From: Bacillota bacterium
GTDB taxonomy: Bacteria > Bacillota > DTU025
Assembly: GCA_050951805.1 (NCBI GenBank)
Contig: JBMNJT010000002.1
Span: 1,184,001-1,248,000, forward strand
DNA length: 64,000 nucleotides
Direction: 5' to 3'
In this document: positions 1 through 64,000 of the stretch, piece after piece
Layout of the letters: every line of letters begins with the position of its first letter
Position numbering within the stretch: position 1 is the first letter of the stretch
Notes under the pieces: generated by a model
The model's database searches: none
Told to the model about the DNA's origin: nothing
The model's input: only the letters and a program-made list of their open reading frames with translations
Program-made: the position numbers and the translations under genes

Positions 1-42
1 ATCTACCGATGTTCGGGTTCGTTAGCAATATCGCCTGTTACC

Positions 43-603
43 TTGATGACGGGGGTGGCCACATTGAAAACCATTGACCGAGTGATTCTCATTGCCACCG
101 CTGTAATCATAGTCTTCCTCGGTTCGGTGGTTCTTGCGTCTGTTTCGGGGGGAGGATTCCCCAATGCCTTTGCCATTGCTTTTTATGATTCAGTGGCGAG
201 CAATAGGATTGCAGCTGCCATAATCGGCATCGCGATAGTTCTTGTAACTTTGTATGTGATCATGATGGCTCTTAGAGTAGAGGAGTCAGCGGAACCGATT
301 ATCACTGGGACAGGTCTTGGCGATGTGCAGATTTCCATGGCTGCTGTGGAGGCCATTGCGCAGAGGGCTGCCCAGAAGGTGGATGGTGTCCGCAACGTTG
401 AGGCTGCAGCGGAGGGCAATGAGGATGGCATCACACTTCATGCGCGCATAAATGTTTATCCTGATGTTAGCATCCCAGAGGTTTGTGAAAACCTGGAAAG
501 AGAGCTTTCCGAAGCAATGCATGCCGTTATAGGGTTGCCAGTCAAATCCATACACACGGTTGTTAAAGGAGTATCACGCATGGAGAGCAAGCCCCGACCG
601 TAG
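43..603 (+). CDS. amaP: Alkaline shock response membrane anchor protein (AmaP family)
   Basis: Two N-terminal TM helices followed by an Asp23-like domain (GDVQISMAAVEAIA...VDGVRNV...IGLPVKSIHTVV); usual position upstream of DUF2273-nusB. Confidence 0.8.
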   Translation: MMTGVATLKTIDRVILIATAVIIVFLGSVVLASVSGGGFPNAFAIAFYDSVASNRIAAAIIGIAIVLVTLYVIMMALRVEESAEPIITGTGLGDVQISMAAVEAIAQRAAQKVDGVRNVEAAAEGNEDGITLHARINVYPDVSIPEVCENLERELSEAMHAVIGLPVKSIHTVVKGVSRMESKPRP

Positions 604-645
604 GGCGCTGAGCGACGCATAAAGTGGGGGCAATGCCTGGAGGAG

Positions 646-885
646 ATGGTCCGCATGCCTTGGTTTGGAGACGGCAGATTCAATGTTCCCGAAGGTAGCT
701 CCGGACAGTTTGTGGGGGCTATCGTAGGCGCCATCTTCGGGCTGCTCGTCTTGATCGCAGGATTTTGGCGAGCGCTCGCTTTTGCGCTTTTTGTGGGAAT
801 CGGTTTTATTGTAGGCAGATACATCGATGTTAATGACGAATTCAGGGAGAGGTTTGCGCGGCGGTTTGGACGTCGGCGAAACTGA
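646..885 (+). CDS. DUF2273 small membrane protein
   Basis: GAIVGAIFGLLVLIAGFWRALAFALFVGIGFIVGRYID; GGAGG RBS; amaP-nusB synteny. Confidence 0.8.
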   Translation: MVRMPWFGDGRFNVPEGSSGQFVGAIVGAIFGLLVLIAGFWRALAFALFVGIGFIVGRYIDVNDEFRERFARRFGRRRN

Positions 886-901
886 CAGGAGTGGTTGACG
901 C

Positions 902-1459
902 ATGCGCTCAGAAAGGCGGCGGGCCCGTGAGGCCGCCATGCGAGCCCTTTATCAAATGGACATGTCAGGGTGCACATCGGAAGATGCGATTTCCTATGCA
1001 GTATCGAGCTCTTCCGACCTTGATCTTCCCGAGCGGGCGCAGGGATATGCTTCTCAGCTTGTGTGTGCCGCGGTGGAGAGAATGACAGAGATAGATGCTG
1101 TTATGGCGGGGATCGCCCATGATTGGGCGGTCCAGCGGATGTCGCCAACCGATCGGAATATCATGAGGATAGCAGTATGCGAAATGCTTTATCTTAAGGA
1201 CGTGCCTGTGGCTACTGCCATCGACGAGGCCGTCGAAATCGCCAAGCTTTATGGGACTGCCGATTCTCCGAGATTCGTCAACGGAATCTTGGGGGCCTTG
1301 GCTGAGCGCATCAAGGATGGCCAGGGCCCAGCGGATGGTGCGGATGCGGGCGAGGGCCGTGCCGAGTCATCTGACGCAGCCAGCGGCGGCGACGTGGAAG
1401 GAGATTCTGGGGGCGAATGTCTTGGCGGGGCGCATGAAGGTCGGGACACTCGGGTTTGA
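902..1459 (+). CDS. nusB: Transcription antitermination factor NusB
   Basis: RRRAREAAMRALYQ, DRNIMRIAVCEM, AIDEAVEIAKLYG, FVNGILG; extra acidic/Gly C-terminal tail. Confidence 0.95.
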   Translation: MRSERRRAREAAMRALYQMDMSGCTSEDAISYAVSSSSDLDLPERAQGYASQLVCAAVERMTEIDAVMAGIAHDWAVQRMSPTDRNIMRIAVCEMLYLKDVPVATAIDEAVEIAKLYGTADSPRFVNGILGALAERIKDGQGPADGADAGEGRAESSDAASGGDVEGDSGGECLGGAHEGRDTRV

Positions 1460-2417
1460 TACGAGCTGCTATACAACTTCAGTGGCTCTTGTAATCAGCG
1501 GCATCCTCGCCTATGATGGCAGGGCGCCGCTTCAGGTTTCCAAGGGCAAAGTAGGGCTCAGACAGTCGGAGGCCCTGTTTCAGCATGTCCGTAACCTGCC
1601 TCGCCTTGTTGAGGAAGCATGTGATGTGGCGAGGCGGGAATCATGCGACATTGTTGCCGTCGGGGCCAGCGCATGGCCGCGACGTATGGAAGGATCCTAC
1701 ATGCCCGTCTTTCTTGCGTCATCAGGGTATGGCCGCGCTGTAGCGGCTGCCCTTGAAGCGCCGTGCTTGGAGATATCTCACCAGGAAGGCCACATTGCCG
1801 CGGCCAGGTGGTCTTCGGGACTCGAATCTCGAGGAGGCTTTCTCGCCCTTCACCTTTCCGGAGGCACGACCGAGCTTCTCAGTGTCCATGACAGGTTTGA
1901 AATGGAGCTTTTGGGGGGCACTGGCGATCTCAACGCGGGGCAGTTTATCGACAGGGTAGGGGTGGCTCTCGGGCTTCCGTTCCCTGCGGGGCCCGACCTT
2001 GAGCGCCTTGCTGGACACGGCGTTCCGGGGCGGGTCAGGCTTCCGGTGGCCGTTAGTGGGCTCAAGGTGAGCTTTTCTGGCCCTTGCTCGGCCGCCATGA
2101 GAGAATTGGATTCAGGGGCCGGCCATGCCGACATGGCATACGCGGTGCTCGAGTGCATAGGCAGATCGGTCGGCGCAATGTGTTGCGAGGGATTGCGCTT
2201 CTTCCGGGCGCAGGAGCTTCTTGTTGCGGGAGGCGTGGCGTCAAACTACATCATCAGGCGTATCCTCTCCGAGACAATCGAAGACCAGCTCCCGGACGCA
2301 AAAGTGTATTATGCTTCGCCCGAGCATTCAAGGGACAATGCCGTAGGATGCGCGCTTCTTGCGTGGCAGATGCATTTGGAGGGCATGCGCGAATCACGGG
2401 AAGAAGGCAAGGAGTGA
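1434..2417 (+). CDS. TsaD/Kae1-like O-sialoglycoprotein endopeptidase family protein
   Basis: GFDTSCYTTS, GLRQSEALFQH, SHQEGH, LHLSGGTTE, GQFIDRVG, DNAVG motifs. Confidence 0.85.
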   Translation: MKVGTLGFDTSCYTTSVALVISGILAYDGRAPLQVSKGKVGLRQSEALFQHVRNLPRLVEEACDVARRESCDIVAVGASAWPRRMEGSYMPVFLASSGYGRAVAAALEAPCLEISHQEGHIAAARWSSGLESRGGFLALHLSGGTTELLSVHDRFEMELLGGTGDLNAGQFIDRVGVALGLPFPAGPDLERLAGHGVPGRVRLPVAVSGLKVSFSGPCSAAMRELDSGAGHADMAYAVLECIGRSVGAMCCEGLRFFRAQELLVAGGVASNYIIRRILSETIEDQLPDAKVYYASPEHSRDNAVGCALLAWQMHLEGMRESREEGKE

Positions 2418-2423
2418 ATGTAG

Positions 2424-3719
2424 ATGGCAGGTCGGTACAAGGCGGGTACGTCTGGGGCTTCAGATGGAGGCTTTGGGCCACATGGGTCCACTGGAACATG
2501 TGGAGCCTGTGGATCAGACGGGAGTTTCAGTGTGTCGGGGATTCCGAACTTGCCTGGCATGCCGCAGATGGCGGGAAAGGTAGGGTCTTACGAGATCTTC
2601 ACCGTATCCGAGATTACCCGTCGGGTGGCGCGGGCCCTGGACCGAGATCCGGTTTTGGGTGATATCTGGGTGAATGGAGAAATAGCCAATTTTACCCATC
2701 ATTCGTCCGGACACATCTATTTTACCTTGAAGGACGATAGTTCGCGGCTTCGCGCGGTGATGTTCCGAGGGAGCAACATTGGGTTGCGGTTCCGCCCTGC
2801 CGATGGAATGCGCGTTTACGCCCATGGGTATGTAGGCGTTTACGAGCGTGGAGGAGAATACCAGCTATATGTTGACTTGATGGAGCCCGCGGGCCTCGGC
2901 GAGCTCTACCTGGCCTTCCAGCAACTCCGAGCCAAACTGGAGGCGGAAGGGCTATTTGACCCTGCCGCCAAGAGGCCGCTGCCGAAGTTTCCGAGACGCC
3001 TTGGTGTGATCACGTCCCCTACTGGAGCTGCGGTGCGCGACATAATAACTGTGACTCGAAGGCGTTGGCCGGGAATTGACATACTGGTAATTCCAGCTCT
3101 TGTGCAGGGCTCGGATGCTCCCGCCAGCATAGTTCAGGCCTTCGATCGAGCCGGTCAAGTCCGTGACATCGACGTAATCATAGTGGGGAGGGGCGGGGGC
3201 TCTGCCGAGGAATTGTGGGCCTTTAACGATGAGGAAGTAGCCAGGGCAATAAGGCGATCCCGAGTTCCGGTTGTGTCTGCCGTAGGGCATGAAACTGATT
3301 TTACTATTGCCGATTTTGCTGCTGATGTGCGGGCGCCCACCCCGTCCGCCGCCGCGGAGCTGGTTGTGCCTGATGCATCGGCTTATGCCCACCATGTTGA
3401 GTTGTTGGAAGCCAGGCTAGTTCGCACAGTTCGAATGCGAGTAATGCAAAGGCGCCAGTATGTGGACGAGCTGAGCAGGCGACTTATTCAAGCAATTCAG
3501 ACGAAGTTGCGAACAAGCAAGGATCGCCTTGAGTATCTCGGCAGGATGCTGGACGCTCTTGACCCAGAGGCTGTTCTCGGGCGGGGCTATGCGATATGTC
3601 GTGGACAAGACGGGACGGTATTGCGCAGAGCTGACCAGGTTGCCGGGGGAGACGAAGTCACAGTACAGCTTGGCTGCGGTGAACTCGGTTGCACAATCCA
3701 TGATGTGAAGGTGGGTTGA
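2424..3719 (+). CDS. xseA: Exodeoxyribonuclease VII large subunit
   Basis: VNGEIANF, SGHIYFTLKD, GVITSPTGAAVRDI, GRGGGS, VGHETD, RAPTPSAAAE; start uncertain (about 45 aa N-terminal extension). Confidence 0.95.
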   Translation: MAGRYKAGTSGASDGGFGPHGSTGTCGACGSDGSFSVSGIPNLPGMPQMAGKVGSYEIFTVSEITRRVARALDRDPVLGDIWVNGEIANFTHHSSGHIYFTLKDDSSRLRAVMFRGSNIGLRFRPADGMRVYAHGYVGVYERGGEYQLYVDLMEPAGLGELYLAFQQLRAKLEAEGLFDPAAKRPLPKFPRRLGVITSPTGAAVRDIITVTRRRWPGIDILVIPALVQGSDAPASIVQAFDRAGQVRDIDVIIVGRGGGSAEELWAFNDEEVARAIRRSRVPVVSAVGHETDFTIADFAADVRAPTPSAAAELVVPDASAYAHHVELLEARLVRTVRMRVMQRRQYVDELSRRLIQAIQTKLRTSKDRLEYLGRMLDALDPEAVLGRGYAICRGQDGTVLRRADQVAGGDEVTVQLGCGELGCTIHDVKVG

Positions 3720-3722
3720 AGA

Positions 3723-3992
3723 ATGAGCATTCCTTCGGACATGACTTTTGAAACGGCTCTCGCCCGCTTGGAGAAGATAGTCGAAAAGATGGATTCAGGC
3801 GAGCCGTCGCTTGAAGAGGCGCTCAAGCTTTTCAGCGAAGGCACTGAACTAGTGCGATATTGTTCCTCCGTAATCGAAGATGCTGAAGGCAAGCTGGAGG
3901 TACTAGTCCAGGGCAAAGATGGAAGGGACGTGGCCGTGCCCTTCGAAGAGTTCAACTCAGGAGACGAAGACAGGGAGGATGACGAAGCTTGA
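3723..3992 (+). CDS. xseB: Exodeoxyribonuclease VII small subunit
   Basis: FETALARLEKIVEKMDSGEPSLEEALKLFSEG. Confidence 0.93.
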   Translation: MSIPSDMTFETALARLEKIVEKMDSGEPSLEEALKLFSEGTELVRYCSSVIEDAEGKLEVLVQGKDGRDVAVPFEEFNSGDEDREDDEA

Positions 3993-4880
3993 GGTTGCCC
4001 CAATGGTATTCCGAATTCGTGGAAAAAGTGGATGCGGCTCTCGATGACGTGATGCCCGGGGGCGATGTGGAACTGCGGGCATTACATGAGGCAATGCGTT
4101 ACTCCGTATTTCCGGGCGGAAAGAGAATCAGGCCCGCTATGGTCCGGGCATCCTGTTCTGCCGTGGCAAGAATGCATCCGGGTTGCCACTACCGATGCAG
4201 TGATTTGGCCTTCAGTCGCCCTGGAACTCGTCCATTGCTATTCGCTGATCCACGACGATTTGCCGTGCATGGATGATGATGATTACAGGCGAGGCAAGCC
4301 TTCATGTCACAAGGCGTATGGCGAAGCCGTGGCCCTTCTGGCTGGAGATGCCCTTCTCACATTGGCTTTTGAGGTCCTCACGAACAATGGTTTTGTGGAT
4401 GTGGTTGGCCCCGATGCGACCTGCTCTTGTGTACAGGCATTGGCGTCGGCGGCGGGCGGCAATGGCATGATTGGCGGGCAGGTATTGGACATCTCTCCTT
4501 GGCCGTGGCCCGGATCTGAACGTGTCGATTCCGGTGCCTTGTGCCGGATGGAGATGCTGAAGACGGGAAAGCTTTTCGAGTGTGCGGCGGAAATGGGCGG
4601 GATCGTGGGAGGCGCAAATGCCGAGGAGCTCGGGGTGGTTTGCGGGATCGCTGCCGACATTGGGCTTGCTTTTCAGATCCGTGACGACCTCGAAGATGCA
4701 GATTCTCAAAGGGACAGTGGAAGAAGTGGATTCCTGACCGCGGTCTCGGTATGGGGAATCGATGGTGCGCGACGGCAATTTGCGGCTCTAATGGATTCTG
4801 CAAGGACGAAATGTGCAGTTTTGGGAGACGCTGCTTCAGAGTTGACAGACATAATTGACATTGTCGACAGGGAATGGTAG
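3989..4880 (+). pseudogene. ispA: Polyprenyl (geranyl/farnesyl) diphosphate synthase, split by a +1 frameshift near 4180 (true mutation or sequencing error)
   Basis: N-terminal part MRYSVFPGGKRIRP in the frame of 3989; ELVHCYSLIHDDLPCMDDDDYRRGK, KTG and AFQIRDD in the frame of 4065. Confidence 0.8.
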
Positions 4881-4890
4881 TGGTGAGCTG

Positions 4891-5355
4891 ATGTTTGCGC
4901 CCGATACAGGATTGTTTAGCAACAGAATACTGTGGACATCCATATTGGCCTGGGCCATAGCCCAGACACTCAAGGTATTTACATGCATATGGGCTGAAGG
5001 CAAGCCCGACTGGTCAAAGATTGTAGGCCCGGGAGGCATGCCCAGTTCCCATTCGGCCTTCGTTACAAGTATCGCAGTGGGAGTGGGGATCCAGGAAGGA
5101 TGGAACTCAGCTCTATTCGCGGTGACGGTGGGATTTGCCCTTGTCGTGATGTACGATGCCGCAGGTATCAGGCGGGCTGCCGGGGAGCATGCGCAAGTCC
5201 TAAACCAGCTTATCGAGAGGGCGTTTCGGGAGGGGTATCTGGAGTCTACGAAGTTACGGGAGCTTCTCGGACACACACCGCTCGAAGTGGCAATGGGCGC
5301 CTTCCTCGGGATTGTGGTGTCTTGGCTCATGATAGGATGGGCATTGAAAGGCTAG
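4891..5355 (+). CDS. Divergent PAP2 family protein (DUF212)
   Basis: AQTLK, GGMPSSHSA, VMYDAAGIRRAAGEHAQVLN, LRELLGHTPLEV. Confidence 0.92.
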   Translation: MFAPDTGLFSNRILWTSILAWAIAQTLKVFTCIWAEGKPDWSKIVGPGGMPSSHSAFVTSIAVGVGIQEGWNSALFAVTVGFALVVMYDAAGIRRAAGEHAQVLNQLIERAFREGYLESTKLRELLGHTPLEVAMGAFLGIVVSWLMIGWALKG

Positions 5356-5535
5356 CCGTTTTTGGACGATGCACGCTTCGCTCGATCTGTTTAATATAGA
5401 AGTCTGTCGAGAAATCTCTGTGGCTTGGAACCTGCATTGCCGGAAGTGTTGAGCCGTTCAAGCCAGGTCGATCCTGGCATTGTCAGCCATATGGATGACT
5501 GACAGCTCCCGACCGACACGCTCGCGCAGCTGCCA

Positions 5536-5564
5536 TTGAATGGGTCTAGGTTTTGCGGTATAAT
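5536..5564 (+). promoter_or_regulatory. sigmaA-type promoter for OLE RNA
   Basis: TTGAAT (5536-5541), 17-bp spacer, TATAAT (5559-5564), ending 13 bp before the OLE 5' stem. Confidence 0.75.
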
Positions 5565-5577
5565 GTTGATCGAACAG

Positions 5578-6180
5578 GATAGGTGGCGCAGTATCCTAGT
5601 CGGTGTTGGCTTTCTCGAAGACGGGGATAAAATACCGTTAAGGGCACATCGATGAAGTCCCTTGTGCTGGCTTTCGACGCCCAGTTGGGGGTTGGTGCAG
5701 GGGGTTAAGGTTGTGGGGCGATCCGCAATGGCATGTGGGCGTTGACCCTGCTTCCGTGGAGACCCAAGTTCGTGGGGTTGAAAAGCTTTACGGCTTGGGG
5801 TGAACCTGCATGTCGGTACTGGCCCTGGTGGGCCCAATGGTGCTGGGTGCAGCGTAGCCTGCCTTGAGTGGATGTGCGGGATGGCGGGTGCCAAGTCATT
5901 GTCTCCCCGGCCAAGGAACATGACCTTTTGCCGCTTGAAAGCCCATCTGCAAAAGAGGATAGAGAATGGCCAGCATTGCCGAGGAAAACTCCTAGGCTGT
6001 TTGCATTGCATGGCGCTCTGGGGATTACGGTGTGATCTAAGTGGCAATCCAGTTGCTCCTTCGGCGACGAGGAGAACCTGTCGTAAAGGGAAACCGCCCG
6101 CCGGCGACGGTAGGGCGCACAGGGGGGAAAACCTGCTGGACCTCAAGTCACAATATTTACTCAGGGCGCTGCCACCTATC
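5578..6180 (+). ncRNA. ole: OLE RNA (ornate, large, extremophilic), about 603 nt
   Basis: 5' GATAGGTGGC pairs with 3' GCCACCTATC; OLE-like segments GCGCAGTATCCTAGTC, AAGGGCACATCGATGAAGTCC, CAATGGCATGTGGGCGTTGACCC, GGGAAAACCTGCTGGACCT; diagnostic position after ispA and immediately before oapA-dxs. Confidence 0.9.
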
Positions 6181-6262
6181 GGTTTATTTATTCATCCGAC
6201 TATTTCGGATCCATATTATGCGCATTCAGGCTGAAGCCCATATTTTTTGAGGTGAACATGAC

Positions 6263-6847
6263 TTGCCACGTGATTTTGGGCGAATCATAGCAGTAGGGCT
6301 ATGGACATTCGCTCTATCGGCGGCTTTGAGCTACCTTTCTGGCTCTGCGGCTGGGAACCTCAGCCCCTGGTTTTCGGTCGCTGTTTTGATGGCAATAATT
6401 GCCACTGGGATTCTCTTCGACATTGTGGGGACTGCTGCAGCCGCGGCCAGCGAAGCTCCGATCAACGCTATGGCCGCTAATCGTGTGTACGGAGCAAGTG
6501 AGGCGCTAAGGCTCGTCCGGAACTCTCCGGCAGTTGCTAGTATCTGCAATGACGTTGTCGGCGACATCTGTGGCACTGTGAGCGGAGCGGTCGGCGCTAC
6601 GATCATTCTGCGCATAGCTGCTTCGACCGGGGGATGGCTTGCAGAATCCGCATCTGTGTTGGTCATCGCTCTGATTTCGGCTGTCACAGTTGCAGGCAAG
6701 GCCATTGGCAAGCGTGTAGCGATAGAATCAGCCAACGATGTCGTGTTGTCAGTGGGGCGGATAATTGCGACATACGAAAGGTTTACTGGACGGTCCAAGG
6801 ATGCCAAAGGCAGAAAGCGGAACAATGGAAGAAGTAGCAAGGATTGA
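6263..6847 (+). CDS. oapA: OLE-associated protein A (membrane protein)
   Basis: GILFDIVGTA, ASEAPINAMAA, CNDVVGDICGTVSG, TVAGKAIGK; directly downstream of ole. Confidence 0.88.
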   Translation: MPRDFGRIIAVGLWTFALSAALSYLSGSAAGNLSPWFSVAVLMAIIATGILFDIVGTAAAAASEAPINAMAANRVYGASEALRLVRNSPAVASICNDVVGDICGTVSGAVGATIILRIAASTGGWLAESASVLVIALISAVTVAGKAIGKRVAIESANDVVLSVGRIIATYERFTGRSKDAKGRKRNNGRSSKD

Positions 6848-6924
6848 CGGCACGCTGAAGCATCAATGATTATTGCCGATCCTCCCAAATGTGGAGCGGA
6901 CGGTCAAGGGACGGTGGGTTCCCT

Positions 6925-8844
6925 ATGAACAGCATTCTCCAGAGCATCGATTCACCTTCCGACCTGCGAAGGCTCTCAGACAGGGAGATACGGCAGCTTG
7001 CGGAGGAGATTCGGCATTACCTGGTACATACTGTTTCCCGTACCGGCGGGCACTTGGCGCCAAACCTGGGTGTAGTTGAGCTTACGATAGCAATTCACCT
7101 TGCTCTCGATTGTCCTCGCGACAAGGTGATATGGGATGTAGGCCACCAGTCATATGTTCACAAGCTTCTCACCGGAAGGTGTGGGGCTTTTGCCTCTCTG
7201 CGGCAGCAGGGGGGCATAAGTGGTTTCCCGAAACCGTCAGAGAGCGAATACGACGCCTTTGCCACTGGACACTCCAGTACGTCCATATCTGCCGCCCTCG
7301 GCATGGCCTTGGCGCGTGATGCTGCAGGTGAAGACTATACTGTAATGGCGGTGATTGGAGACGGCGCGCTCGGCGGCGGGATGGCTCTTGAAGCGATGAA
7401 TCATGCCGGGCACACCAAGACCGATCTCATAGTCATACTCAATGATAACGAGATGTCCATTTCCCGAAGTGTCGGAGCGCTGGCAGGGGTGTTGGGCTCC
7501 GCTCGAACCCATCCGGGCAGACGACGCTTCAAGTATGGATTTGACCGGTTTGTCATGGGCATACCGGTAATTGGGAAGGCACTCAAAGCAGCTGGATACA
7601 GGTTGAAGAAAAGCGTCAAGAGCTTTGTCCTGCCTGGAATGGTCTTTGAGGAGCTAGGCTTCACTTATCTGGGGCCAATCGATGGACACAATGTAAAGGC
7701 CGTGAGCCGCGCCATAGACGACGCCAAGCGCGCGGGGGGGCCGGTCTTGATACACGTCATAACAAGAAAAGGCAAGGGCTATGCGCCTGCTGAGCAGGAC
7801 CTCGCGAAATTCCATGGCACCGGTCCATTCGTTGTTGAGACCGGAACTCAGATTTCCAGTGACCGGCCCACTTTTACGTCGCACTTCAGCGAATTCATGC
7901 TTCGCGCTGCTGAAGAAGATGACAGGATTGTGGCGATAACGGCTGCCATGGCCGAGGGTACTGGTCTGCGCAGTTTTGCGGAGGCCTATCCCGGGCGCTT
8001 TTACGATGTGGGCATTGCTGAGCAGCACGCGGTCACTTTTGCTGCTGGGCTTGCTACAGCTGGTCTCCGTCCCGTTGTGGCCATATACTCCACCTTTCTT
8101 CAGCGGGCCTATGACCAGATAGTGCACGATGTGGCATTGCAAGGTCTGCCGGTAATTCTTGCTGTTGACCGCGGAGGGATAGTGGGCGAAGACGGCCCCA
8201 CTCATCAAGGCCTGCTTGATGTAGGATATCTGAGGCAGATACCCGGGATGACTGTGATGGCGCCCAAGGATGGTGCGGAGCTGCAGAGTATGTTCGGGAC
8301 TGCTCTGGAACATGATGGGCCATCGGCCATAAGGTATCCTAAGTCGGCTTGCCCGGAGAAGGAGGTCGAGTGGCCTGCAAGGCCTATTCCCATTGGCAAG
8401 GCGGAAGTCATGCGGGATGGCCTGCATTGTGCCATATTCGCCCTTGGGCCCATGGTATGGCCTGCTCTCGAAGCTAGCAGGATTCTGTCGACCCGTGGAG
8501 TAAGTTGTGCAGTGGTGAATCCCAGGTTTGTGAAGCCGATCGATGTTGATACATTGCTGGAATACGCTGGCAGGACGGGAATCATTATCACATGCGAGGA
8601 CTCTTGCCTGGCGGGTGGGTTTGGTTCAGCAGTTTTGGAGTCGCTGTCAGAGGCGGGCGTTTTGGATGTGCATGTTGTGAGGCTTGGAGCGCCAGACGAC
8701 TTCGTGGGCCAGGGAAAACGGGATGATGTCTTGTCTGATCTCGGTTTGGATGCCAAAGGCATAGCTGATGCGGTGATGCAGGCGCTAAGAGGGCGAGAGG
8801 GCGAGAGGGCGGTTGGCGGTGGTTTGTATGTCTCAACAAGCTAA
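6925..8844 (+). CDS. dxs: 1-deoxy-D-xylulose-5-phosphate synthase
   Basis: GGHLAPNLGVVEL, WDVGHQSYVHK, GHSSTSISA, GDGA, LNDNEMSI, DVGIAEQHAV, GEDGPTHQG. Confidence 0.97.
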   Translation: MNSILQSIDSPSDLRRLSDREIRQLAEEIRHYLVHTVSRTGGHLAPNLGVVELTIAIHLALDCPRDKVIWDVGHQSYVHKLLTGRCGAFASLRQQGGISGFPKPSESEYDAFATGHSSTSISAALGMALARDAAGEDYTVMAVIGDGALGGGMALEAMNHAGHTKTDLIVILNDNEMSISRSVGALAGVLGSARTHPGRRRFKYGFDRFVMGIPVIGKALKAAGYRLKKSVKSFVLPGMVFEELGFTYLGPIDGHNVKAVSRAIDDAKRAGGPVLIHVITRKGKGYAPAEQDLAKFHGTGPFVVETGTQISSDRPTFTSHFSEFMLRAAEEDDRIVAITAAMAEGTGLRSFAEAYPGRFYDVGIAEQHAVTFAAGLATAGLRPVVAIYSTFLQRAYDQIVHDVALQGLPVILAVDRGGIVGEDGPTHQGLLDVGYLRQIPGMTVMAPKDGAELQSMFGTALEHDGPSAIRYPKSACPEKEVEWPARPIPIGKAEVMRDGLHCAIFALGPMVWPALEASRILSTRGVSCAVVNPRFVKPIDVDTLLEYAGRTGIIITCEDSCLAGGFGSAVLESLSEAGVLDVHVVRLGAPDDFVGQGKRDDVLSDLGLDAKGIADAVMQALRGREGERAVGGGLYVSTS

Positions 8845-9736
8845 AATCAGACTCGATCAGCTAGTTGTAGAGCGTGGGCTGGCAGCAAGCCGAGAGGCGG
8901 GAAAGCGTGAAATACTAGCCGGAAACGTCTTTGTGGACGGAGTGCGCGAGGACAAGCCGGGGACGATGATTCGGGCTGACGCCAAGATATCCCTGGAACG
9001 GCGTGGCCCGCGGTACGCGAGTCGGGGCGGAGAGAAGCTGGCGCACGCGCTGAAAACTTTCGCTATCGATGTAAATGGCCGCGTTGCCATAGATATAGGC
9101 GCCTCTACGGGCGGATTTACCGACGTGCTCTTGAAAGCGGGGGCGTCGCGAGTTTACTGTGTGGATGTGGGCTATGGGCAACTTGCCTGGAGCCTGAGAC
9201 AGGACCCGCGCGTGGAAGTCTTTGATCGAACGAACGCGCGCTACATAACGCCTGATATGTTCGATCCGCGCCCCTGTTTTGCCTCTGTAGACGTGTCCTT
9301 CATATCTTTGTCCAAAATACTGCCCGCCTTGTATGCGGTGCTGCAAGGACGGGCCGAGGCTGTGTGCTTGGTGAAGCCCCAGTTCGAGGCGGGGCGCCGC
9401 AACGTCGGCAAGCGAGGCGTAGTTCGTGACCCTGCGGTGCATGCTGAAGTTCTTCGGGCGGTTTATGGGCATGCACGTGATGCAGGTTTTGAGGTGTTGG
9501 AGTACACGTGGTCTCCTATTACTGGACCTGAGGGAAACATCGAGTTTTTGGTCCATCTGCGCAAACAAGACGCAAACACGCAGCGGATCTGCAGTTGTCC
9601 CCACGCAGGCGCCGACGCACCGACTTCTTGCAGTCTCGATGGGGAATTGTGCGGAATAGCCGAAGCTCAGCTCGATAGGGCAATCAAATCAACTGTTCAG
9701 CAGGCGCACGTGGCCCACGACCGAAGCGGCGACTAG
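8828..9736 (+). CDS. tlyA: TlyA family rRNA 2'-O-methyltransferase
   Basis: S4 domain RLDQLVVERGL; YASRGGEKL, DIGASTGGFTD, LVKPQFE, GPEGNIEF. Confidence 0.95.
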   Translation: MSQQAKIRLDQLVVERGLAASREAGKREILAGNVFVDGVREDKPGTMIRADAKISLERRGPRYASRGGEKLAHALKTFAIDVNGRVAIDIGASTGGFTDVLLKAGASRVYCVDVGYGQLAWSLRQDPRVEVFDRTNARYITPDMFDPRPCFASVDVSFISLSKILPALYAVLQGRAEAVCLVKPQFEAGRRNVGKRGVVRDPAVHAEVLRAVYGHARDAGFEVLEYTWSPITGPEGNIEFLVHLRKQDANTQRICSCPHAGADAPTSCSLDGELCGIAEAQLDRAIKSTVQQAHVAHDRSGD

Positions 9737-9796
9737 CCCCAACAGCAACGTGTCCGCGCGGTCATTGGCTGTAGATAGGGCTTCGGGTCTGGACTG

Positions 9797-10636
9797 ATGA
9801 AAGGGGGGGGTCTTACGAAAAGGGCGGGAATCGTAGTGCACGCGGCAAAACCGGAGGCAAGAAGGCTGGCTGGCCACGTAGAGGAGTGGATGCGTGGGGC
9901 AGGGGTCGACGTGGTCATCGACGATTGTCTGGATCGACCGCTTCCGGAAGATATCGATTGCGCTATTGTCCTTGGAGGAGATGGAACCCTTCTCTCTGCT
10001 GCTAGGCGGGCTGCAACCAGGGGAATTCCGATTTTAGGGGTTAATCTGGGGAACCTTGGTTTTCTCACGGAGGTGGAACCATCGCAGCTCGAACCGGCCC
10101 TTCGAGCTCTTGTTGATGGAAACTACACCGTCGAAGAGCGAACAATGGTTGAGGCTGTCGTTTTCCGCAATGGACAGGCTGTCAAGACTCTTTGCGGCCT
10201 TAACGACGTGGTCATTACCAAGGGGGCTTTTGCCAGAATAGTTCAGCTTGGGGTATTCGTGAATGATGCATATTTCGCCACCTTCCCCGCGGACGGGGTT
10301 ATCATATCGAGCCCTACAGGATCCACTGCCTACTCACTATCGGCAGGCGGACCTCTGATCAATCCCAACATCGATGTTCTTCTCATCACTCCAATCTGTC
10401 CGCACAGCCTTTTCTCGCGTTCTCTTGTGATTGCAGGGAGCGATAAGGTGCGGGTTTTGGTGGAGACGGCCCATGAAGACGTGGCGGTTACCGTCGACGG
10501 TCAGATCGGGTTCGAACTCCAGTCAATGGACGAAATAGTGGTTGGCAGGGCTCCGTACGTGACGAGGTTTGTCAGGCTTGAGACCAGGAATTTTTACGGG
10601 ATACTGAGGGAAAGGCTCAAGCGGGACCGCTTGTAA
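9797..10636 (+). CDS. nadK: NAD(+) kinase
   Basis: LGGDGT, NLGNLGFL, LNDVVI, DGVIISSPTGSTAYSLSAGGP. Confidence 0.96.
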   Translation: MKGGGLTKRAGIVVHAAKPEARRLAGHVEEWMRGAGVDVVIDDCLDRPLPEDIDCAIVLGGDGTLLSAARRAATRGIPILGVNLGNLGFLTEVEPSQLEPALRALVDGNYTVEERTMVEAVVFRNGQAVKTLCGLNDVVITKGAFARIVQLGVFVNDAYFATFPADGVIISSPTGSTAYSLSAGGPLINPNIDVLLITPICPHSLFSRSLVIAGSDKVRVLVETAHEDVAVTVDGQIGFELQSMDEIVVGRAPYVTRFVRLETRNFYGILRERLKRDRL

Positions 10637-10679
10637 TGGCGGGCCGCAGAGGAAAAGGCATGTGCGGGAGGCGTCGGAG

Positions 10680-11129
10680 GTGAAAGCAAGAAGACACCAG
10701 AGGATTCTGGATATTGTCAGATCGCAAACGATAAAGACTCAGGAGGAATTGGCTGAGGAACTTGCGCGAGAGGGTATTACTGTTACGCAGGCCACAATCT
10801 CACGCGACATAAAAGAACTCCGGCTGATAAAAGCGCCTGTGGGCGACGGCACTTATCGGTACACGATCCCGACCGATCGCAGCATAGAAGATATAAACAG
10901 GCGGGTAGAACGCATCTTCCGCGAAGTTATAATAAGCATTGAAGACAGCGAAAACATTATAGTCATAAAAACATTGGAAGGCGCTGCTCAGGCGGTTGCC
11001 GCGGTCCTGGATGACCTGGCATGGCGAGAAATAGTAGGGTCTTTGGCGGGCGACGACACAATATTGCTCATTATCAAACCGGTTCAGTCCGTGCCCGATG
11101 TGATGTCCCGGCTGAACAAGTTCCGATAA
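10680..11129 (+). CDS. argR: Arginine repressor
   Basis: TQEELAEEL, VTQATISRDIKEL, GSLAGDDTILLI. Confidence 0.96.
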   Translation: MKARRHQRILDIVRSQTIKTQEELAEELAREGITVTQATISRDIKELRLIKAPVGDGTYRYTIPTDRSIEDINRRVERIFREVIISIEDSENIIVIKTLEGAAQAVAAVLDDLAWREIVGSLAGDDTILLIIKPVQSVPDVMSRLNKFR

Positions 11130-11190
11130 TAGGGCAGGCCGGTTGTGTGAGCAGGCTGTTGCTGGTCGCCGCGTCTTTGGGGGCAAGGCG

Positions 11191-12910
11191 ATGCTTTCGG
11201 AAATAGATGTGCGGAACTACGCGCTTATAGAACGGCTGTCACTGAGATTCGGAAATGGATTCAATGTTCTCACAGGGGAGACCGGCGCCGGAAAATCGCT
11301 GGTTATAGACTGTGTGGGCCTTGTTATTGGTGGAAGGGCTTCCTCTGAATCTGTCCGTGCCGGCTGCGATTCTGCTGTGGTGGAGGCTGTTTTCAATATA
11401 TCGGATGTGCCCGATGTGGAAGCGCTCCTGCTCGAACAGGGCATAGATCCTGAGCCTGATGGGACGCTCATCGTGACTCGGGAAGTTTCTAGGCAGGGGC
11501 GTTCACGTTGCAGGCTGAATGGCCGCATTGTGACCTTGACCGCGCTGTCGGCCATAGGCGAGCGCTTGGTCGACATATATGGGCAACATGAATACCAATC
11601 TCTCGCCAGACCATCCCGGCATATCGGCCTGCTCGACGCCTTTGGCGGAGCCCGGTTGGAGCAGGTTCGGGATTCAGTCCGCCAGCTTTATGAAGAATGG
11701 CGCGGATGCGAGGAGGAATTGGCCGAGCTGCGCCAGCATGCTCGGGAGCGCGCACAGCGCGCCGATCTTCTCGCCTTTCAAGTCAATGAAATAGAATCTG
11801 CCAATCTCGAGCCCGGCGAGGATGTTCACCTCGTCGCGGAGCAGACAGTACTAGCCAACGCTGAAAGCCTTTACGACGCCGTCGTTCGCGCTTACAGCCT
11901 CATCTATGAATCCTCTTATCCTGATATCGCATCAGCCCGCGACATGTTGGGCGAGGCTCTCGAGGAACTGGACAATGCGTCTCGAATCGACGGGACATTG
12001 ACTTCTCTTGCCGAGAGCTTGTCTGCATTGTGCGACCACACCACAGAGATATCCCGCGCCCTCAGGGAATACCGCGACTCAATCGAATTCGACCCGGAAA
12101 GACTTGCCGAGGTGGAAGAGAGGCTTTCCGCAATTTCGAGGTTGAAACGGAAGTACGGCGATTCGCTGGCAGATGTTATAGACCACGGGCAACTTGCCCG
12201 TGAGGAGCTGGAGTCCATGACAGGAGCAGGGCGTCGCGTGGACGAGCTGGAAGGTCGTTCAGCGGCCCTCTCGGAGGAGTTGGGCAACTGCGCCTCCAAG
12301 CTCTCTGCGATGAGATGCGAAATAGCGGCCGAGCTTGAGAAGGAGGTCTCCAGGGAGCTGCGGGACCTGTCCATGCCCCATGCAGTCTTTAAAGTTGATG
12401 TAGACAGGAAAAAGGGATGGACACGAGATAGTTGTGGATGGCACGCCCGTTGTAATCGGTCCTGACGGCTTTGACAATGTGGAATTTCTGTTTTCAGCTA
12501 ACCCGGGAGAGGAACCGAGGCCTCTTGCGCGTATAGCCAGCGGAGGAGAGATGTCCCGGGTTATGTTGGCGATCAAGTCTGTGCTAGCTGTAGCGGATGC
12601 TATGCCGACCATGGTCTTCGACGAAGTGGATGCGGGAATCGGGGGCGAGGCGGCGATAGCTGTCGCGTCAAAGCTTGCGAATATAGGCAAAGTTCGGCAG
12701 GTGCTTGCGGTAACCCATTTGCCGCAAATTGCCGCGGTGGCCGACAATCATTACGCTGTTTCCAAGCTGGAAAGGAGTGGGAGGACGGAGGTGACAGTGG
12801 AAAAGCTCGATATCGAGGAGAGGGTGACGGAGGTAGCGAGGATGCTGGCTGGCGAGGCTCCATCATCTGTGACCGTGGCACATGCCCGGGAGATGCTTTC
12901 TCGGCGCTAG
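11191..12910 (+). pseudogene. recN: DNA repair protein RecN, split by a +1 frameshift at the A5 run near 12409-12413 (true mutation or sequencing error)
   Basis: GETGAGKS and IYGQHEYQSL in the first ORF; SANPGE, IASGGEMSR, FDEVDAGIGG and VTHLPQIA in the second ORF. Confidence 0.85.
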
Positions 12911-12982
12911 GGATGAAGGAGTTGGCATGCCTATGTTGAAGAATTGCGAAAGAAAGCATTTTGTGTCAGGAGGAGGGAGGGC

Positions 12983-13330
12983 TTGGGCCGCTTCACAGGT
13001 GGCCTACGGCCGAGCAAGGTGAGATTGAAGGACCATCCCATACTGGACTTTTCTGCCGGACAGGAGGTTGCATTTACTTTCGACGGGAAAAAGTTAAAAG
13101 GGATTGATGGGGAGCCAATAGCTGCCGCTCTCCATGCCAATGGTGTTCGTGTCCTCCGACACAGTCCAGTTAGTGGACGTGCACGGGGGTTTTTCTGTGC
13201 TATAGGCAATTGCTCGTCATGCTTGATGACTGTAGATGGCGTGCCGAACGTGCGTGTGTGCACAGAACCGCTGAGAGAGGGAATGGTAGTCGAAACTCAG
13301 AAAGGCCACGGCCAGCTGCCCATCGACTGA
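12983..13330 (+). CDS. (2Fe-2S)-binding protein, sarcosine oxidase/proline dehydrogenase alpha N-terminal-like
   Basis: HPILDF, GEPIAAALHANG, RGFFCAIGNCSSCLMTVDGVPNVRVC; start could be GTG at 13019. Confidence 0.85.
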   Translation: MGRFTGGLRPSKVRLKDHPILDFSAGQEVAFTFDGKKLKGIDGEPIAAALHANGVRVLRHSPVSGRARGFFCAIGNCSSCLMTVDGVPNVRVCTEPLREGMVVETQKGHGQLPID

Positions 13331-13352
13331 GGCGGGCCGAGCAGCAAGGACG

Positions 13353-14456
13353 GTGAACCTGTTGAAGGAAGTTGACATTGCTGTGATTGGCGCAGGCCCA
13401 GCGGGGCTTGCAGCTGCACTGGCGTGCGCCGAAGCGGGTGCGTCTACTCTGCTCATTGACGCAAATGATGTCCCAGGGGGTCAGCTTGTAAAGCAGACTC
13501 ATAAGTTCTTTGGATCAGAACGGCAGCACGCTGGAACAAGGGGGATTCAGATTCCGGAGCTTTTCGCAAAGAAGCTCGTGGAACATCCCAATGTAGAGAC
13601 TATGTGGGATACGACCGCATCGGGCTATTATGATTCCGGAGAGCTCGTGGTGGAGGATGGAAAGAGATTCATTAAGATTCTGCCAAAGCGCTTGATAGTG
13701 TCGACAGGCGCTTCCGAGAGATTCGTCCTTTTCGAGAACAATGACTTGCCCGGAGTGTACGGCGCCGGCGCGGTTCAGACTCTGATGAACGTTTATGGAG
13801 TCGTTCCCGGCGACCGGGTGTTGATGGTGGGTTCGGGCAATATCGGACTTATCGTCAGCTATCAGCTTATCCAGGCTGGTGTGGACGTGGCGGCCGTGAT
13901 CGAGGCCGCGCCGTGCATAGGAGGCTACCTAGTTCACGCGGCGAAGTTGCGCAGAGCTGGAGTGCCAATACTTACTTCCCACACCATTGTGGCAGCTCAC
14001 GGCGAAGAGTGTGTGACAGGCGCCACTATTGCGAAGGTAGACGAAAAATGGCAAGCAATTCCAGGCACTGAGTGCGAGATAGAATGCGATGTGATATGCC
14101 TAGCCGTGGGGCTGATGCCCTTGGTTGATATCCTGTGGCAGGCAGGGTGCGAGATGAAGTACGCGCCGGAGTTGGGCGGACACGTGCCTGTTCGCGACGA
14201 TAACATGCGCACTTCAAATCCTAATGTATATGTTGCAGGCGATTCGGGAGGAGTCGAAGAGGCCAGTTCGGCGATGATAACCGGCGAGATAGCCGGCATA
14301 AGCGCGGCTGAATCCCTCGGACTTAAGGCGCCGGAAGCAGACGCGAGGCTCGCACAACTCAAGGCGGATCTTGCAGCCATCAGATCGGGACCGGCTGGCG
14401 AAAAGATCTGTGCCGGAGTATGTCGTGCGACGGTGTGCGGAGGTGTTTGGGAATGA
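13353..14456 (+). CDS. NAD(P)/FAD-dependent oxidoreductase (sarcosine oxidase/proline dehydrogenase alpha-like)
   Basis: IGAGPAGL, GGQLVKQTHKFFGS, NNDLPGVYGAGAVQTLMN, VGSGNIG, AGD. Confidence 0.88.
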   Translation: MNLLKEVDIAVIGAGPAGLAAALACAEAGASTLLIDANDVPGGQLVKQTHKFFGSERQHAGTRGIQIPELFAKKLVEHPNVETMWDTTASGYYDSGELVVEDGKRFIKILPKRLIVSTGASERFVLFENNDLPGVYGAGAVQTLMNVYGVVPGDRVLMVGSGNIGLIVSYQLIQAGVDVAAVIEAAPCIGGYLVHAAKLRRAGVPILTSHTIVAAHGEECVTGATIAKVDEKWQAIPGTECEIECDVICLAVGLMPLVDILWQAGCEMKYAPELGGHVPVRDDNMRTSNPNVYVAGDSGGVEEASSAMITGEIAGISAAESLGLKAPEADARLAQLKADLAAIRSGPAGEKICAGVCRATVCGGVWE

Positions 14457-14749
14457 CCGACCGACCGGAACGGATAGATGACGACGTGATAGTATGCAGG
14501 TGCGAGGACGTTACCTTGGGCGATATTCGTCGTCTGATAGCAAATGGTTATCACACAATAGATGAGATCAAGCGCATTTCCCGCGCAGGCATGGGCCAAT
14601 GCCAGGGCAGAACGTGCAGGCATCTTATTGCGCGAGAGCTTGCTGCGGCCCTTGGCGTGTCAGTGGAGGAAGTGGAGATGCCGACTTTCAGGCCGCCTAC
14701 GAGGCCTGTGTTACTATCCACAATTGCAAGGGGCGAAGGCGATGAGTAA
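14453..14749 (+). CDS. BFD-like (2Fe-2S) protein
   Basis: IVCRCEDVT, RAGMGQCQGRTC, TFRPPTRP. Confidence 0.88.
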   Translation: MTDRPERIDDDVIVCRCEDVTLGDIRRLIANGYHTIDEIKRISRAGMGQCQGRTCRHLIARELAAALGVSVEEVEMPTFRPPTRPVLLSTIARGEGDE

Positions 14750-15896
14750 AAAGAGCGCTGATATCGTCGTAATAGGCGGCGGGGTGGTCGGGTGCGCAAC
14801 AGCCTTTGAGCTCGCTCGCTTGGGTTGCAAAGACATAGTGCTTGTAGAGCGGAACACGATTGCTTCAGGGTCAACAGGGAGATGCGGCGCGGGTGTAAGG
14901 CAGCAGTTTGGGACGGAACTCAACTGCGTGCTGGCTCGCGAGTCTGTCAGGATCTTCGAACAGATGGACGAGTATCTCGATTACAAGCCAGGTGTTGAGT
15001 TCAGGCAGAGCGGCTATTTGATGCTCGCTTATTCGGATTCCCAGTGGGAGCAGTTCAGACGCAATGTAAAACTCGAGCGTAGCTTGGACATTGACGTGGA
15101 GATGCTCACGCCTGAAGGCGCGAGGGAGATAGTTCCTTTCCTTAACCTTGAGGGTATGGTCGGAGCTACGTTCTGCCAGACGGACGGGCACGCCAATCCG
15201 TTCCATACAGCGTTCGCATATGCGCAGGCTGCAAAGAGGCTCGGTGCAGAGGTTCTTACTCACACTTCTGTGGTCGACATAGAGGTGGAAAACAACCGCA
15301 TAAAGGCGGTTGTGACCGATAAAGGGAGGATCGAAACGTCAGCAGTTGTCAACTGCGCTGGGGCATATTCTGCTAAGATAGCCGCAATGGCAGGCATCGA
15401 TTTGCCGGTATGGGGCGAGCGGCATCAGATCCTAATAACGGAGCCGGTTGAGGCTATGATGGGACCGATGGTCATCTCTTTCCACCATGATTTCTACTGT
15501 CAGCAGACACCCCACGGAAGTTTCATCATGGGAATAGGCATGCCGGGGGAGCCTAAGAGCTTCAACATACACTCATCCGTGGATTTTCTCGAAGGGATGG
15601 CAAAGACTGTAATGAAGATCCTGCCCCCCCTAGGCAACCTCAGGGTTGTCCGCCAGTGGGCGGGCCTTTATGACAGGTCTCCAGATGCTCAACCGATATT
15701 GGGCGAGTGTCCGCCTGTGGAGCGTTTTTACAATGCCAATGGTTTTTCGGGGCACGGTTTCATGGTTGCGCCCATCGTTGGGCGGGCTATGGCAGAGCTT
15801 ATCATGCTCGGCAAACCTTCTGTCGATATAAGCAAATTAGATGCTGGAAGATTTGAACGAGGCGAACTCGTTTTGGAACCGGCGGTAGTCGGATAA
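14742..15896 (+). CDS. FAD-dependent oxidoreductase (DAO family; sarcosine oxidase/proline dehydrogenase beta-like)
   Basis: IGGGVVG, GSTGRCGAGVRQQF, RQWAGLYD, GFSGHGFM. Confidence 0.9.
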   Translation: MSKKSADIVVIGGGVVGCATAFELARLGCKDIVLVERNTIASGSTGRCGAGVRQQFGTELNCVLARESVRIFEQMDEYLDYKPGVEFRQSGYLMLAYSDSQWEQFRRNVKLERSLDIDVEMLTPEGAREIVPFLNLEGMVGATFCQTDGHANPFHTAFAYAQAAKRLGAEVLTHTSVVDIEVENNRIKAVVTDKGRIETSAVVNCAGAYSAKIAAMAGIDLPVWGERHQILITEPVEAMMGPMVISFHHDFYCQQTPHGSFIMGIGMPGEPKSFNIHSSVDFLEGMAKTVMKILPPLGNLRVVRQWAGLYDRSPDAQPILGECPPVERFYNANGFSGHGFMVAPIVGRAMAELIMLGKPSVDISKLDAGRFERGELVLEPAVVG

Positions 15897-15984
15897 ACCT
15901 AGAGGAATTTCCCCAGATAACGTAGAAGAATGGAGGAGCGTCCAAACATCACAAGCGGGCGCATTTGTCGGTAGAGGGGGAGCT

Positions 15985-16611
15985 ATGGCGATGCTAAAAT
16001 ACATAAAAGCCGGCGGACCAGTCATGTACCCAATCATTTTTGTGTCAATAATCGGACTAGCCGTCGTCATCGAGAAGATCATCCAACTTTTCCATACACA
16101 AACAGACTCGGATCGCATCATGCGCTCGGTCAAACTCAACCTTGCACAGGGACGCCCCGTAGAGGCAATGCAGGCCGTAAAGAATGAAAAAGGGCCTATC
16201 GCGGGCGTTGCCCGCGCCGCTATAGCAAATTACGATAAACCCCGTGAACAGATCAGGGCGGCGGTAGAAGCCGCAGGCCGGGAAGAGGTATTCATGATGG
16301 AGCGGAAGATGAACGTGCTCGACGGTGTCATCACGCTTGCACCTCTTCTCGGCCTTCTCGGAACCGTTACTGGCCTCATCAAGAGCTTTCAGGTCCTGTC
16401 GGCGTTCGGGGGCCTCACTACGCCGGCACAGCTTTCGGGCGGCATCGCGGAAGCGATGATCACGACTGCTGCAGGGCTCATCGTTGCCACGCCTCTGGTT
16501 ATCATTGAAAGTTGGCTCTCAGTGGTGATAGACGACAGAGTGGCAGACATGGAGAAGTACGCCATTGAGCTCATAGCGTTGGCGGCAGGCGAAGATGAGG
16601 GGGACCAGTGA
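15985..16611 (+). CDS. exbB: MotA/TolQ/ExbB proton channel protein
   Basis: GGPVMYPI, APLLGLLGTVTGLI, GIAEAMITTAAGL. Confidence 0.9.
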   Translation: MAMLKYIKAGGPVMYPIIFVSIIGLAVVIEKIIQLFHTQTDSDRIMRSVKLNLAQGRPVEAMQAVKNEKGPIAGVARAAIANYDKPREQIRAAVEAAGREEVFMMERKMNVLDGVITLAPLLGLLGTVTGLIKSFQVLSAFGGLTTPAQLSGGIAEAMITTAAGLIVATPLVIIESWLSVVIDDRVADMEKYAIELIALAAGEDEGDQ

Positions 16612-17039
16612 TGTTCGAGAATCACCGTGCAAAGAGAAGGTTAGGCCATGTGATAATAACGCCGCTCATCGACGTCATGTTCTATCTAGTCGCTTTCTTG
16701 CTGGTTTTCGGCACATTCCGAACGGAGACCACTGGAATGCCTATGGAGCTTCCAAGGGCTGCAACTCCGAGCGATCTTGCTCGCGAACACATCATCGTGG
16801 CTATCGATTCGAGCGGGCGAATCTACTATGACGAACGGATTGTGGTCGACGGCGAGCTTACCACCGGGCTATTGCCGAGACTAGCTGCGAACCCTGATCG
16901 CCTCGTCATCATAAAGGCGGACAAGTCAGTCACTTATGAAAGACTCATTCAGGTAATCGACGCGATCAGGATGGCCGGCGGAGTCCACCTGGCTCTTGCC
17001 GTCGAACGTGCTCCGCAATCGGGCGGTGTTGAGAGATGA
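16608..17039 (+). CDS. exbD: ExbD/TolR biopolymer transport protein
   Basis: ITPLIDVMFYLVAF with the conserved Asp; LPRA; IIKADKSVTY. Confidence 0.9.
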   Translation: MMFENHRAKRRLGHVIITPLIDVMFYLVAFLLVFGTFRTETTGMPMELPRAATPSDLAREHIIVAIDSSGRIYYDERIVVDGELTTGLLPRLAANPDRLVIIKADKSVTYERLIQVIDAIRMAGGVHLALAVERAPQSGGVER

Positions 17040-18019
17040 TCCAGAGTCGGCAGACTCAAGGTCAGTTGGAGAGCTTGCTGATATCGGTGCTCATCCATGC
17101 GGCGATCATATTCCTGGTGCCGTACGTGGCGCCTGCGCCAACCGTGGATGTGTATCCGCTCGACGTTGCGGGGGTCATAGAGATATCCGCAATTGAAACA
17201 GAGCCTGCCTCCCCGGCACCTGCGCCAGGGCTCAATGTGAAGGAAGTTGCGCCAACGCCGGCGTCGGAGCCTCCAAAGGCAGCGCCGACGAAGAAGAAAG
17301 ATCCTAAACCTGCGGTAGCACCAGCGCCTGCCGCCAAACCACAGCCTCAGCCAGCGGCTGAGCCGAAACCAGTGGAGAAGACGGAACCGAAGGTCCCAAC
17401 GCCCGCAGTTGACAAGCCCGAAGTTGTTTCGAGTCCAGCAGGAAAGAGCGTTGCCCCGGCTTCGGAACCCGAACCTGTTCCCGCTGCTGCGCCCGCACAG
17501 GTTCCAGAACCGAATTCGACATTGAGCAAGGCTGTCGAGTCGCCGACTGCATCGGCCAAGAGCTATACGGAAGCGAAGCCTGCCTCGGGATCAGGCACTG
17601 TCGGCGGAACGGGTGAAAAACCTCCGACTGCAGGAGATCCTGGAGAAACCGGAGTAGTTCCGCGGCCGGAATACCCAGGTGACGATCGTACGGGATACGG
17701 AATGATAAGTTCTACAGGCGGCGCCGGTCACGGCGTGGTTATACCCAAAGGCGTGCAGAACATCAAGGGTCGGGGAGAAGCAAAAGTTAGGATACGCGTG
17801 ACATCGGACGGAAAGGTCGACTCAGTTAGTTTCTTGATTCCGCCGCCGGATAAGGCTATGGAAAAACCTATCCGCAACGCGATTATGGGGGAATGGGTTT
17901 TCAAACCAGACACAACTTTGGGACGGGAAGACGCCTATTACCTCGATGTATGGATCAGCTATGATGGCGGAACGGAGGATATATCGGTCGAAAGCGAACG
18001 CGTTTCGTATAAAAGGTGA
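17036..18019 (+). CDS. TonB-like energy transducer
   Basis: N-terminal TM with S-x3-H (SVLIH), long Pro/Ala/Lys/Glu-rich spacer, C-terminal GEAKVRIRVTSDGKV...WVFKP resembling TonB_C. Confidence 0.75.
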   Translation: MIQSRQTQGQLESLLISVLIHAAIIFLVPYVAPAPTVDVYPLDVAGVIEISAIETEPASPAPAPGLNVKEVAPTPASEPPKAAPTKKKDPKPAVAPAPAAKPQPQPAAEPKPVEKTEPKVPTPAVDKPEVVSSPAGKSVAPASEPEPVPAAAPAQVPEPNSTLSKAVESPTASAKSYTEAKPASGSGTVGGTGEKPPTAGDPGETGVVPRPEYPGDDRTGYGMISSTGGAGHGVVIPKGVQNIKGRGEAKVRIRVTSDGKVDSVSFLIPPPDKAMEKPIRNAIMGEWVFKPDTTLGREDAYYLDVWISYDGGTEDISVESERVSYKR

Positions 18020-18038
18020 TTGTTGAACGCACGCGGAG

Positions 18039-20063
18039 GTGCCTTATATCATGGTAAGATCATGCAAGGCGCGCGCGGTCGTCACAGCTCTTGTCCTTCT
18101 CTGGTGTGCATTTATCATGCATCCGGGAATCTCACGAGCGGACACTGCGGCGCCTGTTGAGATAAGCAATCAATTCATCAGGATCACCGTGAATCCCGGA
18201 CCCGCAGAGGCGGGTAGGTTTGGATTGGAGACCACTGGGGGCGATCCCCGAAACCCAGCCGACGATGGACTGCCGCTTATTTACGGACGCCCTATGCCGT
18301 GGACTTCCTATACGACGGTTCGCATCGACGGTTCAGATTGGGTCTTCGGCGGGAAAACGACTCGTCGCGCTGGAAGATCAGGTATGTATGGCGAACAGGT
18401 ACGGCCTCCTCAGATAGAGGACGGCAAGGTCGTCTGCAGCTACATGCTGGGAGATATTCTTGTCACCCAGGAACTTTCATTTGTAAAGAGTCCGAGCACG
18501 CGTTACCTCGATACTGCGAGGATCCACTACAAGCTGGAGAATACGGGGAGCGTGACGCGGAGTGTGGGCTTGCGGTTGATGATCGACACGATGCTCGGAG
18601 CCAACGACGGAGCGCCACTCCGTGTCGGTGAAAAGACGATCGTTTCAGATACTATGCTTTCAAGAAGAGAGATACCTGATTATTGGCAAGCCTTTGATTC
18701 CATTGTCGAGCCTTCTGTTACTGCGCAGGGAACAATGGCTGGGGGCGAGCTCACGCCTCCAACTCAGATAGCTTTCTCCGATTGGGGTTCGTTTGCCGAC
18801 AATTTATGGGACGTCAATCTCGTTCACGGCAGGGAATTTGTGCGCGCCAGAGAGTCTGACCTCGATTCTGCGGTCGCGATGTACTGGTCGCCATCGCTTC
18901 TAGCACCCGGGGAAGTGAGGCATTATGTGACATATTATGGCTTGGGCGGGATTACCCTGGCCCCTGGCAAGCTGGCTCTGGGAATGACAGCACCGTCCGA
19001 AGTAGGGCTTTCTGCTGACGGGACGGCCTCGTTCCTCGCAGTGGCCTACGTAAGCAATACCGGGGAAGGGCCGGCTCATGATGTGACTGCTTCTCTGTCG
19101 CTTCCAATCGGGTTTACCCTGGCAGATGGACATGCCAGGACCCGAACGGTTGGCGATCTTGAGCCGGGAGAGACCGCACAGGTAGCATGGCAAGTGATTG
19201 CCTCATGGGGTGCTGTTGGCGGCGGCAACCTAGAGGTCAATGTGAGCGCGACCAACGCCAACCCGAACAAGGTTTCAAGGCGTGTCGAGATACTGGCGCC
19301 TCCGCGCCTGTTGGCGAGGATAAGCCATTTGGAAGCCCTCCAAGTGCGCGGGGAGGAGATCTACCCGTGGCCCGTGAGGCTGACGGTTCGTGTGGAGAAC
19401 ACCGGAGGATCGCCGGCTCATTGGGCCAGGGTCAAGCTGGACTCGATTGGGGGCTTCTCCGTTATCGGAGGCGATGTAACGCAGTTGCTGATTGGGACGT
19501 TGGAACCCAATCGCCCACTCGACTTCACTTGGGTTCTGGGGGGCCATCCCGATGCAGGCACCCACACCATTCTGGTGAGCGCTTCTGCTGATGATGTGCC
19601 GGCGTCGAGCGCTAGCGCATCTATTCAGGTGCCTTTGCTCGTGCCAAAGGTTTGGGTGAAGCCCAGCAAAACACGGGTAATGCCTGGCGACATATTCAGT
19701 GTGGACGTTATGATAACCAATGTCCCTGATCTGAAATCTGCTAAGTTCGATTTGAGGTACGATAATGACTTCGTCGATCTGGCCCTCGTGTCAAGAGGCG
19801 GACTATTTGCTGCAGGCGGTGAGCTCATGCCGTGGAGCGAGGGAGATTCCCGATCGACGCCGGGCCGAGTCGCAGGGACGTGGGGCTCCTTGAATTCGCC
19901 TGGGTATGCTTGGGGCAGCGCGGCAACATTCTACTTCCAGGCGAGAGCAATGGGAGATGCGCGATTTTCCGTAGAAAATCTCGTTCTTTCGGACGCGTCA
20001 GGCAGGGTGATATCGCTGGAATCCGTCCCTACTCCCTGCACGGTTCAGATCACCAGGCAATAA
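18039..20063 (+). CDS. Secreted multidomain protein with Ig-like (CARDB/NEW3-like) domains and a C-terminal cohesin-like domain
   Basis: Signal peptide; VSNTGEGPAHDV...GDLEPGETAQVAW and VENTGGSPA...GTLEPN Ig-like units; GDIFSVDVMITNVPDLKSAKFDLRYD is cohesin-like. Confidence 0.65.
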   Translation: MPYIMVRSCKARAVVTALVLLWCAFIMHPGISRADTAAPVEISNQFIRITVNPGPAEAGRFGLETTGGDPRNPADDGLPLIYGRPMPWTSYTTVRIDGSDWVFGGKTTRRAGRSGMYGEQVRPPQIEDGKVVCSYMLGDILVTQELSFVKSPSTRYLDTARIHYKLENTGSVTRSVGLRLMIDTMLGANDGAPLRVGEKTIVSDTMLSRREIPDYWQAFDSIVEPSVTAQGTMAGGELTPPTQIAFSDWGSFADNLWDVNLVHGREFVRARESDLDSAVAMYWSPSLLAPGEVRHYVTYYGLGGITLAPGKLALGMTAPSEVGLSADGTASFLAVAYVSNTGEGPAHDVTASLSLPIGFTLADGHARTRTVGDLEPGETAQVAWQVIASWGAVGGGNLEVNVSATNANPNKVSRRVEILAPPRLLARISHLEALQVRGEEIYPWPVRLTVRVENTGGSPAHWARVKLDSIGGFSVIGGDVTQLLIGTLEPNRPLDFTWVLGGHPDAGTHTILVSASADDVPASSASASIQVPLLVPKVWVKPSKTRVMPGDIFSVDVMITNVPDLKSAKFDLRYDNDFVDLALVSRGGLFAAGGELMPWSEGDSRSTPGRVAGTWGSLNSPGYAWGSAATFYFQARAMGDARFSVENLVLSDASGRVISLESVPTPCTVQITRQ

Positions 20064-20087
20064 CATCAACGGTCAAATGGGGGGGTC

Positions 20088-22475
20088 ATGATGTCTGAGA
20101 TTTCGAAGCGGCTGAGCATCACAGCGATAAGTGTGCTGATAGTGATCTCGCTAATGTCCTCAGCAGTCCTGGCGGCGCCGGTCACAATAAGGGACGTGCC
20201 GGAGGATCATTGGGCATACGAAGCAGTGAAGCTTCTTGTAGAAAAGGGATATATGGGCGTATATGAGAGCGGCAATTTCTGTGGAGATGATCCGGTCAGC
20301 AGGTATTTGCTTGCCTTTGTGACGGCAAAACTCCTCCGTGATGTGGAGGCGGGCCGTACAACTCTGAGCGAGGACGACATGAGAGTGGTTAGGGAGACAG
20401 CCACGGTCCTCAGGGAGCAGTTGGCTGTGGTCACTGCCAGGCTGGAGGAGGTAGAGCGGATTGCCGCCGGTGCGGCAGGCGACGCCAAAATCGCGCAGGA
20501 GACTTCTGCTTCAGTGGCGCTCAACTACAGCCGGTTGGAACAGGCCATGGAGGAGCAGCGCAAGCAATTGCTGGCGGAGATCGGAAAGACCGCGGGTGCG
20601 TCCGATCAGAAGCTTACTGCGGTCTTCGGTGATCTGAAGAAACAGAGTCAAGAGATCGAAACAGAGCTGGGCCAGGAGATTTCGGAGCTTGCGGCCAGAG
20701 CCGACTCCTTGGAGGCTTTTGCACATAGGTCGTTTGCTTCTGAGGCCCAGTCTCGTGCTGATCTCGAGGCCAAGCTGACGCTATCTCTGAATAAGATCAG
20801 CGAGGACCAGCGGGCTTATGTTGCCCAGATGAATGAGCTCGGGGCGCGGGTAAATGACGTTGACGGAAGATTGAACGCGCTTCAGTCGGAGACGGGATCA
20901 CGCATAGCCACGCTCTCTCTCAGGCTTGATGACACAGCTAAAGGCTTGGCAGCGAATAAGGCCTGGATGGAGAGCGCATTGGCAGCGCTTGATAACAAGG
21001 TCAGCCAGCTGTCAGACGCTTTGGATGCTCAGCGCGTCGACACTGAGCTGAAGCTCGGGTCGATGCAGGCATATCAGAACGGACAGCTTTCATCTGCCAT
21101 AGAGGGCGAACGTGTTGCTAGGGAAAAGGCAGATGCAGGACTGGTGCAACAGATAGATGCTCTGTCGCTTTCTCTGAGCAAGGAGACTCAAGAGCGGAAG
21201 GCTTCGGATGCGGAGATTGCGGCCCGCCAAGCTGAGCTCGAATCGACGCTCAATCTCAAGATAGACAGCGCGATCCAGACTGAGCGTGCCACGCGAGCTT
21301 CCGAACTTGCCGAACTCATGGCGAGGCTGGAGTCTTTAACATCGTCCCAGGACGAATTGGAGCAGACAACTGCTCTCAGATTGGCTGCGGGGATAGAACG
21401 TGAAAAGGCCGATAGGGAAAAGGCGCAGGCAGGACTGGCGCAACAGGTAAGCGCCTTGTCTTTGTCCTTGGATGAAGAGTCCAAAGCGCGAGAGGCTCTG
21501 GGCCTCGATATGTTGGCCCGCCAAGCTCAGCTTGAATCTGCGCTAACTCGCAAAATCGACAGTGCGATCGAAGGCGAAAACGCCGACAGGAAGGCGGCTT
21601 ATGCGGAACTCTCGAGCAAGATAGATGCCTTTTCACTTTCCTTGGGCAAGGAACTCGAGACCGAGCGCGCGCAGCGTGAAGCGGCAGATATTGCCCACCA
21701 GGAAGAGGCAAGAAGGATTCTGGATGAAATTGCGGCCGCCCGGCGCGACATTACTGACATAGAAAGAAAGACTGCAGAAGCAGACGCTGCCATCATTGCG
21801 GCCCTGGAGATCCAGGAGAGCCGAGTCGCCGAACTCGGTGCAGAACTTGCACGTCTCGCTGCAGATGTGAGGACCCTCCAGGAGTATGCTGCAGGCATCG
21901 AGGCGGAGCTGCTCCAGATGTCTGAAAAGACCAGCGAGGATTATGCGTCACAGCAAGCTGCCCTGGCGGAGTTGGCGAAGGCCTTGGACCAGACATCTGC
22001 CGATCTGTCAGCGGCCATCAAGGCCAATGCCGCAGAAGACCTGAAGACCAACGGAAGGGTGCTTCAGAACACCATGCGCATTCAGGATGTGGCGAGGAGT
22101 CTTGACGCTACGAATGAACGTTTGGGGCAGACCGATGTAGCAGTTCGTCAGGCCGAAGGCTCGATAGAGGAGATAACTGCTAGGCTCGCCGAGATAGATT
22201 CACATCTAGCAAGCATAGACAGGTTGCTTGCAGGAAGTGTGGACGAGTTAGCCAAAAAATTCTCGGATGACCTTGTGGCGGAAAGATGGGAAGCCGAGAT
22301 GAGAGAGGTCAAGCTTCAATCGATGATTGAAGAGCTTGAGGCGAGGGTGGAAAAACTTGAGGGTGAGAAGGCCCAGGCAGATGCGAAAAAGCCCGGTTCT
22401 GCCGGAGCCATCGTTGCAGTACTCGGCGTTATTGCCGCTGTAGCTGCAATAGCTATAGGAAGCGGGGGCAAGTAG
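20088..22475 (+). CDS. SLH-domain protein with a very long coiled coil and C-terminal hydrophobic anchor
   Basis: Signal peptide; DVPEDHWAYEAVKLLVEKGYMGVY...F.GDDPVSRY is an SLH domain; about 680 aa of Ala/Glu/Leu-rich coiled coil; C-terminal GAIVAVLGVIAAVAAIAIG. Confidence 0.8.
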   Translation: MMSEISKRLSITAISVLIVISLMSSAVLAAPVTIRDVPEDHWAYEAVKLLVEKGYMGVYESGNFCGDDPVSRYLLAFVTAKLLRDVEAGRTTLSEDDMRVVRETATVLREQLAVVTARLEEVERIAAGAAGDAKIAQETSASVALNYSRLEQAMEEQRKQLLAEIGKTAGASDQKLTAVFGDLKKQSQEIETELGQEISELAARADSLEAFAHRSFASEAQSRADLEAKLTLSLNKISEDQRAYVAQMNELGARVNDVDGRLNALQSETGSRIATLSLRLDDTAKGLAANKAWMESALAALDNKVSQLSDALDAQRVDTELKLGSMQAYQNGQLSSAIEGERVAREKADAGLVQQIDALSLSLSKETQERKASDAEIAARQAELESTLNLKIDSAIQTERATRASELAELMARLESLTSSQDELEQTTALRLAAGIEREKADREKAQAGLAQQVSALSLSLDEESKAREALGLDMLARQAQLESALTRKIDSAIEGENADRKAAYAELSSKIDAFSLSLGKELETERAQREAADIAHQEEARRILDEIAAARRDITDIERKTAEADAAIIAALEIQESRVAELGAELARLAADVRTLQEYAAGIEAELLQMSEKTSEDYASQQAALAELAKALDQTSADLSAAIKANAAEDLKTNGRVLQNTMRIQDVARSLDATNERLGQTDVAVRQAEGSIEEITARLAEIDSHLASIDRLLAGSVDELAKKFSDDLVAERWEAEMREVKLQSMIEELEARVEKLEGEKAQADAKKPGSAGAIVAVLGVIAAVAAIAIGSGGK
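21097..21650 (+). repeat. Degenerate internal duplication (294-bp, 98-aa period) within the SLH coiled-coil gene
   Basis: TAGGGAAAAGGC at 21119 and 21413; GGCCCGCCAAGCT at 21221 and 21515; both pairs offset by 294 bp; ends approximate. Confidence 0.75.
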
Positions 22476-22555
22476 GAAACTCTCGAGGGCTCTAATGCTC
22501 CTTTTGGAAGCGTTTTGCCTTTTCTTTGAGGCGGTATACGTAGCATGTAGCTTAT

Positions 22556-22592
22556 AAGCAGGCTGGGGTCGTTGAGGCCCCGGCCTGCTTTT
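22556..22592 (+). terminator. Intrinsic terminator
   Basis: AAGCAGGCTGGGG...CCCCGGCCTGCTTTT hairpin after the SLH gene. Confidence 0.7.
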
Positions 22593-22616
22593 GATCAAAG
22601 AACGAAGATTGTCTCT

Positions 22617-22847
22617 TCAGGTCTTGGTATCGATCATGGCAATGGTGCATGATTCTCGCGTTAAGCTGTAATCCCTGTCCTCAAACTTCTCATGGCAACC
22701 ATTGACGTTCACTTCAGCGGTCCCTCCAACTCCGTTCTGCGGGTTCCTTGCCACAACTGCTATGAGGCAGTTGCAGCAACGGGGCAAGGTACTATGATGA
22801 AAGGTCTTTTCATCGCCATTTCTCCCTTCACAGAATAGAATCTCCAT
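22617..22847 (-). CDS. Hypothetical small protein (76 aa)
   Basis: ATG-started ORF filling an intergenic gap; weak RBS; no recognisable motif. Confidence 0.35.
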   Translation of the reverse strand: MEILFCEGRNGDEKTFHHSTLPRCCNCLIAVVARNPQNGVGGTAEVNVNGCHEKFEDRDYSLTRESCTIAMIDTKT

Positions 22848-22938
22848 GTAGTGCCCGGTTTGTCAAGTCAACCATCTGAAATGCTCTGGCGGGTACCGGA
22901 GAGAATCCGGATTGGCTTTGAAAGCGCCCATGGCATGG

Positions 22939-22967
22939 AACCAAAGGTACGCCAAAGTCATAATGTA
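22939..22967 (+). promoter_or_regulatory. Putative sigmaK (late mother-cell) promoter
   Basis: AACC-N16-CATAATGTA fits the sigmaK consensus AC-N16/17-CATAnnnTA, about 50 bp upstream of the 23018 ORF. Confidence 0.5.
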
Positions 22968-23017
22968 TACCGCTTTGAGGTTTGCAGGTGGCGAAAGGCG
23001 CAAGGAGGAGAGTGTGA

Positions 23018-23185
23018 ATGGAAGAGTCTTTAAACAGGGAATTCATTGCTGACATCCTCACAATAGCAACGATAGCCATTAGCCTATGGCTGACCGGGGA
23101 GAGAGACGATACCGTGTTGGAAAAAAAGTGCGAGACACTGCCGAACATGGGGATGTTTCGTCCTTTCGGCGAACTGTCCAAGTAG
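23018..23185 (+). CDS. Small hypothetical protein (55 aa), not in the ORF track
   Basis: AAGGAGG RBS; MEESLNREFIADILTIATIAISLWLTGERDDTVLEKKCETLPNMGMFRPFGELSK; ends 18 bp before the subtilisin gene. Confidence 0.6.
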   Translation: MEESLNREFIADILTIATIAISLWLTGERDDTVLEKKCETLPNMGMFRPFGELSK

Positions 23186-23203
23186 GGCAGGGGAGGTAGG
23201 ATC

Positions 23204-24400
23204 ATGCGTAGATGTCAGAGGCTTGGGGGAAATCTGGGCGTTCAGTCTTTTCGCTTCTCTGCGACAGGGAGGCCTAGGGAGCAAAAGATCGTGGTCTTCG
23301 ATCAGAACATCAGCCGAAACCAGTGGGCAGAGATCCTTGCGAACTGTCGTGGACATATTCTCCGTGAGCTACCGCTCGTTAATGGGGTATTGGTTTTGGT
23401 AGACGAAGAAGAGATTGCAGACGTACAGGCGTTGGCTCAATCGCGTTCAGGTGTGGTGAGAGTCGAAGACGATATCGATATAGAGTTAGCCTATGAGGTA
23501 GGCAAAGTGCAGTGGGGTCCGAGGTTTCGGGAGGACGTTCCCTGGGGCGTGAAGAGGATAAACATCGGGGACGCAAGTCAAACGGGAAATGGTGTGAATG
23601 TAGGGATATTAGACACAGGCGTTGACTCGCGCCACCCGGACCTCGCTGGGAACATAAAGGGCGGCTATAGCGCGATTGCCAGAATCGATTCCGCCTCAGA
23701 CGACAACGGCCATGGTACCCATGTAGCAGGGACAATAGGTGCACTGCAAAACAGTATTGGGGTGCTTGGGGTTGCGCCGAGAGCGAATATCTATGCAATC
23801 AAGGTCTTGGATGCGAAAGGATCCGGGAAGCTGTCCAGTCTGATCGATGGCATCGGTTGGTGTGTGGAAAAGGGTATCAAAGTGGTCAACATGAGCCTCA
23901 GTTCGAGCACTGAGAACCAGACATTTAGGGACATGGTTCAGAGTGCGCGCAAAGCAGGAATAACAATGGTATGTGCAGCAGGCAATCGCGGGCCTGGCAG
24001 CAATAGTGTGGGCTATCCGGCAAAGTACGTGGAATCCATAGCGGTTGCGGCTATTGATGAGAATGACAACATCGCCAACTTCTCAAGCAGGGGGCGGGAG
24101 ATCTCGATTTCGGCTCCGGGAGTTGATATTCTCTCAACCTGGCCGGGCAAGCAATACAGGAAGAGCACGGGGACATCAATGGCGGCGCCCCACGTTACAG
24201 GTGCAGTGGCGCTCCTTCTTGAGGCGGATCCGAGCTTGTCTCCGGCAGATATCAAGTCATTGCTGCAGGCAAGCGCCGACAGACTAGACGGAGTCAGTTC
24301 TGACGAGCAAGGTGCCGGAGTTCTCAACGTCTCTCAGGCCCTGTCAAGAGTATCGAAAAAACGGGTTCGCGAGGTTTGCGTTATGGGGGTGGCGACATGA
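23204..24400 (+). CDS. S8 family subtilisin-like serine peptidase with I9-like propeptide, no signal peptide
   Basis: Catalytic triad motifs ILDTG, NGHGTHVAG and GTSMAAPHVTG; AAGN. Confidence 0.93.
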   Translation: MRRCQRLGGNLGVQSFRFSATGRPREQKIVVFDQNISRNQWAEILANCRGHILRELPLVNGVLVLVDEEEIADVQALAQSRSGVVRVEDDIDIELAYEVGKVQWGPRFREDVPWGVKRINIGDASQTGNGVNVGILDTGVDSRHPDLAGNIKGGYSAIARIDSASDDNGHGTHVAGTIGALQNSIGVLGVAPRANIYAIKVLDAKGSGKLSSLIDGIGWCVEKGIKVVNMSLSSSTENQTFRDMVQSARKAGITMVCAAGNRGPGSNSVGYPAKYVESIAVAAIDENDNIANFSSRGREISISAPGVDILSTWPGKQYRKSTGTSMAAPHVTGAVALLLEADPSLSPADIKSLLQASADRLDGVSSDEQGAGVLNVSQALSRVSKKRVREVCVMGVAT

Positions 24401-24894
24401 GAATTCCGACCGATCCAGACAGTATAGGGCTGATAAAGGCTATGCGTCCTTTCCTGAGCGAGAGGGGGCAGGCGGCGGTAGATGATGTCCTGGGTTCTGT
24501 TAACTTAGTAGGCATTTACACTTCAGTCAGCGATGTGTTGACCAAACGGCGCGGCATGGGGCACGATCGTCCTTTGGCCTTCCTGTCGAGCCTGGCTAAT
24601 ATGGAACTCGATCCTAAGATAATTGCGAAGGCGGTGGACAGCATGATGGAGATGTCAAAAAAGCCTGAGTCGGAGCCGGAAAGGGCAACCAGCCTTAATG
24701 GGCCCTCTGGCCCGAGTGCCGATGATGTGGCCAAAATGTTGCAGAACGTGATGGCTAAGGCGTCTTCTGATCCGAATTTTGCTGCGCTTCTTGGCTCGCT
24801 TGCGGAGGAAGGAATGAGGTCAAACATGTTGCCAAAACTCCTGGAGTCGCTTGGACCGGAATTCCTGCCGCCACAGGACCAGCCTGAGCAGTGA
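24397..24894 (+). CDS. Hypothetical protein
   Basis: ATGA overlap with the peptidase stop; LIKAMRPFLSERGQAAVD resembles a motif seen in sporulation-associated hypotheticals. Confidence 0.7.
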   Translation: MRIPTDPDSIGLIKAMRPFLSERGQAAVDDVLGSVNLVGIYTSVSDVLTKRRGMGHDRPLAFLSSLANMELDPKIIAKAVDSMMEMSKKPESEPERATSLNGPSGPSADDVAKMLQNVMAKASSDPNFAALLGSLAEEGMRSNMLPKLLESLGPEFLPPQDQPEQ

Positions 24895-24908
24895 TAGGGG
24901 GTGTTCGG

Positions 24909-25010
24909 GTGAATCTGGGCGATATATTTGGGCCAGGCAGTGCATTGGGAAAACTCCTTCCGCTCTTGATCATGTTGATCATCTTTCTTTTCATAGAATG
25001 GTGGTTCTAG
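24909..25010 (+). CDS. Tiny hydrophobic peptide (33 aa)
   Basis: GGGGG RBS plus GTG start; MNLGDIFGPGSALGKLLPLLIMLIIFLFIEWWF. Confidence 0.55.
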   Translation: MNLGDIFGPGSALGKLLPLLIMLIIFLFIEWWF

Positions 25011-25037
25011 CGATAAACCGAATCGGGGGTGACTTCA

Positions 25038-25154
25038 TTGGTCGAGGGGTTTCCTGAAACTAAAGGGCAATGGTTCTTCTGGGGGTTTCCATGGTGGTGG
25101 TGGTTGATACTGGCTGCCGTAGTTCTTGTCGTGATCTTCGTCTTCTTGGTTTAG
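25038..25154 (+). CDS. Tiny Trp-rich membrane peptide (38 aa)
   Basis: GGGGGTGA RBS plus TTG start; MVEGFPETKGQWFFWGFPWWWWLILAAVVLVVIFVFLV. Confidence 0.6.
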   Translation: MVEGFPETKGQWFFWGFPWWWWLILAAVVLVVIFVFLV

Positions 25155-25712
25155 GGAGCAAATTGCGATGGAATGATGCCGACGGCTTGCATTGCAGGGT
25201 TTCGAATAGTGAGCGACAAGGTCTCATGAGGAAGTAGTTGTGGATAGTGAAACACGCTGTTGTCCTCTGCCAGTGAGTTCCAAGAGGATGATCGCGTTGG
25301 GGTAAAACATTAAAACATGGGCGGTCTACACACGATCCGAAGGAGGGCGCCGGCATGCGCTGGCAGGCCCTCCTTCAAAGGCATCTTGTTGCAGTTCCTA
25401 GAGAGCTCGAATTTACCTTGGTGACACGTAAGTCTTCACGGATTCAATGGAGTCGGCTAATAGTTGCCTCATTCAGGGACGTCACCAATCGGCGGAGCGA
25501 GACTGAGGTCCACCAGACTCGATCTAGTTCGCGCCTGGTGGCGTTTTTGCGTGCACGGGGCTAGTCGAAGCCGCGGGACGTAATGAGATCGTCCGTTCTG
25601 GCTAATCAGCGATGCGAAACCTAAGCGGGATGTTGCCTTCTTTGCGTTTCAGCTTCTGAAAGGCCGATGATATAATATTCGTAATGCTGAAATACAAAGG
25701 GGGCGAGGCAAC

Positions 25713-26930
25713 ATGGGTGCATCATTGGGGCCTGGAATTGTCATAGTAGGATTGGGGCCTGCTGCGGTCAATGCGTTGGAAGGGATAAGGTCGCAGGATG
25801 TGGACGTGCCGGTTACAATATTGTCTCAGGAACCATACTACGCTTATTATCGTCCTCGGCTTTCACATCTTCTTGGTGAAGAAGTGTCCTCTGAAAGCTT
25901 GGCAATTAAGAAGCCGCAATGGTATGAGGAGCGCAATGCCCAGGTATTGCTGGGTCAGACAGCGAAGGCGATCGATGTTGATCGCAAAACCGTGTCGCTG
26001 GATAATGGCAGCGAGCTTTCCGCTTCCTCTGTGATACTGGCTTGTGGAAGCAGTCCGTTCGTGCCCCCGCTTTCGGGGCTTGATAGGGAGAATGTGTTCT
26101 CCTTACGTACCGTCGATGATGCGCGGGCCATCTCCTCAGCCTGTGAGACCGCCAAGACAGTTTGCGTCGTGGGCGCAGGTCCCCTGGGGCTTGAGGCTGC
26201 GTGGGCCCTGGCCAAGCGCGATCTCGAGGTTCATCTGTTGGAGCATGGCTCTCGTTTGCTCTCGAAGATGCTTGATCAAAATGCATCACGGATGCTGGCG
26301 GAGATCGTGGAATCCGCCGGAATTGTTCTTCATCTATCGGCTTTTAGCGAGGCTTTGTTTCCGGGTGGGATCCGTCTTGCAGGAGGCGAGGAGATTCCCG
26401 GAGAAGTAATTTTGTTCTCCACAGGCGTAAGGCCGAATCTCGATGTTCCTCGTTCCGCTGGCCTCAAGATCAATCGCGGGGTGGAGGTCGACAAATTGAT
26501 GCGTACATCGACGCCGTGGATATACGCTGCCGGCGATGTTGCTGAATTCGAAGGCTCTGTAGGAGGAATCCTGCCGGTGGCGGTAGCGCAGGGCAAGGTA
26601 GCTGGCGTCAATGCCGCGGGTGGCCAAGAAGAGTATGTGGCGGTTCCGCCCTCATATACGCTGATGGTGATGGGAACAAGGCTCTTTTCCGTTGGCGATG
26701 TGCAGGATGGTCCCGACGTAACGTCCATAGTAGATGTCGATTACGATAGCCGAGTGTACCGCAAACTCGTGCTGTCAGGTGACAAGGTTGTAGGCGGCAT
26801 CCTCTTTGGCGACATAGCCGGATCCGACAAGATTCGCCGGGCTGTAGAAGAGGGCGTCCAATTGCCTGGCGCTGCAAAGGAAAGCGTGCCTGACTACGCT
26901 TCTCTTCTGGACATGATTGTGAGATACTAG
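25713..26930 (+). CDS. NAD(P)/FAD-dependent oxidoreductase (NADH:rubredoxin oxidoreductase/NirB-like)
   Basis: GLGPAA, YYRPRLS, LRTVDDA, VGAGPLGLEAA, IYAAGDVAE, YRKLVL. Confidence 0.85.
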   Translation: MGASLGPGIVIVGLGPAAVNALEGIRSQDVDVPVTILSQEPYYAYYRPRLSHLLGEEVSSESLAIKKPQWYEERNAQVLLGQTAKAIDVDRKTVSLDNGSELSASSVILACGSSPFVPPLSGLDRENVFSLRTVDDARAISSACETAKTVCVVGAGPLGLEAAWALAKRDLEVHLLEHGSRLLSKMLDQNASRMLAEIVESAGIVLHLSAFSEALFPGGIRLAGGEEIPGEVILFSTGVRPNLDVPRSAGLKINRGVEVDKLMRTSTPWIYAAGDVAEFEGSVGGILPVAVAQGKVAGVNAAGGQEEYVAVPPSYTLMVMGTRLFSVGDVQDGPDVTSIVDVDYDSRVYRKLVLSGDKVVGGILFGDIAGSDKIRRAVEEGVQLPGAAKESVPDYASLLDMIVRY

Positions 26931-26963
26931 GAAATCTACATAGCTTTTTATGGAGGCGGCGGT

Positions 26964-28421
26964 ATGGAAGTCAGACGTAGATCAGCCAAGGTGGTAACTT
27001 TTGGGTGTCAGATGAATGAACGCGACTCTGAGACGATTATGGGCATCCTGTCAAGCCTCGGCTTCGAAGAGTCTTCTAAAGTTGAGGACGCCGACATTGT
27101 AATATTCGTCACCTGCTGTGTTAGGGAGAATGCTGAGAACCGCGCTTTTGGCAATTTGGGAGAGATGAAGCGCTTGAAAGAAGGCAACCCTAATCTCGTG
27201 GTTGGCATGTGCGGATGCATGGCCCAAAGAAGCGATCTCAGGGAGATAGTGCGCGCTCGAATGCCCTGGGTTAACCTGGTGTTTGGCACTCATAATATCC
27301 ACAGGCTGCCTGAGCTTCTCGAGCGCGTCTTCGCTGGCGAGCGGGTTGTGGAGGTGTGGGACGAGCCTGATGAAGTAGTTGAAGGTCTTCCTGCTGTGCG
27401 GGCCTATGGCCACAAAGCCTTCGTCAATATCACGTACGGCTGCGACAACTTCTGTACATACTGCATTGTGCCGTATGTGAGGGGAAGAGAGCGTAGCCGC
27501 CGCATGGAAGATGTAGTAGCTGAGGTCTGCGATCTAGCGGGGAGCGGGTGCGTCGAGGTGACGCTATTGGGTCAGAATGTCAACTCTTACGGTCGTGGCC
27601 TGCCGCCGCTTCCGTCGGGGTCATCGCCTGATTTCGCTGACCTTCTACACGAAGTCAACTTGGTGGATGGCATTAGACGCATCAGGTTTACCACATCACA
27701 CCCTAGGGACTTTTCTGACAAGATGATAGAGGCTGTTGCCTCATCGGAGAAGGTGTGCGAACATTTTCACTTACCTCTGCAGGCAGGGAGCGATAGAGTG
27801 CTTGAGATGATGCACAGAGGATATACTGCCGAGAGGTATCTGGCGCTTTTGGATCGGATAAGAGAAGCTGTTCCCGGGGCATCCATAACGACAGACATAA
27901 TGGTTGGTTTTCCGGGAGAGACGGAGGAAGATTTCCAGGCTACGATGGATGTGGTGAGGCAAGCGAGATTCGATGCGGCATTTACGTTCATCTATTCTCC
28001 CAGGCCAGGGACGGTTGCGGCTCGAATGCCAGACCAGATTGAAGATGAAGTGAAGCATGACCGCGTCTATCGCCTGATAGACCTCGTAAACTCGATAGCT
28101 AGCGAGGTCAATGACGAGCTGTGTGGATCGATAGTCGAGGTAATGGTGGAAGGGCCGTCCGAACGCGACCCGTCGGTCCTTTCAGGGAGAACAAGAACGA
28201 ACAAGATGATCCATTGGACTTCTGAGAAAGCTCACAATCCTGGCGACATTGTCATGCTGCGCGTTTCACAAACGCGCACTTGGACGCTGTACGGCGAGGA
28301 AATTGAGGGTCGTAGTGGGCATCGGGGTGCGCTAACCTGTGATGGGCACGAGGCTGCCGGAGAGGAGATGCAAGGCCGAACAGCGAGGTCCTCAGGCTTT
28401 GGCTACGGATGGAAGGTGTGA
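26964..28421 (+). CDS. miaB: tRNA methylthiotransferase MiaB
   Basis: TFGCQMNERDSE, CCVRENAE, radical SAM motif CDNFCTYC, FTTSHP, TRAM domain. Confidence 0.96.
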   Translation: MEVRRRSAKVVTFGCQMNERDSETIMGILSSLGFEESSKVEDADIVIFVTCCVRENAENRAFGNLGEMKRLKEGNPNLVVGMCGCMAQRSDLREIVRARMPWVNLVFGTHNIHRLPELLERVFAGERVVEVWDEPDEVVEGLPAVRAYGHKAFVNITYGCDNFCTYCIVPYVRGRERSRRMEDVVAEVCDLAGSGCVEVTLLGQNVNSYGRGLPPLPSGSSPDFADLLHEVNLVDGIRRIRFTTSHPRDFSDKMIEAVASSEKVCEHFHLPLQAGSDRVLEMMHRGYTAERYLALLDRIREAVPGASITTDIMVGFPGETEEDFQATMDVVRQARFDAAFTFIYSPRPGTVAARMPDQIEDEVKHDRVYRLIDLVNSIASEVNDELCGSIVEVMVEGPSERDPSVLSGRTRTNKMIHWTSEKAHNPGDIVMLRVSQTRTWTLYGEEIEGRSGHRGALTCDGHEAAGEEMQGRTARSSGFGYGWKV

Positions 28422-28429
28422 CTGCAACG

Positions 28430-31078
28430 ATGTCTAAGCCGACTCCCATGATCCGCCAATACCGAGAGTTGAAGAAGAGATGTCCGGATGCCATTCTCAT
28501 GTTCAGGCTGGGCGATTTCTACGAGATGTTCATGGAAGATGCGGAGATCGCCAGCAGAATATTGGGGATAATGTTGACCTCACGCGAGGTCGGCTCGGGC
28601 AATAAGATGCCCATGTGCGGGGTTCCGCATCATGCTGTTGATCAGTACATTGCCACGCTGGTACAGAATGGGCACAAGGTAGCCATTGCGGACCAGGTGG
28701 AAGACCCGCGCACTGCCAAGGGGTTGGTGCGCAGGGACATAGTGCGGGTCGTGACTCCAGGGACGCTTGCGGACCAAGTGGACCCCGGCCGCAACAATTT
28801 TCTCATCGCCGTTGTTGCGACCGAGTCAGGCGTGGGGCTCGCTTCGTGCGATGCGTCCACTGGTGAGCTCGCGGCTACGCAGGCAGACGGCGATGATGCG
28901 TTTGCATTGATTTCAGAGGAAATCGACAGGATAGCTCCTGCCGAATGTATCTATCCTGGTGATTCACGTGGGCTTCAAGGTTCGTCTGGCCCTCGTTTTG
29001 ATGAGGATGATAAGGGGGGCGGTTGCCCGGTTGAGGGTAGTTTTGTCGCCTATCCCAGGCCGCCAATGGATTTCGAACGTGGGAGGGCTGAGGAGACGCT
29101 AATGTCCCAGTTTGGGGTGACCTCTCTCGAAGGTTACGGCGCAGCAGGAATGGATCTTGCTGTCAGGGCCGCCGGCGCCCTCGTATCCTACTTGCAGGAG
29201 ACGCAGATGACCAGCGTGCCGCAGATTTCAAGGATGCGCGTTTACCATCTGGGCGAATTCATGAGGATGGATACGCCGACCCGGCGCGCGTTGGAGATAT
29301 TCCACCGCGAAAGGGGTCTTCTTTCCGTCCTCGATAGCACTGTGACGCCCATGGGCGGGCGTCTCATCAGGTCGTGGTTCGAACGCCCTGCTGTGTCGGC
29401 GGCTGAAATCGAGAGCCGGTTGGATGCCGTGGAAGAGCTCGCAGGTGATTTGTTTCTCAGGGCAGATGTTCGCAAGACATTGGATCGCATGTACGATCTG
29501 GAGCGCACATGCGGGCGGATAGGGTATAGGACGGCTGGACCCCGGGATCTTTTGGCGCTGGCCTCGTCTCTTGAGGCCGTGGATGACCTGGCCGCTGTTC
29601 TTGGTGAGGCGAAGTCTTCCAGGATAATTGACCTAGCGGGGGCGCTTGATCCGGTTCCTGAAGCAACAGAACGTATAAGGGCATCTATCAAGCTTGACGC
29701 GAAGGCAAGCGCTAACGAGGGCGGAGTGATCTGTGAAGGCTACAGCGAGGAGGTAGATGAGCTCAGGCGTGCCTCCACGGAAGGGAAGGAATGGCTCATA
29801 AGGCTTGAAGCCCGTGAGCGGGAACGCACTGGCATAAAGTCGCTAAAAGTCGGCTTCAACCAGGTGTTTGGATACTACATCGAGGTCACTCACGCAAACA
29901 GCCACCTGGTGCCGGATGATTACACTCGCAAGCAAACGCTGGCCAACTCCGAGCGATACATTACGCCGGAGCTGAAGGAGCTGGAATCGAAGATCCTCGG
30001 TGCAGAGGAGAGGCTTATCAGGCTCGAGGCTGCGATATTCGAGCAGGTCAGGGACGATATCAGCGCTTACCTCCCGAGGATACTCGCAACGGCGCAGGCA
30101 GTGGCGGAACTAGATGTGCTGGCTTCATTTGCGGAGGATGCGCGGAACCGAGGTTACGTAAGGCCTCAAATCAACACTGGGAAAGCCACGGTGATACGCG
30201 ACGCGAGACACCCCGTGCTCGAAGAGATGTTGGGATCGGCTAGATACGTGCCCAACGACATAGAGGCTTCGTGCAATGGTGGAAGGTTGCTGATCATAAC
30301 AGGTCCCAACATGGCCGGAAAAAGTACGGTGCTTGCCACGATCGGGCTGATAACCGTCATGGCGCAAGTAGGGTCCTTCGTGCCGGCGGCTGATGCTGAG
30401 ATCGGGATATGCGACGCCATATATTACCGCACAGGGTCGTATGACGACATAAGTGCGGGCAAGAGCAGTTTCATGGTTGAGTTACTGGAGATCGCGAACA
30501 TTCTGAATAACGCCACGGATCGAAGCCTCATTCTCGTGGACGAGCTAGGCCGCGGGACAAGCACTTACGACGGCATGGCCCTCGCCTGGGCTGTTGCGGA
30601 ATGGGTGCATGATCACGTGGGGGCACGGGCACTTTTCACCACGCACTATCACGAATTGGCCGCATTGGAGGAGAGACTGCCCTATGCTCGCAACTACCAT
30701 GTAGGGGCAGTTGAGCGCGGTGGCGAACTTACGTTCCTTTACAGGTTGGCTCGTGGAAGCGTCGATAAGAGCTACGGTTTGCACGTTGCGAAAATGGCGG
30801 GTTTGCCTGGGGAGGTAATAAGGCGAGCTCAGCAAATACTAAAAGGCTTGGAAGCTGCTTCGCCTTCGGAAGGACATCAGATGACCTTGTTTGGCTGGGC
30901 AGACGAAGAGCCAGTTCGTGGGAGCGCTGCTGAGGTGATTGCAGAGGACGTTTCTCTGGCACAGACGGCTCAACGAGTTCTGGGAAGGCTGGAGGGGGTC
31001 GACGCAGACAACTTGACTCCCAGACAAGCCTTAGACCTTGTGTACGAGCTGAAGGATCTGGCCAGGATGAAGGAGTGA
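28430..31078 (+). CDS. mutS: DNA mismatch repair protein MutS
   Basis: TPMIRQY, FRLGDFYEMF, GPNMAGKST, DELGRGTST, TTHYHEL, SYGLHVAKMAG. Confidence 0.97.
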   Translation: MSKPTPMIRQYRELKKRCPDAILMFRLGDFYEMFMEDAEIASRILGIMLTSREVGSGNKMPMCGVPHHAVDQYIATLVQNGHKVAIADQVEDPRTAKGLVRRDIVRVVTPGTLADQVDPGRNNFLIAVVATESGVGLASCDASTGELAATQADGDDAFALISEEIDRIAPAECIYPGDSRGLQGSSGPRFDEDDKGGGCPVEGSFVAYPRPPMDFERGRAEETLMSQFGVTSLEGYGAAGMDLAVRAAGALVSYLQETQMTSVPQISRMRVYHLGEFMRMDTPTRRALEIFHRERGLLSVLDSTVTPMGGRLIRSWFERPAVSAAEIESRLDAVEELAGDLFLRADVRKTLDRMYDLERTCGRIGYRTAGPRDLLALASSLEAVDDLAAVLGEAKSSRIIDLAGALDPVPEATERIRASIKLDAKASANEGGVICEGYSEEVDELRRASTEGKEWLIRLEARERERTGIKSLKVGFNQVFGYYIEVTHANSHLVPDDYTRKQTLANSERYITPELKELESKILGAEERLIRLEAAIFEQVRDDISAYLPRILATAQAVAELDVLASFAEDARNRGYVRPQINTGKATVIRDARHPVLEEMLGSARYVPNDIEASCNGGRLLIITGPNMAGKSTVLATIGLITVMAQVGSFVPAADAEIGICDAIYYRTGSYDDISAGKSSFMVELLEIANILNNATDRSLILVDELGRGTSTYDGMALAWAVAEWVHDHVGARALFTTHYHELAALEERLPYARNYHVGAVERGGELTFLYRLARGSVDKSYGLHVAKMAGLPGEVIRRAQQILKGLEAASPSEGHQMTLFGWADEEPVRGSAAEVIAEDVSLAQTAQRVLGRLEGVDADNLTPRQALDLVYELKDLARMKE

Positions 31079-31083
31079 ACTGG

Positions 31084-32868
31084 ATGCGTATAATCAGGCT
31101 TGCCCCTGAAGTCGCCAATAAGATAGCCGCAGGCGAAGTTGTTGAAAGGCCCGCGTCGGTTGTGAAGGAGCTTGTAGAAAACTCCATAGACGCCGGGGCT
31201 AACACCATAAGCATAGAGACGCTAGGAGGCGGTCTGGAGCTTGTCATGGTTACAGACGACGGTTGCGGCATGGGGCGAGAAGATGCGGCGCGGGCCTTTG
31301 AACGCCATGCCACCAGCAAGATTGCCCGGGCGGAAGACCTCTTTTCCATAGAAAGCCTCGGCTTCAGGGGCGAGGCTCTCCCGAGCATCGCTTCAGTTGC
31401 CAGAGTGAGGCTTGTCACCTGTGAGCGCGGAAGCGGTGAAGGGACGGTGGTAGTGGCGGAAGGGGGACGAGTGGGGGAGCCTACAGCTATCGGGGCACCC
31501 TGTGGTACAAGCATTGCCGTTCGGGATCTCTTCTTTAACACGCCTGCAAGGCTCAAGTATTTGCGTTCCGTCTCTACGGAGAACAGGAGGATCATAGGCA
31601 CCGTGGGCAGCCTGGCCCTGGCCCATCCTGAAATCGGATTTAGCCTCAAGGTGGACGGGCGCACGGCGCTTGTCACTCCGCAAGGCGGATCGATTGAGGA
31701 GGCGGCTGCCGCGGTCCTCGGGCTGGAGGTAGCTCGCGAGATGATTCCGGTAAAGAGTTCCTCCCACGGGATCTTCGTAAAAGGCCTCATCTCTTTGCCT
31801 CAGCACGCCAAGGGCAAACGCCGCGACTCGCAATACATATTTGTAAACGGTCGTCCGGTCGTATCCACGACAGTCTGGTCTGCCATAGACAAGGCCTACG
31901 ACAAGACTGTTCCCGTAGGCATCAGACCTCCGGTAATTCTTTCGATCGAGATTGATCCGTCTCAGATCGACGTCAACGTTCACCCAGCCAAGAGTGAAGT
32001 GAGATTCGCGTCGAACTCCGATGTATTCTCCGCTGTCTGCGGAGCCTTAGCCTTTGTGCTGCGTTCAGTCGATGCCGTCCCAGACCTGGAGCCTGTTAAG
32101 CCCACAGCAGGATGGGGCCAGACGGGTGCAGTATCTAGGCAATGGCGGGGGCCGGGCGCCTCATATGGAGGTGAGCCTCAACATCTTACCATCTCGTCAT
32201 GGGATCGGGAGAGCGCGTTCCGTGAGGTGAGGCCTGCGTCCGGACTGGGCGTTGCTCTTGGGCTGGCTCCGGCAAGATCAGGCCTTGCAGGCGCGGTCCC
32301 TGAGGTTATTGGACAGCTGGATGATACGTATATTCTTGCGCAAGGTGCCGAAGGCTTGGTCATAATAGATCAGCATGTCGCACACGAACGTATTTTGGTG
32401 GACAAATACCGGGAGGAATTCGCGAAGGAGAAGCCGTCTGTCCAGCTCCTTCTGACACCTGAGATCGCAGAGATAGGCGCGTCGGACGTGGAGATCGTGG
32501 CCAAACACGGAGACGTTCTGTCGAGAATGGGTTATGATCTAGACCTGTTCGGTGCGACCTCTGTCGTGATCAGAGGAGTCCCCTCTCAGAGCGCCGGGGT
32601 GCCGCCGGCAGAGTCGCTCATGGCCGCCATCGAAGGGATTGTCTCGGCGCCTTCAGGGTCTGATCCCGGATTGCTGGCAGATCATATCGCGGTGTCGCTT
32701 GCATGCCGCGGAGCGGTGAAGGCAGGCGATTCTCTCACTATTGCTGAAATGAAGTCTCTTGTGGAGAGGTTGTTCGAATCTGAGGATCCCTATCGGTGTC
32801 CGCATGGACGGCCCGTGGTCGTGCTAGTGCCGGGGGATGCGTTGGCAAGGAGTTTTGGGCGCAAGTAA
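31084..32868 (+). CDS. mutL: DNA mismatch repair endonuclease MutL
   Basis: KIAAGEVVERPASVVKELVENSIDAGA, GFRGEAL, DQHVAHER, ACR, CPHGRP. Confidence 0.97.
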   Translation: MRIIRLAPEVANKIAAGEVVERPASVVKELVENSIDAGANTISIETLGGGLELVMVTDDGCGMGREDAARAFERHATSKIARAEDLFSIESLGFRGEALPSIASVARVRLVTCERGSGEGTVVVAEGGRVGEPTAIGAPCGTSIAVRDLFFNTPARLKYLRSVSTENRRIIGTVGSLALAHPEIGFSLKVDGRTALVTPQGGSIEEAAAAVLGLEVAREMIPVKSSSHGIFVKGLISLPQHAKGKRRDSQYIFVNGRPVVSTTVWSAIDKAYDKTVPVGIRPPVILSIEIDPSQIDVNVHPAKSEVRFASNSDVFSAVCGALAFVLRSVDAVPDLEPVKPTAGWGQTGAVSRQWRGPGASYGGEPQHLTISSWDRESAFREVRPASGLGVALGLAPARSGLAGAVPEVIGQLDDTYILAQGAEGLVIIDQHVAHERILVDKYREEFAKEKPSVQLLLTPEIAEIGASDVEIVAKHGDVLSRMGYDLDLFGATSVVIRGVPSQSAGVPPAESLMAAIEGIVSAPSGSDPGLLADHIAVSLACRGAVKAGDSLTIAEMKSLVERLFESEDPYRCPHGRPVVVLVPGDALARSFGRK

Positions 32869-33219
32869 ACCGCCCCACGCCGAAAGGCAGGGGATTACTG
32901 ATTGGTGCACTGTGGCTGATGGTTAGGCAAAAGTGGTGAATAGAACACCTCACGTTTACGAGGCCTATGGGTACGTCACACCTAAAGCATGCTAGATCTC
33001 GAGAAGGGTGTTTGGAGGGCCAATAGGGCACATAGCGTGTCCATGGGTTTCAGCTATTTGACAAGGTTGAGTATATGTGCCTTGTCTTCGCAAGACGTAT
33101 CACAGGCTATTGTGACATTTGGCACAAGGATCTCGGCATCGGCCAATGCTGTACGAAAGGAGGGAAAACGCTACTTCCCCCCATATCTGAGTGAGGGGGT
33201 CTTTGTAGCGTGACATTTG
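32865..33219 (+). mobile_element. Miniature degraded IscB/omega-RNA (IS200/IS605 superfamily) relic, copy 1
   Basis: 5' GTAAACCGCCCCACGCCGAAAGGCAGGG resembles the omega-RNA/HEARO 5' hairpin; IscB-like peptides PHVYEAYGYVT (32948-32980) and HGFQLFDKVEYMCLVFARRITGYCDI (33042-33119); 3' end shared with copy 2. Confidence 0.75.
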
Positions 33220-34065
33220 ATGAAGGACGTTGGCCGTATTGCCGTGACTACATCCGCGCGGGGCGGACGCCATCAGGTTGATCTTGGAATAAGACTTGCA
33301 CACGAGCTTGGTGCGCCTTTCATAACGAGGGCAGGGAGATCGTTGCAATCTCTTGCGGACGCTTACAGCGAGGATGGTCGTGGCGAGCTGGAAGCGTTCA
33401 TGGTTGTTGAGGCGGACAGGATAAGCGTTGTGAGGTTGGCGGATGCGGGCAGGCGCAGTGCGGAGTTGTTCTTCCATCCCGGAATGGCCTTGTCGAGGAT
33501 TCGTCGACTGAAGCAAGGTGGAGTAGACCAGATGGTTGAGGCCATGGGAATATCCTCTGGCGATCACGTGCTCGACTGCACGATCGGCTTGGCGTCAGAC
33601 GCTATAGTCTCTTCATGGGTTGTGGGAAGCCGTGGACGGGTTGTGGGAGTGGAGGTCAGTCCGGTTCTTTCCATTATCACCCGTGAGGGGCTCACGAGCT
33701 ACACCGAGGCAGATCCAGACGTCCTAGATGCAATGAGGCGCATAGAGGTGGTCGCCTCAGATCATCTGGACTATCTCAGGTCATGTGCAGACAAGAGCTT
33801 TGATGTAGTCTCCTTCGATCCCATGTTTAGGGAGCCAGTGACGTCATCCGCAGGTATTGCCCCCATACGGCCCTGGGCATGCCACACGCCACTTTCCGTG
33901 GAAGCGCTTTCGGAGGCTTGCAGGGTGGCACGCAGACGTGTCGTCGTCAAGGACAGGGCGGACGGGGATGAACTTGACAAGCTGGGCGTGGGCCATAAGA
34001 TCGGGGCAAAGAAGAGTCGGCAGGAATATGGGGTGATATTCGTTGAAGGAGAGCGAAAGGACTGA
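33220..34065 (+). CDS. Class I SAM-dependent methyltransferase (RsmJ-like family found beside mutL-miaA)
   Basis: LFFHPGMA, VLDCTIGLASDA, FDVVSFDPMF, ARRRVVVK. Confidence 0.85.
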   Translation: MKDVGRIAVTTSARGGRHQVDLGIRLAHELGAPFITRAGRSLQSLADAYSEDGRGELEAFMVVEADRISVVRLADAGRRSAELFFHPGMALSRIRRLKQGGVDQMVEAMGISSGDHVLDCTIGLASDAIVSSWVVGSRGRVVGVEVSPVLSIITREGLTSYTEADPDVLDAMRRIEVVASDHLDYLRSCADKSFDVVSFDPMFREPVTSSAGIAPIRPWACHTPLSVEALSEACRVARRRVVVKDRADGDELDKLGVGHKIGAKKSRQEYGVIFVEGERKD

Positions 34066-35122
34066 CCGGGTAAGGGAGGCGTCTCGGGGAGAGAGCGTCG
34101 GGGATGGTATAGGCCGAGTGGGAAATGGGGCTGGGCATCCGGGTGAACCTGACTTTCAAAGAAGGCCGCCGCTTCTCGTCATAGTCGGCCCCACCGCTGT
34201 CGGCAAGTCCGCAGTTGGCATGGAGCTTGCGCGCAAGCTTGGAGGGGAGATAGTGTCAGCCGATTCCATGCAGGTCTACCGGGGCATGGATATTGGCACA
34301 GCTAAGCCTTCCCAAGCGGAGCGGGCGGAGATCCCCCATCACCTTATAGATGTCGCTGACCCCGACGAGATCTTCTGTGTAGCCCGGTATCAGGAGATGG
34401 CCAGGGAAGCCATACGCGACATAGCGGCTCGAGGGAGACTGCCAATCATGGTGGGTGGGACCGGGTTGTATGTGGACGCGGTTGTCCGCGGTTTCCTATT
34501 CCCCGATGAAGGGCGAAATCCCAACATACGCCGCCGTCTTGAGAGAGAGGCTGAAGTGACAGGGAGCCCGGCGTTGCACGTTCGTCTTGCCGAGGTGGAC
34601 CCTGTTGCGGCAGAGCGAATACACCCCAATGACCTGAGGCGAATAGTGAGGGCGTTGGAAGTTTACGAAGTGACCGGGATGGCCATATCCGAGCTCCAAC
34701 GCAAACACGAAGGAGAGAGCGAGTTTGACACGGTCATCTACGGACTGCGCATGGCGCGCCAGGCGCTAAACAAGCGGATAGACGACCGTGTGGACATTAT
34801 GGTCGAGCAGGGCCTGATCGACGAGGTTCGCTCGCTGATGGAACACGGCTATGATCCGAGATACACTGCAGTGCAGGCTATAGGATACAAGGAGTTTGCC
34901 TTGTACCTTGCCGGGGAGGAGAGCCTCGAAGAGGCGATCGACACATTGAAGCGGGAAACGAGGAAATATGCGAAGAGGCAGATGACATGGTTCCGCAGGA
35001 ATCCCAACATACGTTGGATCGATGTGGAGTGTGGCAGAGGGCCTGAAGATATTGCAGATGAAATCGCAGCGTCTATTGAGAGCTGGCTCAAAGGAGTGGG
35101 ATTTTCTGTTGGATCGAAGTGA
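34043..35122 (+). CDS. miaA: tRNA dimethylallyltransferase
   Basis: GPTAVGKS, ADSMQVYRGMDIGTAKP, VGGTGLY, AIGYKE, YAKRQMTWFR; start uncertain. Confidence 0.96.
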   Translation: MKESERTDRVREASRGESVGDGIGRVGNGAGHPGEPDFQRRPPLLVIVGPTAVGKSAVGMELARKLGGEIVSADSMQVYRGMDIGTAKPSQAERAEIPHHLIDVADPDEIFCVARYQEMAREAIRDIAARGRLPIMVGGTGLYVDAVVRGFLFPDEGRNPNIRRRLEREAEVTGSPALHVRLAEVDPVAAERIHPNDLRRIVRALEVYEVTGMAISELQRKHEGESEFDTVIYGLRMARQALNKRIDDRVDIMVEQGLIDEVRSLMEHGYDPRYTAVQAIGYKEFALYLAGEESLEEAIDTLKRETRKYAKRQMTWFRRNPNIRWIDVECGRGPEDIADEIAASIESWLKGVGFSVGSK

Positions 35123-36389
35123 AGTGGCCCACATTCTCGGGGTCGATGACGATATCATGGAATTGGCTTCCTGCGTACACGAAGAAATATCGGACGAGAT
35201 AGCGACAGTAAATTCGATATGCAGAATTAATACCGCTCGGGTGCTTGAAGCCTTAGCCAAGGCAGGCCTGAGCGACTATCATTTTGGGGGCACGACAGGG
35301 TATGGCTATGACGACATCGGGCGTGACTGCCTTGAAGAGGCATTCGCACACGTATTCGGCGCCGAGTCGGCATTGGTGCGAATACAGATTGTTTCGGGAA
35401 CCCATGCGTTGGCAGCAGTCATCTTCGGTGTACTCCGCCCCGGGGATCTTCTGGTGTCGGCCTTTGGAACGCCTTATGACACAATGGTCACCATGATCGG
35501 ACGGGACAGGCCGGTGCGCGGATCTTTGGCAGAATACGGCATAGATTACCTTGAGGTGCAACCTGCCGCCGATGGTGGGCCTGACTTCGAGCAAATTGCG
35601 AGCGCTTCAAGGGGCGCCAGGATGGTGATGGTGCAAAGGTCTCCAGGATACTCGTGGCGAAGGTCCCTCGGCATTGATGAGATTGGCAGAATCGCTAGAT
35701 GCGTCAAGGAGGCTAACCCTAAGGCTATAGTCTTTGTCGACAATTGCTACGGCGAGTTCGTGGAAACTCGGGAGCCCACCGCTGTCGGCGCTGATGTGGC
35801 GGCTGGTTCGCTCATAAAGAACCCTGGCGGAGGCATTGCTCCGTGCGGAGGATATATTGCAGGACGCGCCGATATAGTGGAGATGGCGGCGGAACGGCTA
35901 ACAGCCCCCGGACTAGGCTGTGAATGCGGCCCGAGCCTTGGATATACGCGTCAGCTGGCTCAGGGTCTCTTCATGTCTCCACTGATTGTGGGCGAAGCGG
36001 TCGCCGGCTCCATCTTCGCGGCGGCCTTCCTAAGTAAGCTGGGATATGAGGTTTCACCCTGTCCGGGCCAGGCACGTCACGACATAGTACTTGGCGTAAG
36101 GCTTGGATCGGCAGACGTGGTCTCCTCATTCTGCCAAGCAGTCCAATCGGCGTCTCCGGTTGATGCAGCTGTTCGTCCCATAGCAGCGCCGATGCCAGGA
36201 TACGCAGATGAAGTCATAATGGCCGCAGGCGCTTTTGTCCAGGGATCGTCAATTGAACTTTCCGCAGATGCGCCGCTTCGGCCGCCTTACGACGCATACT
36301 TGCAGGGCGGACTCATCAGGCATCAGGTCGAATTTGCCATGCTCAAGTTCGCGCAGGATGTGAAGGAGAAAGCTAGAAGTAGGGAGTAG
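35109..36389 (+). CDS. ynbB: Methionine gamma-lyase family / aluminium resistance protein (YnbB)
   Basis: TTGYGYDDIGRD, VSGTHAL, FVDNCYGEFVE, GSLIKNPGGG, AAGAFVQGSSIELSADAP. Confidence 0.92.
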   Translation: MDRSEVAHILGVDDDIMELASCVHEEISDEIATVNSICRINTARVLEALAKAGLSDYHFGGTTGYGYDDIGRDCLEEAFAHVFGAESALVRIQIVSGTHALAAVIFGVLRPGDLLVSAFGTPYDTMVTMIGRDRPVRGSLAEYGIDYLEVQPAADGGPDFEQIASASRGARMVMVQRSPGYSWRRSLGIDEIGRIARCVKEANPKAIVFVDNCYGEFVETREPTAVGADVAAGSLIKNPGGGIAPCGGYIAGRADIVEMAAERLTAPGLGCECGPSLGYTRQLAQGLFMSPLIVGEAVAGSIFAAAFLSKLGYEVSPCPGQARHDIVLGVRLGSADVVSSFCQAVQSASPVDAAVRPIAAPMPGYADEVIMAAGAFVQGSSIELSADAPLRPPYDAYLQGGLIRHQVEFAMLKFAQDVKEKARSRE

Positions 36390-36443
36390 ACGATAATAGC
36401 CTGTGCACGTGTTGCCAATTGAGTATTGGAGGTTGATTGTCCC

Positions 36444-37676
36444 ATGTTGCCTGCGAAAAAGTCGCGCACGAGCCTTTGCGCTATCGCCTTTCTTTGCATT
36501 ATGGCGGTTTCACTGGCAGCGCCGCATGGCGCAGATGCCGTTTGGGCAGCCGAGACGGTACGCAGCCTACTTGAGCTCCCAAGTGCCGATCGGGCTCTGG
36601 GGAATAACGATGGTGCAACCCTCGATTGCCTTGTAATACAAGAATCTGGTCTTGCAGTGGCTACGCATGTTGTTGAAGTGGATCTCGTTGCGGGCATGAA
36701 CAAGGTAAGAGTTGCTGGCGTTTCCGACACAATACAGTGCGGCGCTGCCGAGATCATTTCGGGTACCGTCCCATTTACTGTAGTATCTGCGGCAACAAAC
36801 AGGGCTGCCGGGGAGCTCATCTTCAGTGTGAAGGCTGAAACCGCGTCCCATGCAGTCTTCAGGGTGGCCTACCCGCTGTCAGGGCTCACATGGAGCGCAT
36901 CCTACAACGCGGTGCTGGAGCCTACTAAGGACGCTGCTGGGATCTGGGGGTGGTATTCGATACATAACGAGACAGACTGTGATCTCGCACCGGCTAGGAT
37001 AGTCTTGATGGGTGGATCCACTAATCCTCTCGGGTCAAAGCCGGGCTTCAAGGGGGATTCTGCTCTGGGGAAGACGGTTGCGACAATAGATTCTCCTGAG
37101 ATGATTCCAGCGGGTTCGCAGCGGAATATCAGGTTTGCCGGCGGAGCGGCAGTGCCCGCGCGCCTCGTTTATGTAGTTGATTGGGGACCGATGGCGATAC
37201 TCGATTCTTCGTCACAAGGAAAGGGCGAGCGTCCCGTCATGCTCGGCTTGGAGTTTTCGGCGTCCAAGGAGACCGGGTTGGCGTACCCTCTTCCCGGGGG
37301 ACGCATATCCGTCTTCAGCCTATCTTCGGATGGGACGACATTTTTCCTCGGCGAAGACCTTGTTTCCCCGTGCCAGAGCGGAACAACACTCATCGCGAAG
37401 GTGGGGCCTGCTGTTTTGCTTACTGCGGAACGGACTCGCACAGATCAGCGCAAGGTGGGCACGAGCAGTTGGGAGGAGGCCTACCAGGTGAGGATAGCGA
37501 ACGCCGGAACGGCGAGTGTCACCGTCATCAACGTGGAGGAGTTTCCGGGGCAGTGGACTATTCTTCAAAGCAATATTCCAACTCCTCCGATCGTCTCGGG
37601 GCGGGCGCAGTTCAGTGTCAATGTTCCCGCAGGCGGGCAGGCAAATATTCTTTTCAGGGTTAGATACACACTTTGA
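36444..37676 (+). CDS. Secreted DUF4139-like protein
   Basis: Signal peptide; Y..SGLTWSASY, GLAYPLPGGRISVF, FLGED, VEEFPGQW. Confidence 0.65.
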   Translation: MLPAKKSRTSLCAIAFLCIMAVSLAAPHGADAVWAAETVRSLLELPSADRALGNNDGATLDCLVIQESGLAVATHVVEVDLVAGMNKVRVAGVSDTIQCGAAEIISGTVPFTVVSAATNRAAGELIFSVKAETASHAVFRVAYPLSGLTWSASYNAVLEPTKDAAGIWGWYSIHNETDCDLAPARIVLMGGSTNPLGSKPGFKGDSALGKTVATIDSPEMIPAGSQRNIRFAGGAAVPARLVYVVDWGPMAILDSSSQGKGERPVMLGLEFSASKETGLAYPLPGGRISVFSLSSDGTTFFLGEDLVSPCQSGTTLIAKVGPAVLLTAERTRTDQRKVGTSSWEEAYQVRIANAGTASVTVINVEEFPGQWTILQSNIPTPPIVSGRAQFSVNVPAGGQANILFRVRYTL

Positions 37677-37690
37677 GGAGTGGTTCGGCC

Positions 37691-38542
37691 TTGCACTCTT
37701 TTCCCCGTGGCGCCGTGGTAAGTAATTCGTCAGGCACATGCATTGCAATAGAGAAAGACATGGCTAGCCAGTTCGTGGGGGTCATTCCCGAGCCCGAGGA
37801 GGCTGTCTCCCGTATTGCCCGGAATCTGCAGCTGGTTTACGGGATCGGTCCGGTGAGGGAGGCTGGGCTTAAGGAAGAGGGCTATGCGACCCTTTTCGAT
37901 CTGCTTTCCCATGAAAAATGGGGCCAGGGAGCCCGTCCTATCGTGGAGGCTCTCGAGCGCGCTGATGGATGGGAGCTTTTGCGCTACGGGGTGCCTGGTC
38001 TGGATATTTTGGCCTTTTGCGCCCCCGAAGAAGTTGTTTTCCTCGACATCGAAACAACCGGGCTTTCCAGCACCTCGGCACTGTTCATGGTGGGCATGAT
38101 CATTCCGTCGGAACGAGGCCTCATCCTGCACCAACTCTTCGCCAGAGAATATGAAGAGGAGCCTGCAGTTATCGAGGAGACGCTCGCGCGGCTCGCGGAC
38201 GCGCGGGCGGTTGTAACCTATAATGGCAAGAGCTTCGATATGCCGTTTCTTCTGAGGCGCCTGGCTTACTATGGACGGGAAGACAACCCGCATGCTGCCA
38301 TCGTCGATCTTTGCCCCCCGGCCAGACGCAAATACTCCTTTTCCTTGCCCAATTGTCGACTCTCCACAATACAGACCATGGTCCTCGATGTTCCAAGGGA
38401 CGGAGACATCCCCGGTTCGCTCATTCCCGGGCTCTACAATGACTGGGTCAGGACGGGAGATGCGGAGAAGATCATCCCCGTGCTCGACCACAATGAACTC
38501 GATCTTGTTGCCATGGTTGATCTCCTTCCTTTGCTCATCTGA
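37691..38542 (+). CDS. RNase H-like domain protein (YprB family) with N-terminal HhH motif
   Basis: FLDIETTGLS, VTYNGKSFDMPFL, DIPGSLIP, HNELDL; YGIGP HhH motif; start uncertain. Confidence 0.85.
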   Translation: MHSFPRGAVVSNSSGTCIAIEKDMASQFVGVIPEPEEAVSRIARNLQLVYGIGPVREAGLKEEGYATLFDLLSHEKWGQGARPIVEALERADGWELLRYGVPGLDILAFCAPEEVVFLDIETTGLSSTSALFMVGMIIPSERGLILHQLFAREYEEEPAVIEETLARLADARAVVTYNGKSFDMPFLLRRLAYYGREDNPHAAIVDLCPPARRKYSFSLPNCRLSTIQTMVLDVPRDGDIPGSLIPGLYNDWVRTGDAEKIIPVLDHNELDLVAMVDLLPLLI

Positions 38543-38547
38543 ATCCG

Positions 38548-38576
38548 GCATAATTCCCCCCAAGTCTCATATAGAT
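38548..38576 (+). promoter_or_regulatory. Putative sigmaE promoter of spoIVA
   Basis: GCATAAT-N13-CATATAGAT upstream of spoIVA, which is an established sigmaE-regulon gene. Confidence 0.5.
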
Positions 38577-38666
38577 GTAGCGTCTGAGAGCAGGTACAAC
38601 CCACGTGCATCCTGCAGGGGTGTGAGGCCGCCTCCACCCGGACTCGATGCGAGGGAGGGCGAATGG

Positions 38667-40145
38667 ATGGAGAAGTTCGATATCTTCCGGCACATTGCGG
38701 AACGCACGGGGGGAGACGTGTACATAGGTGTCGTCGGTCCGGTGAGGACGGGCAAATCTACCTTCATATCGAGGTTCATGGACCTCATCGTTCTGCCGAA
38801 CATGAAGGACGCCTACGAAAAGGAGCGGACCCGCGATGAGCTGCCCCAGAGCGGCGCCGGAAAGACCATCATGACGACTGAGCCCAAGTTCGTCCCGGGC
38901 GAGGCGGTAGAGATCACGCTGGGGGAGAACATCAAAGTGGCTGTCAGAATGGTGGACTGCGTAGGTTACACGGTTCCTGGGGCGCTGGGGTATGAAGAGG
39001 CTGACGCTCCCAGAATGGTACGGACCCCCTGGTACGAAGAGGAGATCCCTTTTCAAAGAGCAGCTGAAATTGGCACGGAGAAGGTGATTCAGGAACACTC
39101 TACTATCGGGTTGGTGGTCATAACAGACGGTTCGATTACTGAGATCGGAAGGGAAGCATACATCGATGCTGAGAGAAGAGTTATAGCGGAACTGAAGGAG
39201 CTGGGAAAGCCGTTTATAGTTGTCTTGAACTCTACGCATCCTGAAGCGGAATCCACACGTACCCTTGGAGAGGCTTTGGCGCGAAGTTACGACGTGCCGG
39301 TCATACCCGTTGATTGTCTCAACATGTCTACGGCCGACATCATGCAGGTGCTCGGCGGCGTGCTGTATGAGTTTCCGATTCGCGAGATCAGTGTAAAGAT
39401 GCCTGAATGGGTGGTGGAGCTGGAGGATTCGCACCCTGTTCGCACGGGATTCGTCTCCATAGTACATGAGGCGGTCAGCGCAATTGATAAAGTGCGAGAT
39501 GTTTCTGAGGCAGTGCGGATTCTCGGAACGGCTAAGAATGCCGAGTCAGCGACGGTGACCCTTCTTGACATGGGCACCGGTAGGGTATGGATCGAAGTTA
39601 CTGCTCCCAAGTCGCTTTTCTACGCTGTGATATCCGAGATGAGCGGACTGGAGGTGGCCGGAGATTCCGATGTCATCAGGATGATGCGCGACTTGACACA
39701 TGCAAAGCGAGAATACGATAAGGTTGCTGTGGCGCTTGAACAGGTCAGAACGACAGGATACGGTATAGTTGCGCCATTTCTGGACGAGATCTACTTTGAA
39801 GAGCCCGACATAATCAGGCAGGGTAATCGGTGCGGGGTCAGGCTCAAGGCGATGGCGCCCTCGATCCATATGATAAGGGCGGACATAAGGACGGAAGTCA
39901 CCCCGCTCATGGGGACTGAAAAACAAAGCGAGGAATTTGCGGAGCAGATAGCTGAAGATTTCGCGGAGAACCCGTCGAAGATATGGGAGACCGAGTTCCT
40001 CGGAAGGTCGATGCAAGACTTGATACGCGAAGGCATCGAGGCCAAACTGGCACACATGCCCATTCACGCTCAGGAGAAACTTCAAGAGACATTACAGAAG
40101 ATCGTTAACGAAGGCAGCGGAGGTCTGATCTGCATAGTACTCTAG
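38667..40145 (+). CDS. spoIVA: Stage IV sporulation protein A
   Basis: IAERTGGDVYIGVVGPVRTGKSTFI, DELPQS, MTTEPKF, C-terminal EGSGGLICIVL. Confidence 0.97.
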   Translation: MEKFDIFRHIAERTGGDVYIGVVGPVRTGKSTFISRFMDLIVLPNMKDAYEKERTRDELPQSGAGKTIMTTEPKFVPGEAVEITLGENIKVAVRMVDCVGYTVPGALGYEEADAPRMVRTPWYEEEIPFQRAAEIGTEKVIQEHSTIGLVVITDGSITEIGREAYIDAERRVIAELKELGKPFIVVLNSTHPEAESTRTLGEALARSYDVPVIPVDCLNMSTADIMQVLGGVLYEFPIREISVKMPEWVVELEDSHPVRTGFVSIVHEAVSAIDKVRDVSEAVRILGTAKNAESATVTLLDMGTGRVWIEVTAPKSLFYAVISEMSGLEVAGDSDVIRMMRDLTHAKREYDKVAVALEQVRTTGYGIVAPFLDEIYFEEPDIIRQGNRCGVRLKAMAPSIHMIRADIRTEVTPLMGTEKQSEEFAEQIAEDFAENPSKIWETEFLGRSMQDLIREGIEAKLAHMPIHAQEKLQETLQKIVNEGSGGLICIVL

Positions 40146-40308
40146 CTGCCAGCTGCTTTAGCTACGTCTGGAGCCGTAGATGGCACGGCGGTGTATCTGA
40201 CCGCATCGCCCGGTCCTGTTTGATATGGCCATTTTCGAAAGCCCTTGAGGCGGAAGTAATAAAGGCTTACGTCGCGGGAAAACATACTGATGGAAGGGGG
40301 CTGAGGAC

Positions 40309-40581
40309 ATGACCAAGTCAGATCTTGTGGATTCGGTTGCCGTCAAGACAGGAATGACAAAGAAGGACACTGCAAGAACAGTAGACGCGATCCTTGAAAC
40401 CATAAAGGAGCAGCTGAAGGCGGGAGAGAAGGTGCAACTCGTCGGCTTCGGCAGCTTCGAGGTGAAGAAGAGAGAGGCAAGGGTAGGAAGGAATCCCAAG
40501 ACCATGGAGGAGATACGAATTCCGGCCAGGAATGTCCCGGTGTTTAGAGCGGGAAAAGAGTTGAAAGAGTCGGTTCTCTAA
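40309..40581 (+). CDS. hup: HU DNA-binding protein
   Basis: MTKSDLVD, VQLVGFGSFEV, GRNPKT, PVFRAGKELKE. Confidence 0.96.
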   Translation: MTKSDLVDSVAVKTGMTKKDTARTVDAILETIKEQLKAGEKVQLVGFGSFEVKKREARVGRNPKTMEEIRIPARNVPVFRAGKELKESVL

Positions 40582-40698
40582 GCAATGCCCCGATGTCGCC
40601 AGAAAGAAAGGGCGGGGCCCGGTCGGTGACTGACTCGGGCTCTGTGGGGTGTGTGCGACCTGCTGTGATCGTGTTTCAAGCGTAGCTTGCAATGACAG

Positions 40699-41469
40699 CT
40701 ACGCTTTTTTCGGTCGTCCATCAGAGAAATCGAGGTCAACATAGGCCGACTTCTTCCGGGCCGCCTGTCCCATGATCAAGCCTACAAGGACGTCCGGAAG
40801 GAACTCCTCCAGAACCATCTTCCCTTCAGCATGAACGAAGAGCGGTTCCCATCTGCGGTATCCGGCGTTTCTGTACTTCGCTTTGATGATGCAGGTGTCA
40901 GAATCCGCAGTGATCACCTCAGCTTGCACGATCAGCCATGTTTCCGGATCGACATAGAGCTTCCAGCGAAGGGGGGAGGCGGTTCCGGGACGGGAAATGG
41001 CCGATATCACCCACCCATCGTTGCTATGCCCATCTTCAAAGCGCGGCGTAACCGATGACTGTCTTGCGGTGCTCGGTCGGGCTAAGACAGAAAGCGTGTA
41101 ATTCTCAGACACGAATTGAGCTGGGTCGATGAATATTATGCCCTTCCTGGGACGAATGGTCACGCCGAGCCATTTGACTGCAAGGTTGTTGGGGCGGGAG
41201 GCTAACACCTGTACATTGGCGGTCAGGACATTTCGTCCGCCCAGATACACTCGGGCAGTTGCAGGGAGCTCGAAGCTGGTCAGGTTCTCTTGAGCACGCA
41301 ACATGTTGTCGAGAACCATCTGTGCCTCGTCAACCCCATTTCCGGCGGCACCTGTGGCGGCCGAGAACCCAACAAGTCCGCACATCACAACAAGCAGTGT
41401 GACCGCGTACGCAGGTAACATGCGATCATACCTGCCTAGAAAGCTCTTGTTCGCACTGAAAAGCTTCAT
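40699..41469 (-). CDS. Exported protein, LolA-like/lipoprotein-sorting fold (tentative)
   Basis: Signal-like hydrophobic stretch; helix then beta strands with ..RPNN.. and KLYVDPETWLIVQAE, typical of LolA-like proteins. Confidence 0.5.
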   Translation of the reverse strand: MKLFSANKSFLGRYDRMLPAYAVTLLVVMCGLVGFSAATGAAGNGVDEAQMVLDNMLRAQENLTSFELPATARVYLGGRNVLTANVQVLASRPNNLAVKWLGVTIRPRKGIIFIDPAQFVSENYTLSVLARPSTARQSSVTPRFEDGHSNDGWVISAISRPGTASPLRWKLYVDPETWLIVQAEVITADSDTCIIKAKYRNAGYRRWEPLFVHAEGKMVLEEFLPDVLVGLIMGQAARKKSAYVDLDFSDGRPKKA

Positions 41470-41488
41470 TTATCGCCACAACCTTAAA

Positions 41489-42610
41489 TCATTGTCTATT
41501 ATGTGCCATGTGGCACCTGACCAAGTGATCATCTTGAGGTTCGGTGCTAGCACCCGAGGCCGTATCTGAGTGAGATCCGCCAAAGGCGCTAGCGGAGCCG
41601 AAAGATAGCGACAGCAATTCTGGTGACGATTTTTTGCAGACCGGGGCGGCCTGTTCGCATCTTGGCCAGAATTGACACGCGTTTGCAATGTGTGCCTGGC
41701 TGCTATCGATCATGCTCTCGGCTTCAATAGATGTAGCGAAAGACGCCTGCGCCGGACTGTGCCCCCGGCCGTTTCGGTTCCGGCGGCGACGCCCCCCAGT
41801 TCCCGGTATTGCCCCAAGTAGCTGACGTGTAAACGGATGGAGCGGCCTTTCGTATAGAGCGTCGGTTGGGGCAAACTCAACGATTTGGCCTCCGTACATT
41901 ACCGCTACCCTGTTGCACATGTGATAGACCACGCGCAGATCGTGGGCGATGAGGAGGTATGATAACCCGTACTCGTTCTGCAAGTCTTCAAGAAGCGAGA
42001 TTATCTGAGCCTGCACCGACACATCAAGGGATGATAGGGGTTCGTCAGCGACTATGAACTCGGGCTGAGTGGCAAGCGCCCTCGCTATTGCAACGCGCTG
42101 GCGTTGGCCGCCGCTGAGTTGATGAGGATAGCGCTCAAGGTAGTCAGGTGAAAGCCCTACCCGGGTCATCAAGGAACGTGCTTCCTCGTAGCGGTGGCGG
42201 GGAGGAACGCCTCTGGCAGCAAGCGCGACATCGATTGTTTGACGCACAGTATATCTCGGGTTGAGAGAGCTGTAAGGGTTTTGGAATATGATCTGGGCGC
42301 GATGTTTCAATTCTGAACGATCGATCGACTTCTGTCCCCAGATAGGGGTATTGCCATAATACACTTGCCCTGATGTTGGCTGGAGAAGCCCCACCATGAC
42401 GCGGCCAAAAGTACTCTTGCCACAGCCTGACTCGCCAACGAGACCTACTGTTTCACCAGGGTATATCTCCATGCTCACGGCGTCCACGGCCATTACTTGT
42501 CTGGCGGAGAGGCCTGTCAGCCTGCGTGAAAGGAGTGATTCAGACATTACAAAATGCTTGGATACACCTACCGCTGAAACCAGGGGCTTGCGACAGGTCT
42601 GCGCAGTCAT
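41489..42610 (-). CDS. Oligopeptide/dipeptide ABC transporter ATP-binding protein (OppF/DppF-like)
   Basis: [37 protein letters not shown]-terminal Cys cluster. Confidence 0.92.
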   Translation of the reverse strand: MTAQTCRKPLVSAVGVSKHFVMSESLLSRRLTGLSARQVMAVDAVSMEIYPGETVGLVGESGCGKSTFGRVMVGLLQPTSGQVYYGNTPIWGQKSIDRSELKHRAQIIFQNPYSSLNPRYTVRQTIDVALAARGVPPRHRYEEARSLMTRVGLSPDYLERYPHQLSGGQRQRVAIARALATQPEFIVADEPLSSLDVSVQAQIISLLEDLQNEYGLSYLLIAHDLRVVYHMCNRVAVMYGGQIVEFAPTDALYERPLHPFTRQLLGAIPGTGGRRRRNRNGRGHSPAQASFATSIEAESMIDSSQAHIANACQFWPRCEQAAPVCKKSSPELLSLSFGSASAFGGSHSDTASGASTEPQDDHLVRCHMAHNRQ

Positions 42611-42749
42611 CAAACCCACCTCCGTGAAAGCATTATAACATCCCTACGCGATGAAAGAAGCCAATGCACAAAAGTCTTTTAAGATAATTCATACAAAGTT
42701 GATCCGCGAGAGCAGCGAATATGTAGTTTGAGCCCAGCTGAGGAGCAAT

Positions 42750-42778
42750 TTGACAACGTGACGGTTTGGTGGTAGCAT
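42750..42778 (+). promoter_or_regulatory. sigmaA promoter upstream of the riboswitch
   Basis: TTGACA, 17-bp spacer, TAGCAT with extended -10 TG. Confidence 0.65.
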
Positions 42779-42828
42779 AGATCAAAGAAGAGTAGATCAT
42801 AGAGGGTATGATCATGCGCCGCCAGGCG

Positions 42829-42965
42829 CAATCGCTGAATCTTCCCAGCAGGGGAGAGCGGGGGACCCATATCATATGGCAGGGGCGAATCCTGCAGGTG
42901 TGCAGGTAGGGCTAATTCCTTCAGCCCGAGCCCGTCAGCTAACCTCGTAAGCGCTAAGAAGGGAC
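42829..42965 (+). ncRNA. Cyclic di-AMP (ydaO/yuaA) riboswitch
   Basis: AATCGCTGAATC...GAGCGGGGGACCCA...GGGGCGAATC...TAGGG...CCCGAGCCCGTCAGCTAACCTCGTAAGCG matches the ydaO consensus. Confidence 0.92.
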
Positions 42966-42973
42966 GCCCATTT

Positions 42974-42999
42974 AACCCAGGGATGTCCCTGGGTTTTTT
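42974..42999 (+). terminator. Riboswitch expression-platform terminator
   Basis: AACCCAGGGA-TG-TCCCTGGGTT followed by a T-run. Confidence 0.85.
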
Positions 43000-43167
43000 G
43001 TCATGTCGCCTGTATGGCGTCGGCCATACTGTGCGGGCTCAGGTTTTAAGTCCGCGCTTAGCAGGCATCCGCAGACTGCCCCCGTTTTTCCCCAAGATAA
43101 TTGCATACGTCATGAAGCATGATGAATCGGTTTTTCCCAAGTAAGCTTGTCTTAGGAGGTTGGTGTC

Positions 43168-44721
43168 ATGAAATCACGGACTATTCTGACAACTCTCATT
43201 ATAGCCATGATTCTGGCTTTTGGCTTTCTGTCTACAACCACGGGTCAAACCAGGAAACAACTGTCTGTAGTAATAGATACGGACTCGACCCGCGCCGATG
43301 AAGCACAGGCGATAGCTCACAATCTGCGGGCCATTGGGGTATCTGCCGATGTGCGGATATGGGAGTGGAATGCGCTCAAGGAAAGGATTCAGGCGGGTGA
43401 ACGACAGATGTACTTGACTGCCTGGGGAAGCGCCTATTTCGATCCTTTCGACATCATAGTGCCCAAATTCTACAGTGGCGACCGGGGCAACTACTCCGGT
43501 TATAGCAATGCTCGTTTCGACGCGGCCCTCGATCGAGCTCTTCGAGCTGTCGATAACGACGCGCGCAGGGAGGCGTATTTCGATGCCCAGCAGATCCTGT
43601 ACGATGATGCTCCGGCCATATTCGGATACTCTCTGATGGAAGTCGAAGCCGCACGGTCGGACGTGCTCAACTGGCAGCCGTCAATGGATTCTCGCGTCAA
43701 CCTGCACGATGTTGGGTTGGCCCGGGGCGATACGATCGTAGTGGGCCTGTACGCCGACAAGATACTGACATTGGATCCCGCTGCCTATCGCGACAGACCC
43801 ACTGAAACGGTTATTCGCAATATGTTCGACGCCCTCGTGACGCGCACATGGGATGGGAAGGTAGTCCCGGAGATTGCAGAAGCGTGGAAAGCGGTCTCGG
43901 ATACAGAGTATCTATTCAGGATTCGCAGGGGCATAAAATTCCATAATGGGGACTTGCTCGATGCCGATGACGTGGTTTTCACGTTTGACCGAGTGCTGAG
44001 GGAAGGCGCCATGGGTGGCCGCACATCGCCGCGCAAAGGCCTGTTGGGTCCGGTCGAAAAAGTGGAGAAGGTAGACCAGTATACGGTCAGGTTTGTTCTG
44101 TCATCGCCATTTCCCGTATTGCCGCAGGCACTGGTCCACTTTCAGATAGTGCCGCGAAAATACGTGGAGCGAGTTGGCGATGAAGCGTTTGCAAGAAAGC
44201 CTGTTGGCTGTGGACCGTTCAAGTATGTAGAGGGGCAATTTGATGACAAGATCGTAATGGAGAGGTTCGACGACTACTACGGCGGATCTCCCTCTATTCC
44301 TCCGGTGGGGCCGGCTCGGGTTAAGCGGGCGATCTTCAGGATGATGCCTGACCCCACTGTGCGTGTGGCTGCTGTGAAGACAGGGGAGGTCCACATCATC
44401 CAGTCGGTTCCGTCGCACATGGCAGCAGCCTTGGTCCGCGACAAGAACATCCAGGTCAAATCGGTTGAGGGAACCCGTGTTTACATGGTAGAGATGAATT
44501 GTAGGCGTCCGCCTTTTGATGATCCAAGGGTTCGCAGGGCCATGAATTACGCAGTGGACTGGGACGCAATTTTGAGGACAGTCTATGCCGGAAACGCCAC
44601 GCGTCTTGCAACCGCCTTCTTGCCGAGCGGGTTTGGTTTCAACCAGAGCATTGTTCCGTACAAGTATGATCCTGCGCGCGCCAAGGCGCTTCTTGCAGAG
44701 GCAGGTTACTCCACCAAATGA
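43168..44721 (+). CDS. Family-5 (peptide/nickel) ABC substrate-binding protein, circularly permuted
   Basis: TLDP, PEIAEAW, GIKFHNG, DDVVFTF, PVGCGPF and PPFDDPRVRRA are in the C-terminal two-thirds, while the normally C-terminal NYSGYSN...RREAY...QQILYDDAP block is at the N-terminus. Confidence 0.9.
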   Translation: MKSRTILTTLIIAMILAFGFLSTTTGQTRKQLSVVIDTDSTRADEAQAIAHNLRAIGVSADVRIWEWNALKERIQAGERQMYLTAWGSAYFDPFDIIVPKFYSGDRGNYSGYSNARFDAALDRALRAVDNDARREAYFDAQQILYDDAPAIFGYSLMEVEAARSDVLNWQPSMDSRVNLHDVGLARGDTIVVGLYADKILTLDPAAYRDRPTETVIRNMFDALVTRTWDGKVVPEIAEAWKAVSDTEYLFRIRRGIKFHNGDLLDADDVVFTFDRVLREGAMGGRTSPRKGLLGPVEKVEKVDQYTVRFVLSSPFPVLPQALVHFQIVPRKYVERVGDEAFARKPVGCGPFKYVEGQFDDKIVMERFDDYYGGSPSIPPVGPARVKRAIFRMMPDPTVRVAAVKTGEVHIIQSVPSHMAAALVRDKNIQVKSVEGTRVYMVEMNCRRPPFDDPRVRRAMNYAVDWDAILRTVYAGNATRLATAFLPSGFGFNQSIVPYKYDPARAKALLAEAGYSTK

Positions 44722-45743
44722 TCCGCCTCAGTCGCACACAGGCCAAGATAGTAGAGAGAATCCTGGCCACCATACCGCTGGCGCTCGGTGTGGCAGTAGC
44801 CGCTTTCATCTTCATGAGGGCCATCCCTGGTGACCCAGTAGACATCATGATGGGGGAGGCAGCGTGGACTTCTGAAGAGGAAATGGCGGCTCTTCGAGGG
44901 GAAATGGGACTGGATGAGCCCATGCACGTGCAGCTTTGGACCTACTTGAAGCAGGTTTTCAAGTGGGACCTGGGGTATTCGATTGTCAGGTCTCGTCCCG
45001 TGGCCGACATTATCCGGGAAGCTCTGCCGGCCACCATAGAACTGGCTGTATTTGCCATGCTGTTCGCATTGGCAGTAGGTATTCCGATTGGAGTTGCGTC
45101 TGCCCTAAATCCGAATTCCTTCATGGATAGGGTCGGAACCTGCTTGTCGCTCGTGGGCGTATCGCTTCCCGCCTTTTGGTTAGGAATAGTCGGTATTCTT
45201 ATATTCTCAATGATATTGGGCTGGCTACCAACATCCGGGCGCATAGCATATGGAGCACAGCCAGCGCACGTTACCGGATTGCTGGTGCTGGATGCGTTGA
45301 TCACCGGAAACCTGCCGGCTCTGGGCAATGCCTTGAAACACATTTGTCTCCCGATGATCACGTTGGGGCTAGGAGTTGCAGCAGTAGTGGCTCGGGTAAC
45401 GCGCTCAAGCATGCTTGACGTGCTCAGTGCCGACTATGTGCAGTTCGCAAGGGCCAAAGGTGTTCCGGAGAGGGACGTGACGTGCCGCCATGCGCTCCGC
45501 AATGCAATGATACCAACTGTGACCCTGGTTGGTTTGCAGTTCGGCTCTCTGCTGGGTGGAAACATGATTGTAGAGACGATCTTCGGATGGCCAGGCTTGG
45601 GCAGGGTAGTCGTGGATGCTATCTTTGCCCGCGATTATCCGGTAGTGCAGGCGTCGGTGATGGTTTATGCTCTCACGTTCGTCCTTATAAACCTTGTTGC
45701 CGACATTATTCACACTGTTTTGGACCCGAAGATAAGTTTGTAG
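44718..45743 (+). CDS. Peptide ABC transporter permease (OppB/DppB-like)
   Basis: IPGDPV, LPATIEL, DYVQFARAKG, HALRNA, VETIFGWPGLG. Confidence 0.93.
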   Translation: MIRLSRTQAKIVERILATIPLALGVAVAAFIFMRAIPGDPVDIMMGEAAWTSEEEMAALRGEMGLDEPMHVQLWTYLKQVFKWDLGYSIVRSRPVADIIREALPATIELAVFAMLFALAVGIPIGVASALNPNSFMDRVGTCLSLVGVSLPAFWLGIVGILIFSMILGWLPTSGRIAYGAQPAHVTGLLVLDALITGNLPALGNALKHICLPMITLGLGVAAVVARVTRSSMLDVLSADYVQFARAKGVPERDVTCRHALRNAMIPTVTLVGLQFGSLLGGNMIVETIFGWPGLGRVVVDAIFARDYPVVQASVMVYALTFVLINLVADIIHTVLDPKISL

Positions 45744-45746
45744 GAG

Positions 45747-46682
45747 ATGGGGAAAATGGGCCACGTTTCTATTCCATCAGATGAACTGTGCAAAGGCGTA
45801 ATATCGACAGCCCGTACCGTCCCGTATGTGCGCGCGTCGCGACGCAGGGGAACGGTGAAGCGCCTGTTGGCTCACGGTGGTGGCAGAACAGGGCTGATAA
45901 TCGTCGCCGCGTTTGTTCTTGTGGCGGTCCTCGCCCCTGTTATCGCTCCGTACGCTCCAGATGAGGTTGACCTCGACTCGTGGCTGATCCCGCCGGGGTT
46001 CGGATCAGGTCACCTCCTCGGCACTGACCAGTTGGGACGGGATATTCTGTCTCGGATTATCTACGGATCAAGAGTTTCCATCCTCGTGGGGCTTACGACC
46101 ATCTTGATATCGTCCGTGGTCGGCATCGGCCTCGGAATGTTGGCCGGTTATTACGGTGGAGCGTTGGACCGCGTTCTCGCGCGCTTCACTGAGTTGCTCC
46201 TTGCATTTCCATACCTGATTTTTGTCATAGCGATCATGTCGGTAATAGGCCCTGGTTTTTGGAATCTCGTGTGGGCTCTCAGCTTCAAAGGATGGGTGGA
46301 GTTTTACCGGTTGGCAAGGGCGCTTACCATGTCAGAGAAGAATAGGGAATACGTCGATGCAGCAAGAGCTCTTGGACGCTCGGATGGAGTCATTCTCGTC
46401 CGGGAGATTCTTCCGAACATCTCCAATTCAATGCTGGTGCTTGGGACGCTCCGCATGGGCAACATGATCATGACGGAATCATCTTTGAGCTTTCTAGGCC
46501 TGGGGATTCCTCCGCGAATACCCGCGTGGGGATCTATGATCGCAGATGGTCGCAGGTACATGCTGGGCGCTTGGTGGGTTGCAACTCTGCCAGGAATAGC
46601 CCTTGCGCTCTTGGTGCTGGGCATGAACTTGTTAGGAGAAGGCCTTCGCGACGTGCTTGATCCGAAGATGATGGAAGGATGA
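45747..46682 (+). CDS. Peptide ABC transporter permease (OppC/DppC-like)
   Basis: HLLGTDQLGRDILSRIIYG, EYVDAARALG, SLSFLGLG, GEGLRDVLDP. Confidence 0.93.
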   Translation: MGKMGHVSIPSDELCKGVISTARTVPYVRASRRRGTVKRLLAHGGGRTGLIIVAAFVLVAVLAPVIAPYAPDEVDLDSWLIPPGFGSGHLLGTDQLGRDILSRIIYGSRVSILVGLTTILISSVVGIGLGMLAGYYGGALDRVLARFTELLLAFPYLIFVIAIMSVIGPGFWNLVWALSFKGWVEFYRLARALTMSEKNREYVDAARALGRSDGVILVREILPNISNSMLVLGTLRMGNMIMTESSLSFLGLGIPPRIPAWGSMIADGRRYMLGAWWVATLPGIALALLVLGMNLLGEGLRDVLDPKMMEG

Positions 46683-46688
46683 TGGAAA

Positions 46689-47765
46689 ATGGCATACCCG
46701 TGCGCCGCAGATAGCACGCTGCTTGAAATCTCTGGATTACAGACAATCTACCCGACTGCGCGCGGGGAGGTTCAGGCCGTGAGGAACGTAAGCTTTTCTG
46801 TCTCTCAAGGCGAAATAGTGGGAGTAGTGGGGGAGTCGGGGTGCGGAAAGAGCGCCCTGCTCCTATCCATCATGGGGCTTCTTCCGTCGCCTGGACGCAT
46901 TGTGGGAGGCAGGGTTATGTTTGGAGGGACTGACCTTGTAGACCTTTCTGAGGCAGAAATGCGAACGATTCGTGGCAAGGAGATCGCCATAATATTTCAG
47001 GATCCGATGACCGCGCTCAATCCTGCCTATCGAGTTGGTGAACAGATAGCAGAATCTTTGCGGGTGCATGGTATGGTTCCAGTATCTGCAGGTGACACCG
47101 GAAGGTTATGCGGAGATGGGGGCGGGTTGGGCCCGAGAATGAGGAAGACACGATCGCGTAAGCTGTCTGCCGCCGAAGAACGTGAGTATGTATTCGAGCT
47201 GATGCAGAGTGTAGGAATACCCATGCCCGAGCAGAGACATCTGGATTATCCTCACCAGTTCAGCGGAGGCATGCAGCAGAGGATAATGATCGCGATCGCC
47301 TTGGCTTGCAAGCCGAAGCTTCTTCTTGCAGACGAACCAACTACTGCACTGGACGTAACCATCCAAGCTCAGGTGCTCGACTTGATAGATGAGATCAACG
47401 AGACCACCGGAACTGCTGTCGTCCTTGTCACGCACGACTTGGCTGTGGCAGCAGATTTCTGCGATTCTATAGCTGTGATGTATGCGGGGCAGATTGTGGA
47501 GCGAGGGCCAACAGAAGCGGTTATGGAGGGATCAGCTCATCCATATACCCGCGGCCTGCTCAGATCCATGCCCGTGCTGGGAGAGAGGAAGCCTCTCAGG
47601 CCCATAATGGGCGAAGTCCCGGATCTTGCAAACCTGGGCCCGGGGTGCAGTTTCGCTCCAAGGTGTGACTTTTCAGAGGATGTGTGTTTTGAGAGGGCTC
47701 CGGATGTGAGCATCGTGGAAAAGGGGCATGAGGTCAGATGCCATCATCACTCGGGCGCGTTGTAG
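46689..47765 (+). CDS. Peptide ABC transporter ATP-binding protein (OppD/DppD-like)
   Basis: [45 protein letters not shown]. Confidence 0.93.
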
Positions 47766-47983
47766 CCTGGTGCGAATGATCGGTGAGTGCCAGTTATCGG
47801 CAGTCCGGAATGGTCTATGGGGTATGCTCCCGCGAAATGCTCAGAATTGGCGATCTCAAGCCCCATCGTACTCATTCATACAGCCTTTTACCAATGTCTC
47901 TTAAGGTCTTCCGCCGACTCACGCGGCGGCAGGCCACACTTGAATAATTCACGCCCGGTGGGGAGGACACGCAAAATCACTGC

Positions 47984-50140
47984 TCAACTGGAGTAGAAAA
48001 CTCTCTTCACGCGGATGCCTATCCGGCTGAGCAACTCATTGGTTATCGTTCCGGCATCGGCAGCTGCTTGTTCTGCCGTGATCTCCGCAGAACCGTCTCT
48101 GCCGATCAATGTGGCGACATCGCCGCGCTTCACGTCCGGGATCCCGGTGACGTCGACCATCAGCTGATCCATGCATATTCGGCCTATAATGGGTGCACGG
48201 CATCCATGGATCAATACTGAGCCTCTGCCGCCCGAGAGATTGCGTGGAATCCCGTCCCCGTACCCGATTGGGAGGATGGCGACACAAGTATCACGCTCGG
48301 CAATGAAGTGGCGACCATAGCCGACGCTTTCCCCGGCTGTAACGGTTCTAACAAGCGAAACCCGTGCCTTCAACGACAGGACATTTTTTATGTCCAGGTG
48401 GAGCCTGGTCTGATCATGGGGCGAGCTCAGTGTGCCGTACAATGCAATCCCGACTCTTGCATAATCGCATTTAAGCATTGGATAGTTAAGGAGGCCATAA
48501 CTGCTTTGAACGTGTATCTTGGGAAGGGTGACGTTTTGCTCCCGGAGCGTCTCCAGGAGATGGTAAAACCTATCTATCTGCATTTCTGTAAATTGAGCGT
48601 CTTCCGGTTCCATGCTATCTGAGACGGAAAGGTGAGTGTAGATTCCGTCAATACAAAGATTCTTGAGGCCGAAGATGCTGGCAATCTCCGATACATGATC
48701 CCAGGGCTCTCCCATACGGTGCATGCCGGTGTCCACTTTGATGTGGACGTGTATTGGTTTCCCGCAAGCATTGAGGCGCACAGCGTGTTCTCGATCGACG
48801 ACTGTCTGCGACAAACGGTAGCGGGCGAGCTCGCCAGCTCTTTCGGGCACAGTGTAGCCGAGTATCAGGATTGTTCCTCTGATTCCATGTTTTCGCAGGC
48901 GAATTCCTTCATCGATAGCGGCAACCGCGAAGGCATCGATTCCTATCTGATTCAGATGTTTTGCAACTTCCACATCGCCATGCCCGTATGCATTGCCTTT
49001 GACGGCAGCCATTAGTTTACATCCATCCGGCATAGCTTTGCGCAGGACTTGGACGTTGTGGCTCAGGCAGGTTAGGTCGATCTCAGCCCACGCCCTGTCC
49101 ATAGTGGCGTGTTCAGGAGCGAGCTCTCTGTTTTGAAAGACTCGCAGCAACAACAGGATCGCTTCTGCGGCAGCAAGGGAAGATACTGCTACGGCAAGAA
49201 AATGGATGACGCTGTTAGCTATCAGCCATCGTTTGAGGCCCGCGGCTTTGGCAAGCCATCGAACGAGTATGATCATCATGGGATGGACTAAATAGATGAG
49301 CGTAGAGATGTCCCGCAGCTCTTTGCGCGTTTTGCCATTGATGTGTAGCAGGCTCTGAAAAAGGAGAGCCGCGCAGGGCAGGAGCGTAAGGTACATGCTA
49401 TCGTGCCTTGGGATCCCGCAGGTGTGAAGGAGAAGCGCTTCTGCCAGCATAAGAAGAAACGCAACTGCCAGCCCCGTAAAGCACGCCTTTGGCTGCAGGC
49501 GCCTCGCTGGCGGGGCCATCATGGCGCCAAGCAATAGAAAGACCGGAGCGAAGAAAAGTCCGTTCCGCGTGTAGTCCGAAACTGTGAAGACTGATGCATA
49601 GAACGATTGCAGGAATGGCACTCTTTCTGCAATTCCGTAGTAGCTGTCGCCGAACAGGCCGACCAGGTAGAGGATGAAGGCTATGCCAAAGGCGTGGCCA
49701 GGGCCGAGCCTTTTCAGCAACAGCCAGGCAATGGTCGCGCCGATCATCGCTGCCGGCAGATACCATAAGTGATAAAACGTGCCGTCAAACACAATGTCCT
49801 TCAGCAGTTCTTTGGCCAGATGTTCAGTTCTGAAGGTTCCCGCATAGATGTTGACAGGGAGATACAGCAAAGTTGAAATGGCGTACAACGCGGCCGTTTT
49901 CCTCAGAAAGCGAAACAGCCTTGCGCGGTCCGCTTCGCTGTCTGTCGCCTTTCCACGAAACAGGAAAAATCCTGAGGTCATGAAGAAGAACGGCACTGCT
50001 ACACGGGCAATTATCCTTGTCAGGATGAAATCAGCGGTCCCGTTCACTGACGACAGGGGGGAAGTGTGGTTAGCCACTACGAGAAATGCAGCGATTATTC
50101 TGAAGTAATCAATACCGGGGAACTCTTCCTGCAGATTCAT
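47984..50140 (-). CDS. vanT: Membrane-bound serine racemase VanT (vanG type)
   Basis: N-terminal acyltransferase-like TM domain (GIDYFRIIAAFLVVANHTSP) fused to a racemase domain (RAWAEI, AAVKGNAYGHG, KVDTGMHRMG, GRICMDQ). Confidence 0.93.
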   Translation of the reverse strand: MNLQEEFPGIDYFRIIAAFLVVANHTSPLSSVNGTADFILTRIIARVAVPFFFMTSGFFLFRGKATDSEADRARLFRFLRKTAALYAISTLLYLPVNIYAGTFRTEHLAKELLKDIVFDGTFYHLWYLPAAMIGATIAWLLLKRLGPGHAFGIAFILYLVGLFGDSYYGIAERVPFLQSFYASVFTVSDYTRNGLFFAPVFLLLGAMMAPPARRLQPKACFTGLAVAFLLMLAEALLLHTCGIPRHDSMYLTLLPCAALLFQSLLHINGKTRKELRDISTLIYLVHPMMIILVRWLAKAAGLKRWLIANSVIHFLAVAVSSLAAAEAILLLLRVFQNRELAPEHATMDRAWAEIDLTCLSHNVQVLRKAMPDGCKLMAAVKGNAYGHGDVEVAKHLNQIGIDAFAVAAIDEGIRLRKHGIRGTILILGYTVPERAGELARYRLSQTVVDREHAVRLNACGKPIHVHIKVDTGMHRMGEPWDHVSEIASIFGLKNLCIDGIYTHLSVSDSMEPEDAQFTEMQIDRFYHLLETLREQNVTLPKIHVQSSYGLLNYPMLKCDYARVGIALYGTLSSPHDQTRLHLDIKNVLSLKARVSLVRTVTAGESVGYGRHFIAERDTCVAILPIGYGDGIPRNLSGGRGSVLIHGCRAPIIGRICMDQLMVDVTGIPDVKRGDVATLIGRDGSAEITAEQAAADAGTITNELLSRIGIRVKRVFYSS

Positions 50141-50901
50141 CCCAAATGCCTCCATAATGTCACCACAAAGCCATCATCGTTGTTCCCGGATACCTGAAAA
50201 GGGATTCTGTCCGGCAGTTCGATTTCAACCTCCTGACCTGGTTCGACGGGGACATGAAAAATCTCGAAGTCGTAGTTGTCGTGCTTGATCCGAAGATGTG
50301 CTCCGTCGAAGGGAAAGTGCTTGAGGCAGTCAGTATACTCCTCCAGCGTAAACTCATTTCCCCTGATCAGTTGGGAATGGGGATAGCCAACGTAGCGAAA
50401 ATGCCAGGGCTCGTGTGCAATTTGGGTGATGGATTCCCGTCCAGCCGGGTAGCGCTGGATGAATCCATACTGTACTGACAGCTTCCGGAACTCTTGACAG
50501 ATTCCGGTGTAAGGGAAGTATGGCCGGATGAAATCGATGTCCGGCCTGTTTTCTCCCAAATCGATTGCTAGTCCGGTCTGGTGCTCGCTGCATCCCACAG
50601 TTGCGACGTATTTCTTCGTAAACTCCTTCCCGTTTTCGCGCATGGAATCGGCGTATATAGCCTGCTGTTCCTGCATCGTGCGATAACCGCTGACTGGTAC
50701 GATTTGATCCTCGCATTGCAAGAGAGCAGCCACTTCTGCCAGCATCCTTGCTGTTTGCCTTTCTAGAACGATCTCGGGAAAGGCAGGGCGAATAGGCACA
50801 AGCACTTCATCGGCTGGTGTCGTCGCAAGTGGATGAGAGGGATTGACGAGGATGAGGTTGCCCTTGCCAATGTCCTCTGCATAGAGTTTCAGCGTTCTCA
50901 T
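50137..50901 (-). CDS. vanXY: D,D-dipeptidase/D,D-carboxypeptidase VanXY (M15B)
   Basis: LILVN, VSGYR, SEHQTGLAID, EPWHFRYVG. Confidence 0.9.
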   Translation of the reverse strand: MRTLKLYAEDIGKGNLILVNPSHPLATTPADEVLVPIRPAFPEIVLERQTARMLAEVAALLQCEDQIVPVSGYRTMQEQQAIYADSMRENGKEFTKKYVATVGCSEHQTGLAIDLGENRPDIDFIRPYFPYTGICQEFRKLSVQYGFIQRYPAGRESITQIAHEPWHFRYVGYPHSQLIRGNEFTLEEYTDCLKHFPFDGAHLRIKHDNYDFEIFHVPVEPGQEVEIELPDRIPFQVSGNNDDGFVVTLWRHLG

Positions 50902-51953
50902 CGGTCGATCGCCAGCCTTATAAGCGTGTCTACAATCTGCTCAAAGCTCATTCCAATCCCCTTTAGCATGTTGGGATACCGGCTATGGGTGGTGAAACCG
51001 GGTATGGTGTTGACTTCATTGAAGACGATATCTTCTTCAGGAGTGAGGAACATGTCAACTCGCGCGTACCCCGAACACTCCAGAGCCCTGTAGATGACGA
51101 TAGCTGTTTGCTTGATGCGTGCAGCAGTCTCCACATCGATCCGCGCAGGCATATGGATCTTCGAAGTTTTCAACGTATATTTCTCGGTGTAATCGAAGAA
51201 GCCGTTGCAGAGCTCGATCTCGTCCACCTCTCCAATGGTGAGTACGTCATTGCCGAGGACAGCACAGCCGACCTCGAATCCATCAATTGATTCCTCTATT
51301 ACTACTTTTCTATCGTGTTCGAAGGCAGCACTGACTGCACAGGCAAGCCCGCTTTCCTGGGAAACCTTAGTAATGCCGAAGGAGGAGCCGGCATTTGCCG
51401 GTTTCACAAAGAGTGGGTATTTCAGGTGCGCAATCCGCTTAAGCAGCTCCGCTTCGGAGACGTAAGAGTGCAGCACAATCGATGGAGGTGTTTTTACTCC
51501 AGCCAGGCTGACTATTCTGTGAGCTATGTCCTTGTCCATGCACATGGCTGAGCTCAATACGCCACATCCAACACAGGGGATGCCCGCCATTTCCAGTAGG
51601 CCTTGAACTGTTCCGTCCTCGCCGTTCTTCCCATGTAGAACCGGAAAGGCAACGTCGATTCGGGTCGTGGTTACCTTGTTGCCGTGAAATTCAAGTATCC
51701 CATGGGTATTTCGATCGGGAGAAATGATGGCCGGAACGGAGACGCTGTGATCCATCCACGTATTGTCCTTGATCTGCTCCACAGGACCGGTGAATCTCAT
51801 CCAAGCTCCCTGGCGGGTAATCCCGAGCAGTATCAAGTCGTATTCTTCAGGGTTGAGGTTGGTGATTACCGAATAGGCCGACTGCAGCGATATTTCATAC
51901 TCCGTGGAAGATCCGCCGAATATCACGGCTACTCTTGTTCGTTTCATGTTCAT
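50898..51953 (-). CDS. vanG: D-alanine--D-serine ligase, VanG type
   Basis: FGGSSTEYEISLQSA, LHGKNGEDG, GSSFG, FFDYTEKY (EKY signature of D-Ala-D-Ser ligases), NTIPGFTTHSRYP. Confidence 0.92.
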   Translation of the reverse strand: MNMKRTRVAVIFGGSSTEYEISLQSAYSVITNLNPEEYDLILLGITRQGAWMRFTGPVEQIKDNTWMDHSVSVPAIISPDRNTHGILEFHGNKVTTTRIDVAFPVLHGKNGEDGTVQGLLEMAGIPCVGCGVLSSAMCMDKDIAHRIVSLAGVKTPPSIVLHSYVSEAELLKRIAHLKYPLFVKPANAGSSFGITKVSQESGLACAVSAAFEHDRKVVIEESIDGFEVGCAVLGNDVLTIGEVDEIELCNGFFDYTEKYTLKTSKIHMPARIDVETAARIKQTAIVIYRALECSGYARVDMFLTPEEDIVFNEVNTIPGFTTHSRYPNMLKGIGMSFEQIVDTLIRLAIDR

Positions 51954-52147
51954 GACTCCTTGTCTCTACGGTCTTGGCGTTTACGTGGTGTTCTGCGGGT
52001 TGACAGCGGCGGGGGATGAAGGCCTCCGCAAGCTGTTTCCTTCTCAAACACGCAACGTAATCTATGAAGTAGAAACGCCTGCGTGATTCGTTAATCTAAC
52101 CTTATCCGAATCAGGCAGGCTAAAAAGTAGGCTCTGCTTGTAGAAAT

Positions 52148-52162
52148 CTTAAGAAATACTTA
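52148..52162 (-). promoter_or_regulatory. Putative VanR (OmpR-type) binding direct repeat upstream of vanG
   Basis: Minus strand reads cgTAAGtatttctTAAGattt, i.e. TAAG repeated with an 11-bp period, about 200 bp upstream of vanG. Confidence 0.4.
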
Positions 52163-52449
52163 CGGACGACTCATTGTTCTGTTAATCTCGGCGGCCGGTG
52201 CATTTGATTGTGCTCAAGGTGGTTTCACCCGATTGGCGAATTGTTATGGGATAAAAGTGTGTGGGGGAAGCCAACACAAGACAGGAAAGCAACATGGGAG
52301 GAGAGATATGAGGAACGAGATGGGTGAGCCGATAGCCAATCACGGGTATGGCTCCGCATGTCTCGCGCAATTCGGATGACATGGCGAATTGCGGCGACGT
52401 GATTCGCGTCGCGAGTGCATGGTGCAGAGCGGGGGCAATTGCATCATGA

Positions 52450-53604
52450 TTATCCAACTGTTCCATCTTGATTCGGGAGCGTAACGGTGAAAACCGTTCG
52501 TTCCTCGTTGCTTGTGGCTGTGATGTTGCCTCCATGTGCAGTAACGATCTTCTTGGCGATGGCAAGGCCCAATCCTGCACCGCCAGAATTCGTAGAACGA
52601 GAGGCATCAAGCCGGAAGAACTGGTCGAAGATCGTCTCTAGCTTGGCGGATGGAATGGGATCGCCTTGATTGGCAAAGACGATGATTACGCTTTGATCTT
52701 CCTGGCGCGCGGAGATGCGGATGATGCTGCCTCGATAGCTGTAGGCGGCGGCGTTCTTGAGGATGTTGTTGAAAACGCGGGCCAACTTGTCTGCATCTCC
52801 CCACAATGTGAGGCCATCAGGTGCATCAACGACCGCTTTCTTGCCCTCGGGCTCCAGCATGGGATAGAATTCATCCGCTACTTGGTTCAACATGAAGGAG
52901 AGGTTTATCTTGCCCTTGTTCAGTACGATGGATTGCAGGTTGAACCTAGTGATCTCGAAGAACTCATCGATCAGCTGCTCCAGCCGGTAGGCCTTTTCCA
53001 AGGTGATGCCCACGTATTTGGCTCTTTGCTCCGGCGGCATGTCGGGGGCTTCATCCAGAAGGCTCAGGTAGCCAATGACGGAGGTGAGAGGCGTTTTGAT
53101 ATCGTGTGCCAGATAGACCACGAGGTCATTCTTGCGTTGCTCCGCTTCCTGCGCATCCCATTTTTGTCTTTCCAGCGTTCCTTTTATCTTGTTCAGCTTT
53201 GTTTCCATGTGTGCTAGTTCAGGTGATAGGATTATGTCGCTGCCGGGTTTGTCAACAAGCTGATCGATCCCGGCACTGATCTCGTCGAAGTATTTGGCAA
53301 ACCATGACAGCGAGAACCTGAGGAAAATCAGTATGAAAACGATGATAGCGATGAACACGTATAGAAGGGCATTGTCGCTGAATACTTCTTGCCAAATGCG
53401 ACCAGCTTCATCGTTGGACAGGTGAAATGCTTTTTCTAGGAAGTTCACAACGTTGGGCCGGAAACGCCACATGGTTAGTAGGCACAGAAAAAACACTACT
53501 GCAACTGCGGAGAGAACAATCAGAAGCATCCTGCGAAAGACTTTCTTCTTTAGTCTTGAGTAGTCGCCTTTGTCCCTTTTCCTATTTCTCAATCTTGTAG
53601 CCAA
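52450..53604 (-). CDS. vanS: Sensor histidine kinase VanS
   Basis: Two TM helices; YLAHDIKTPLTS, DEFFEITR, NNILKNA, GGAGLGLAI. Confidence 0.92.
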   Translation of the reverse strand: MATRLRNRKRDKGDYSRLKKKVFRRMLLIVLSAVAVVFFLCLLTMWRFRPNVVNFLEKAFHLSNDEAGRIWQEVFSDNALLYVFIAIIVFILIFLRFSLSWFAKYFDEISAGIDQLVDKPGSDIILSPELAHMETKLNKIKGTLERQKWDAQEAEQRKNDLVVYLAHDIKTPLTSVIGYLSLLDEAPDMPPEQRAKYVGITLEKAYRLEQLIDEFFEITRFNLQSIVLNKGKINLSFMLNQVADEFYPMLEPEGKKAVVDAPDGLTLWGDADKLARVFNNILKNAAAYSYRGSIIRISARQEDQSVIIVFANQGDPIPSAKLETIFDQFFRLDASRSTNSGGAGLGLAIAKKIVTAHGGNITATSNEERTVFTVTLPNQDGTVG

Positions 53605-54277
53605 CTCCCCATACCGTCTTTATGTATTTGGGATTTTCCGCAGAATCGTTCATCTTCTCCCTCAGATGGCGGATGTGCACCATGACCGTGTTGTTACTAG
53701 TAAAATACTTCTCACCCCATACCTCGCGGAACAACTCTTCGGAACTGACCACGCGGCCCCGATTGGATGCCAACATCCACAGGATGTCAAATTCTGTCGG
53801 GGTTAGGGATAACGGCCTCTCGTTGAGCGTGCATTCATGGGCATCCTTGTCAATGACCAAGCCTGCAGACGCGATCACATTCTCCTCATCAGCTGGTTCA
53901 GAGGGATTGTACCTTGTGTACCTGCGAAGCTGCGCCTTAACTCGGGCCACCATCTCGAGCGGTCGGAATGGTTTTGTAATATAATCGTCTGCGCCCAGTG
54001 TGAGGCCTGTGATCTTGTCGATCTCCTCATCCTTCGCCGTGAGCATGATGATAGGGAAGTTGTGTTTCTCCCGGATCTTTTGGCAGATCTCAAACCCGGT
54101 CATGTCGGGGAGCATCACGTCCAGGATTGCCAGATCCAGTGGTTCACTTTCTACAAGGGCTAAGGCATCCTGCCCGTTATGGGACTTGAAAACAATGTAG
54201 TTCTCGTTTCTTAAGTACAGTTCAATCAAGTCTGCGATGGCTTTCTCATCATCAACAACTAGTATACGGTCATTCAT
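53582..54277 (-). CDS. vanR: Response regulator VanR (OmpR family)
   Basis: ILVVDDE, LDVMLPD, GADDYITKPF, NTVMVHIRHLREK, KTVWGVGY. Confidence 0.93.
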   Translation of the reverse strand: MNDRILVVDDEKAIADLIELYLRNENYIVFKSHNGQDALALVESEPLDLAILDVMLPDMTGFEICQKIREKHNFPIIMLTAKDEEIDKITGLTLGADDYITKPFRPLEMVARVKAQLRRYTRYNPSEPADEENVIASAGLVIDKDAHECTLNERPLSLTPTEFDILWMLASNRGRVVSSEELFREVWGEKYFTSNNTVMVHIRHLREKMNDSAENPKYIKTVWGVGYKIEK

Positions 54278-54670
54278 CAAACATCACGCTACGGAGATTC
54301 CCCTTCAGGTGTGGGGAGGAAGTAGCGTTCCCCCTCCTTTCGCACAGCACTGTGCTTGCAGCTTCCTTTGAACATATCTGGACGCTTTGTTGGCTACTCC
54401 TTGTGCACTTGCCTGATTCGGTTCTTAGCTTGTTTCGAGAGATCCCAAGTGCCCGGCTCTACCGTTGAGTTGCCACTTGCATCTGTACGATGGAATTTCC
54501 CAAGCCTTGCACATGTGTTTGCCTGCTCGGTGATGTACCCATGAGTTACGCCAACATTCGGGTGTGCTTTTCGTGACCGAAATCCCAACGCATTATCCCC
54601 AAGAACACCGCAACGGAAAGGTCAGCGGGGGCTCTTGCAAGCCCCTACCTTTAGGCTTGGAGTGGTTGAT
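54278..54670 (-). mobile_element. Miniature degraded IscB/omega-RNA (IS200/IS605 superfamily) relic, copy 2
   Basis: Minus-strand 5' end ATCAACCACTCCAAGCCTAAAGGTAGGGGCTTGCAAGAGCCCCCGCTGACC resembles the omega-RNA 5' stem; IscB-like peptides AVFLGIMRW (54611-54585) and HPNVGVTHGYITE...LGKFHRTDA...SGN...RQVHK; 3' end shared with copy 1. Confidence 0.8.
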
Positions 54671-55244
54671 CGTCCTCAATTCATTATACCTTTCCTGACG
54701 GGCCTGTGCCCTACGACATCATCTACATCCTGGATCCGAGATGAGATGCTCGATCCGTGGATAATCCGTGTGACGGCTGCGGATTGTGGGTCGCAGGACA
54801 GACTGACAATGGCGAAGCTGTCTCTAGTGCCATGAATTAACCTGATGATTCGAAGAAGGGCTGTTGCCTTACCGAAGCGAAGACAGATGGAGGCTCTGAA
54901 GGAGATTGTATTTTGAGGAGTGGGAGAGGGCTGAGTCAACCGGCGCAAGCTTGTCAGTGATCAACAGAGCTTCTGGGGAAATCGAGACGGACTGGTACAG
55001 CCGCCTCACAGGAGTGGAGTTGGAGCAGGCAAGATAAGAATGGGGGAGGGGCACGTAGTATTCGCAAAGAAGAGGGCCTTATGGCATTAGTTGTCATGGC
55101 TAGAGCAAGTTCATGTCCAATGTGTTAGTGCCTACAGCTTCTTTCTTTGAATCGCAGAGCCCTTGCTTTGGGAAACCTAGCTGCTATCCCACAGCAATGG
55201 CGAGGAAGCTTGGTTTGACTGTAGCTATCCGCATTCATGAGCAC

Positions 55245-55273
55245 TTGCAAGCATTTGGAAATGTCAATATCTT
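55245..55273 (+). promoter_or_regulatory. sigmaA-type promoter of the MerR gene
   Basis: TTGCAA, 17-bp spacer, TATCTT. Confidence 0.5.
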
Positions 55274-55292
55274 AAGTGGTGAGGTGAAAAAC

Positions 55293-56135
55293 GTGGATCT
55301 CCTGCCGATTGGCAAGATGGCAGCTTTGAATCACACTTCAGTTCAGACTTTGAGGTATTATGACAAGATCGATTTGCTGAAACCGTTATATGTTAATCAG
55401 GATACAAACTACAGATACTACGATATCAAGCAGAGCGCCATACTAGATATGATTGGGTATATGAAGTCTTTGGGAATGTCCTTGGAGCAGATAAAGGAGC
55501 AATTTGATAAGGAAGATATTGAGGCGATCAAGGATATTCTCGAGCGGCAGAGCAAGAACATCGATGAGGAGATCAGGAAGCTGCATCATATGAAAAAAGG
55601 CGTAGAGGCTTGCATACGGAATTACGATAGGTATTTGCAGATGCCCCAGGAGGGCGAGATAACCTTCGAGTTCATACCGGATAGAAAAATCTTCTGCTAC
55701 GACGGGAAAGTAAATATCTACGACCACGGGCTCGACAATTACGAATACATCCTGAGAGAGCTAAAGAAACAGGTAATCATCGAAGATCTGCCCATGGTTT
55801 ACTTTTGCAACGTAGGATCTATATTGCGAAAAGAGATGATTGATGCAGGCAGATTCGTCTCTTCAGAGATATTCGTGTTTGTCGACAACGACTTTGAGGA
55901 GCAAGAGGGCATAGAGATAATACCTGCAGGAGATTACGTGTGCATACATTTTCACAGCTTTTGGAACGAAAAGGCGAACGCCCGAAAGCTGTTTCATTTC
56001 ATACATGAAAACGGATACGAGATAGTGGGAGACTACATATGTGAAGTAGTCGCGGAACTACCGATCTTTGACAATAACGAACGAAATATGTTTGTTAAGC
56101 TGCAAATACCGATACAAGCCCCAAGAGATGGTTGA
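55293..56135 (+). CDS. MerR family transcriptional regulator (BmrR-like, GyrI-type effector domain)
   Basis: IGKMAALNHTSVQTLRYYDKIDLLKP, NYRYY, LGMSLEQIK; IPAGDYVC. Confidence 0.9.
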   Translation: MDLLPIGKMAALNHTSVQTLRYYDKIDLLKPLYVNQDTNYRYYDIKQSAILDMIGYMKSLGMSLEQIKEQFDKEDIEAIKDILERQSKNIDEEIRKLHHMKKGVEACIRNYDRYLQMPQEGEITFEFIPDRKIFCYDGKVNIYDHGLDNYEYILRELKKQVIIEDLPMVYFCNVGSILRKEMIDAGRFVSSEIFVFVDNDFEEQEGIEIIPAGDYVCIHFHSFWNEKANARKLFHFIHENGYEIVGDYICEVVAELPIFDNNERNMFVKLQIPIQAPRDG

Positions 56136-56162
56136 CTCTATTCGTACAATAGAGATTACACT
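56132..56162 (+). promoter_or_regulatory. MerR-type promoter/operator (19-bp spacer with dyad)
   Basis: TTGACT, 19-bp spacer, TACACT, with inverted repeat CTCTATT-cgtac-AATAGAG (56136-56154). Confidence 0.85.
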
Positions 56163-56235
56163 TGAGTCGAAGACCAACAACAGGGAAGGGACAACGCACG
56201 AACGTCCTATCAAAAAGCGCAAGGGGGATGGTGTA

Positions 56236-57264
56236 GTGAGAGAGAAGATTAGAGTCATCCAGTACGGTTGCGGTAAGATGGGCAAGTATTTTCTACGGTA
56301 TCTGTATGAGAAGGGCGCAGAAATAGTTGGCGCAATCGATCTCGACCCTGCACTTGAAGGCAAAGATGTTGGCGAAGTTGCGGGACTCGGGTTCAAGATC
56401 AACGTGCCGATCAGTTCGAATGCTGAGAAGGTTTTCGGTGAATGTGATGCGGATGTGTGCGTAATCGCAACTAGAAGCCTGATGCCTGATGTGTATGATG
56501 CCTTTGCTCTTGCTGCAAAGCACGGGGTTAACGCAATTAGCACCTGCGAAGAGGCCTTCTATCCGTGGAATACTTCACCAGCGTTGACCAATCGTTTGGA
56601 TCGATTGGCTAAGGACAACAACTGCACTCTGGCGGGATCAGGGTATCAGGATGTGTTCTGGGGCAACCTGATCACGACACTGGCAGGCTCTAGCCACAGA
56701 ATTGAAAGAATAGAGGGCGTCTCCAGCTATAACGTGGAAGATTACGGAATCGCCTTGGCGGAAGTCCATGGAGCCGGACTTAGCCTTGAGGAATTCGATA
56801 AGCAGATTGCTCAAAGCGACTCCTTGCCGTCCTTTATGTGGAATGCAAATGAGTGGCTGTGCTCGCAGTTCGGATGGTCCATCAAATCGACTGAGCAGAA
56901 GCTGGTGCCAACAACCCACGACAAGGATATCAAGTCAGAGACGCTAGGCAAGGTAATTCCTGCAGGCCATGCCACAGGCATGTCTGCGATTGTGACTACG
57001 GTAACGAACCAAGGGCCTATCATAATCTCTGAGTGCATCGGGAAAGTCTATGCGGAAGGCGAATTTGATAGGAACGATTGGTCTATCATTGGAGAACCAA
57101 ATACAGTAGTCAAAATCGCCCGTCCGGCCACTGTGGAACTGACATGCGCAACTGTTGTGAACCGTATACCACAGCTATTGCAAGCTCCTCCGGGATACTA
57201 TACGACCGACAAAATGCCGCCGGCACGGTACATAAGTTATCCGTTGCATTTCTACGTTAAGTAG
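56236..57264 (+). CDS. NAD(P)-dependent dehydrogenase, 2,4-diaminopentanoate dehydrogenase/amine dehydrogenase (DapB-like N-terminus) family
   Basis: IRVIQYGCGKMG, GKDVGE, ISTCEEAFYPW, TCATVVNRIP...APPG. Confidence 0.8.
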   Translation: MREKIRVIQYGCGKMGKYFLRYLYEKGAEIVGAIDLDPALEGKDVGEVAGLGFKINVPISSNAEKVFGECDADVCVIATRSLMPDVYDAFALAAKHGVNAISTCEEAFYPWNTSPALTNRLDRLAKDNNCTLAGSGYQDVFWGNLITTLAGSSHRIERIEGVSSYNVEDYGIALAEVHGAGLSLEEFDKQIAQSDSLPSFMWNANEWLCSQFGWSIKSTEQKLVPTTHDKDIKSETLGKVIPAGHATGMSAIVTTVTNQGPIIISECIGKVYAEGEFDRNDWSIIGEPNTVVKIARPATVELTCATVVNRIPQLLQAPPGYYTTDKMPPARYISYPLHFYVK

Positions 57265-57289
57265 TAAAGATCAGGCAAGAAGGGGAAAG

Positions 57290-57328
57290 ATGCCGGTTGG
57301 GGTAGACACTTACCCTAGCCGGCATTTT
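57290..57328 (+). terminator. Intrinsic terminator
   Basis: ATGCCGGTTGGGGTA...TACCCTAGCCGGCATTTT. Confidence 0.7.
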
Positions 57329-57552
57329 CATGATGTGCATAGCACGGACGCCGATCGAATGGAGGTTCTTAGACGCACAGATCTTCATGTGCTAGTGGCT
57401 GGTGACATATGGCCCTTGCTCGTAGACCCGTTGCTTTTTCTGTGAGGAATCTTCATGGCTCAAAAAGAGATTCTCAAATGGCCATTGACAACCTTTGGCA
57501 AGCGCTCTCGGAGTGGATAAGATCAGACCTTACTGAGGAAATCTATGGCGTG

Positions 57553-59147
57553 TGTCAACCGACTGTGAAAATGTCACCCCTTTTGGGGGTTAATCCGACT
57601 GAGAAAATGTCACCCCTGTGGTTGTGTTCCGCTGGCGACCCGCGCATTATGCTCAGGCTCGCGGCCGAGTCAAGGATCGGCCTGCGGCCTGCTTTGCTCC
57701 TTGACTCGGCCTCTGCGCCTGATTGAGATTAGGGTGCCGCCAGCGGGAAACTGTTGTTTTGTCTGTTTTTGGTCTGGGTCGCCTCGCGTGCTTGCTGAAT
57801 GTGTTGTTGACGCTCGTAGCTCGCACGTTTCCATGGATGATCATCCGGGGGCTTCCATGGCATCCTCGGGGCTTTAGGCTCTTGGGCTGCAGCCGAGGTT
57901 GAGTCTTCGATTGCCGGTGTGGAGTTGAACTCGGCTAGGCTGTAGCATTTTCCCTTGTAGAGTGCGTTGATTGACCCGTCCATGTGCGTAAGCACGAAAA
58001 CGGGATCCTTCCTGGCCAATCCGACAACGTGGCCGTATGCATCCAGAAGACGGAACTTGGTGCCATGGTAGGATATGAGTGATCCTCCCAGCCCTTGACG
58101 AGATTCCCTGATCGAAAGAATCATGTCGAGATCCATGTCGGGAGTCAGAAGACGAAAAGCGGGTGTCTCATCAGCTGCGGGAACGGCAAAACGGGCGTTG
58201 TACCTAGGAATATATCCGGGAAGGAACTGATTTGCCTGTTCGATTGTATTGATTCCGGCAAGGCGCATCTCAATAGGCAGCCTTCCCTGAAGCGTCTCCC
58301 ATGCGCGCTCAATACGGCCCTTTGCTTGAGGCGAATGCGCTGGTATGTGAGTGATCTGTAGTTCATCGAGAATGCGGCCTATCTGGGTAAGATTAACCCG
58401 CTTTCCCTGGAGTTGTTCTTCGATGGTGAGCTTGTCCATCTTGGGCGAGAAAAACATGGTATGGCGGTCAGAATACAAGCACAGCGGTATGCCGTTGTTC
58501 TCGAGCACCTGACGGAACACATGGAGGTATCCTATGATGTCTTCCTGAGGCCTGAAATACAGGCCCAGGATGGCTCCGGTGGCATCATCGATGATCCCAT
58601 GAAGCGACATAGCTGGGCCTCTTCCTTCGAGCCAGTCATAGGGACTGGCATCGCATTGGAGCAAGATCCCCGATTGGGGTTTTCGCTCTCGCATGCGTCT
58701 GTGGCGCGGGGCTCTTTTGGTGGAGCACACTATCCCGGCCCTCTTAAGCAATCGTTGTACAGTGCGTGGACTCACCGAGATCTGATAGCCCTCTGCCATG
58801 AGCTCGGACATATGGGTGCAATTTGCGTCTTTCAGGTCGGTCTGAGCTAGCTCGATGATGCGTGCCGCGATTGATGGGTCTAAAGCATGCTTGGGCTTGC
58901 GTCCGGCATTGCCATGCCCTAGGGCCTGGATTCCGTTACTCTGCATCTCCTTTTTGATCCGTTTGATCTGGCGGACACTTAATCCAAGCATGTTGGCAGC
59001 CTGCGCGTTTGTGATTTGCCCGGCGGCAAGCTGATCCATTACGAAGACCCTCTTCCGTAATTTTTCCGTCAAGATGATGTCCCCCTTGTTCATGGGTGAC
59101 ATTATCTCAGACGCGTTATGGGGTGACAATATCACAGACGCGTAACA
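57553..59147 (-). mobile_element. IS1202-family (IS481-related, formerly ISNCY) insertion sequence, 1595 bp, with 16-bp target duplication
   Basis: TGT...ACA ends; imperfect IRs with repeated subterminal TGTCACCC motifs; direct repeat GGAAATCTATGGCGTG at 57537-57552 and 59148-59163. Confidence 0.9.
57729..59093 (-). CDS. DDE transposase (IS1202/ISNCY type)
   Basis: HTH LGLSVRQIKR, HGNAGRKP, LLQCDASPYDWL, IDDATG, YSDRH, SPQAKGRIER. Confidence 0.93.
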   Translation of the reverse strand: MNKGDIILTEKLRKRVFVMDQLAAGQITNAQAANMLGLSVRQIKRIKKEMQSNGIQALGHGNAGRKPKHALDPSIAARIIELAQTDLKDANCTHMSELMAEGYQISVSPRTVQRLLKRAGIVCSTKRAPRHRRMRERKPQSGILLQCDASPYDWLEGRGPAMSLHGIIDDATGAILGLYFRPQEDIIGYLHVFRQVLENNGIPLCLYSDRHTMFFSPKMDKLTIEEQLQGKRVNLTQIGRILDELQITHIPAHSPQAKGRIERAWETLQGRLPIEMRLAGINTIEQANQFLPGYIPRYNARFAVPAADETPAFRLLTPDMDLDMILSIRESRQGLGGSLISYHGTKFRLLDAYGHVVGLARKDPVFVLTHMDGSINALYKGKCYSLAEFNSTPAIEDSTSAAAQEPKAPRMPWKPPDDHPWKRASYERQQHIQQAREATQTKNRQNNSFPLAAP

Positions 59148-59163
59148 GGAAATCTATGGCGTG

Positions 59164-59192
59164 TTGCCTACGGGCTGAATGTCTGATATAAT
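59164..59192 (+). promoter_or_regulatory. sigmaA promoter of tRNA-Pro
   Basis: TTGCCT, 17-bp spacer, TATAAT with extended -10 TG. Confidence 0.75.
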
Positions 59193-59209
59193 AAAGCCTG
59201 CAAAAAGAT

Positions 59210-59287
59210 CGGGGCGTGGCGCAGTTTGGCTAGCGCGCTTGCTTGGGGTGCAAGAGGTCGGGAGTTCAAATCTCCCCGCTCCGACCA
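59210..59287 (+). tRNA. tRNA-Pro(GGG)
   Basis: CGGGGCG acceptor stem, anticodon arm CTTGC-TT GGG GT-GCAAG, GTTCAAAT T-loop, encoded CCA. Confidence 0.96.
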
Positions 59288-59295
59288 TTGAGTTT

Positions 59296-59325
59296 AGCCC
59301 CGAAACGGAGGTTTCGGGGTTTTTT
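59296..59325 (+). terminator. Intrinsic terminator after tRNA-Pro
   Basis: AGCCCCGAAAC-ggag-GTTTCGGGGT followed by TTTTT. Confidence 0.85.
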
Positions 59326-59359
59326 CGACTCTAGAAGCTGTATCAGGAGGTGTAGCCAA

Positions 59360-60241
59360 TTGGACCTGATTGCCACTCCCGTTGAGGCTCTCAAGGATAG
59401 ACTCGAACTGACTGCCAGGCGGTTTCGCAGGAGAATGGAAGGGCTCGACCGGAAGTCTGTCGGGATTGCGCTCGGAAGTGGAGCAGCGCGCGGGATGGCC
59501 CATATTGGTGTGCTCGAGGTCCTTTTTCACGAAGGTATTCACATAGACGTCGTCGTGGGATGTAGCATGGGCGCCGTTGTGGGTGGGTGCTATGCCTCTG
59601 GCATGGAAGCTGAAGCCATCGAAGAGGTGGCTGTTTCCATTAACAAGCTGGACGTGGCTCGCCATGTTGACCTTGTTTCTCCAACTAGTGGAGGACTGAT
59701 GGCTGGCTCGAAGTTGAGCGCGCTGTTGAAAGAGCTCACTGGGGAGAAAACCTTCGACGAGCTGAGATTCCCTTTTGCATGTGTTGCTGCAGACATACTA
59801 ACCGGTGATGAGGTGCCGATCGATGATGGATACGTCTATGAAGCAATGAGGGCTTCGTCCTCTATACCGGGCGTATTTCAACCTGTCGTCCATGGGAAAC
59901 GTGTACTGGTTGACGGCGGAATACTCAATCCTGTGCCCGCCAACTATCTTCGCGCCCTTGGGGTCGACCTCGCTATTGCAGTGGACGTAATGCCCGTGTT
60001 GAGGCCATCCGAGGAACAGCTTGGCCGTGTTCCGTCAATACCTTCAACCCTAATAAACTCCTTTGACATCATGGGAAGGCTCGTTGCAGCGCCCCTCACA
60101 CGCCTTGCGGATGTAGTTATCAAGCCCGACGTGGGTGAGGTCTTCGGCGCTGAATTATGGAGGGCCCCGGAGCTCATTGAGAAAGGGCGGGAGGCTGCAA
60201 AGGCAGCCATCCCGGCAATATGCAAGGCTTTGAAAGTCTGA
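59360..60241 (+). CDS. Patatin-like phospholipase (RssA/NTE family)
   Basis: LGSGAARG, GCSMG, ASSSIPG, VDGG; AGGAGG RBS before TTG. Confidence 0.92.
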   Translation: MDLIATPVEALKDRLELTARRFRRRMEGLDRKSVGIALGSGAARGMAHIGVLEVLFHEGIHIDVVVGCSMGAVVGGCYASGMEAEAIEEVAVSINKLDVARHVDLVSPTSGGLMAGSKLSALLKELTGEKTFDELRFPFACVAADILTGDEVPIDDGYVYEAMRASSSIPGVFQPVVHGKRVLVDGGILNPVPANYLRALGVDLAIAVDVMPVLRPSEEQLGRVPSIPSTLINSFDIMGRLVAAPLTRLADVVIKPDVGEVFGAELWRAPELIEKGREAAKAAIPAICKALKV

Positions 60242-60307
60242 ACTGTCATGAACCTGCCACTTGCCGACTATCGTATTGTGATAAGGCAAGCCGGAGGTGA
60301 ATGTAGC

Positions 60308-61234
60308 GTGGAATATGATTCCATCAACGTCGATATGTCTCAGGCGTGGGCTGGAGGATCGTTTTCGGAGCGGGAAACCATGGGTGTCATGGAGGAGATG
60401 CGGTTCTGGCTCCGCATAATGTCGGATCACGCCAAACTGATTAGAAACGGATTCGATCTAGCGGAAGAAGAGCTATTCCGCTTTGCGGACGCTTTGGCAG
60501 AAAACCTAGATGGAATGTTAGCTCGGGTTCAGTCTGTAAATCCTCCATTTTCGCCCGGCGAAGTTCAATCCTTCATAGCTGAGTCAAATGCCGTTGTTGT
60601 GCCCCTCAGGGAGTTCAAGGCCGACCTGGAAGTGGCAATCCGGGAGTGCCGAGTGATGACCGATCGTCCAGCAGAGCTTATTGACCACGTAAGGAGAGAA
60701 GCTGAATTCTTCCTCGGGATTATAAACGGTTTGGTTGGCGGCCCGATTCCCACTAGGTGCAATCTAAAGATTCCTACCCCGCCGGGGAAGGAGAGCGAGC
60801 CTGCAGCGCTTGCGCCGCGCAGCCTCATATCATGCATGGGACAATTTGCACAGTCGATCCTCCTCGACGGTATTCTGTTCTTCACGCACATCAACGGGGA
60901 ACATGCCCAGGTTCTGTCCATTTACTTCAGGCCTGAAATCCAAGAGGAACTGGCGGAAACGACCAAGGGTTACGGGAACAGACTTCTATGTCTGCTAGAT
61001 GAGATGACAGGCAAGATCGTGCAGGGTTCGAGTTTTCAGGAGATGAAAGATGTGGTGACTCGGATCAGGGAAGCTACGATACCCTGGCTCGAGCATCTTC
61101 GGACTCTCAAGACTAAGATCGGTTCCTGCAGCGTGCCAACGGGTCAGGTCAACTTCCCGTATTCTCTGCTCGATCATATGGAACGTGAAGGCATGTATTC
61201 GATTGAATTGCTCGATATGGCTCTGAACATGTAA
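60308..61234 (+). CDS. DUF2935 domain-containing protein
   Basis: FWLRIMSDHA...DHVRREAEFF repeated as FFTHINGEHA...DHMEREGMY; GGAGGTGA RBS before GTG. Confidence 0.8.
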   Translation: MEYDSINVDMSQAWAGGSFSERETMGVMEEMRFWLRIMSDHAKLIRNGFDLAEEELFRFADALAENLDGMLARVQSVNPPFSPGEVQSFIAESNAVVVPLREFKADLEVAIRECRVMTDRPAELIDHVRREAEFFLGIINGLVGGPIPTRCNLKIPTPPGKESEPAALAPRSLISCMGQFAQSILLDGILFFTHINGEHAQVLSIYFRPEIQEELAETTKGYGNRLLCLLDEMTGKIVQGSSFQEMKDVVTRIREATIPWLEHLRTLKTKIGSCSVPTGQVNFPYSLLDHMEREGMYSIELLDMALNM

Positions 61235-61259
61235 TTCTATTGCTAATGCTGATAGAATC

Positions 61260-61294
61260 CGCGCGTGGGGGCCGACGAGGCCCCTCGCGCGTTT
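61260..61294 (+). terminator. Intrinsic terminator
   Basis: CGCGCGTGGGGGCC...GGCCCCTCGCGCG followed by TTT. Confidence 0.6.
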
Positions 61295-61592
61295 ACTGGG
61301 TTGCTCACCTTATGGTAACCAAGAGGAACATCGCGGCGCACAGGATTTGTCTGGCGGTCTACAGTTGCGTAGCCGTATTGGGCCTAGTCGTCTGCATTAT
61401 GCACGTGCCTTGGTAGGTCGGCAGGAATGGGTCAGCAGTTGCCGACACCGCTAGGGTGTTGATGGTCTTTCCGACTCAACTGCGCAAAGCGGAGCAAGCC
61501 GGCTCTGTTGCAGTCGCATGTGGATAGGCCCGCGCAAGGCGGGCCCAACGAGCGATTTGCCCTAGCACGGGCGCATGGTCCCTATTACGGCT

Positions 61593-61715
61593 TTATGGCC
61601 CAGGCGCATCGAATAGGCAATGGGAGATGCAACAGACCAAGAAGCAAACGAAGAAGACGTGTAGCCAAAACCACCATCCGAAGAAGAAATGTTCGCCCTT
61701 TACAGGATCTGGCAT
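61593..61715 (-). CDS. Tiny Trp/Phe/Cys-rich membrane peptide (40 aa)
   Basis: GGAGGTGA RBS 7 nt before ATG; MPDPVKGEHFFFGWWFWLHVFFVCFLVCCISHCLFDAPGP. Confidence 0.65.
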   Translation of the reverse strand: MPDPVKGEHFFFGWWFWLHVFFVCFLVCCISHCLFDAPGP

Positions 61716-61983
61716 TGCGCGCTCACCTCCATGATAACCTATGGCATCTTATGATCTAACGCGAAATCGGGAATTGTGAACAAAGCACTGATTTTCACTG
61801 GAGACACTGCGCCTATCAGGCGGTCATGCCTCCGAGACTCCGCGGCACTTGCTATGTGGTGCAGTAAACGATATTATCGTGTCAGAAGCCCGCAGGTTGC
61901 GGGAACATAGTCGGCGTCGTTTTCGTTATAACTATGTAGAACTTACAATGACGCCGATGCAGAAATAAGGTAGGCGCAGGTTT

Positions 61984-62853
61984 ATGGATAATGGCATCGA
62001 GAATGATGGCGCAGTCGGCAAAGGCGAGTCGGCAGTCGCTTCCGCGCACGACGCCGTATCGAGCGGCCCATGTTCGGGTGAGCGTCCTGATTTATGTCCG
62101 GATGAGGGACGACCTGCCGATGAACGAATTGAGAATGTAGACATTAGAAGCGAATCGGACGACGTAGACATCGAAGGAATGATGGTTGGAGCTATCGCTG
62201 ATGAAGCAGCGGCAGCAGCAGAGGCAGCGCGTCTAAGGGAAGCAGCCAGCAAGCGAGAGGCTGCGTTTCGCGAGGTAAGAGAGTACGTGCAAGCAATACT
62301 CCTTGCAATAGTCTTGGCTATGGTTATTATGACATTTATCGGGCGTTCCTTCGTTGTGGAAGGAGCTTCAATGGAGCCAACGCTCCACAACCGTGAACGC
62401 ATAATCGTGGAGAAGGTCTCTTATAGATTCCGCGAACCTGCGAGAGGTGAAATCATCGTCTTGAAGAATCCTTGGAGGCCTGACCAGTCCGGAATGGCCG
62501 CTGCCATGGAAGCCATGCGGGAGCTCGTCGATTTCAGCGGATCCATGAGGCCGTACATCAAGAGAATCGTGGCCGTTGCAGGCGACAGGGTTCAGATCAA
62601 AAATGGCGTTCTGTATCTTAATGGCAAACCCATTGACGAGCCGTATATACTTGAGCGCCCGTGGTCGGATTATGGGCCCGTTATAGTCCCTGAAGATCAC
62701 GTTTTTGTCCTCGGCGACAACCGCAATAACTCCGATGACAGTAGGGGAAGCGTGGGATTTCTCCGGGTCAACCGTATAGTCGGCAGAGCCTGCGTTCGCT
62801 ACTATCCGTTTGACAGGATGGGTGTATTGAAGGCGCCGCCGGTGTATGAGTAA
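61984..62853 (+). CDS. lepB: Signal peptidase I
   Basis: VEGASMEPTL (catalytic Ser), YIKRIVAVAGD (Lys), GDNRNNSDDSR. Confidence 0.95.
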   Translation: MDNGIENDGAVGKGESAVASAHDAVSSGPCSGERPDLCPDEGRPADERIENVDIRSESDDVDIEGMMVGAIADEAAAAAEAARLREAASKREAAFREVREYVQAILLAIVLAMVIMTFIGRSFVVEGASMEPTLHNRERIIVEKVSYRFREPARGEIIVLKNPWRPDQSGMAAAMEAMRELVDFSGSMRPYIKRIVAVAGDRVQIKNGVLYLNGKPIDEPYILERPWSDYGPVIVPEDHVFVLGDNRNNSDDSRGSVGFLRVNRIVGRACVRYYPFDRMGVLKAPPVYE

Positions 62854-62908
62854 TAATGTTAGGTGCATGACACCGTAGTCCGAGATAAGCTTGAGGCATG
62901 CGAATGAC

Positions 62909-62944
62909 AATAATGCCCCTGAGCGCACGCTCCGGGGCGTTATT
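62909..62944. terminator. Bidirectional terminator between convergent lepB and mscL
   Basis: AATAATGCCCC...GGGGCGTTATT hairpin. Confidence 0.65.
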
Positions 62945-62992
62945 GTTTGCGCGGATGGCAACCTCTTTCATACGGAGGGAGACCGGCCACGA

Positions 62993-63463
62993 TTATCGCC
63001 CATCAGAAAGGTCTGAAGTGCAGTGGGCGCACCGAATAGCTTTGACTGGTATCTCCGACAGACAGTATGGGCACTCTTTTGTGGAAGGCGCAGATGCACA
63101 TGGCGCTTCTTCGTTTTCAATGGCCGCAGCGGCTGTTGCCCGGAGAGTGTTAATCCATCTCACGATTAGAAAGAGCGAAAAGGCGACTACAAGGAAATCG
63201 ATGACGTTGTTTATGAACAGCCCGTAGTTGATGGTGGGGGCGCCGGCCTCGTTCGCCTGCGCCAAAGTGGCGTATCCGTTGCCAGACAAGTCAATGAAGA
63301 GGTTAGAGAAATCGACCTTTCCTACAAGAAGGCCTATGGGCGGCATGATTATGTCATTTACCAGAGACGATACGATTTTTCCGAAGGCGCCTCCGATGAT
63401 TATTCCTACAGCCATGTCGATTACATTGCCCTTTACCGCGAATTCTTGGAACTCTTTTAGCAT
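62993..63463 (-). CDS. mscL: Large-conductance mechanosensitive channel with C-terminal zinc ribbon
   Basis: [38 protein letters not shown]; [11 protein letters not shown]; C-terminal CPYC...CAHC. Confidence 0.96.
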
Positions 63464-63608
63464 TAGTTAATCACTCCTTCGCCGATAAAGCGGCGTTCCC
63501 GTCACAATTGGAAAACTCGGTTTGGTCAATCATATACCTGCTGCAAATGAAAAAACTGCAATAGGCCATCTTAAGGCTGATGCAGTCTAGGGGAGTTTGT
63601 GTTGAACA

Positions 63609-63692
63609 TGGTGCGAGAGGAGGGATTTGAACCCTCACGGTTTTACCCGTCAGATCCTAAGTCTGATGCGTCTGCCGTTCCGCCACTCTCGC
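63609..63692 (-). tRNA. tRNA-Leu(TAG)
   Basis: Minus strand GCGAGAGTGGCGGAAC..., anticodon arm TCAGA-CT TAG GA-TCTGA, long variable arm, CCA. Confidence 0.95.
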
Positions 63693-63721
63693 ACGTACTG
63701 CTGCGAGCCGAGGCATAAGAA

Positions 63722-63798
63722 TGGTCGAGGTGCCGGGATTTGAACCCGGGGCCTCTTGGTCCCGAACCAAGCGCGCTACCAAACTGCGCTACACCTCG
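63722..63798 (-). tRNA. tRNA-Pro(CGG)
   Basis: Minus strand CGAGGTGTAGCGCAG..., anticodon arm CTTGG-TT CGG GA-CCAAG, CCA. Confidence 0.95.
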
Positions 63799-63971
63799 AC
63801 CTTGCGCCCCTCAGAGCACATCAATAGTATATGGCATTGCCGCAGTGGTGTCAAACCAAATCGCGCCGGAATTTGTTGATCCGGAATGCTGAGTGCTCAG
63901 CGCAAGGGCAAGCATGGAAGACCTGCGAAACATGTGCCATAATTAGTACAGGATAGAAAGAGGGAGATGTC

Positions 63972-64000
63972 ATGGCAGAGGAGAAGCAACTCACGCTCTT
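63972..64000 (+). CDS. Probable start of a CDS truncated by the window edge
   Basis: GAGGGAG RBS followed by ATG GCA GAG GAG AAG CAA... Confidence 0.4.

Follow-up and report, generated by a model that had tools for sequence, protein, structure and literature searches.

IscB elements and their insertion sites

The ISC transposons described by Kapitonov et al. 2016 (PMC4810608) carry an iscB gene whose 3' end has a subterminal hairpin, insert directly 5' of ATGA (target N/ATGA, the slash marking the point of entry) without target duplication, have termini 5'-GT... and ...YG-3', and are mostly non-autonomous. In the main text of that paper, start codons and translation have 0 occurrences each, the supplementary insertion-site figures standing outside this count. 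In the ISGst IscB element of Geobacillus stearothermophilus, as presented by Meers et al. 2023 (bioRxiv 10.1101/2023.03.14.532601), the omega RNA lies at, and is bounded by, the TnpA right end (RE), with iscB toward the left end, and TTCAT (ATGAA when read along the iscB strand) serves TnpA as target and wild-type IscB as TAM. The 3' end of iscB is the TnpA "left end" of the literature. The same preprint describes protein-less derivatives (PATEs) that are uniform in structure, as well as IscB elements co-oriented with neighbouring transcription; its orientation bias concerns the upstream gene, and abutment on a downstream start codon does not seem to be part of that account.

Here, we analyse a window of 64,000 nucleotides from the genome of a Bacillota bacterium in which two relics, A and B, resemble these systems. 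They share with ISC transposons the 3' hairpin, the entry point directly 5' of ATGA, the lack of a duplication and the non-autonomous state, and with ISGst the order of omega RNA and iscB and the TTCAT target. Termini of the relics are GTAA, GTCG or ATCA at one end and ..TTTG or ..TTCG at the other. Unlike the ISC transposons of PMC4810608, they retain only fragments of iscB, and in contrast to the uniform PATEs of ISGst they appear to be immobile fossils. What they keep of the HEARO RNA (RF02033) is the opening stretch of its consensus; the remaining scaffold is deleted. A, B, and four other copies are probably what is left of full-length insertion sequences that encoded IscB (ISC, IS200/IS605; OMEGA); they would now be leaders whose surviving 3' end serves as the translation-initiation region of the gene behind it.

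Two relics abutting intact genes

The features of the two loci are as follows; L numbers denote intact IscB loci of relatives.

Relic A and its host gene, + strand
32865-33219, +: relic A, decayed IscB element (355 nt; ISC, IS200/IS605) separating the stop of mutL from the SAM_MT methyltransferase start
32865-32905, +: 5' end, first-helix remnant of the HEARO/omega-RNA scaffold, GTAAACCG-CCCCACGCCGAAAGGCAGGGG, matched by eye to the HEARO consensus and intact relatives
33039-33119, +: IscB C-terminal-domain coding fragment, VHGFQLFDKVEY..FARRITGYCDI (tblastn with the intact L089 IscB, 53% identity, 30 aa, E 1.3e-6)
33155-33164, +: Shine-Dalgarno (SD)-like GAAAGGAGGG, ancestral IscB codons (..RKEG..), kept in 6/6 relics
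33169-33210, +: subterminal hairpin CGCTAC...GTAGCG, outer stem identical in 6/6, inner stem variable
33211-33219, +: ancestral IscB stop TGA and 6-nt spacer CATTTG, 33219 being the last element base
33220-34065, +: host gene, SAM-dependent methyltransferase (PF04445), 281 aa, its own ATGAA being the target/TAM

Relic B and its host gene, - strand
54671-54688, -: native upstream context stranded by relic B, with SD GAGGACG (54671-54677) and TATAAT box (54683-54688)
54278-54670, -: relic B, decayed IscB element of 393 nt, between the native SD and the start codon of the response-regulator gene
54625-54670, -: 5' end, first helix of the HEARO/omega-RNA scaffold, ATCAACCA-CTCCAAGCCTAAAGGTAGGGGCTTG..
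54385-54573, -: IscB RuvC-III-region fragment, ..THGYITEQANTCARLGKFHRTDA.. (tblastn with L089 IscB aa 288-354, 37% identity, E 1.5e-8)
54330-54341, -: SD-like GAAAGGAGGGGG
54287-54327, -: subterminal hairpin CGCTAC..GTAGCG
53582-54277, -: host gene, OmpR-family response regulator, 231 aa, start MNDRILVVDDE, ATG at 54277

The GTAA bases at the 5' end of relic A probably form the present mutL stop codon, and the TATAAT box upstream of relic B is a putative promoter. The protein behind relic A begins MKDVGRIAVTTS, its orthologues in the same-genus genomes G001 and G002 MDRIAVTTS; that behind relic B is equal in N-terminal length to orthologues beginning MHKRVLVVDDE and MHSRILVVDDE, and the G003 and G004 orthologues have an SD immediately before the start (GAGGTGA-N6-ATG).

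The 3' ends of A and B follow the common pattern GAAAGGAGGG-N4-CGCTAC...GTAGCG-TGA-YRTTTG and are 80-81% identical over ~80 nt (E 9.7e-13 and 5.8e-13 in whole-genome searches), values that exclude a chance match. Both also have a 5' hairpin, CCCCACGCCGAAAGGCAGGGG in A and CTCCAAGCCTAAAGGTAGGGG in B. The original prediction had drawn on this common terminus, the similar 5' hairpin, the sizes of 355 and 393 bp and the abutment on ATGAA, all of which sequence and BLAST confirm; its outer boundaries, 32865 and 54670, are exact, each being the first base of a HEARO-type scaffold.

Six copies with one architecture

A genome-wide BLAST count by the 3' terminus, as had been proposed, yields six copies and not two: A, B, and four more, from 229 to ~600 nt long. 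All six end in GGAGG-hairpin(CGCTAC..GTAGCG)-TGA-N6 followed by GATGAA, and the ATG of GATGAA opens in every case an intact, co-oriented ORF of 156-281 aa with a Pfam match (SAM_MT, Response_reg+Trans_reg_C, Rrf2, ABC2_membrane, zf-HC2, and DUF155). The predicted position exactly 5' of start codons, with coding sequences intact, thus holds for the whole set. Followed along iscB, each relic begins with the first omega-RNA helix, continues with dispersed pieces of iscB, and closes with the C-terminal coding end that carries the GGAGG. The IscB-homologous frame ends ..VA*(TGA) in each relic, with the host ATG in frame two codons on. The subterminal hairpin, present in 6/6 copies at 9 nt from the boundary, is formed in the minimum free energy fold of five, the exception being copy B; we read it as the left-end hairpin recognised by TnpA, on the opposite strand. 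Both ends, i.e., the first omega-RNA helix and the subterminal hairpin, are kept in A, B, and C. At locus D, ~110 nt of unexplained sequence lie between the upstream gene and the 5' helix of the relic.

Descent from IscB and its omega RNA

A complete IscB has a RuvC domain interrupted by bridge helix and HNH, and a C-terminal TAM-interaction domain. Searches by tblastn with intact IscBs recover RuvC-I, bridge-helix, RuvC-III, and C-terminal-domain fragments across the six relics, at E values from 1e-9 to 1e-4. The L089 protein matches a strain allele of locus E (aa 359-425, E 1.3e-9), relic C (56% over 41 aa, E 6.7e-8), and the GWLAPS bridge-helix region of relic D (67% over 21 aa, E 1.4e-7), while L090 matches the RuvC-I region of relic E (E 8.9e-6). 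The RuvC-III-region fragment of relic B is also matched by the IscBs of L090 (E 4e-7) and L097. These alignments bear out the suggestion that A and B keep largely different internal IscB fragments. The conserved 3' region corresponds to the coding end of the IscB C terminus, and a subterminal hairpin of homologous architecture lies 3' of iscB in L089, L106, L107, L088, and L110; in the first four of these, a GGAGG-like motif, the hairpin, a 6- to 10-nt spacer, and the flank follow one another in the same order. The IscB models NF040563 and PF14239 give at best E 0.27, at relic D, with no intact gene. Judged by sequence, the six relics are descendants of IscB, as had been supposed, and not functional members of its family.

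At the other end, the first 35-45 nt of the relics track the start of the HEARO consensus, GUCAnnnnCCCC..GCCUAAAGG..GGGGCUUG, as model-aligned in seven intact relatives; by eye, consensus GUCAacuaCCCC... compares with GTAAACCGCCCC in relic A and ATCAACCACTCC in relic B. Searched with the RF02033 model itself, relics A and B give no match at E values of 10 or below; across the whole genome the model hits none of the relics, its single match, of 19.8 bits, lying elsewhere. With the scaffold reduced to its first helix, the idea that the relics might still produce omega-RNA fragments is unlikely.

Precise entry in front of ATGAA

Same-genus relatives retain the uninterrupted site at three loci. 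At locus A, the mutL stop and the methyltransferase start are 5 nt apart in both G001 and G002; the empty site of locus D in G002 reads ..GGTTAC/ATGAACCTT, its protein beginning MNLYAVWVEIK as against MNVQAVWVEIK here; and that of locus E in G001 and G002 reads CTCTTG/ATGAYCCAAGATAAG. The elements therefore entered precisely 5' of ATGAA, at N/ATGAA, without target-site duplication. An ATGAAGC to the left of the relic at locus E is native, being present in the relatives too, and not a duplication. ATGAA as the target motif, one of the original proposals, is supported: TTCAT, the published TAM, is its reverse complement, and the ISC target N/ATGA of the literature agrees with it.

The empty sites also bear on a reading in which the relics are a structured, riboswitch-like cis-regulatory leader RNA common to six unrelated genes. 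Such an RNA could explain the fixed distance to the ATG, the conserved hairpins, the possible pairing of GGAGG with the hairpin arm TTCC(T)CCC, and co-transcription with the gene. However, the sequence is absent at the orthologous loci of the genus in 3/3 cases (A, D, and E; G001/G002), DNA searches matched 0/60 other genomes, no Rfam family corresponds, and the conserved stretch encodes part of IscB. Contradicted by empty sites and protein homology, this is the least probable of the explanations considered, and we reject it.

Four to five of the six relics are co-oriented with replication. IS608 and ISDra2 transposition follows a lagging-template rule for the TnpA "top" strand; the observed co-orientation places that strand on the leading-strand template, contrary to the rule, a point against the proposed origin of the relics.

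Probable decay in place

The original prediction saw in the relics a possible family of non-autonomous mini-elements of OMEGA type, which TnpA might mobilise in trans and which an ATGAA motif would steer to gene starts. Such a family would be a living one, comparable to PATEs or MITEs. PATEs that derive from IscB/TnpB elements and encode no protein are indeed described in Geobacillus (bioRxiv 10.1101/2023.03.14.532601), and the retention of both ends in A, B, and C would suit such a family. Uniform protein-less copies of high mutual identity are nevertheless not what the genome holds: retained segments and deletions differ in each of the six copies, and the common parts are only 73-87% identical pairwise. 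Locus E occurs among strains as two alleles that differ by their deletions, not by exchange for a common mini-element, and 16/16 metagenome matches fall at the same five known loci, with no new sites. Profile searches of the 97%-complete assembly found no match to the Y1 TnpA family (PF01797) at E 0.01 or better and no intact IscB above cut-off, so that the predicted iscB/tnpA parent, although sought, was not found in this genome; the PF01797 control search was positive in 6/14 reference genomes. Nor did tblastn with 24 IscB proteins reveal further IscB remnants in the genome. Mobilisation in trans is thus not supported, and we regard a living mini-element family as very improbable. The relics look like full-length elements that have decayed where they sit: each copy would have been complete when it inserted, at ~1.5-2 kb if intact relatives are a guide, and most of its interior would then have been lost by independent deletions.

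Position at start codons

This genome has 5460 ATGAA sites in called CDS, 1035 intergenic sites, and 216 at called starts, numbers that depend on a crude gene caller (2223 genes, with the starts of 2/6 host genes missed). Given a non-CDS site, the probability of finding 6/6 at starts is ~3e-5, or ~3e-4 on the assumption that a third of the starts escape the count; overall, against this crude null, it is about 1e-4 to 1e-5. Since ~97% of ATGAA sites are not start codons, the suggestion that the motif alone steers the elements to gene starts is not borne out. Insertion preference and retention bias are not separable here as sources of the excess. We propose that start codons are over-represented because there the element would be transcribed in the right sense and no gene would be broken.

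The fossils could also owe their position to no function at all, in that any TTCAT would accept an element, insertions within genes would be purged, and other intergenic relics would be fully deleted, leaving a 3' end only where a relic is pinned against a needed gene, with GGAGG merely old IscB codons; the pattern would then reflect biased retention and ascertainment. The relics are detected via their 3' terminus, precisely the part that would be risky for the gene to lose, and intact elements elsewhere are often not at starts (17/24). Five of the 24 intact loci have ATGAA at the junction; in L089 and L110 it does not coincide with a start, and in L107 the ORF that it opens is just 49 aa long. 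Two same-genus remnants are likewise not exactly at starts: C180 of G002 is followed by ATGAAG, out of frame and 16 nt before the real start, and C140 of G001 by CTGAG and no gene. Within the species, purifying selection on the relic gives no sign, the last 130 nt differing at 0 to 5.4% of sites, as much as or more than third codon positions of the adjacent genes at 0 to 3.4% (small counts from non-independent strains), a polymorphism without constraint on the 3' terminus. On the other side, at 7/24 intact loci (by eye) the 3' hairpin and a host ORF start are no more than 12 nt apart, a share that may be high for unrelated insertions landing at random between genes. Together with the evidence from translation below, this leads us to consider a functionless position unlikely.

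Translation of the host genes

As predicted, the native initiation context is displaced: each relic separates the native ribosome-binding site, now at its far (5') side, from the start codon, moving the SD 230-600 nt away. Metatranscriptome contigs extend over relic B and its gene region (X2, 54068-54667; X3, 52864-54637; X6, 54336-54665), showing neither transcript ends nor strand; over 54673-55339 the depth of X2 and X3 is zero, and there the DNA-like run X1 is continuous. All six host ORFs have remained intact despite the distance of the native SD, and something in the relic must therefore allow initiation. The GGAGG-like motif 5' of the hairpin is coding in L089, L108, L121, and L088 and follows the stop codon in L106 and L107; its retention in both contexts points to a role at the nucleotide level, and argues against its being only a vestige of IscB codons.

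In phage T4 gene 38, a hairpin separates the SD from the AUG. The relics' order of SD, hairpin, and ATG resembles this type of split initiation site, bridged by a stable hairpin, in arrangement only. In the relics, 55-70 nt of sequence separate SD and ATG, and a folded hairpin would still leave ~13 nt and a helix between them; this spacing speaks against such bridging, as does the unformed hairpin in the fold of copy B. Coupling by termination and reinitiation is known at closely spaced stop and start codons (cf. PMC6728339, PMC12548453), and the IscB stop 6 nt before the AUG appears alike, with the upstream ORF now broken in all six.

We thus propose for the fossil elements that, on insertion, the host gene would have stayed translatable through termination-reinitiation, the iscB stop lying 6 nt before its ATG, while the hairpin would have brought the element-borne SD near the same ATG. 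Host translation is now probably driven by the relic's own SD and hairpin. On both grounds, the gene may today have the surviving 3' end as its translation-initiation region, with the relic forming the 5' UTR. Both the kind of element and the motif at which it lands are known already; of interest is how consistently the relics stand at start codons.

Six IscB relics at start codons

Relics A and B, two decayed IscB elements (ISC, IS200/IS605) of the window, align with one another over a common 3' block, comprising GAAAGGAGGG, 4 nt, a CGCTAC...GTAGCG stem, TGA, 6 nt, and ATGAA, and over a common 5' hairpin (CCCCACGCCGAAAGGCAGGGG in A, CTCCAAGCCTAAAGGTAGGGG in B).

32865-33219, + strand, relic A, non-coding, 355 nt
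54278-54670, - strand, relic B, non-coding, 393 nt

The ATG at 33220 beyond relic A opens a 281-aa SAM_MT methyltransferase, and the one at 54277 (- strand) beyond relic B opens a 231-aa OmpR-type response regulator. Judged by the alignment and the host ORFs, the original prediction had described both relics correctly in every particular. It had also called for a genome-wide copy count, and we observe six places carrying the 3' block.

Copies of the 3' block found by whole-assembly search with either relic (contig and position of the host ATG, strand; the window itself is C2:1184001-1248000)
Copy A, C2:1217220, +
Copy B, C2:1238277, -
Copy C, C2:1405283, -
Copy D, C2:826808, +
Copy E, C8:164628, +
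Copy F, C3:52004, -

All six abut a host start codon. The 3' end GTAGCGTGAYRTYYG is followed in each by ATGAA, beyond which similarity ceases, and the ORF that starts at this ATG is 156-281 aa long and matches a Pfam family (SAM_MT, Response_reg+Trans_reg_C, Rrf2, ABC2_membrane, zf-HC2, and DUF155). The host N-termini fit their family or orthologues: the Rrf2 model is matched from residue 3, and the response regulator of B begins MNDRILVVDDE, where two relatives have MHKRVLVVDDE and MHSRILVVDDE. Two same-genus genomes also carry short remnants of the relics' 3' terminus, 16 nt upstream of a holin-like gene start in G002 (C180:330-440) and without an adjoining gene in G001 (C140, about 14000-14110).

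The relics derive from IscB and its omega RNA

Intact IscB proteins from relatives, used as tblastn queries against the six loci, identify the conserved 3' block as the C-terminal coding end of IscB (FDKV.Y...F.FGRR.SGYFDLR.LDGT.I.ASA), and its reading as a non-coding region was rejected. Residues 359-425 of one IscB (L089) match a strain allele of locus E (E 1.3e-9), and the same protein matches relic C with 56% identity over 41 aa (E 6.7e-8). Relic B retains a RuvC-III stretch (T.GYIT....R.L.K.H..DA; E 1.5e-8), relics D and E retain RuvC-I (VDAG..T.G) and the end of the bridge helix (GWLAPS), and relic A retains part of the C-terminal domain. The fragments thus vary from relic to relic, which bears out both the predicted IscB origin and the claim of largely different internal fragments. 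In all six relics the IscB-homologous frame closes ..VA* at the TGA that immediately follows the hairpin, with the host ATG two codons further on in the IscB frame. Group II intron domain V, an integron attC, an IS110 bridge RNA, and a 5'-truncated retroelement had been candidates as well, and were dropped on finding the IscB homology.

The 5' ends of the relics track the start of the consensus of HEARO (Rfam RF02033), the IscB omega RNA (GUCAacuaCCCC.gcccUaAAgg..GGGGCuUg), as given by the Rfam alignment of seven intact relatives. The predicted ends 32865 and 54670 are therefore the exact element boundaries. A regular-expression search for the 5' helix in relatives gave no match. Profile searches returned little: Rfam, run on the whole window and on each relic up to E 10, yielded no relevant family at the relics; the HEARO model gave one weak, nonsignificant match in the whole genome, elsewhere than at the relics; and IscB protein models gave nothing significant across the genome, the weak match inside relic D having an E value of 0.27. 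The IscB model found intact genes in 11/151 and 22/401 genomes of the phylum.

Empty sites define the target

The relic is absent from the orthologous locus of same-genus genomes at all three loci compared (A, D, and E). At locus A, mutL is separated from the methyltransferase gene by 5 nt in both G001 and G002. At locus D, the permease start of G002 reads ..GGTTAC directly joined to ATGAACCTT, and its protein begins MNLYAVWVEIK versus MNVQAVWVEIK in the genome under study. At locus E, CTCTTG is joined to ATGAYCCAAGATAAG at the anti-sigma start in G001 and G002, with equal protein length up to a conserved GEL. These empty sites place the insertion point exactly 5' of a native start codon, ATGA(A/C/T), and show no duplication. 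Upstream of B, E, and F a further ATGAAT/ATGAAGC was considered as a target-site duplication or recombination core and rejected. At E it is native, being found also in relatives without the element, and at B the native Shine-Dalgarno (SD) sequence and spacer form the left flank, GAGGACG adjoining the boundary, comparable to GAGGTGA-N6-ATG in relatives. The first bases of relic A, GTAA, appear to supply the present mutL stop; the ancestral stop probably overlapped the ATGA. At locus D, where the ABC ATPase and permease genes overlap in G002, about 110 nt (C2:826100-826210, about -708 to -600 from the ATG) lie between the ATPase stop and the 5' helix.

Kapitonov et al. (PMC4810608) describe ISC elements as inserting at N|ATGA without duplication and as having subterminal hairpins and 5'-GT/CG-3' termini. 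Meers et al. (bioRxiv 10.1101/2023.03.14.532601) give TTCAT, the complement of ATGAA, as the wild-type TAM of Geobacillus IscB, and describe TnpA and the nuclease as recognizing one motif, as well as protein-less mobilizable derivatives (PATEs). The ATGAA target motif proposed from the window is thus the known target and TAM, and the hairpin beside ATGAA corresponds to the TnpA left-end hairpin on the other strand. Element type, hairpin ends, ATGA/TTCAT target, and protein-less derivatives are all already in print, and this is no new mobile system.

The window probably borders the replication terminus: cumulative GC skew peaks and gene-strand bias flips from + to - near C2:1.24-1.26 Mb, from about position 56000 of the window to past its right end. 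Four to five of the six relics point in the direction of replication, which puts the active strand of TnpA on the template of the leading strand, opposite to the strand rule of IS608 and ISDra2. The window also carries a full-length OLE RNA (5567-6191, +; RF01071, 470.6 bits), an RNA characteristic of anaerobic extremophilic Bacillota, and a c-di-AMP riboswitch (42823-42967, +; RF00379, 93.4 bits).

The copies are decaying fossils

The original prediction saw in A and B a possible family of mobile, non-autonomous mini-elements. We reject this on the basis of varied deletions, 73-87% identity among the common parts of the copies, the lack of new sites among the metagenome matches, and the lack of a Y1 transposase in the assembly. 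The six copies keep differing segments and range from 229 to about 600 nt. At locus E (C8:164100-164627), two strain alleles (L078 versus L071 and the genome under study) have identical ends and different internal deletions, one being without N-terminal fragments and the other without a C-terminal fragment. They are independent deletions from a longer ancestor, and ongoing decay is here seen as polymorphism.

A pattern scan of metagenomes yielded 16 stretches, all of the same species and all at known loci (A, 3; B, 2; C, 3; D, 5; E, 3; F, none), with no parent element among them. An exact-pattern scan of genome contigs yielded 17 stretches, all of which look like chance matches since none has a GGAGG or GATGAA context. 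A DNA search of 60 relatives with relic D found no match at E 0.001. In the assembly (97% complete, 8 contigs) we found no Y1 transposase, and tblastn with 24 IscB queries detected no other IscB remnant. The intact iscB/tnpA parent that the prediction had proposed to look for was thus found neither in the assembly nor in the metagenome scan.

Relic B as part of a leader

At B, C, and F the native SD is stranded 230-600 nt upstream of the start codon, and no relic has an SD within 9 nt before the host ATG. All six host genes are intact despite the displaced SD. Metatranscriptome contigs from two studies span relic B contiguously with the response-regulator gene.

52864-54637, RNA contig X3
54068-54667, RNA contig X2
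54336-54665, RNA contig X6

Relic B is therefore part of the gene's leader, these contigs carrying neither strand nor ends. Over the following 660 nt X2 and X3 have zero depth, and a DNA-like run (X1) is continuous there. Such uncovered parts, like the near-coincident contig ends at 54637-54667, hint at most weakly at a 5' end. X1 differs from the window by a 9-nt insertion polymorphism at 54830, with single-base deletions at 52350 and 55184.

A GGAGG is followed after 4-5 nt by the terminal hairpin, which spans 40-55 nt, stops 9 nt short of the ATG, and is predicted in five of the six copies. The element-borne GGAGG and hairpin would be the most likely initiation route for the host gene. In the living element, iscB would have stopped 6 nt before the host ATG, which may have let ribosomes reinitiate there. 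Within-species polymorphism reveals no constraint on the last 130 nt, which speaks against this initiation model. The 5'-UTR rewiring proposed from the window holds as a description, given the displaced SD and the RNA contigs over relic B, and is putative as a function.

Chance, preference, or retention at start codons

Our home-made gene caller predicted 2223 genes covering 83.5% of the genome. Of 6711 ATGAA sites, 5460 fall within coding sequence, 1035 are intergenic, and 216 are at called starts, an undercount, since the caller did not find two of the six host starts. Under a null that assumes only the loss of insertions within genes, the chance that a surviving site is a start is about 0.17 to 0.26, and six of six at starts has a p of about 3e-5 to 3e-4. 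Two remnants argue against a general rule: in G002 the ATGAAG that follows is out of frame and lies 16 nt ahead of the true start, and in G001 there is neither ATGAA nor gene. The start position may reflect a preference at insertion or in early selection; alternatively, only relics pinned against a needed gene stay recognizable. The two cannot be separated in this genome.

Intact elements elsewhere extend the comparison. Of 28 IscB loci from other genomes, 24 have a closed IscB ORF, and the junctions of these 24 were judged by eye. A co-oriented host ORF has its ATG at most 12 nt from the 3' hairpin or IscB stop in 7/24 (L086, L087, L088, L115, L116, L117, and L119, of which L116 and L117 may not be independent). 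The host start is 25-65 nt away in five more, and 12 have no such start. With seven near-start loci and the exceptions, the tendency recurs and is not absolute. The seven elements, all in Bacillota, end 0-12 nt before the ATG of host genes that include PolA-like and MiaB-like genes, a membrane protein, and a Gam-like phage gene, and several carry a AAAGGAGG motif just 5' of the terminal hairpin. ATGAA itself stands at five junctions: L086 and L119 at real starts, L107 opening 49 aa, and L089 and L110 not at starts.

In four relatives, intact iscB is followed by the module seen in the relics: a GGAGG-like motif, then a hairpin whose internal loop is TTCC/YTTCC, then a spacer of 6-10 nt.

Flank following the 3' module at intact IscB loci
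L089, ATGAA
L106, ATTAA
L107, ATGAA
L088, ATGTA

The IscB stop overlaps the host ATG in L088, abuts it in L086, and is 10 nt apart from it in L087. The GGAGG-like motif is coding in some relatives and beyond the stop codon in others, a hint that it acts at the level of nucleotides. In another IscB clade (L092, L093, and L120, from G050, G135, and G391; C-terminus ..KIYWLKC), the 3' end ..TTTGACCATAYTT is followed within 10-35 nt by a host start codon and an SD, which may belong either to the element or to the host.

On the iscB strand the known target reads as a start codon, and start-codon abutment may be a consequence of it. Our literature search found no paper describing such abutment for IscB elements, supplementary site lists being outside its scope. 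Every surviving copy in this genome occupies just the interval from a gene's old ribosome-binding site to its ATG, and contains the GGAGG-hairpin module and, 6 nt upstream of the ATG, the IscB stop. A tentative reading, which taken jointly we regard as possible but rather unlikely, is that ISC/IscB elements of this clade are built to live there. The TAM/target TTCAT, that is, ATGAA or more broadly an ATG-containing motif, would represent a start codon plus a Lys/Asn codon; omega RNA and iscB would be transcribed from the host promoter; host translation would persist since iscB terminates 0-10 nt before the host ATG and since the conserved GGAGG and end hairpin form a portable initiation region; and the 3' end of a dead element would be retained as the gene's new 5' UTR and ribosome-binding site. 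If the arrangement reflects design rather than survivorship, it would account for the expression and tolerance of IscB elements, which rarely come with a transposase, and would make them a source of new 5' UTRs. On this reading, start codons would be a preferred niche of an RNA-guided transposon family, and IscB insertion at them a recurrent source of rewired leaders.

Follow-up and report, generated by a model that had tools for sequence, protein, structure and literature searches.

What lies between the promoter-like box of vanR and the first codon of the gene, and does the gene make use of it? The window, that is the whole stretch of 64,000 nucleotides that was analysed, holds a van gene cluster whose regulator gene, vanR (53582..54277, minus strand; 231 aa), is recognised by Pfam and, at 405 bits against a cut-off of 350, by NCBIfam NF033117. 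The VanR-A model aligns 1-231 to 1-231, and the ATG at 54277 opens VanR, in agreement with an earlier annotation of this DNA (the sequence-only reading) that had taken this ATG as the vanR start. The cluster further comprises vanS (52450..53604, minus strand; Pfam, and NCBIfam VanS at 401.7 against a cut-off of 400), the vanG ligase gene (50898-51953; NCBIfam VanG, 570 against 495) and vanT (47984-50155; NCBIfam VanT-G C-terminal, 577.7 against 460). A VanXY-like peptidase (50137-50901) stays below the cut-offs of both VanXY-G (268, cut-off 500) and VanXY (210, cut-off 250). Judged by these scores, with VanR, VanS, VanG and VanT above their cut-offs and VanXY-G below, the cluster qualifies as vanG-type; no vanU, vanY or vanW was seen at it.

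On the minus strand, the letters follow each other exactly as the sequence-only reading had claimed. TATAAT (54688-54683), which resembles a -10 box and is a candidate promoter element of vanRS, is followed by the 12 nt GAATTGAGGACG (54682-54671) and by a stretch that begins with ATCAACCACTCC at 54670 and ends with GTAGCGTGATGTTTG at 54278, directly before ATGAAT (54277-). Our overall explanation, to which we assign a probability of about 0.8, is that this stretch is a decayed IscB relic, lodged between the promoter-like box and the first codon of vanR and transcribed as the vanR leader. Sequence comparison confirmed the 393 nt at 54278-54670 (minus strand) as what appears to be a gutted ISC/IscB transposon relic of the IS200/IS605 family. 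The original element would have been a non-autonomous ISC/IscB transposon with the order omega RNA, iscB, hairpin end, and remnants of all three can be assigned, each on the minus strand: a transposon right end corresponding to the 5' ~50 nt of the omega RNA (HEARO) scaffold (54621..54670; starting ATCA, against GTCA in the family), a putative, worn 3' remnant of iscB that contains stops and a frameshift (54340..54620; about codons 334-417 of a 429-position profile), and a transposon left end 3' of iscB (54278..54339). The earlier claim of an IscB/omega-RNA relic that retains both ends and has lost its middle is thus borne out by a match to the HEARO 5' end, by a hairpin end present in seven copies and by compensatory changes within that hairpin.

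The left end is built from GGAGG (54337-54333), an outer stem of 7 bp (54328-54322 pairing with 54292-54286), an inner stem of a C-run and a G-run, and an 8-nt linker (54285-54278), all on the minus strand. BLAST finds the last ~85-95 nt of the relic at five other places in the genome, and a covariance model adds one more copy, for seven in total. Nine of the 11 predicted hairpin pairs show compensatory changes across 11 sequences, and the relic hairpin scores 47.9 bits with a covariance model built from 17 sequences that include the relic site itself. The same architecture lies 3' of an intact iscB in 6 of the 18 same-phylum loci inspected, and 80 metagenome loci yielded 42 plus-strand, full-length left-end matches just 3' of iscB. 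The sister copies share only ~80-190 nt of left end and vary in length and content; because the relics were found via this end, the impression that it is always kept is partly one of ascertainment. Two cruder searches gave nothing: of the 17 loci picked up by a pattern scan of the contigs for the hairpin end, none is related by blastn, and a repeat search found none window-wide or in 54660-55120.

For the right end, the sequence-only reading had staked its identification on a homology search for omega RNA, and this search returned a match. When the whole 2.75-Mb genome was searched with an nhmmer profile of the HEARO 5' end, built on the initial 60 nt of 11 HEARO RNAs at same-phylum IscB loci, 54669-54621 came out on top (19.0 bits, E=0.0033). 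Rfam detects HEARO in 12 of the 15 sources supplied. The relic itself was not called HEARO at the Rfam gathering score, and at E<=10 on 54100-55300 only chance matches of snoRNA type appeared. By BLAST and nhmmer, the right-end piece is single-copy in the genome. A second nhmmer match, at 42562-42593 with E=0.031, falls within an ABC ATPase gene, on the opposite strand, and was set aside as chance.

The middle of the relic carries the IscB-like peptides quoted earlier: AVFLGIMRW is present in one reading frame, and HPNVGVTHGYITE..LGKFHRTDASGN..RQVHKE in another, within a stop-free stretch of 75 aa (54397-54621). This 75-aa frame aligns without gaps to the C-terminal region of the IscB profile (positions 334-408), and the segments GTWDLSKQAKNRI and AQGVANKASRYVQRK align to positions 390-417. 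Given this colinear alignment, the HRTDA in the frame is probably not a RuvC-III motif, as had been proposed, and we dropped that assignment in favor of the C-terminal one. A frameshift-tolerant profile chain scores 33.6 for the middle part against 25.8±3.8. Random segments attain this value in 26 of 1000 cases and shuffles in 21 of 500, which makes iscB coding homology of the middle marginal (p about 0.03). The whole vanR region reaches 45.7 against 32.5±4.9, with none of 150 random segments as high. A sister relic at C2:826185-826756 scores 78.5 against 42.5±5.1 (0 of 150 random segments, z about 7) and contains PLMP, RuvC-I and GWLAPS segments in order; by its sequence it clearly reads as a degenerate iscB. 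Less tolerant searches were silent at the vanR relic: Pfam and NCBIfam gave no family at E<=10 for the 75-aa and 32-aa stop-free peptides, a genome-wide six-frame hmmsearch (--max) with the IscB profile returned no relic at E<100, NF040563 had no match at the relic in its own genome, and neither blastn nor tblastx found significant similarity between the region and an intact IscB locus in a same-family genome.

How did such an element come to lie precisely at the vanR start? As described in the available text of Kapitonov, Makarova and Koonin 2016 (PMC4810608), ISC elements have the target N/ATGA (the slash marks the insertion point) and the terminus 5'-GTCA; for GstIscB, the portion available of Meers 2023 (bioRxiv 10.1101/2023.03.14.532601) gives a transposon-adjacent motif (TAM) TTCAT 5' of the left end and an omega scaffold drawn from the right end. 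At vanR, ATGAA (54273..54277, minus strand; TTCAT on the other strand) is at once the transposon target and the start codon plus 2 nt. All six BLAST-found copies end ...TG/ATGAA, with the sequences diverging beyond, and the ATG after each opens a different Pfam-recognised gene. The seventh copy has /GTGAAT at its end, where an ORF of at least 233 aa begins, so that an ORF start adjoins 7 of the 7 relics in this genome. The element inserted at N/ATGA(A), with the TTCAT motif on the other strand. Both boundaries proposed earlier agree with this: gaggacg/ATCAACC fits the conserved 5'-GTCA terminus, and the empty site ...gaggacg/ATGAAT fits the N/ATGA target. Because the target ATG is the vanR start codon, the insertion separates, to the base, the ribosome-binding site of vanR from its first codon and leaves the frame intact. 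The insertion therefore sits at the family target on the vanR start codon, which is an ordinary landing place for the IscB family and no new kind of system. The first base of the relic is A, where the family has G. The 12 nt upstream (54671..54682, minus strand) are the putative pre-insertion flank, with a displaced Shine-Dalgarno-like GAGGA (54677-54673), and occupy what would be the guide position of the omega RNA.

Comparison with relatives, same-genus genomes among them, provides empty sites for two sister copies. One of these lies in the same window (32869..33224, plus strand), has the same left end and fills the gap between mutL and a SAM_MT gene, with ATGAA 33220-33224 as the start codon; in two same-genus genomes these genes overlap (ATGA) and are free of the insert. 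The other precedes iscR, which in three relatives follows (G)GAGGTGA, 4-5 nt and ATGAA, again insert-free. For vanR itself an empty site is not demonstrable, because the two same-genus genomes have no orthologous vanR locus.

The insertion poses a problem for translation. The GAGGACG directly 5' of the element boundary places the displaced GAGGA 396 nt upstream of the vanR start codon. In two same-family genomes vanR reads GAGGTGA-N5-ATG. No purine-rich motif occurs in the last 15 nt before any of the six genes preceded by BLAST-found relics, nor before the seventh, so that the IscB relic insertions leave vanR and six other genes, among them the Fe-S regulator gene iscR, without a normal ribosome-binding site. 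The terminal GGAGG, ~45-nt hairpin and 8-nt linker of the relic could replace the displaced site, a role that we propose tentatively and with some doubt. GGAG or GAGG occurs 50-72 nt from the element end, mostly at 52-59 nt, in 29 of the 42 metagenome left ends, against a chance expectation that we estimate at ~19%, and in 7 of these 29 it lies outside the iscB frame. At vanR the GGAGG is 55 nt from the ATG. In the lowest-energy fold predicted for this copy the GGAGG is paired (probability unpaired 0.18), and a fold in which the hairpin is enforced is 2.3 kcal/mol worse; since the motif would be mostly paired, weak translation of VanR is predicted.

The same predictions serve a competing reading, for which the odds come close to even: the relic would be neutral junk in the leader, its GGAGG and hairpin idle, and an A/U-rich, unpaired start region would allow vanR to be translated without a Shine-Dalgarno motif. 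Folding predictions leave the vanR ATG 95% unpaired, regulators need little protein, GGAG is missing from 13 of the 42 metagenome left ends, and the leader as a whole is no more structured than its shuffles (z=-0.32, with equal or better folding in 39 of 100 shuffles). Against neutral junk stand the frequency of the motif at 50-72 nt from the element end, and the lack of a near purine motif at the relic-preceded genes, while in relatives 5 of 5 orthologues have (G)GAGGTGA at 4-5 nt from the ATG.

Is the relic transcribed together with vanR? Contigs from RNA libraries cover it (X15, 54068-54667; X16, 53000-54637; X17, 54336-54665). They come from two metatranscriptome studies and span the relic and vanR/vanS; X17 and X15 end at 54665 and 54667, 16-18 nt downstream of TATAAT. 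In three runs the cover is continuous from the relic into vanR; 54701-55100 is uncovered in all four runs, an absence of cover rather than proof of silence, and the divergent MerR gene is covered. Because the contigs run through the relic and end just downstream of TATAAT, these data support the relic, if weakly, as the very probable vanRS 5' leader. The relic would share a transcript with vanR-vanS whose start, in keeping with TATAAT, lies shortly upstream; the leader would be ~390-400 nt long. Of the structured 5' UTR that the sequence-only reading had envisaged, the UTR thus finds some backing in contigs that bridge relic and vanR, and the word structured falls with the fold comparison given above. 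The promoter could instead lie inside the relic or far upstream, in which case TATAAT would be there by chance and the relic would be a leader in part only, or in no special sense. The promoter scanner made no call at the box (no sigma-70-type site), for want of a matching -35, and contig ends are not transcript ends and cannot map a true start site. We nevertheless regard such a displaced promoter as improbable, since the contig ends of two studies fall within 3 nt of each other and show no loose end, and since three runs are continuous from the relic into vanR and all four leave 54701-55100 uncovered. Before the insertion, a mere 12 nt would have separated TATAAT from the ATG, an unusual spacing for a promoter.

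The remnant would fit one internal deletion, with endpoints near omega-RNA position 50 and iscB codon 333, together with point decay; some 1.2-1.3 kb would have been lost, leaving the 393-nt fossil. No IscB, TnpB or TnpA genes were found in the genome (97% complete), nor any match to the Y1 transposase PF01797, and the relic is therefore expected to be immobile and to have no working guide RNA. TnpA acting in trans is a trait of the active element, not of a fossil. That the piece is instead a still-mobilisable, PATE-like miniature element is very improbable: both ends are retained, and gene-less elements with ISGst-type ends are described in the available part of Meers 2023 (10.1101/2023.03.14.532601), but the search for a Y1 transposase was negative, the right-end piece occurs only once in the genome where multiple near-identical gene-less copies would be expected, the sister copies are unlike in length and content, and the terminal G has changed to A.

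The seven relics raise a broader idea, namely that start codons are a built-in parking place of this clade's IscB/ISC elements, which we consider possible but unlikely. N/ATGA (TAM TTCAT) would be the commonest start-codon context, the iscB stop would often lie in or just before the [A/G]TGA of the host gene, a conserved GGAG, hairpin and 7-10-nt linker would sustain translation of the host gene downstream once its ribosome-binding site is displaced, and selection would retain the left end once the nuclease decays. Among 36 identified metagenome left ends, 17 adjoin the start of a co-directional ORF (at least 100 aa), 12 of these 17 having been chosen for that feature, which leaves an independent count of 5 of 24. 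Tolerance alone would predict ~18% for ATGAA sites in this genome. An overlapping iscB stop was seen in 6 of 58 loci. Counting ATGA-starting ORFs after iscB stops (24/58, against 458/1741 for ordinary gene stops) proved too blunt on its own. Term counts found no "start codon" in the available text of Kapitonov 2016 (PMC4810608) and of the 2026 OMEGA review, and within the literature accessible in part we found no paper on start-codon landing by IscB or on a ribosome-site role of its terminus; the 2009 HEARO paper, not part of that literature, may touch on ATGA at start codons. If the parking idea is true, at least seven genes, vanR and iscR included, would have a translation start region supplied by the end of a transposon.

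For annotation, the decayed-IscB reading accounts for a 393-nt stretch that no library names. To the pattern of IscB elements on start codons it contributes a case that is both fully decayed and transcribed, and with it the testable idea that the terminal GGAG and hairpin of IscB elements act as a replacement ribosome site. For resistance, the vanG-type regulator pair of an environmental anaerobe would be read through a transposon fossil; that this alters the inducibility of glycopeptide resistance, as had been suggested, is purely conjectural.

The vanG-type operons of Enterococcus faecalis are arranged as vanU-R-S and vanY-W-G-XY-T. The present cluster likewise has its regulators upstream of the ligase; it differs in its host, an uncultured environmental anaerobe, and in its vanR leader, a probable transposon fossil. 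In phage T4, genes 38 and 25 have split ribosome sites that are bridged by a hairpin. What they have in common with the vanR leader is only the proposed geometry of Shine-Dalgarno motif, hairpin, short linker and AUG, whereas the relic hairpin, at ~45 nt, exceeds theirs in length and forms a transposon end. Compared with the HEARO RNA (Rfam RF02033), the omega RNA of IscB, the first ~50 nt of the relic match the consensus 5' stem and two small hairpins, and ~160 of the 211 model positions appear to be deleted. With the ISC transposons ISC1-1_MA and ISC2-1_MS, as far as they are described in the available text of PMC4810608, the relic shares a GTCA-type 5' terminus with subterminal hairpins and insertion directly before ATGA with no duplication of the target; in these elements iscB is the sole gene and the element non-autonomous, as we propose for the relic's ancestor. 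In contrast to them, the relic retains no more than ~50 nt at the 5' end plus ~350 nt from the 3' part, begins with A, and resides in a genome in which no transposase or intact IscB was detected. A further likeness is to ISGst5/GstIscB of Geobacillus stearothermophilus, whose TTCAT is the reverse complement of the ATGAA that follows all six BLAST-found copies. In the portion available of its description (10.1101/2023.03.14.532601), the omega guide lies outside the element, so that outside transcription must read into it, and an orientation bias relative to the upstream gene is common to both; the ISGst5 element is intact and active, whereas the vanR relic is a fossil.

Read on the minus strand, a TATAAT box (54688-54683) is followed by 12 bases and then by the vanR relic, which runs from ATCAACC at 54670 to ...GATGTTTG at 54278 and directly adjoins the vanR ATG at 54277. 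All strings quoted in the sequence-only reading are present where it placed them. Rfam's HEARO model (RF02033), found upstream of iscB in 12 of the 15 sources given, has no match on the relic; its first ~50 nt follow the HEARO 5′ consensus almost motif for motif. When we scanned the whole genome with an omega 5′-end profile (the first 60 nt of 11 HEARO RNAs found upstream of iscB), the best match was 54669-54621 (19.0 bits, E=0.0033). The runner-up (E=0.031) falls within an ABC ATPase gene and was discarded. All 11 omega scaffolds start with GTCA, and the relic starts with ATCA. Because of this match and this start, the boundary previously drawn between gaggacg and ATCAACC is right, the omega-RNA start falling there. 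Judged by this comparison, the relic's 5′ end is the start of an omega RNA.

At the other end, a BLAST search of the gap against the genome revealed that the repeated part is limited to the last ~85-95 nt, present at five further places. The six copies share AAAGGAGGG, a 7-bp outer stem (ACGCTAC/GTAGCGT), an inner stem of a C-run and a G-run, and an 8-nt linker; all six end in ...TG directly before ATGAA and diverge beyond it. These ATGs are the start codons of six different Pfam-recognised genes (vanR, SAM_MT methyltransferase, Rrf2/IscR, ABC-2 permease, zf-HC2 anti-sigma protein and DUF155 protein). A covariance model found a seventh copy on the same contig (C2:302100-302165, plus strand) that is of a different subfamily (outer stem GGCGCA/TGCGCC) and ends before GTGAAT, where an ORF of at least 233 aa begins whose N-terminus resembles a signal peptide. 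In an alignment of 11 ends, two-sided changes preserve the pairing at 9 of the 11 predicted pairs. The architecture of GGAG, outer stem, TTCCTCC, inner hairpin, TTCC, outer stem and short linker also stands 3′ of intact iscB in 6 of 18 same-phylum loci inspected, and the same left end follows iscB in many metagenome loci. By sequence, then, the relic's 3′ repeat is an IscB transposon end. The earlier recognition of an IscB/omega-RNA fossil is borne out by the omega 5′ profile match and by this left end shared with intact iscB loci. Searches of the genome (2.75 Mb, 8 contigs, 97% complete) for IscB, TnpB and a Y1 transposase found none, and the relics are therefore fossils.

The sister relic at C2:826185-826756 retains, in order, segments for the PLMP region, RuvC-I (DAGPQTTG), the bridge helix (GWLAPS) and the C-terminal domain. 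Its chain score of 78.5, against 42.5±5.1 for 150 random genomic segments (none of which reach it), marks it plainly as a compressed iscB. This relic is the most complete in the genome (C2:826100-826811; about 875-1582 of locus L013): the compressed iscB pseudogene, ~560 nt long, separates an ABC ATPase gene from the ABC-2 permease gene that belongs with it, and the ATGAAT at the end of the relic is the permease start. Another sister relic (32869-33224, plus strand, 351 nt) fills the gap between mutL and the SAM_MT gene (PF04445); its start, ACCGCCCCACGCCGAAAGGCAGGGG, lies directly after the mutL stop and looks like a 5′-truncated omega RNA. In a second genome of the genus, a left-end relic (L009:375-422) follows a PspC-like gene and ends before ATGAAG, this ATG being in frame and 8 codons upstream of a likelier ATG with its own GAGGG.

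In the middle of the vanR relic, Pfam, NCBIfam and a six-frame profile search found nothing. With our own IscB profile (93 sequences, 429 positions) and frameshift-tolerant chaining, the whole 431-nt relic region scored 45.7 versus 32.5±4.9 for random segments (0 of 150 reach it; top random score 45.6). The middle 286 nt alone scored 33.6 versus 25.8±3.8, equalled by 26 of 1000 random segments and 21 of 500 shuffles, which suggests a weak IscB coding signal. The best reading is colinear, with a 75-aa open stretch ungapped on profile positions 334-408 and the next frame on 403-417. Because this C-terminal alignment is colinear, the remains would fit a single large deletion spanning the stretch between about omega position 50 and about iscB codon 333. 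On the same reading, HRTDA is probably not the RuvC-III motif.

ISC transposons have a 5′-GTCA terminus and insert between N and ATGA without duplication, according to Kapitonov et al. (2016). Meers et al. (2023) report that the GstIscB transposon-adjacent motif, 5′-TTCAT-3′, adjoins the left end, that the right end is the source of the IscB omega scaffold, and that external transcription must read into the element. ATGAA reads TTCAT on the opposite strand; it follows that the ATGAA found behind each copy is the host's target and that the end with the hairpin is the left end, read here in the sense direction of iscB. Sequence comparison with the empty sites of two sister copies confirms this target: at iscR, three relatives carry (G)GAGGTGA, 4-5 nt and ATGAA with no insert, and at the SAM_MT gene, two same-genus genomes have an overlap with the mutL stop (ATGA) where this genome has the 351-nt relic. 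For the empty vanR site, no same-genus vanR locus was found. Two same-family vanR genes read GAGGTGA-N5-ATG; in this genome GAGGACG immediately precedes the relic and is 396 nt away from the ATG.

Landing on start codons might reflect only the loss of disruptive insertions. By a rough count, of the 6711 ATGAA sites in the genome 234 fall in frame among the first ten codons of ORFs of at least 150 aa, 5428 are internal to ORFs and the other 1049 lie elsewhere. Were insertions tolerated only at non-disruptive sites, start codons would be expected in about 18% of cases, versus 6/6 observed among relics that were found through their left end, so that relics lacking it would be missed. Of 80 metagenome loci with IscB relatives, 5 were set aside because a contig end truncated the match; the other 75 have a stop codon, and in 58 of them at least 330 nt lie downstream. 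Scanning with a left-end model built from 17 sequences gave 48 matches, of which 42 were kept; those removed were 2 on the minus strand, 3 that were incomplete or truncated and 1 located upstream of the iscB gene. Where at least 320 nt followed, 17 of 36 kept left ends abut a co-directional ORF start (at least 100 aa) at the target's NTG, 12 of the 17 being training cases chosen for that feature; among independent left ends, 5 of 24 do so, and another 2 have a start 11 nt farther downstream. The site of the vanR relic is typical for the IscB family. Six of the 58 loci have an iscB stop codon formed by the TGA within the (A/G)TGA of the host gene; these are intact elements (L074, L103, L106, L114, L120 and L133), in which the overlap would couple translation of nuclease and host gene. 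In many other metagenome loci, the iscB stop lies 31 nt from the element end, in the hairpin's CTAAAG loop.

The minus-strand genes downstream, all Pfam-recognised, form by family-model matches (NCBIfam) a vanG-type cluster: vanR (53582-54277; VanR 405, cut-off 350), vanS (52450-53604; VanS 401.7, cut-off 400), a D-Ala-D-Ser ligase gene (50898-51953; VanG 570, cut-off 495), a VanXY-like peptidase gene (50137-50901; under both VanXY cut-offs, 268 versus 500 and 210 versus 250) and vanT (47984-50155; VanT-G C-terminal 577.7, cut-off 460). The ATG at 54277 opens a VanR matching the NCBIfam VanR-A model end to end. The relic occupies the 832-nt gap between vanR and a divergent MerR-type gene (55113-56135). 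Between vanS and the ligase gene, about 500 nt (51954-52449) hold no convincing ORF and might contain the promoter of the resistance genes or a further decayed gene. A 468-aa ORF (57729-59135, minus strand) about 3 kb away from the cluster, with HTH_29/HTH_32 domains and a weak rve_3 match, looks like an IS transposase. The window also holds a full-length OLE RNA (5567-6191, plus strand, 470.6 bits) and a c-di-AMP riboswitch (42823-42967, plus strand, 93.4 bits), and the stretch is present in landfill and sludge metagenomes.

Four RNA-library runs from three studies bear on transcription; their data are contigs and so show presence, not ends. In run X16, a single contig extends from vanS through vanR to 54637, followed by adapter, and contigs of X15 and X17 span 54068-54667 and 54336-54665. 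Flat DNA carry-over is unlikely, because 54701-55100 is covered in none of the four runs and X17 covers the MerR side (55105-55295). In two studies the contigs stop at almost the same point, no more than 3 nt apart and 16-18 nt past TATAAT, a weak hint of a vanR 5′ end near 54667-54680. No -35 was found for the TATAAT box, which before insertion would have stood 12 nt from the vanR ATG; it is therefore only a candidate promoter. The relic very probably serves as the vanRS leader. Of the structured ~390-nt 5′ UTR first proposed, the relic's place in the transcript stands, contigs bridging it to vanR and vanS, but the structure is not borne out, the whole leader being not unusually stable (z=-0.32). 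The contig of the MerR-type gene begins at 55105, 8 nt before its ATG (55113, plus strand), so this gene may have a very short leader.

The insertion left the vanR reading frame intact and displaced the gene's native ribosome site, and the transcript includes the relic. We infer that vanR translation would depend either on an unpaired A/U-rich start region (predicted probability unpaired 0.95) or on the element's GGAGG, which the hairpin would bring close to the start codon. A closed hairpin would leave, between GGAGG and the ATG, the 8-nt linker and about 1 nt in front of the hairpin. The hairpin is the predicted lowest-energy fold in five of the six copies, where GGAGG is 42-56% unpaired. 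In the vanR copy, GGAGG is predicted to pair with UUCCUCCCC and to be 18% unpaired, the hairpin-enforced fold being 2.3 kcal/mol worse. Among the 42 metagenome left ends, 29 carry GGAG or GAGG 50-72 nt from the end (mostly 52-59 nt; 7 of these outside the iscB frame) and 13 carry neither. The vanR relic is a real IscB/omega-RNA fossil, one more example of a kind of element already known; the idea of the transposon end as a putative replacement ribosome site is the only part of the finding that would be new.
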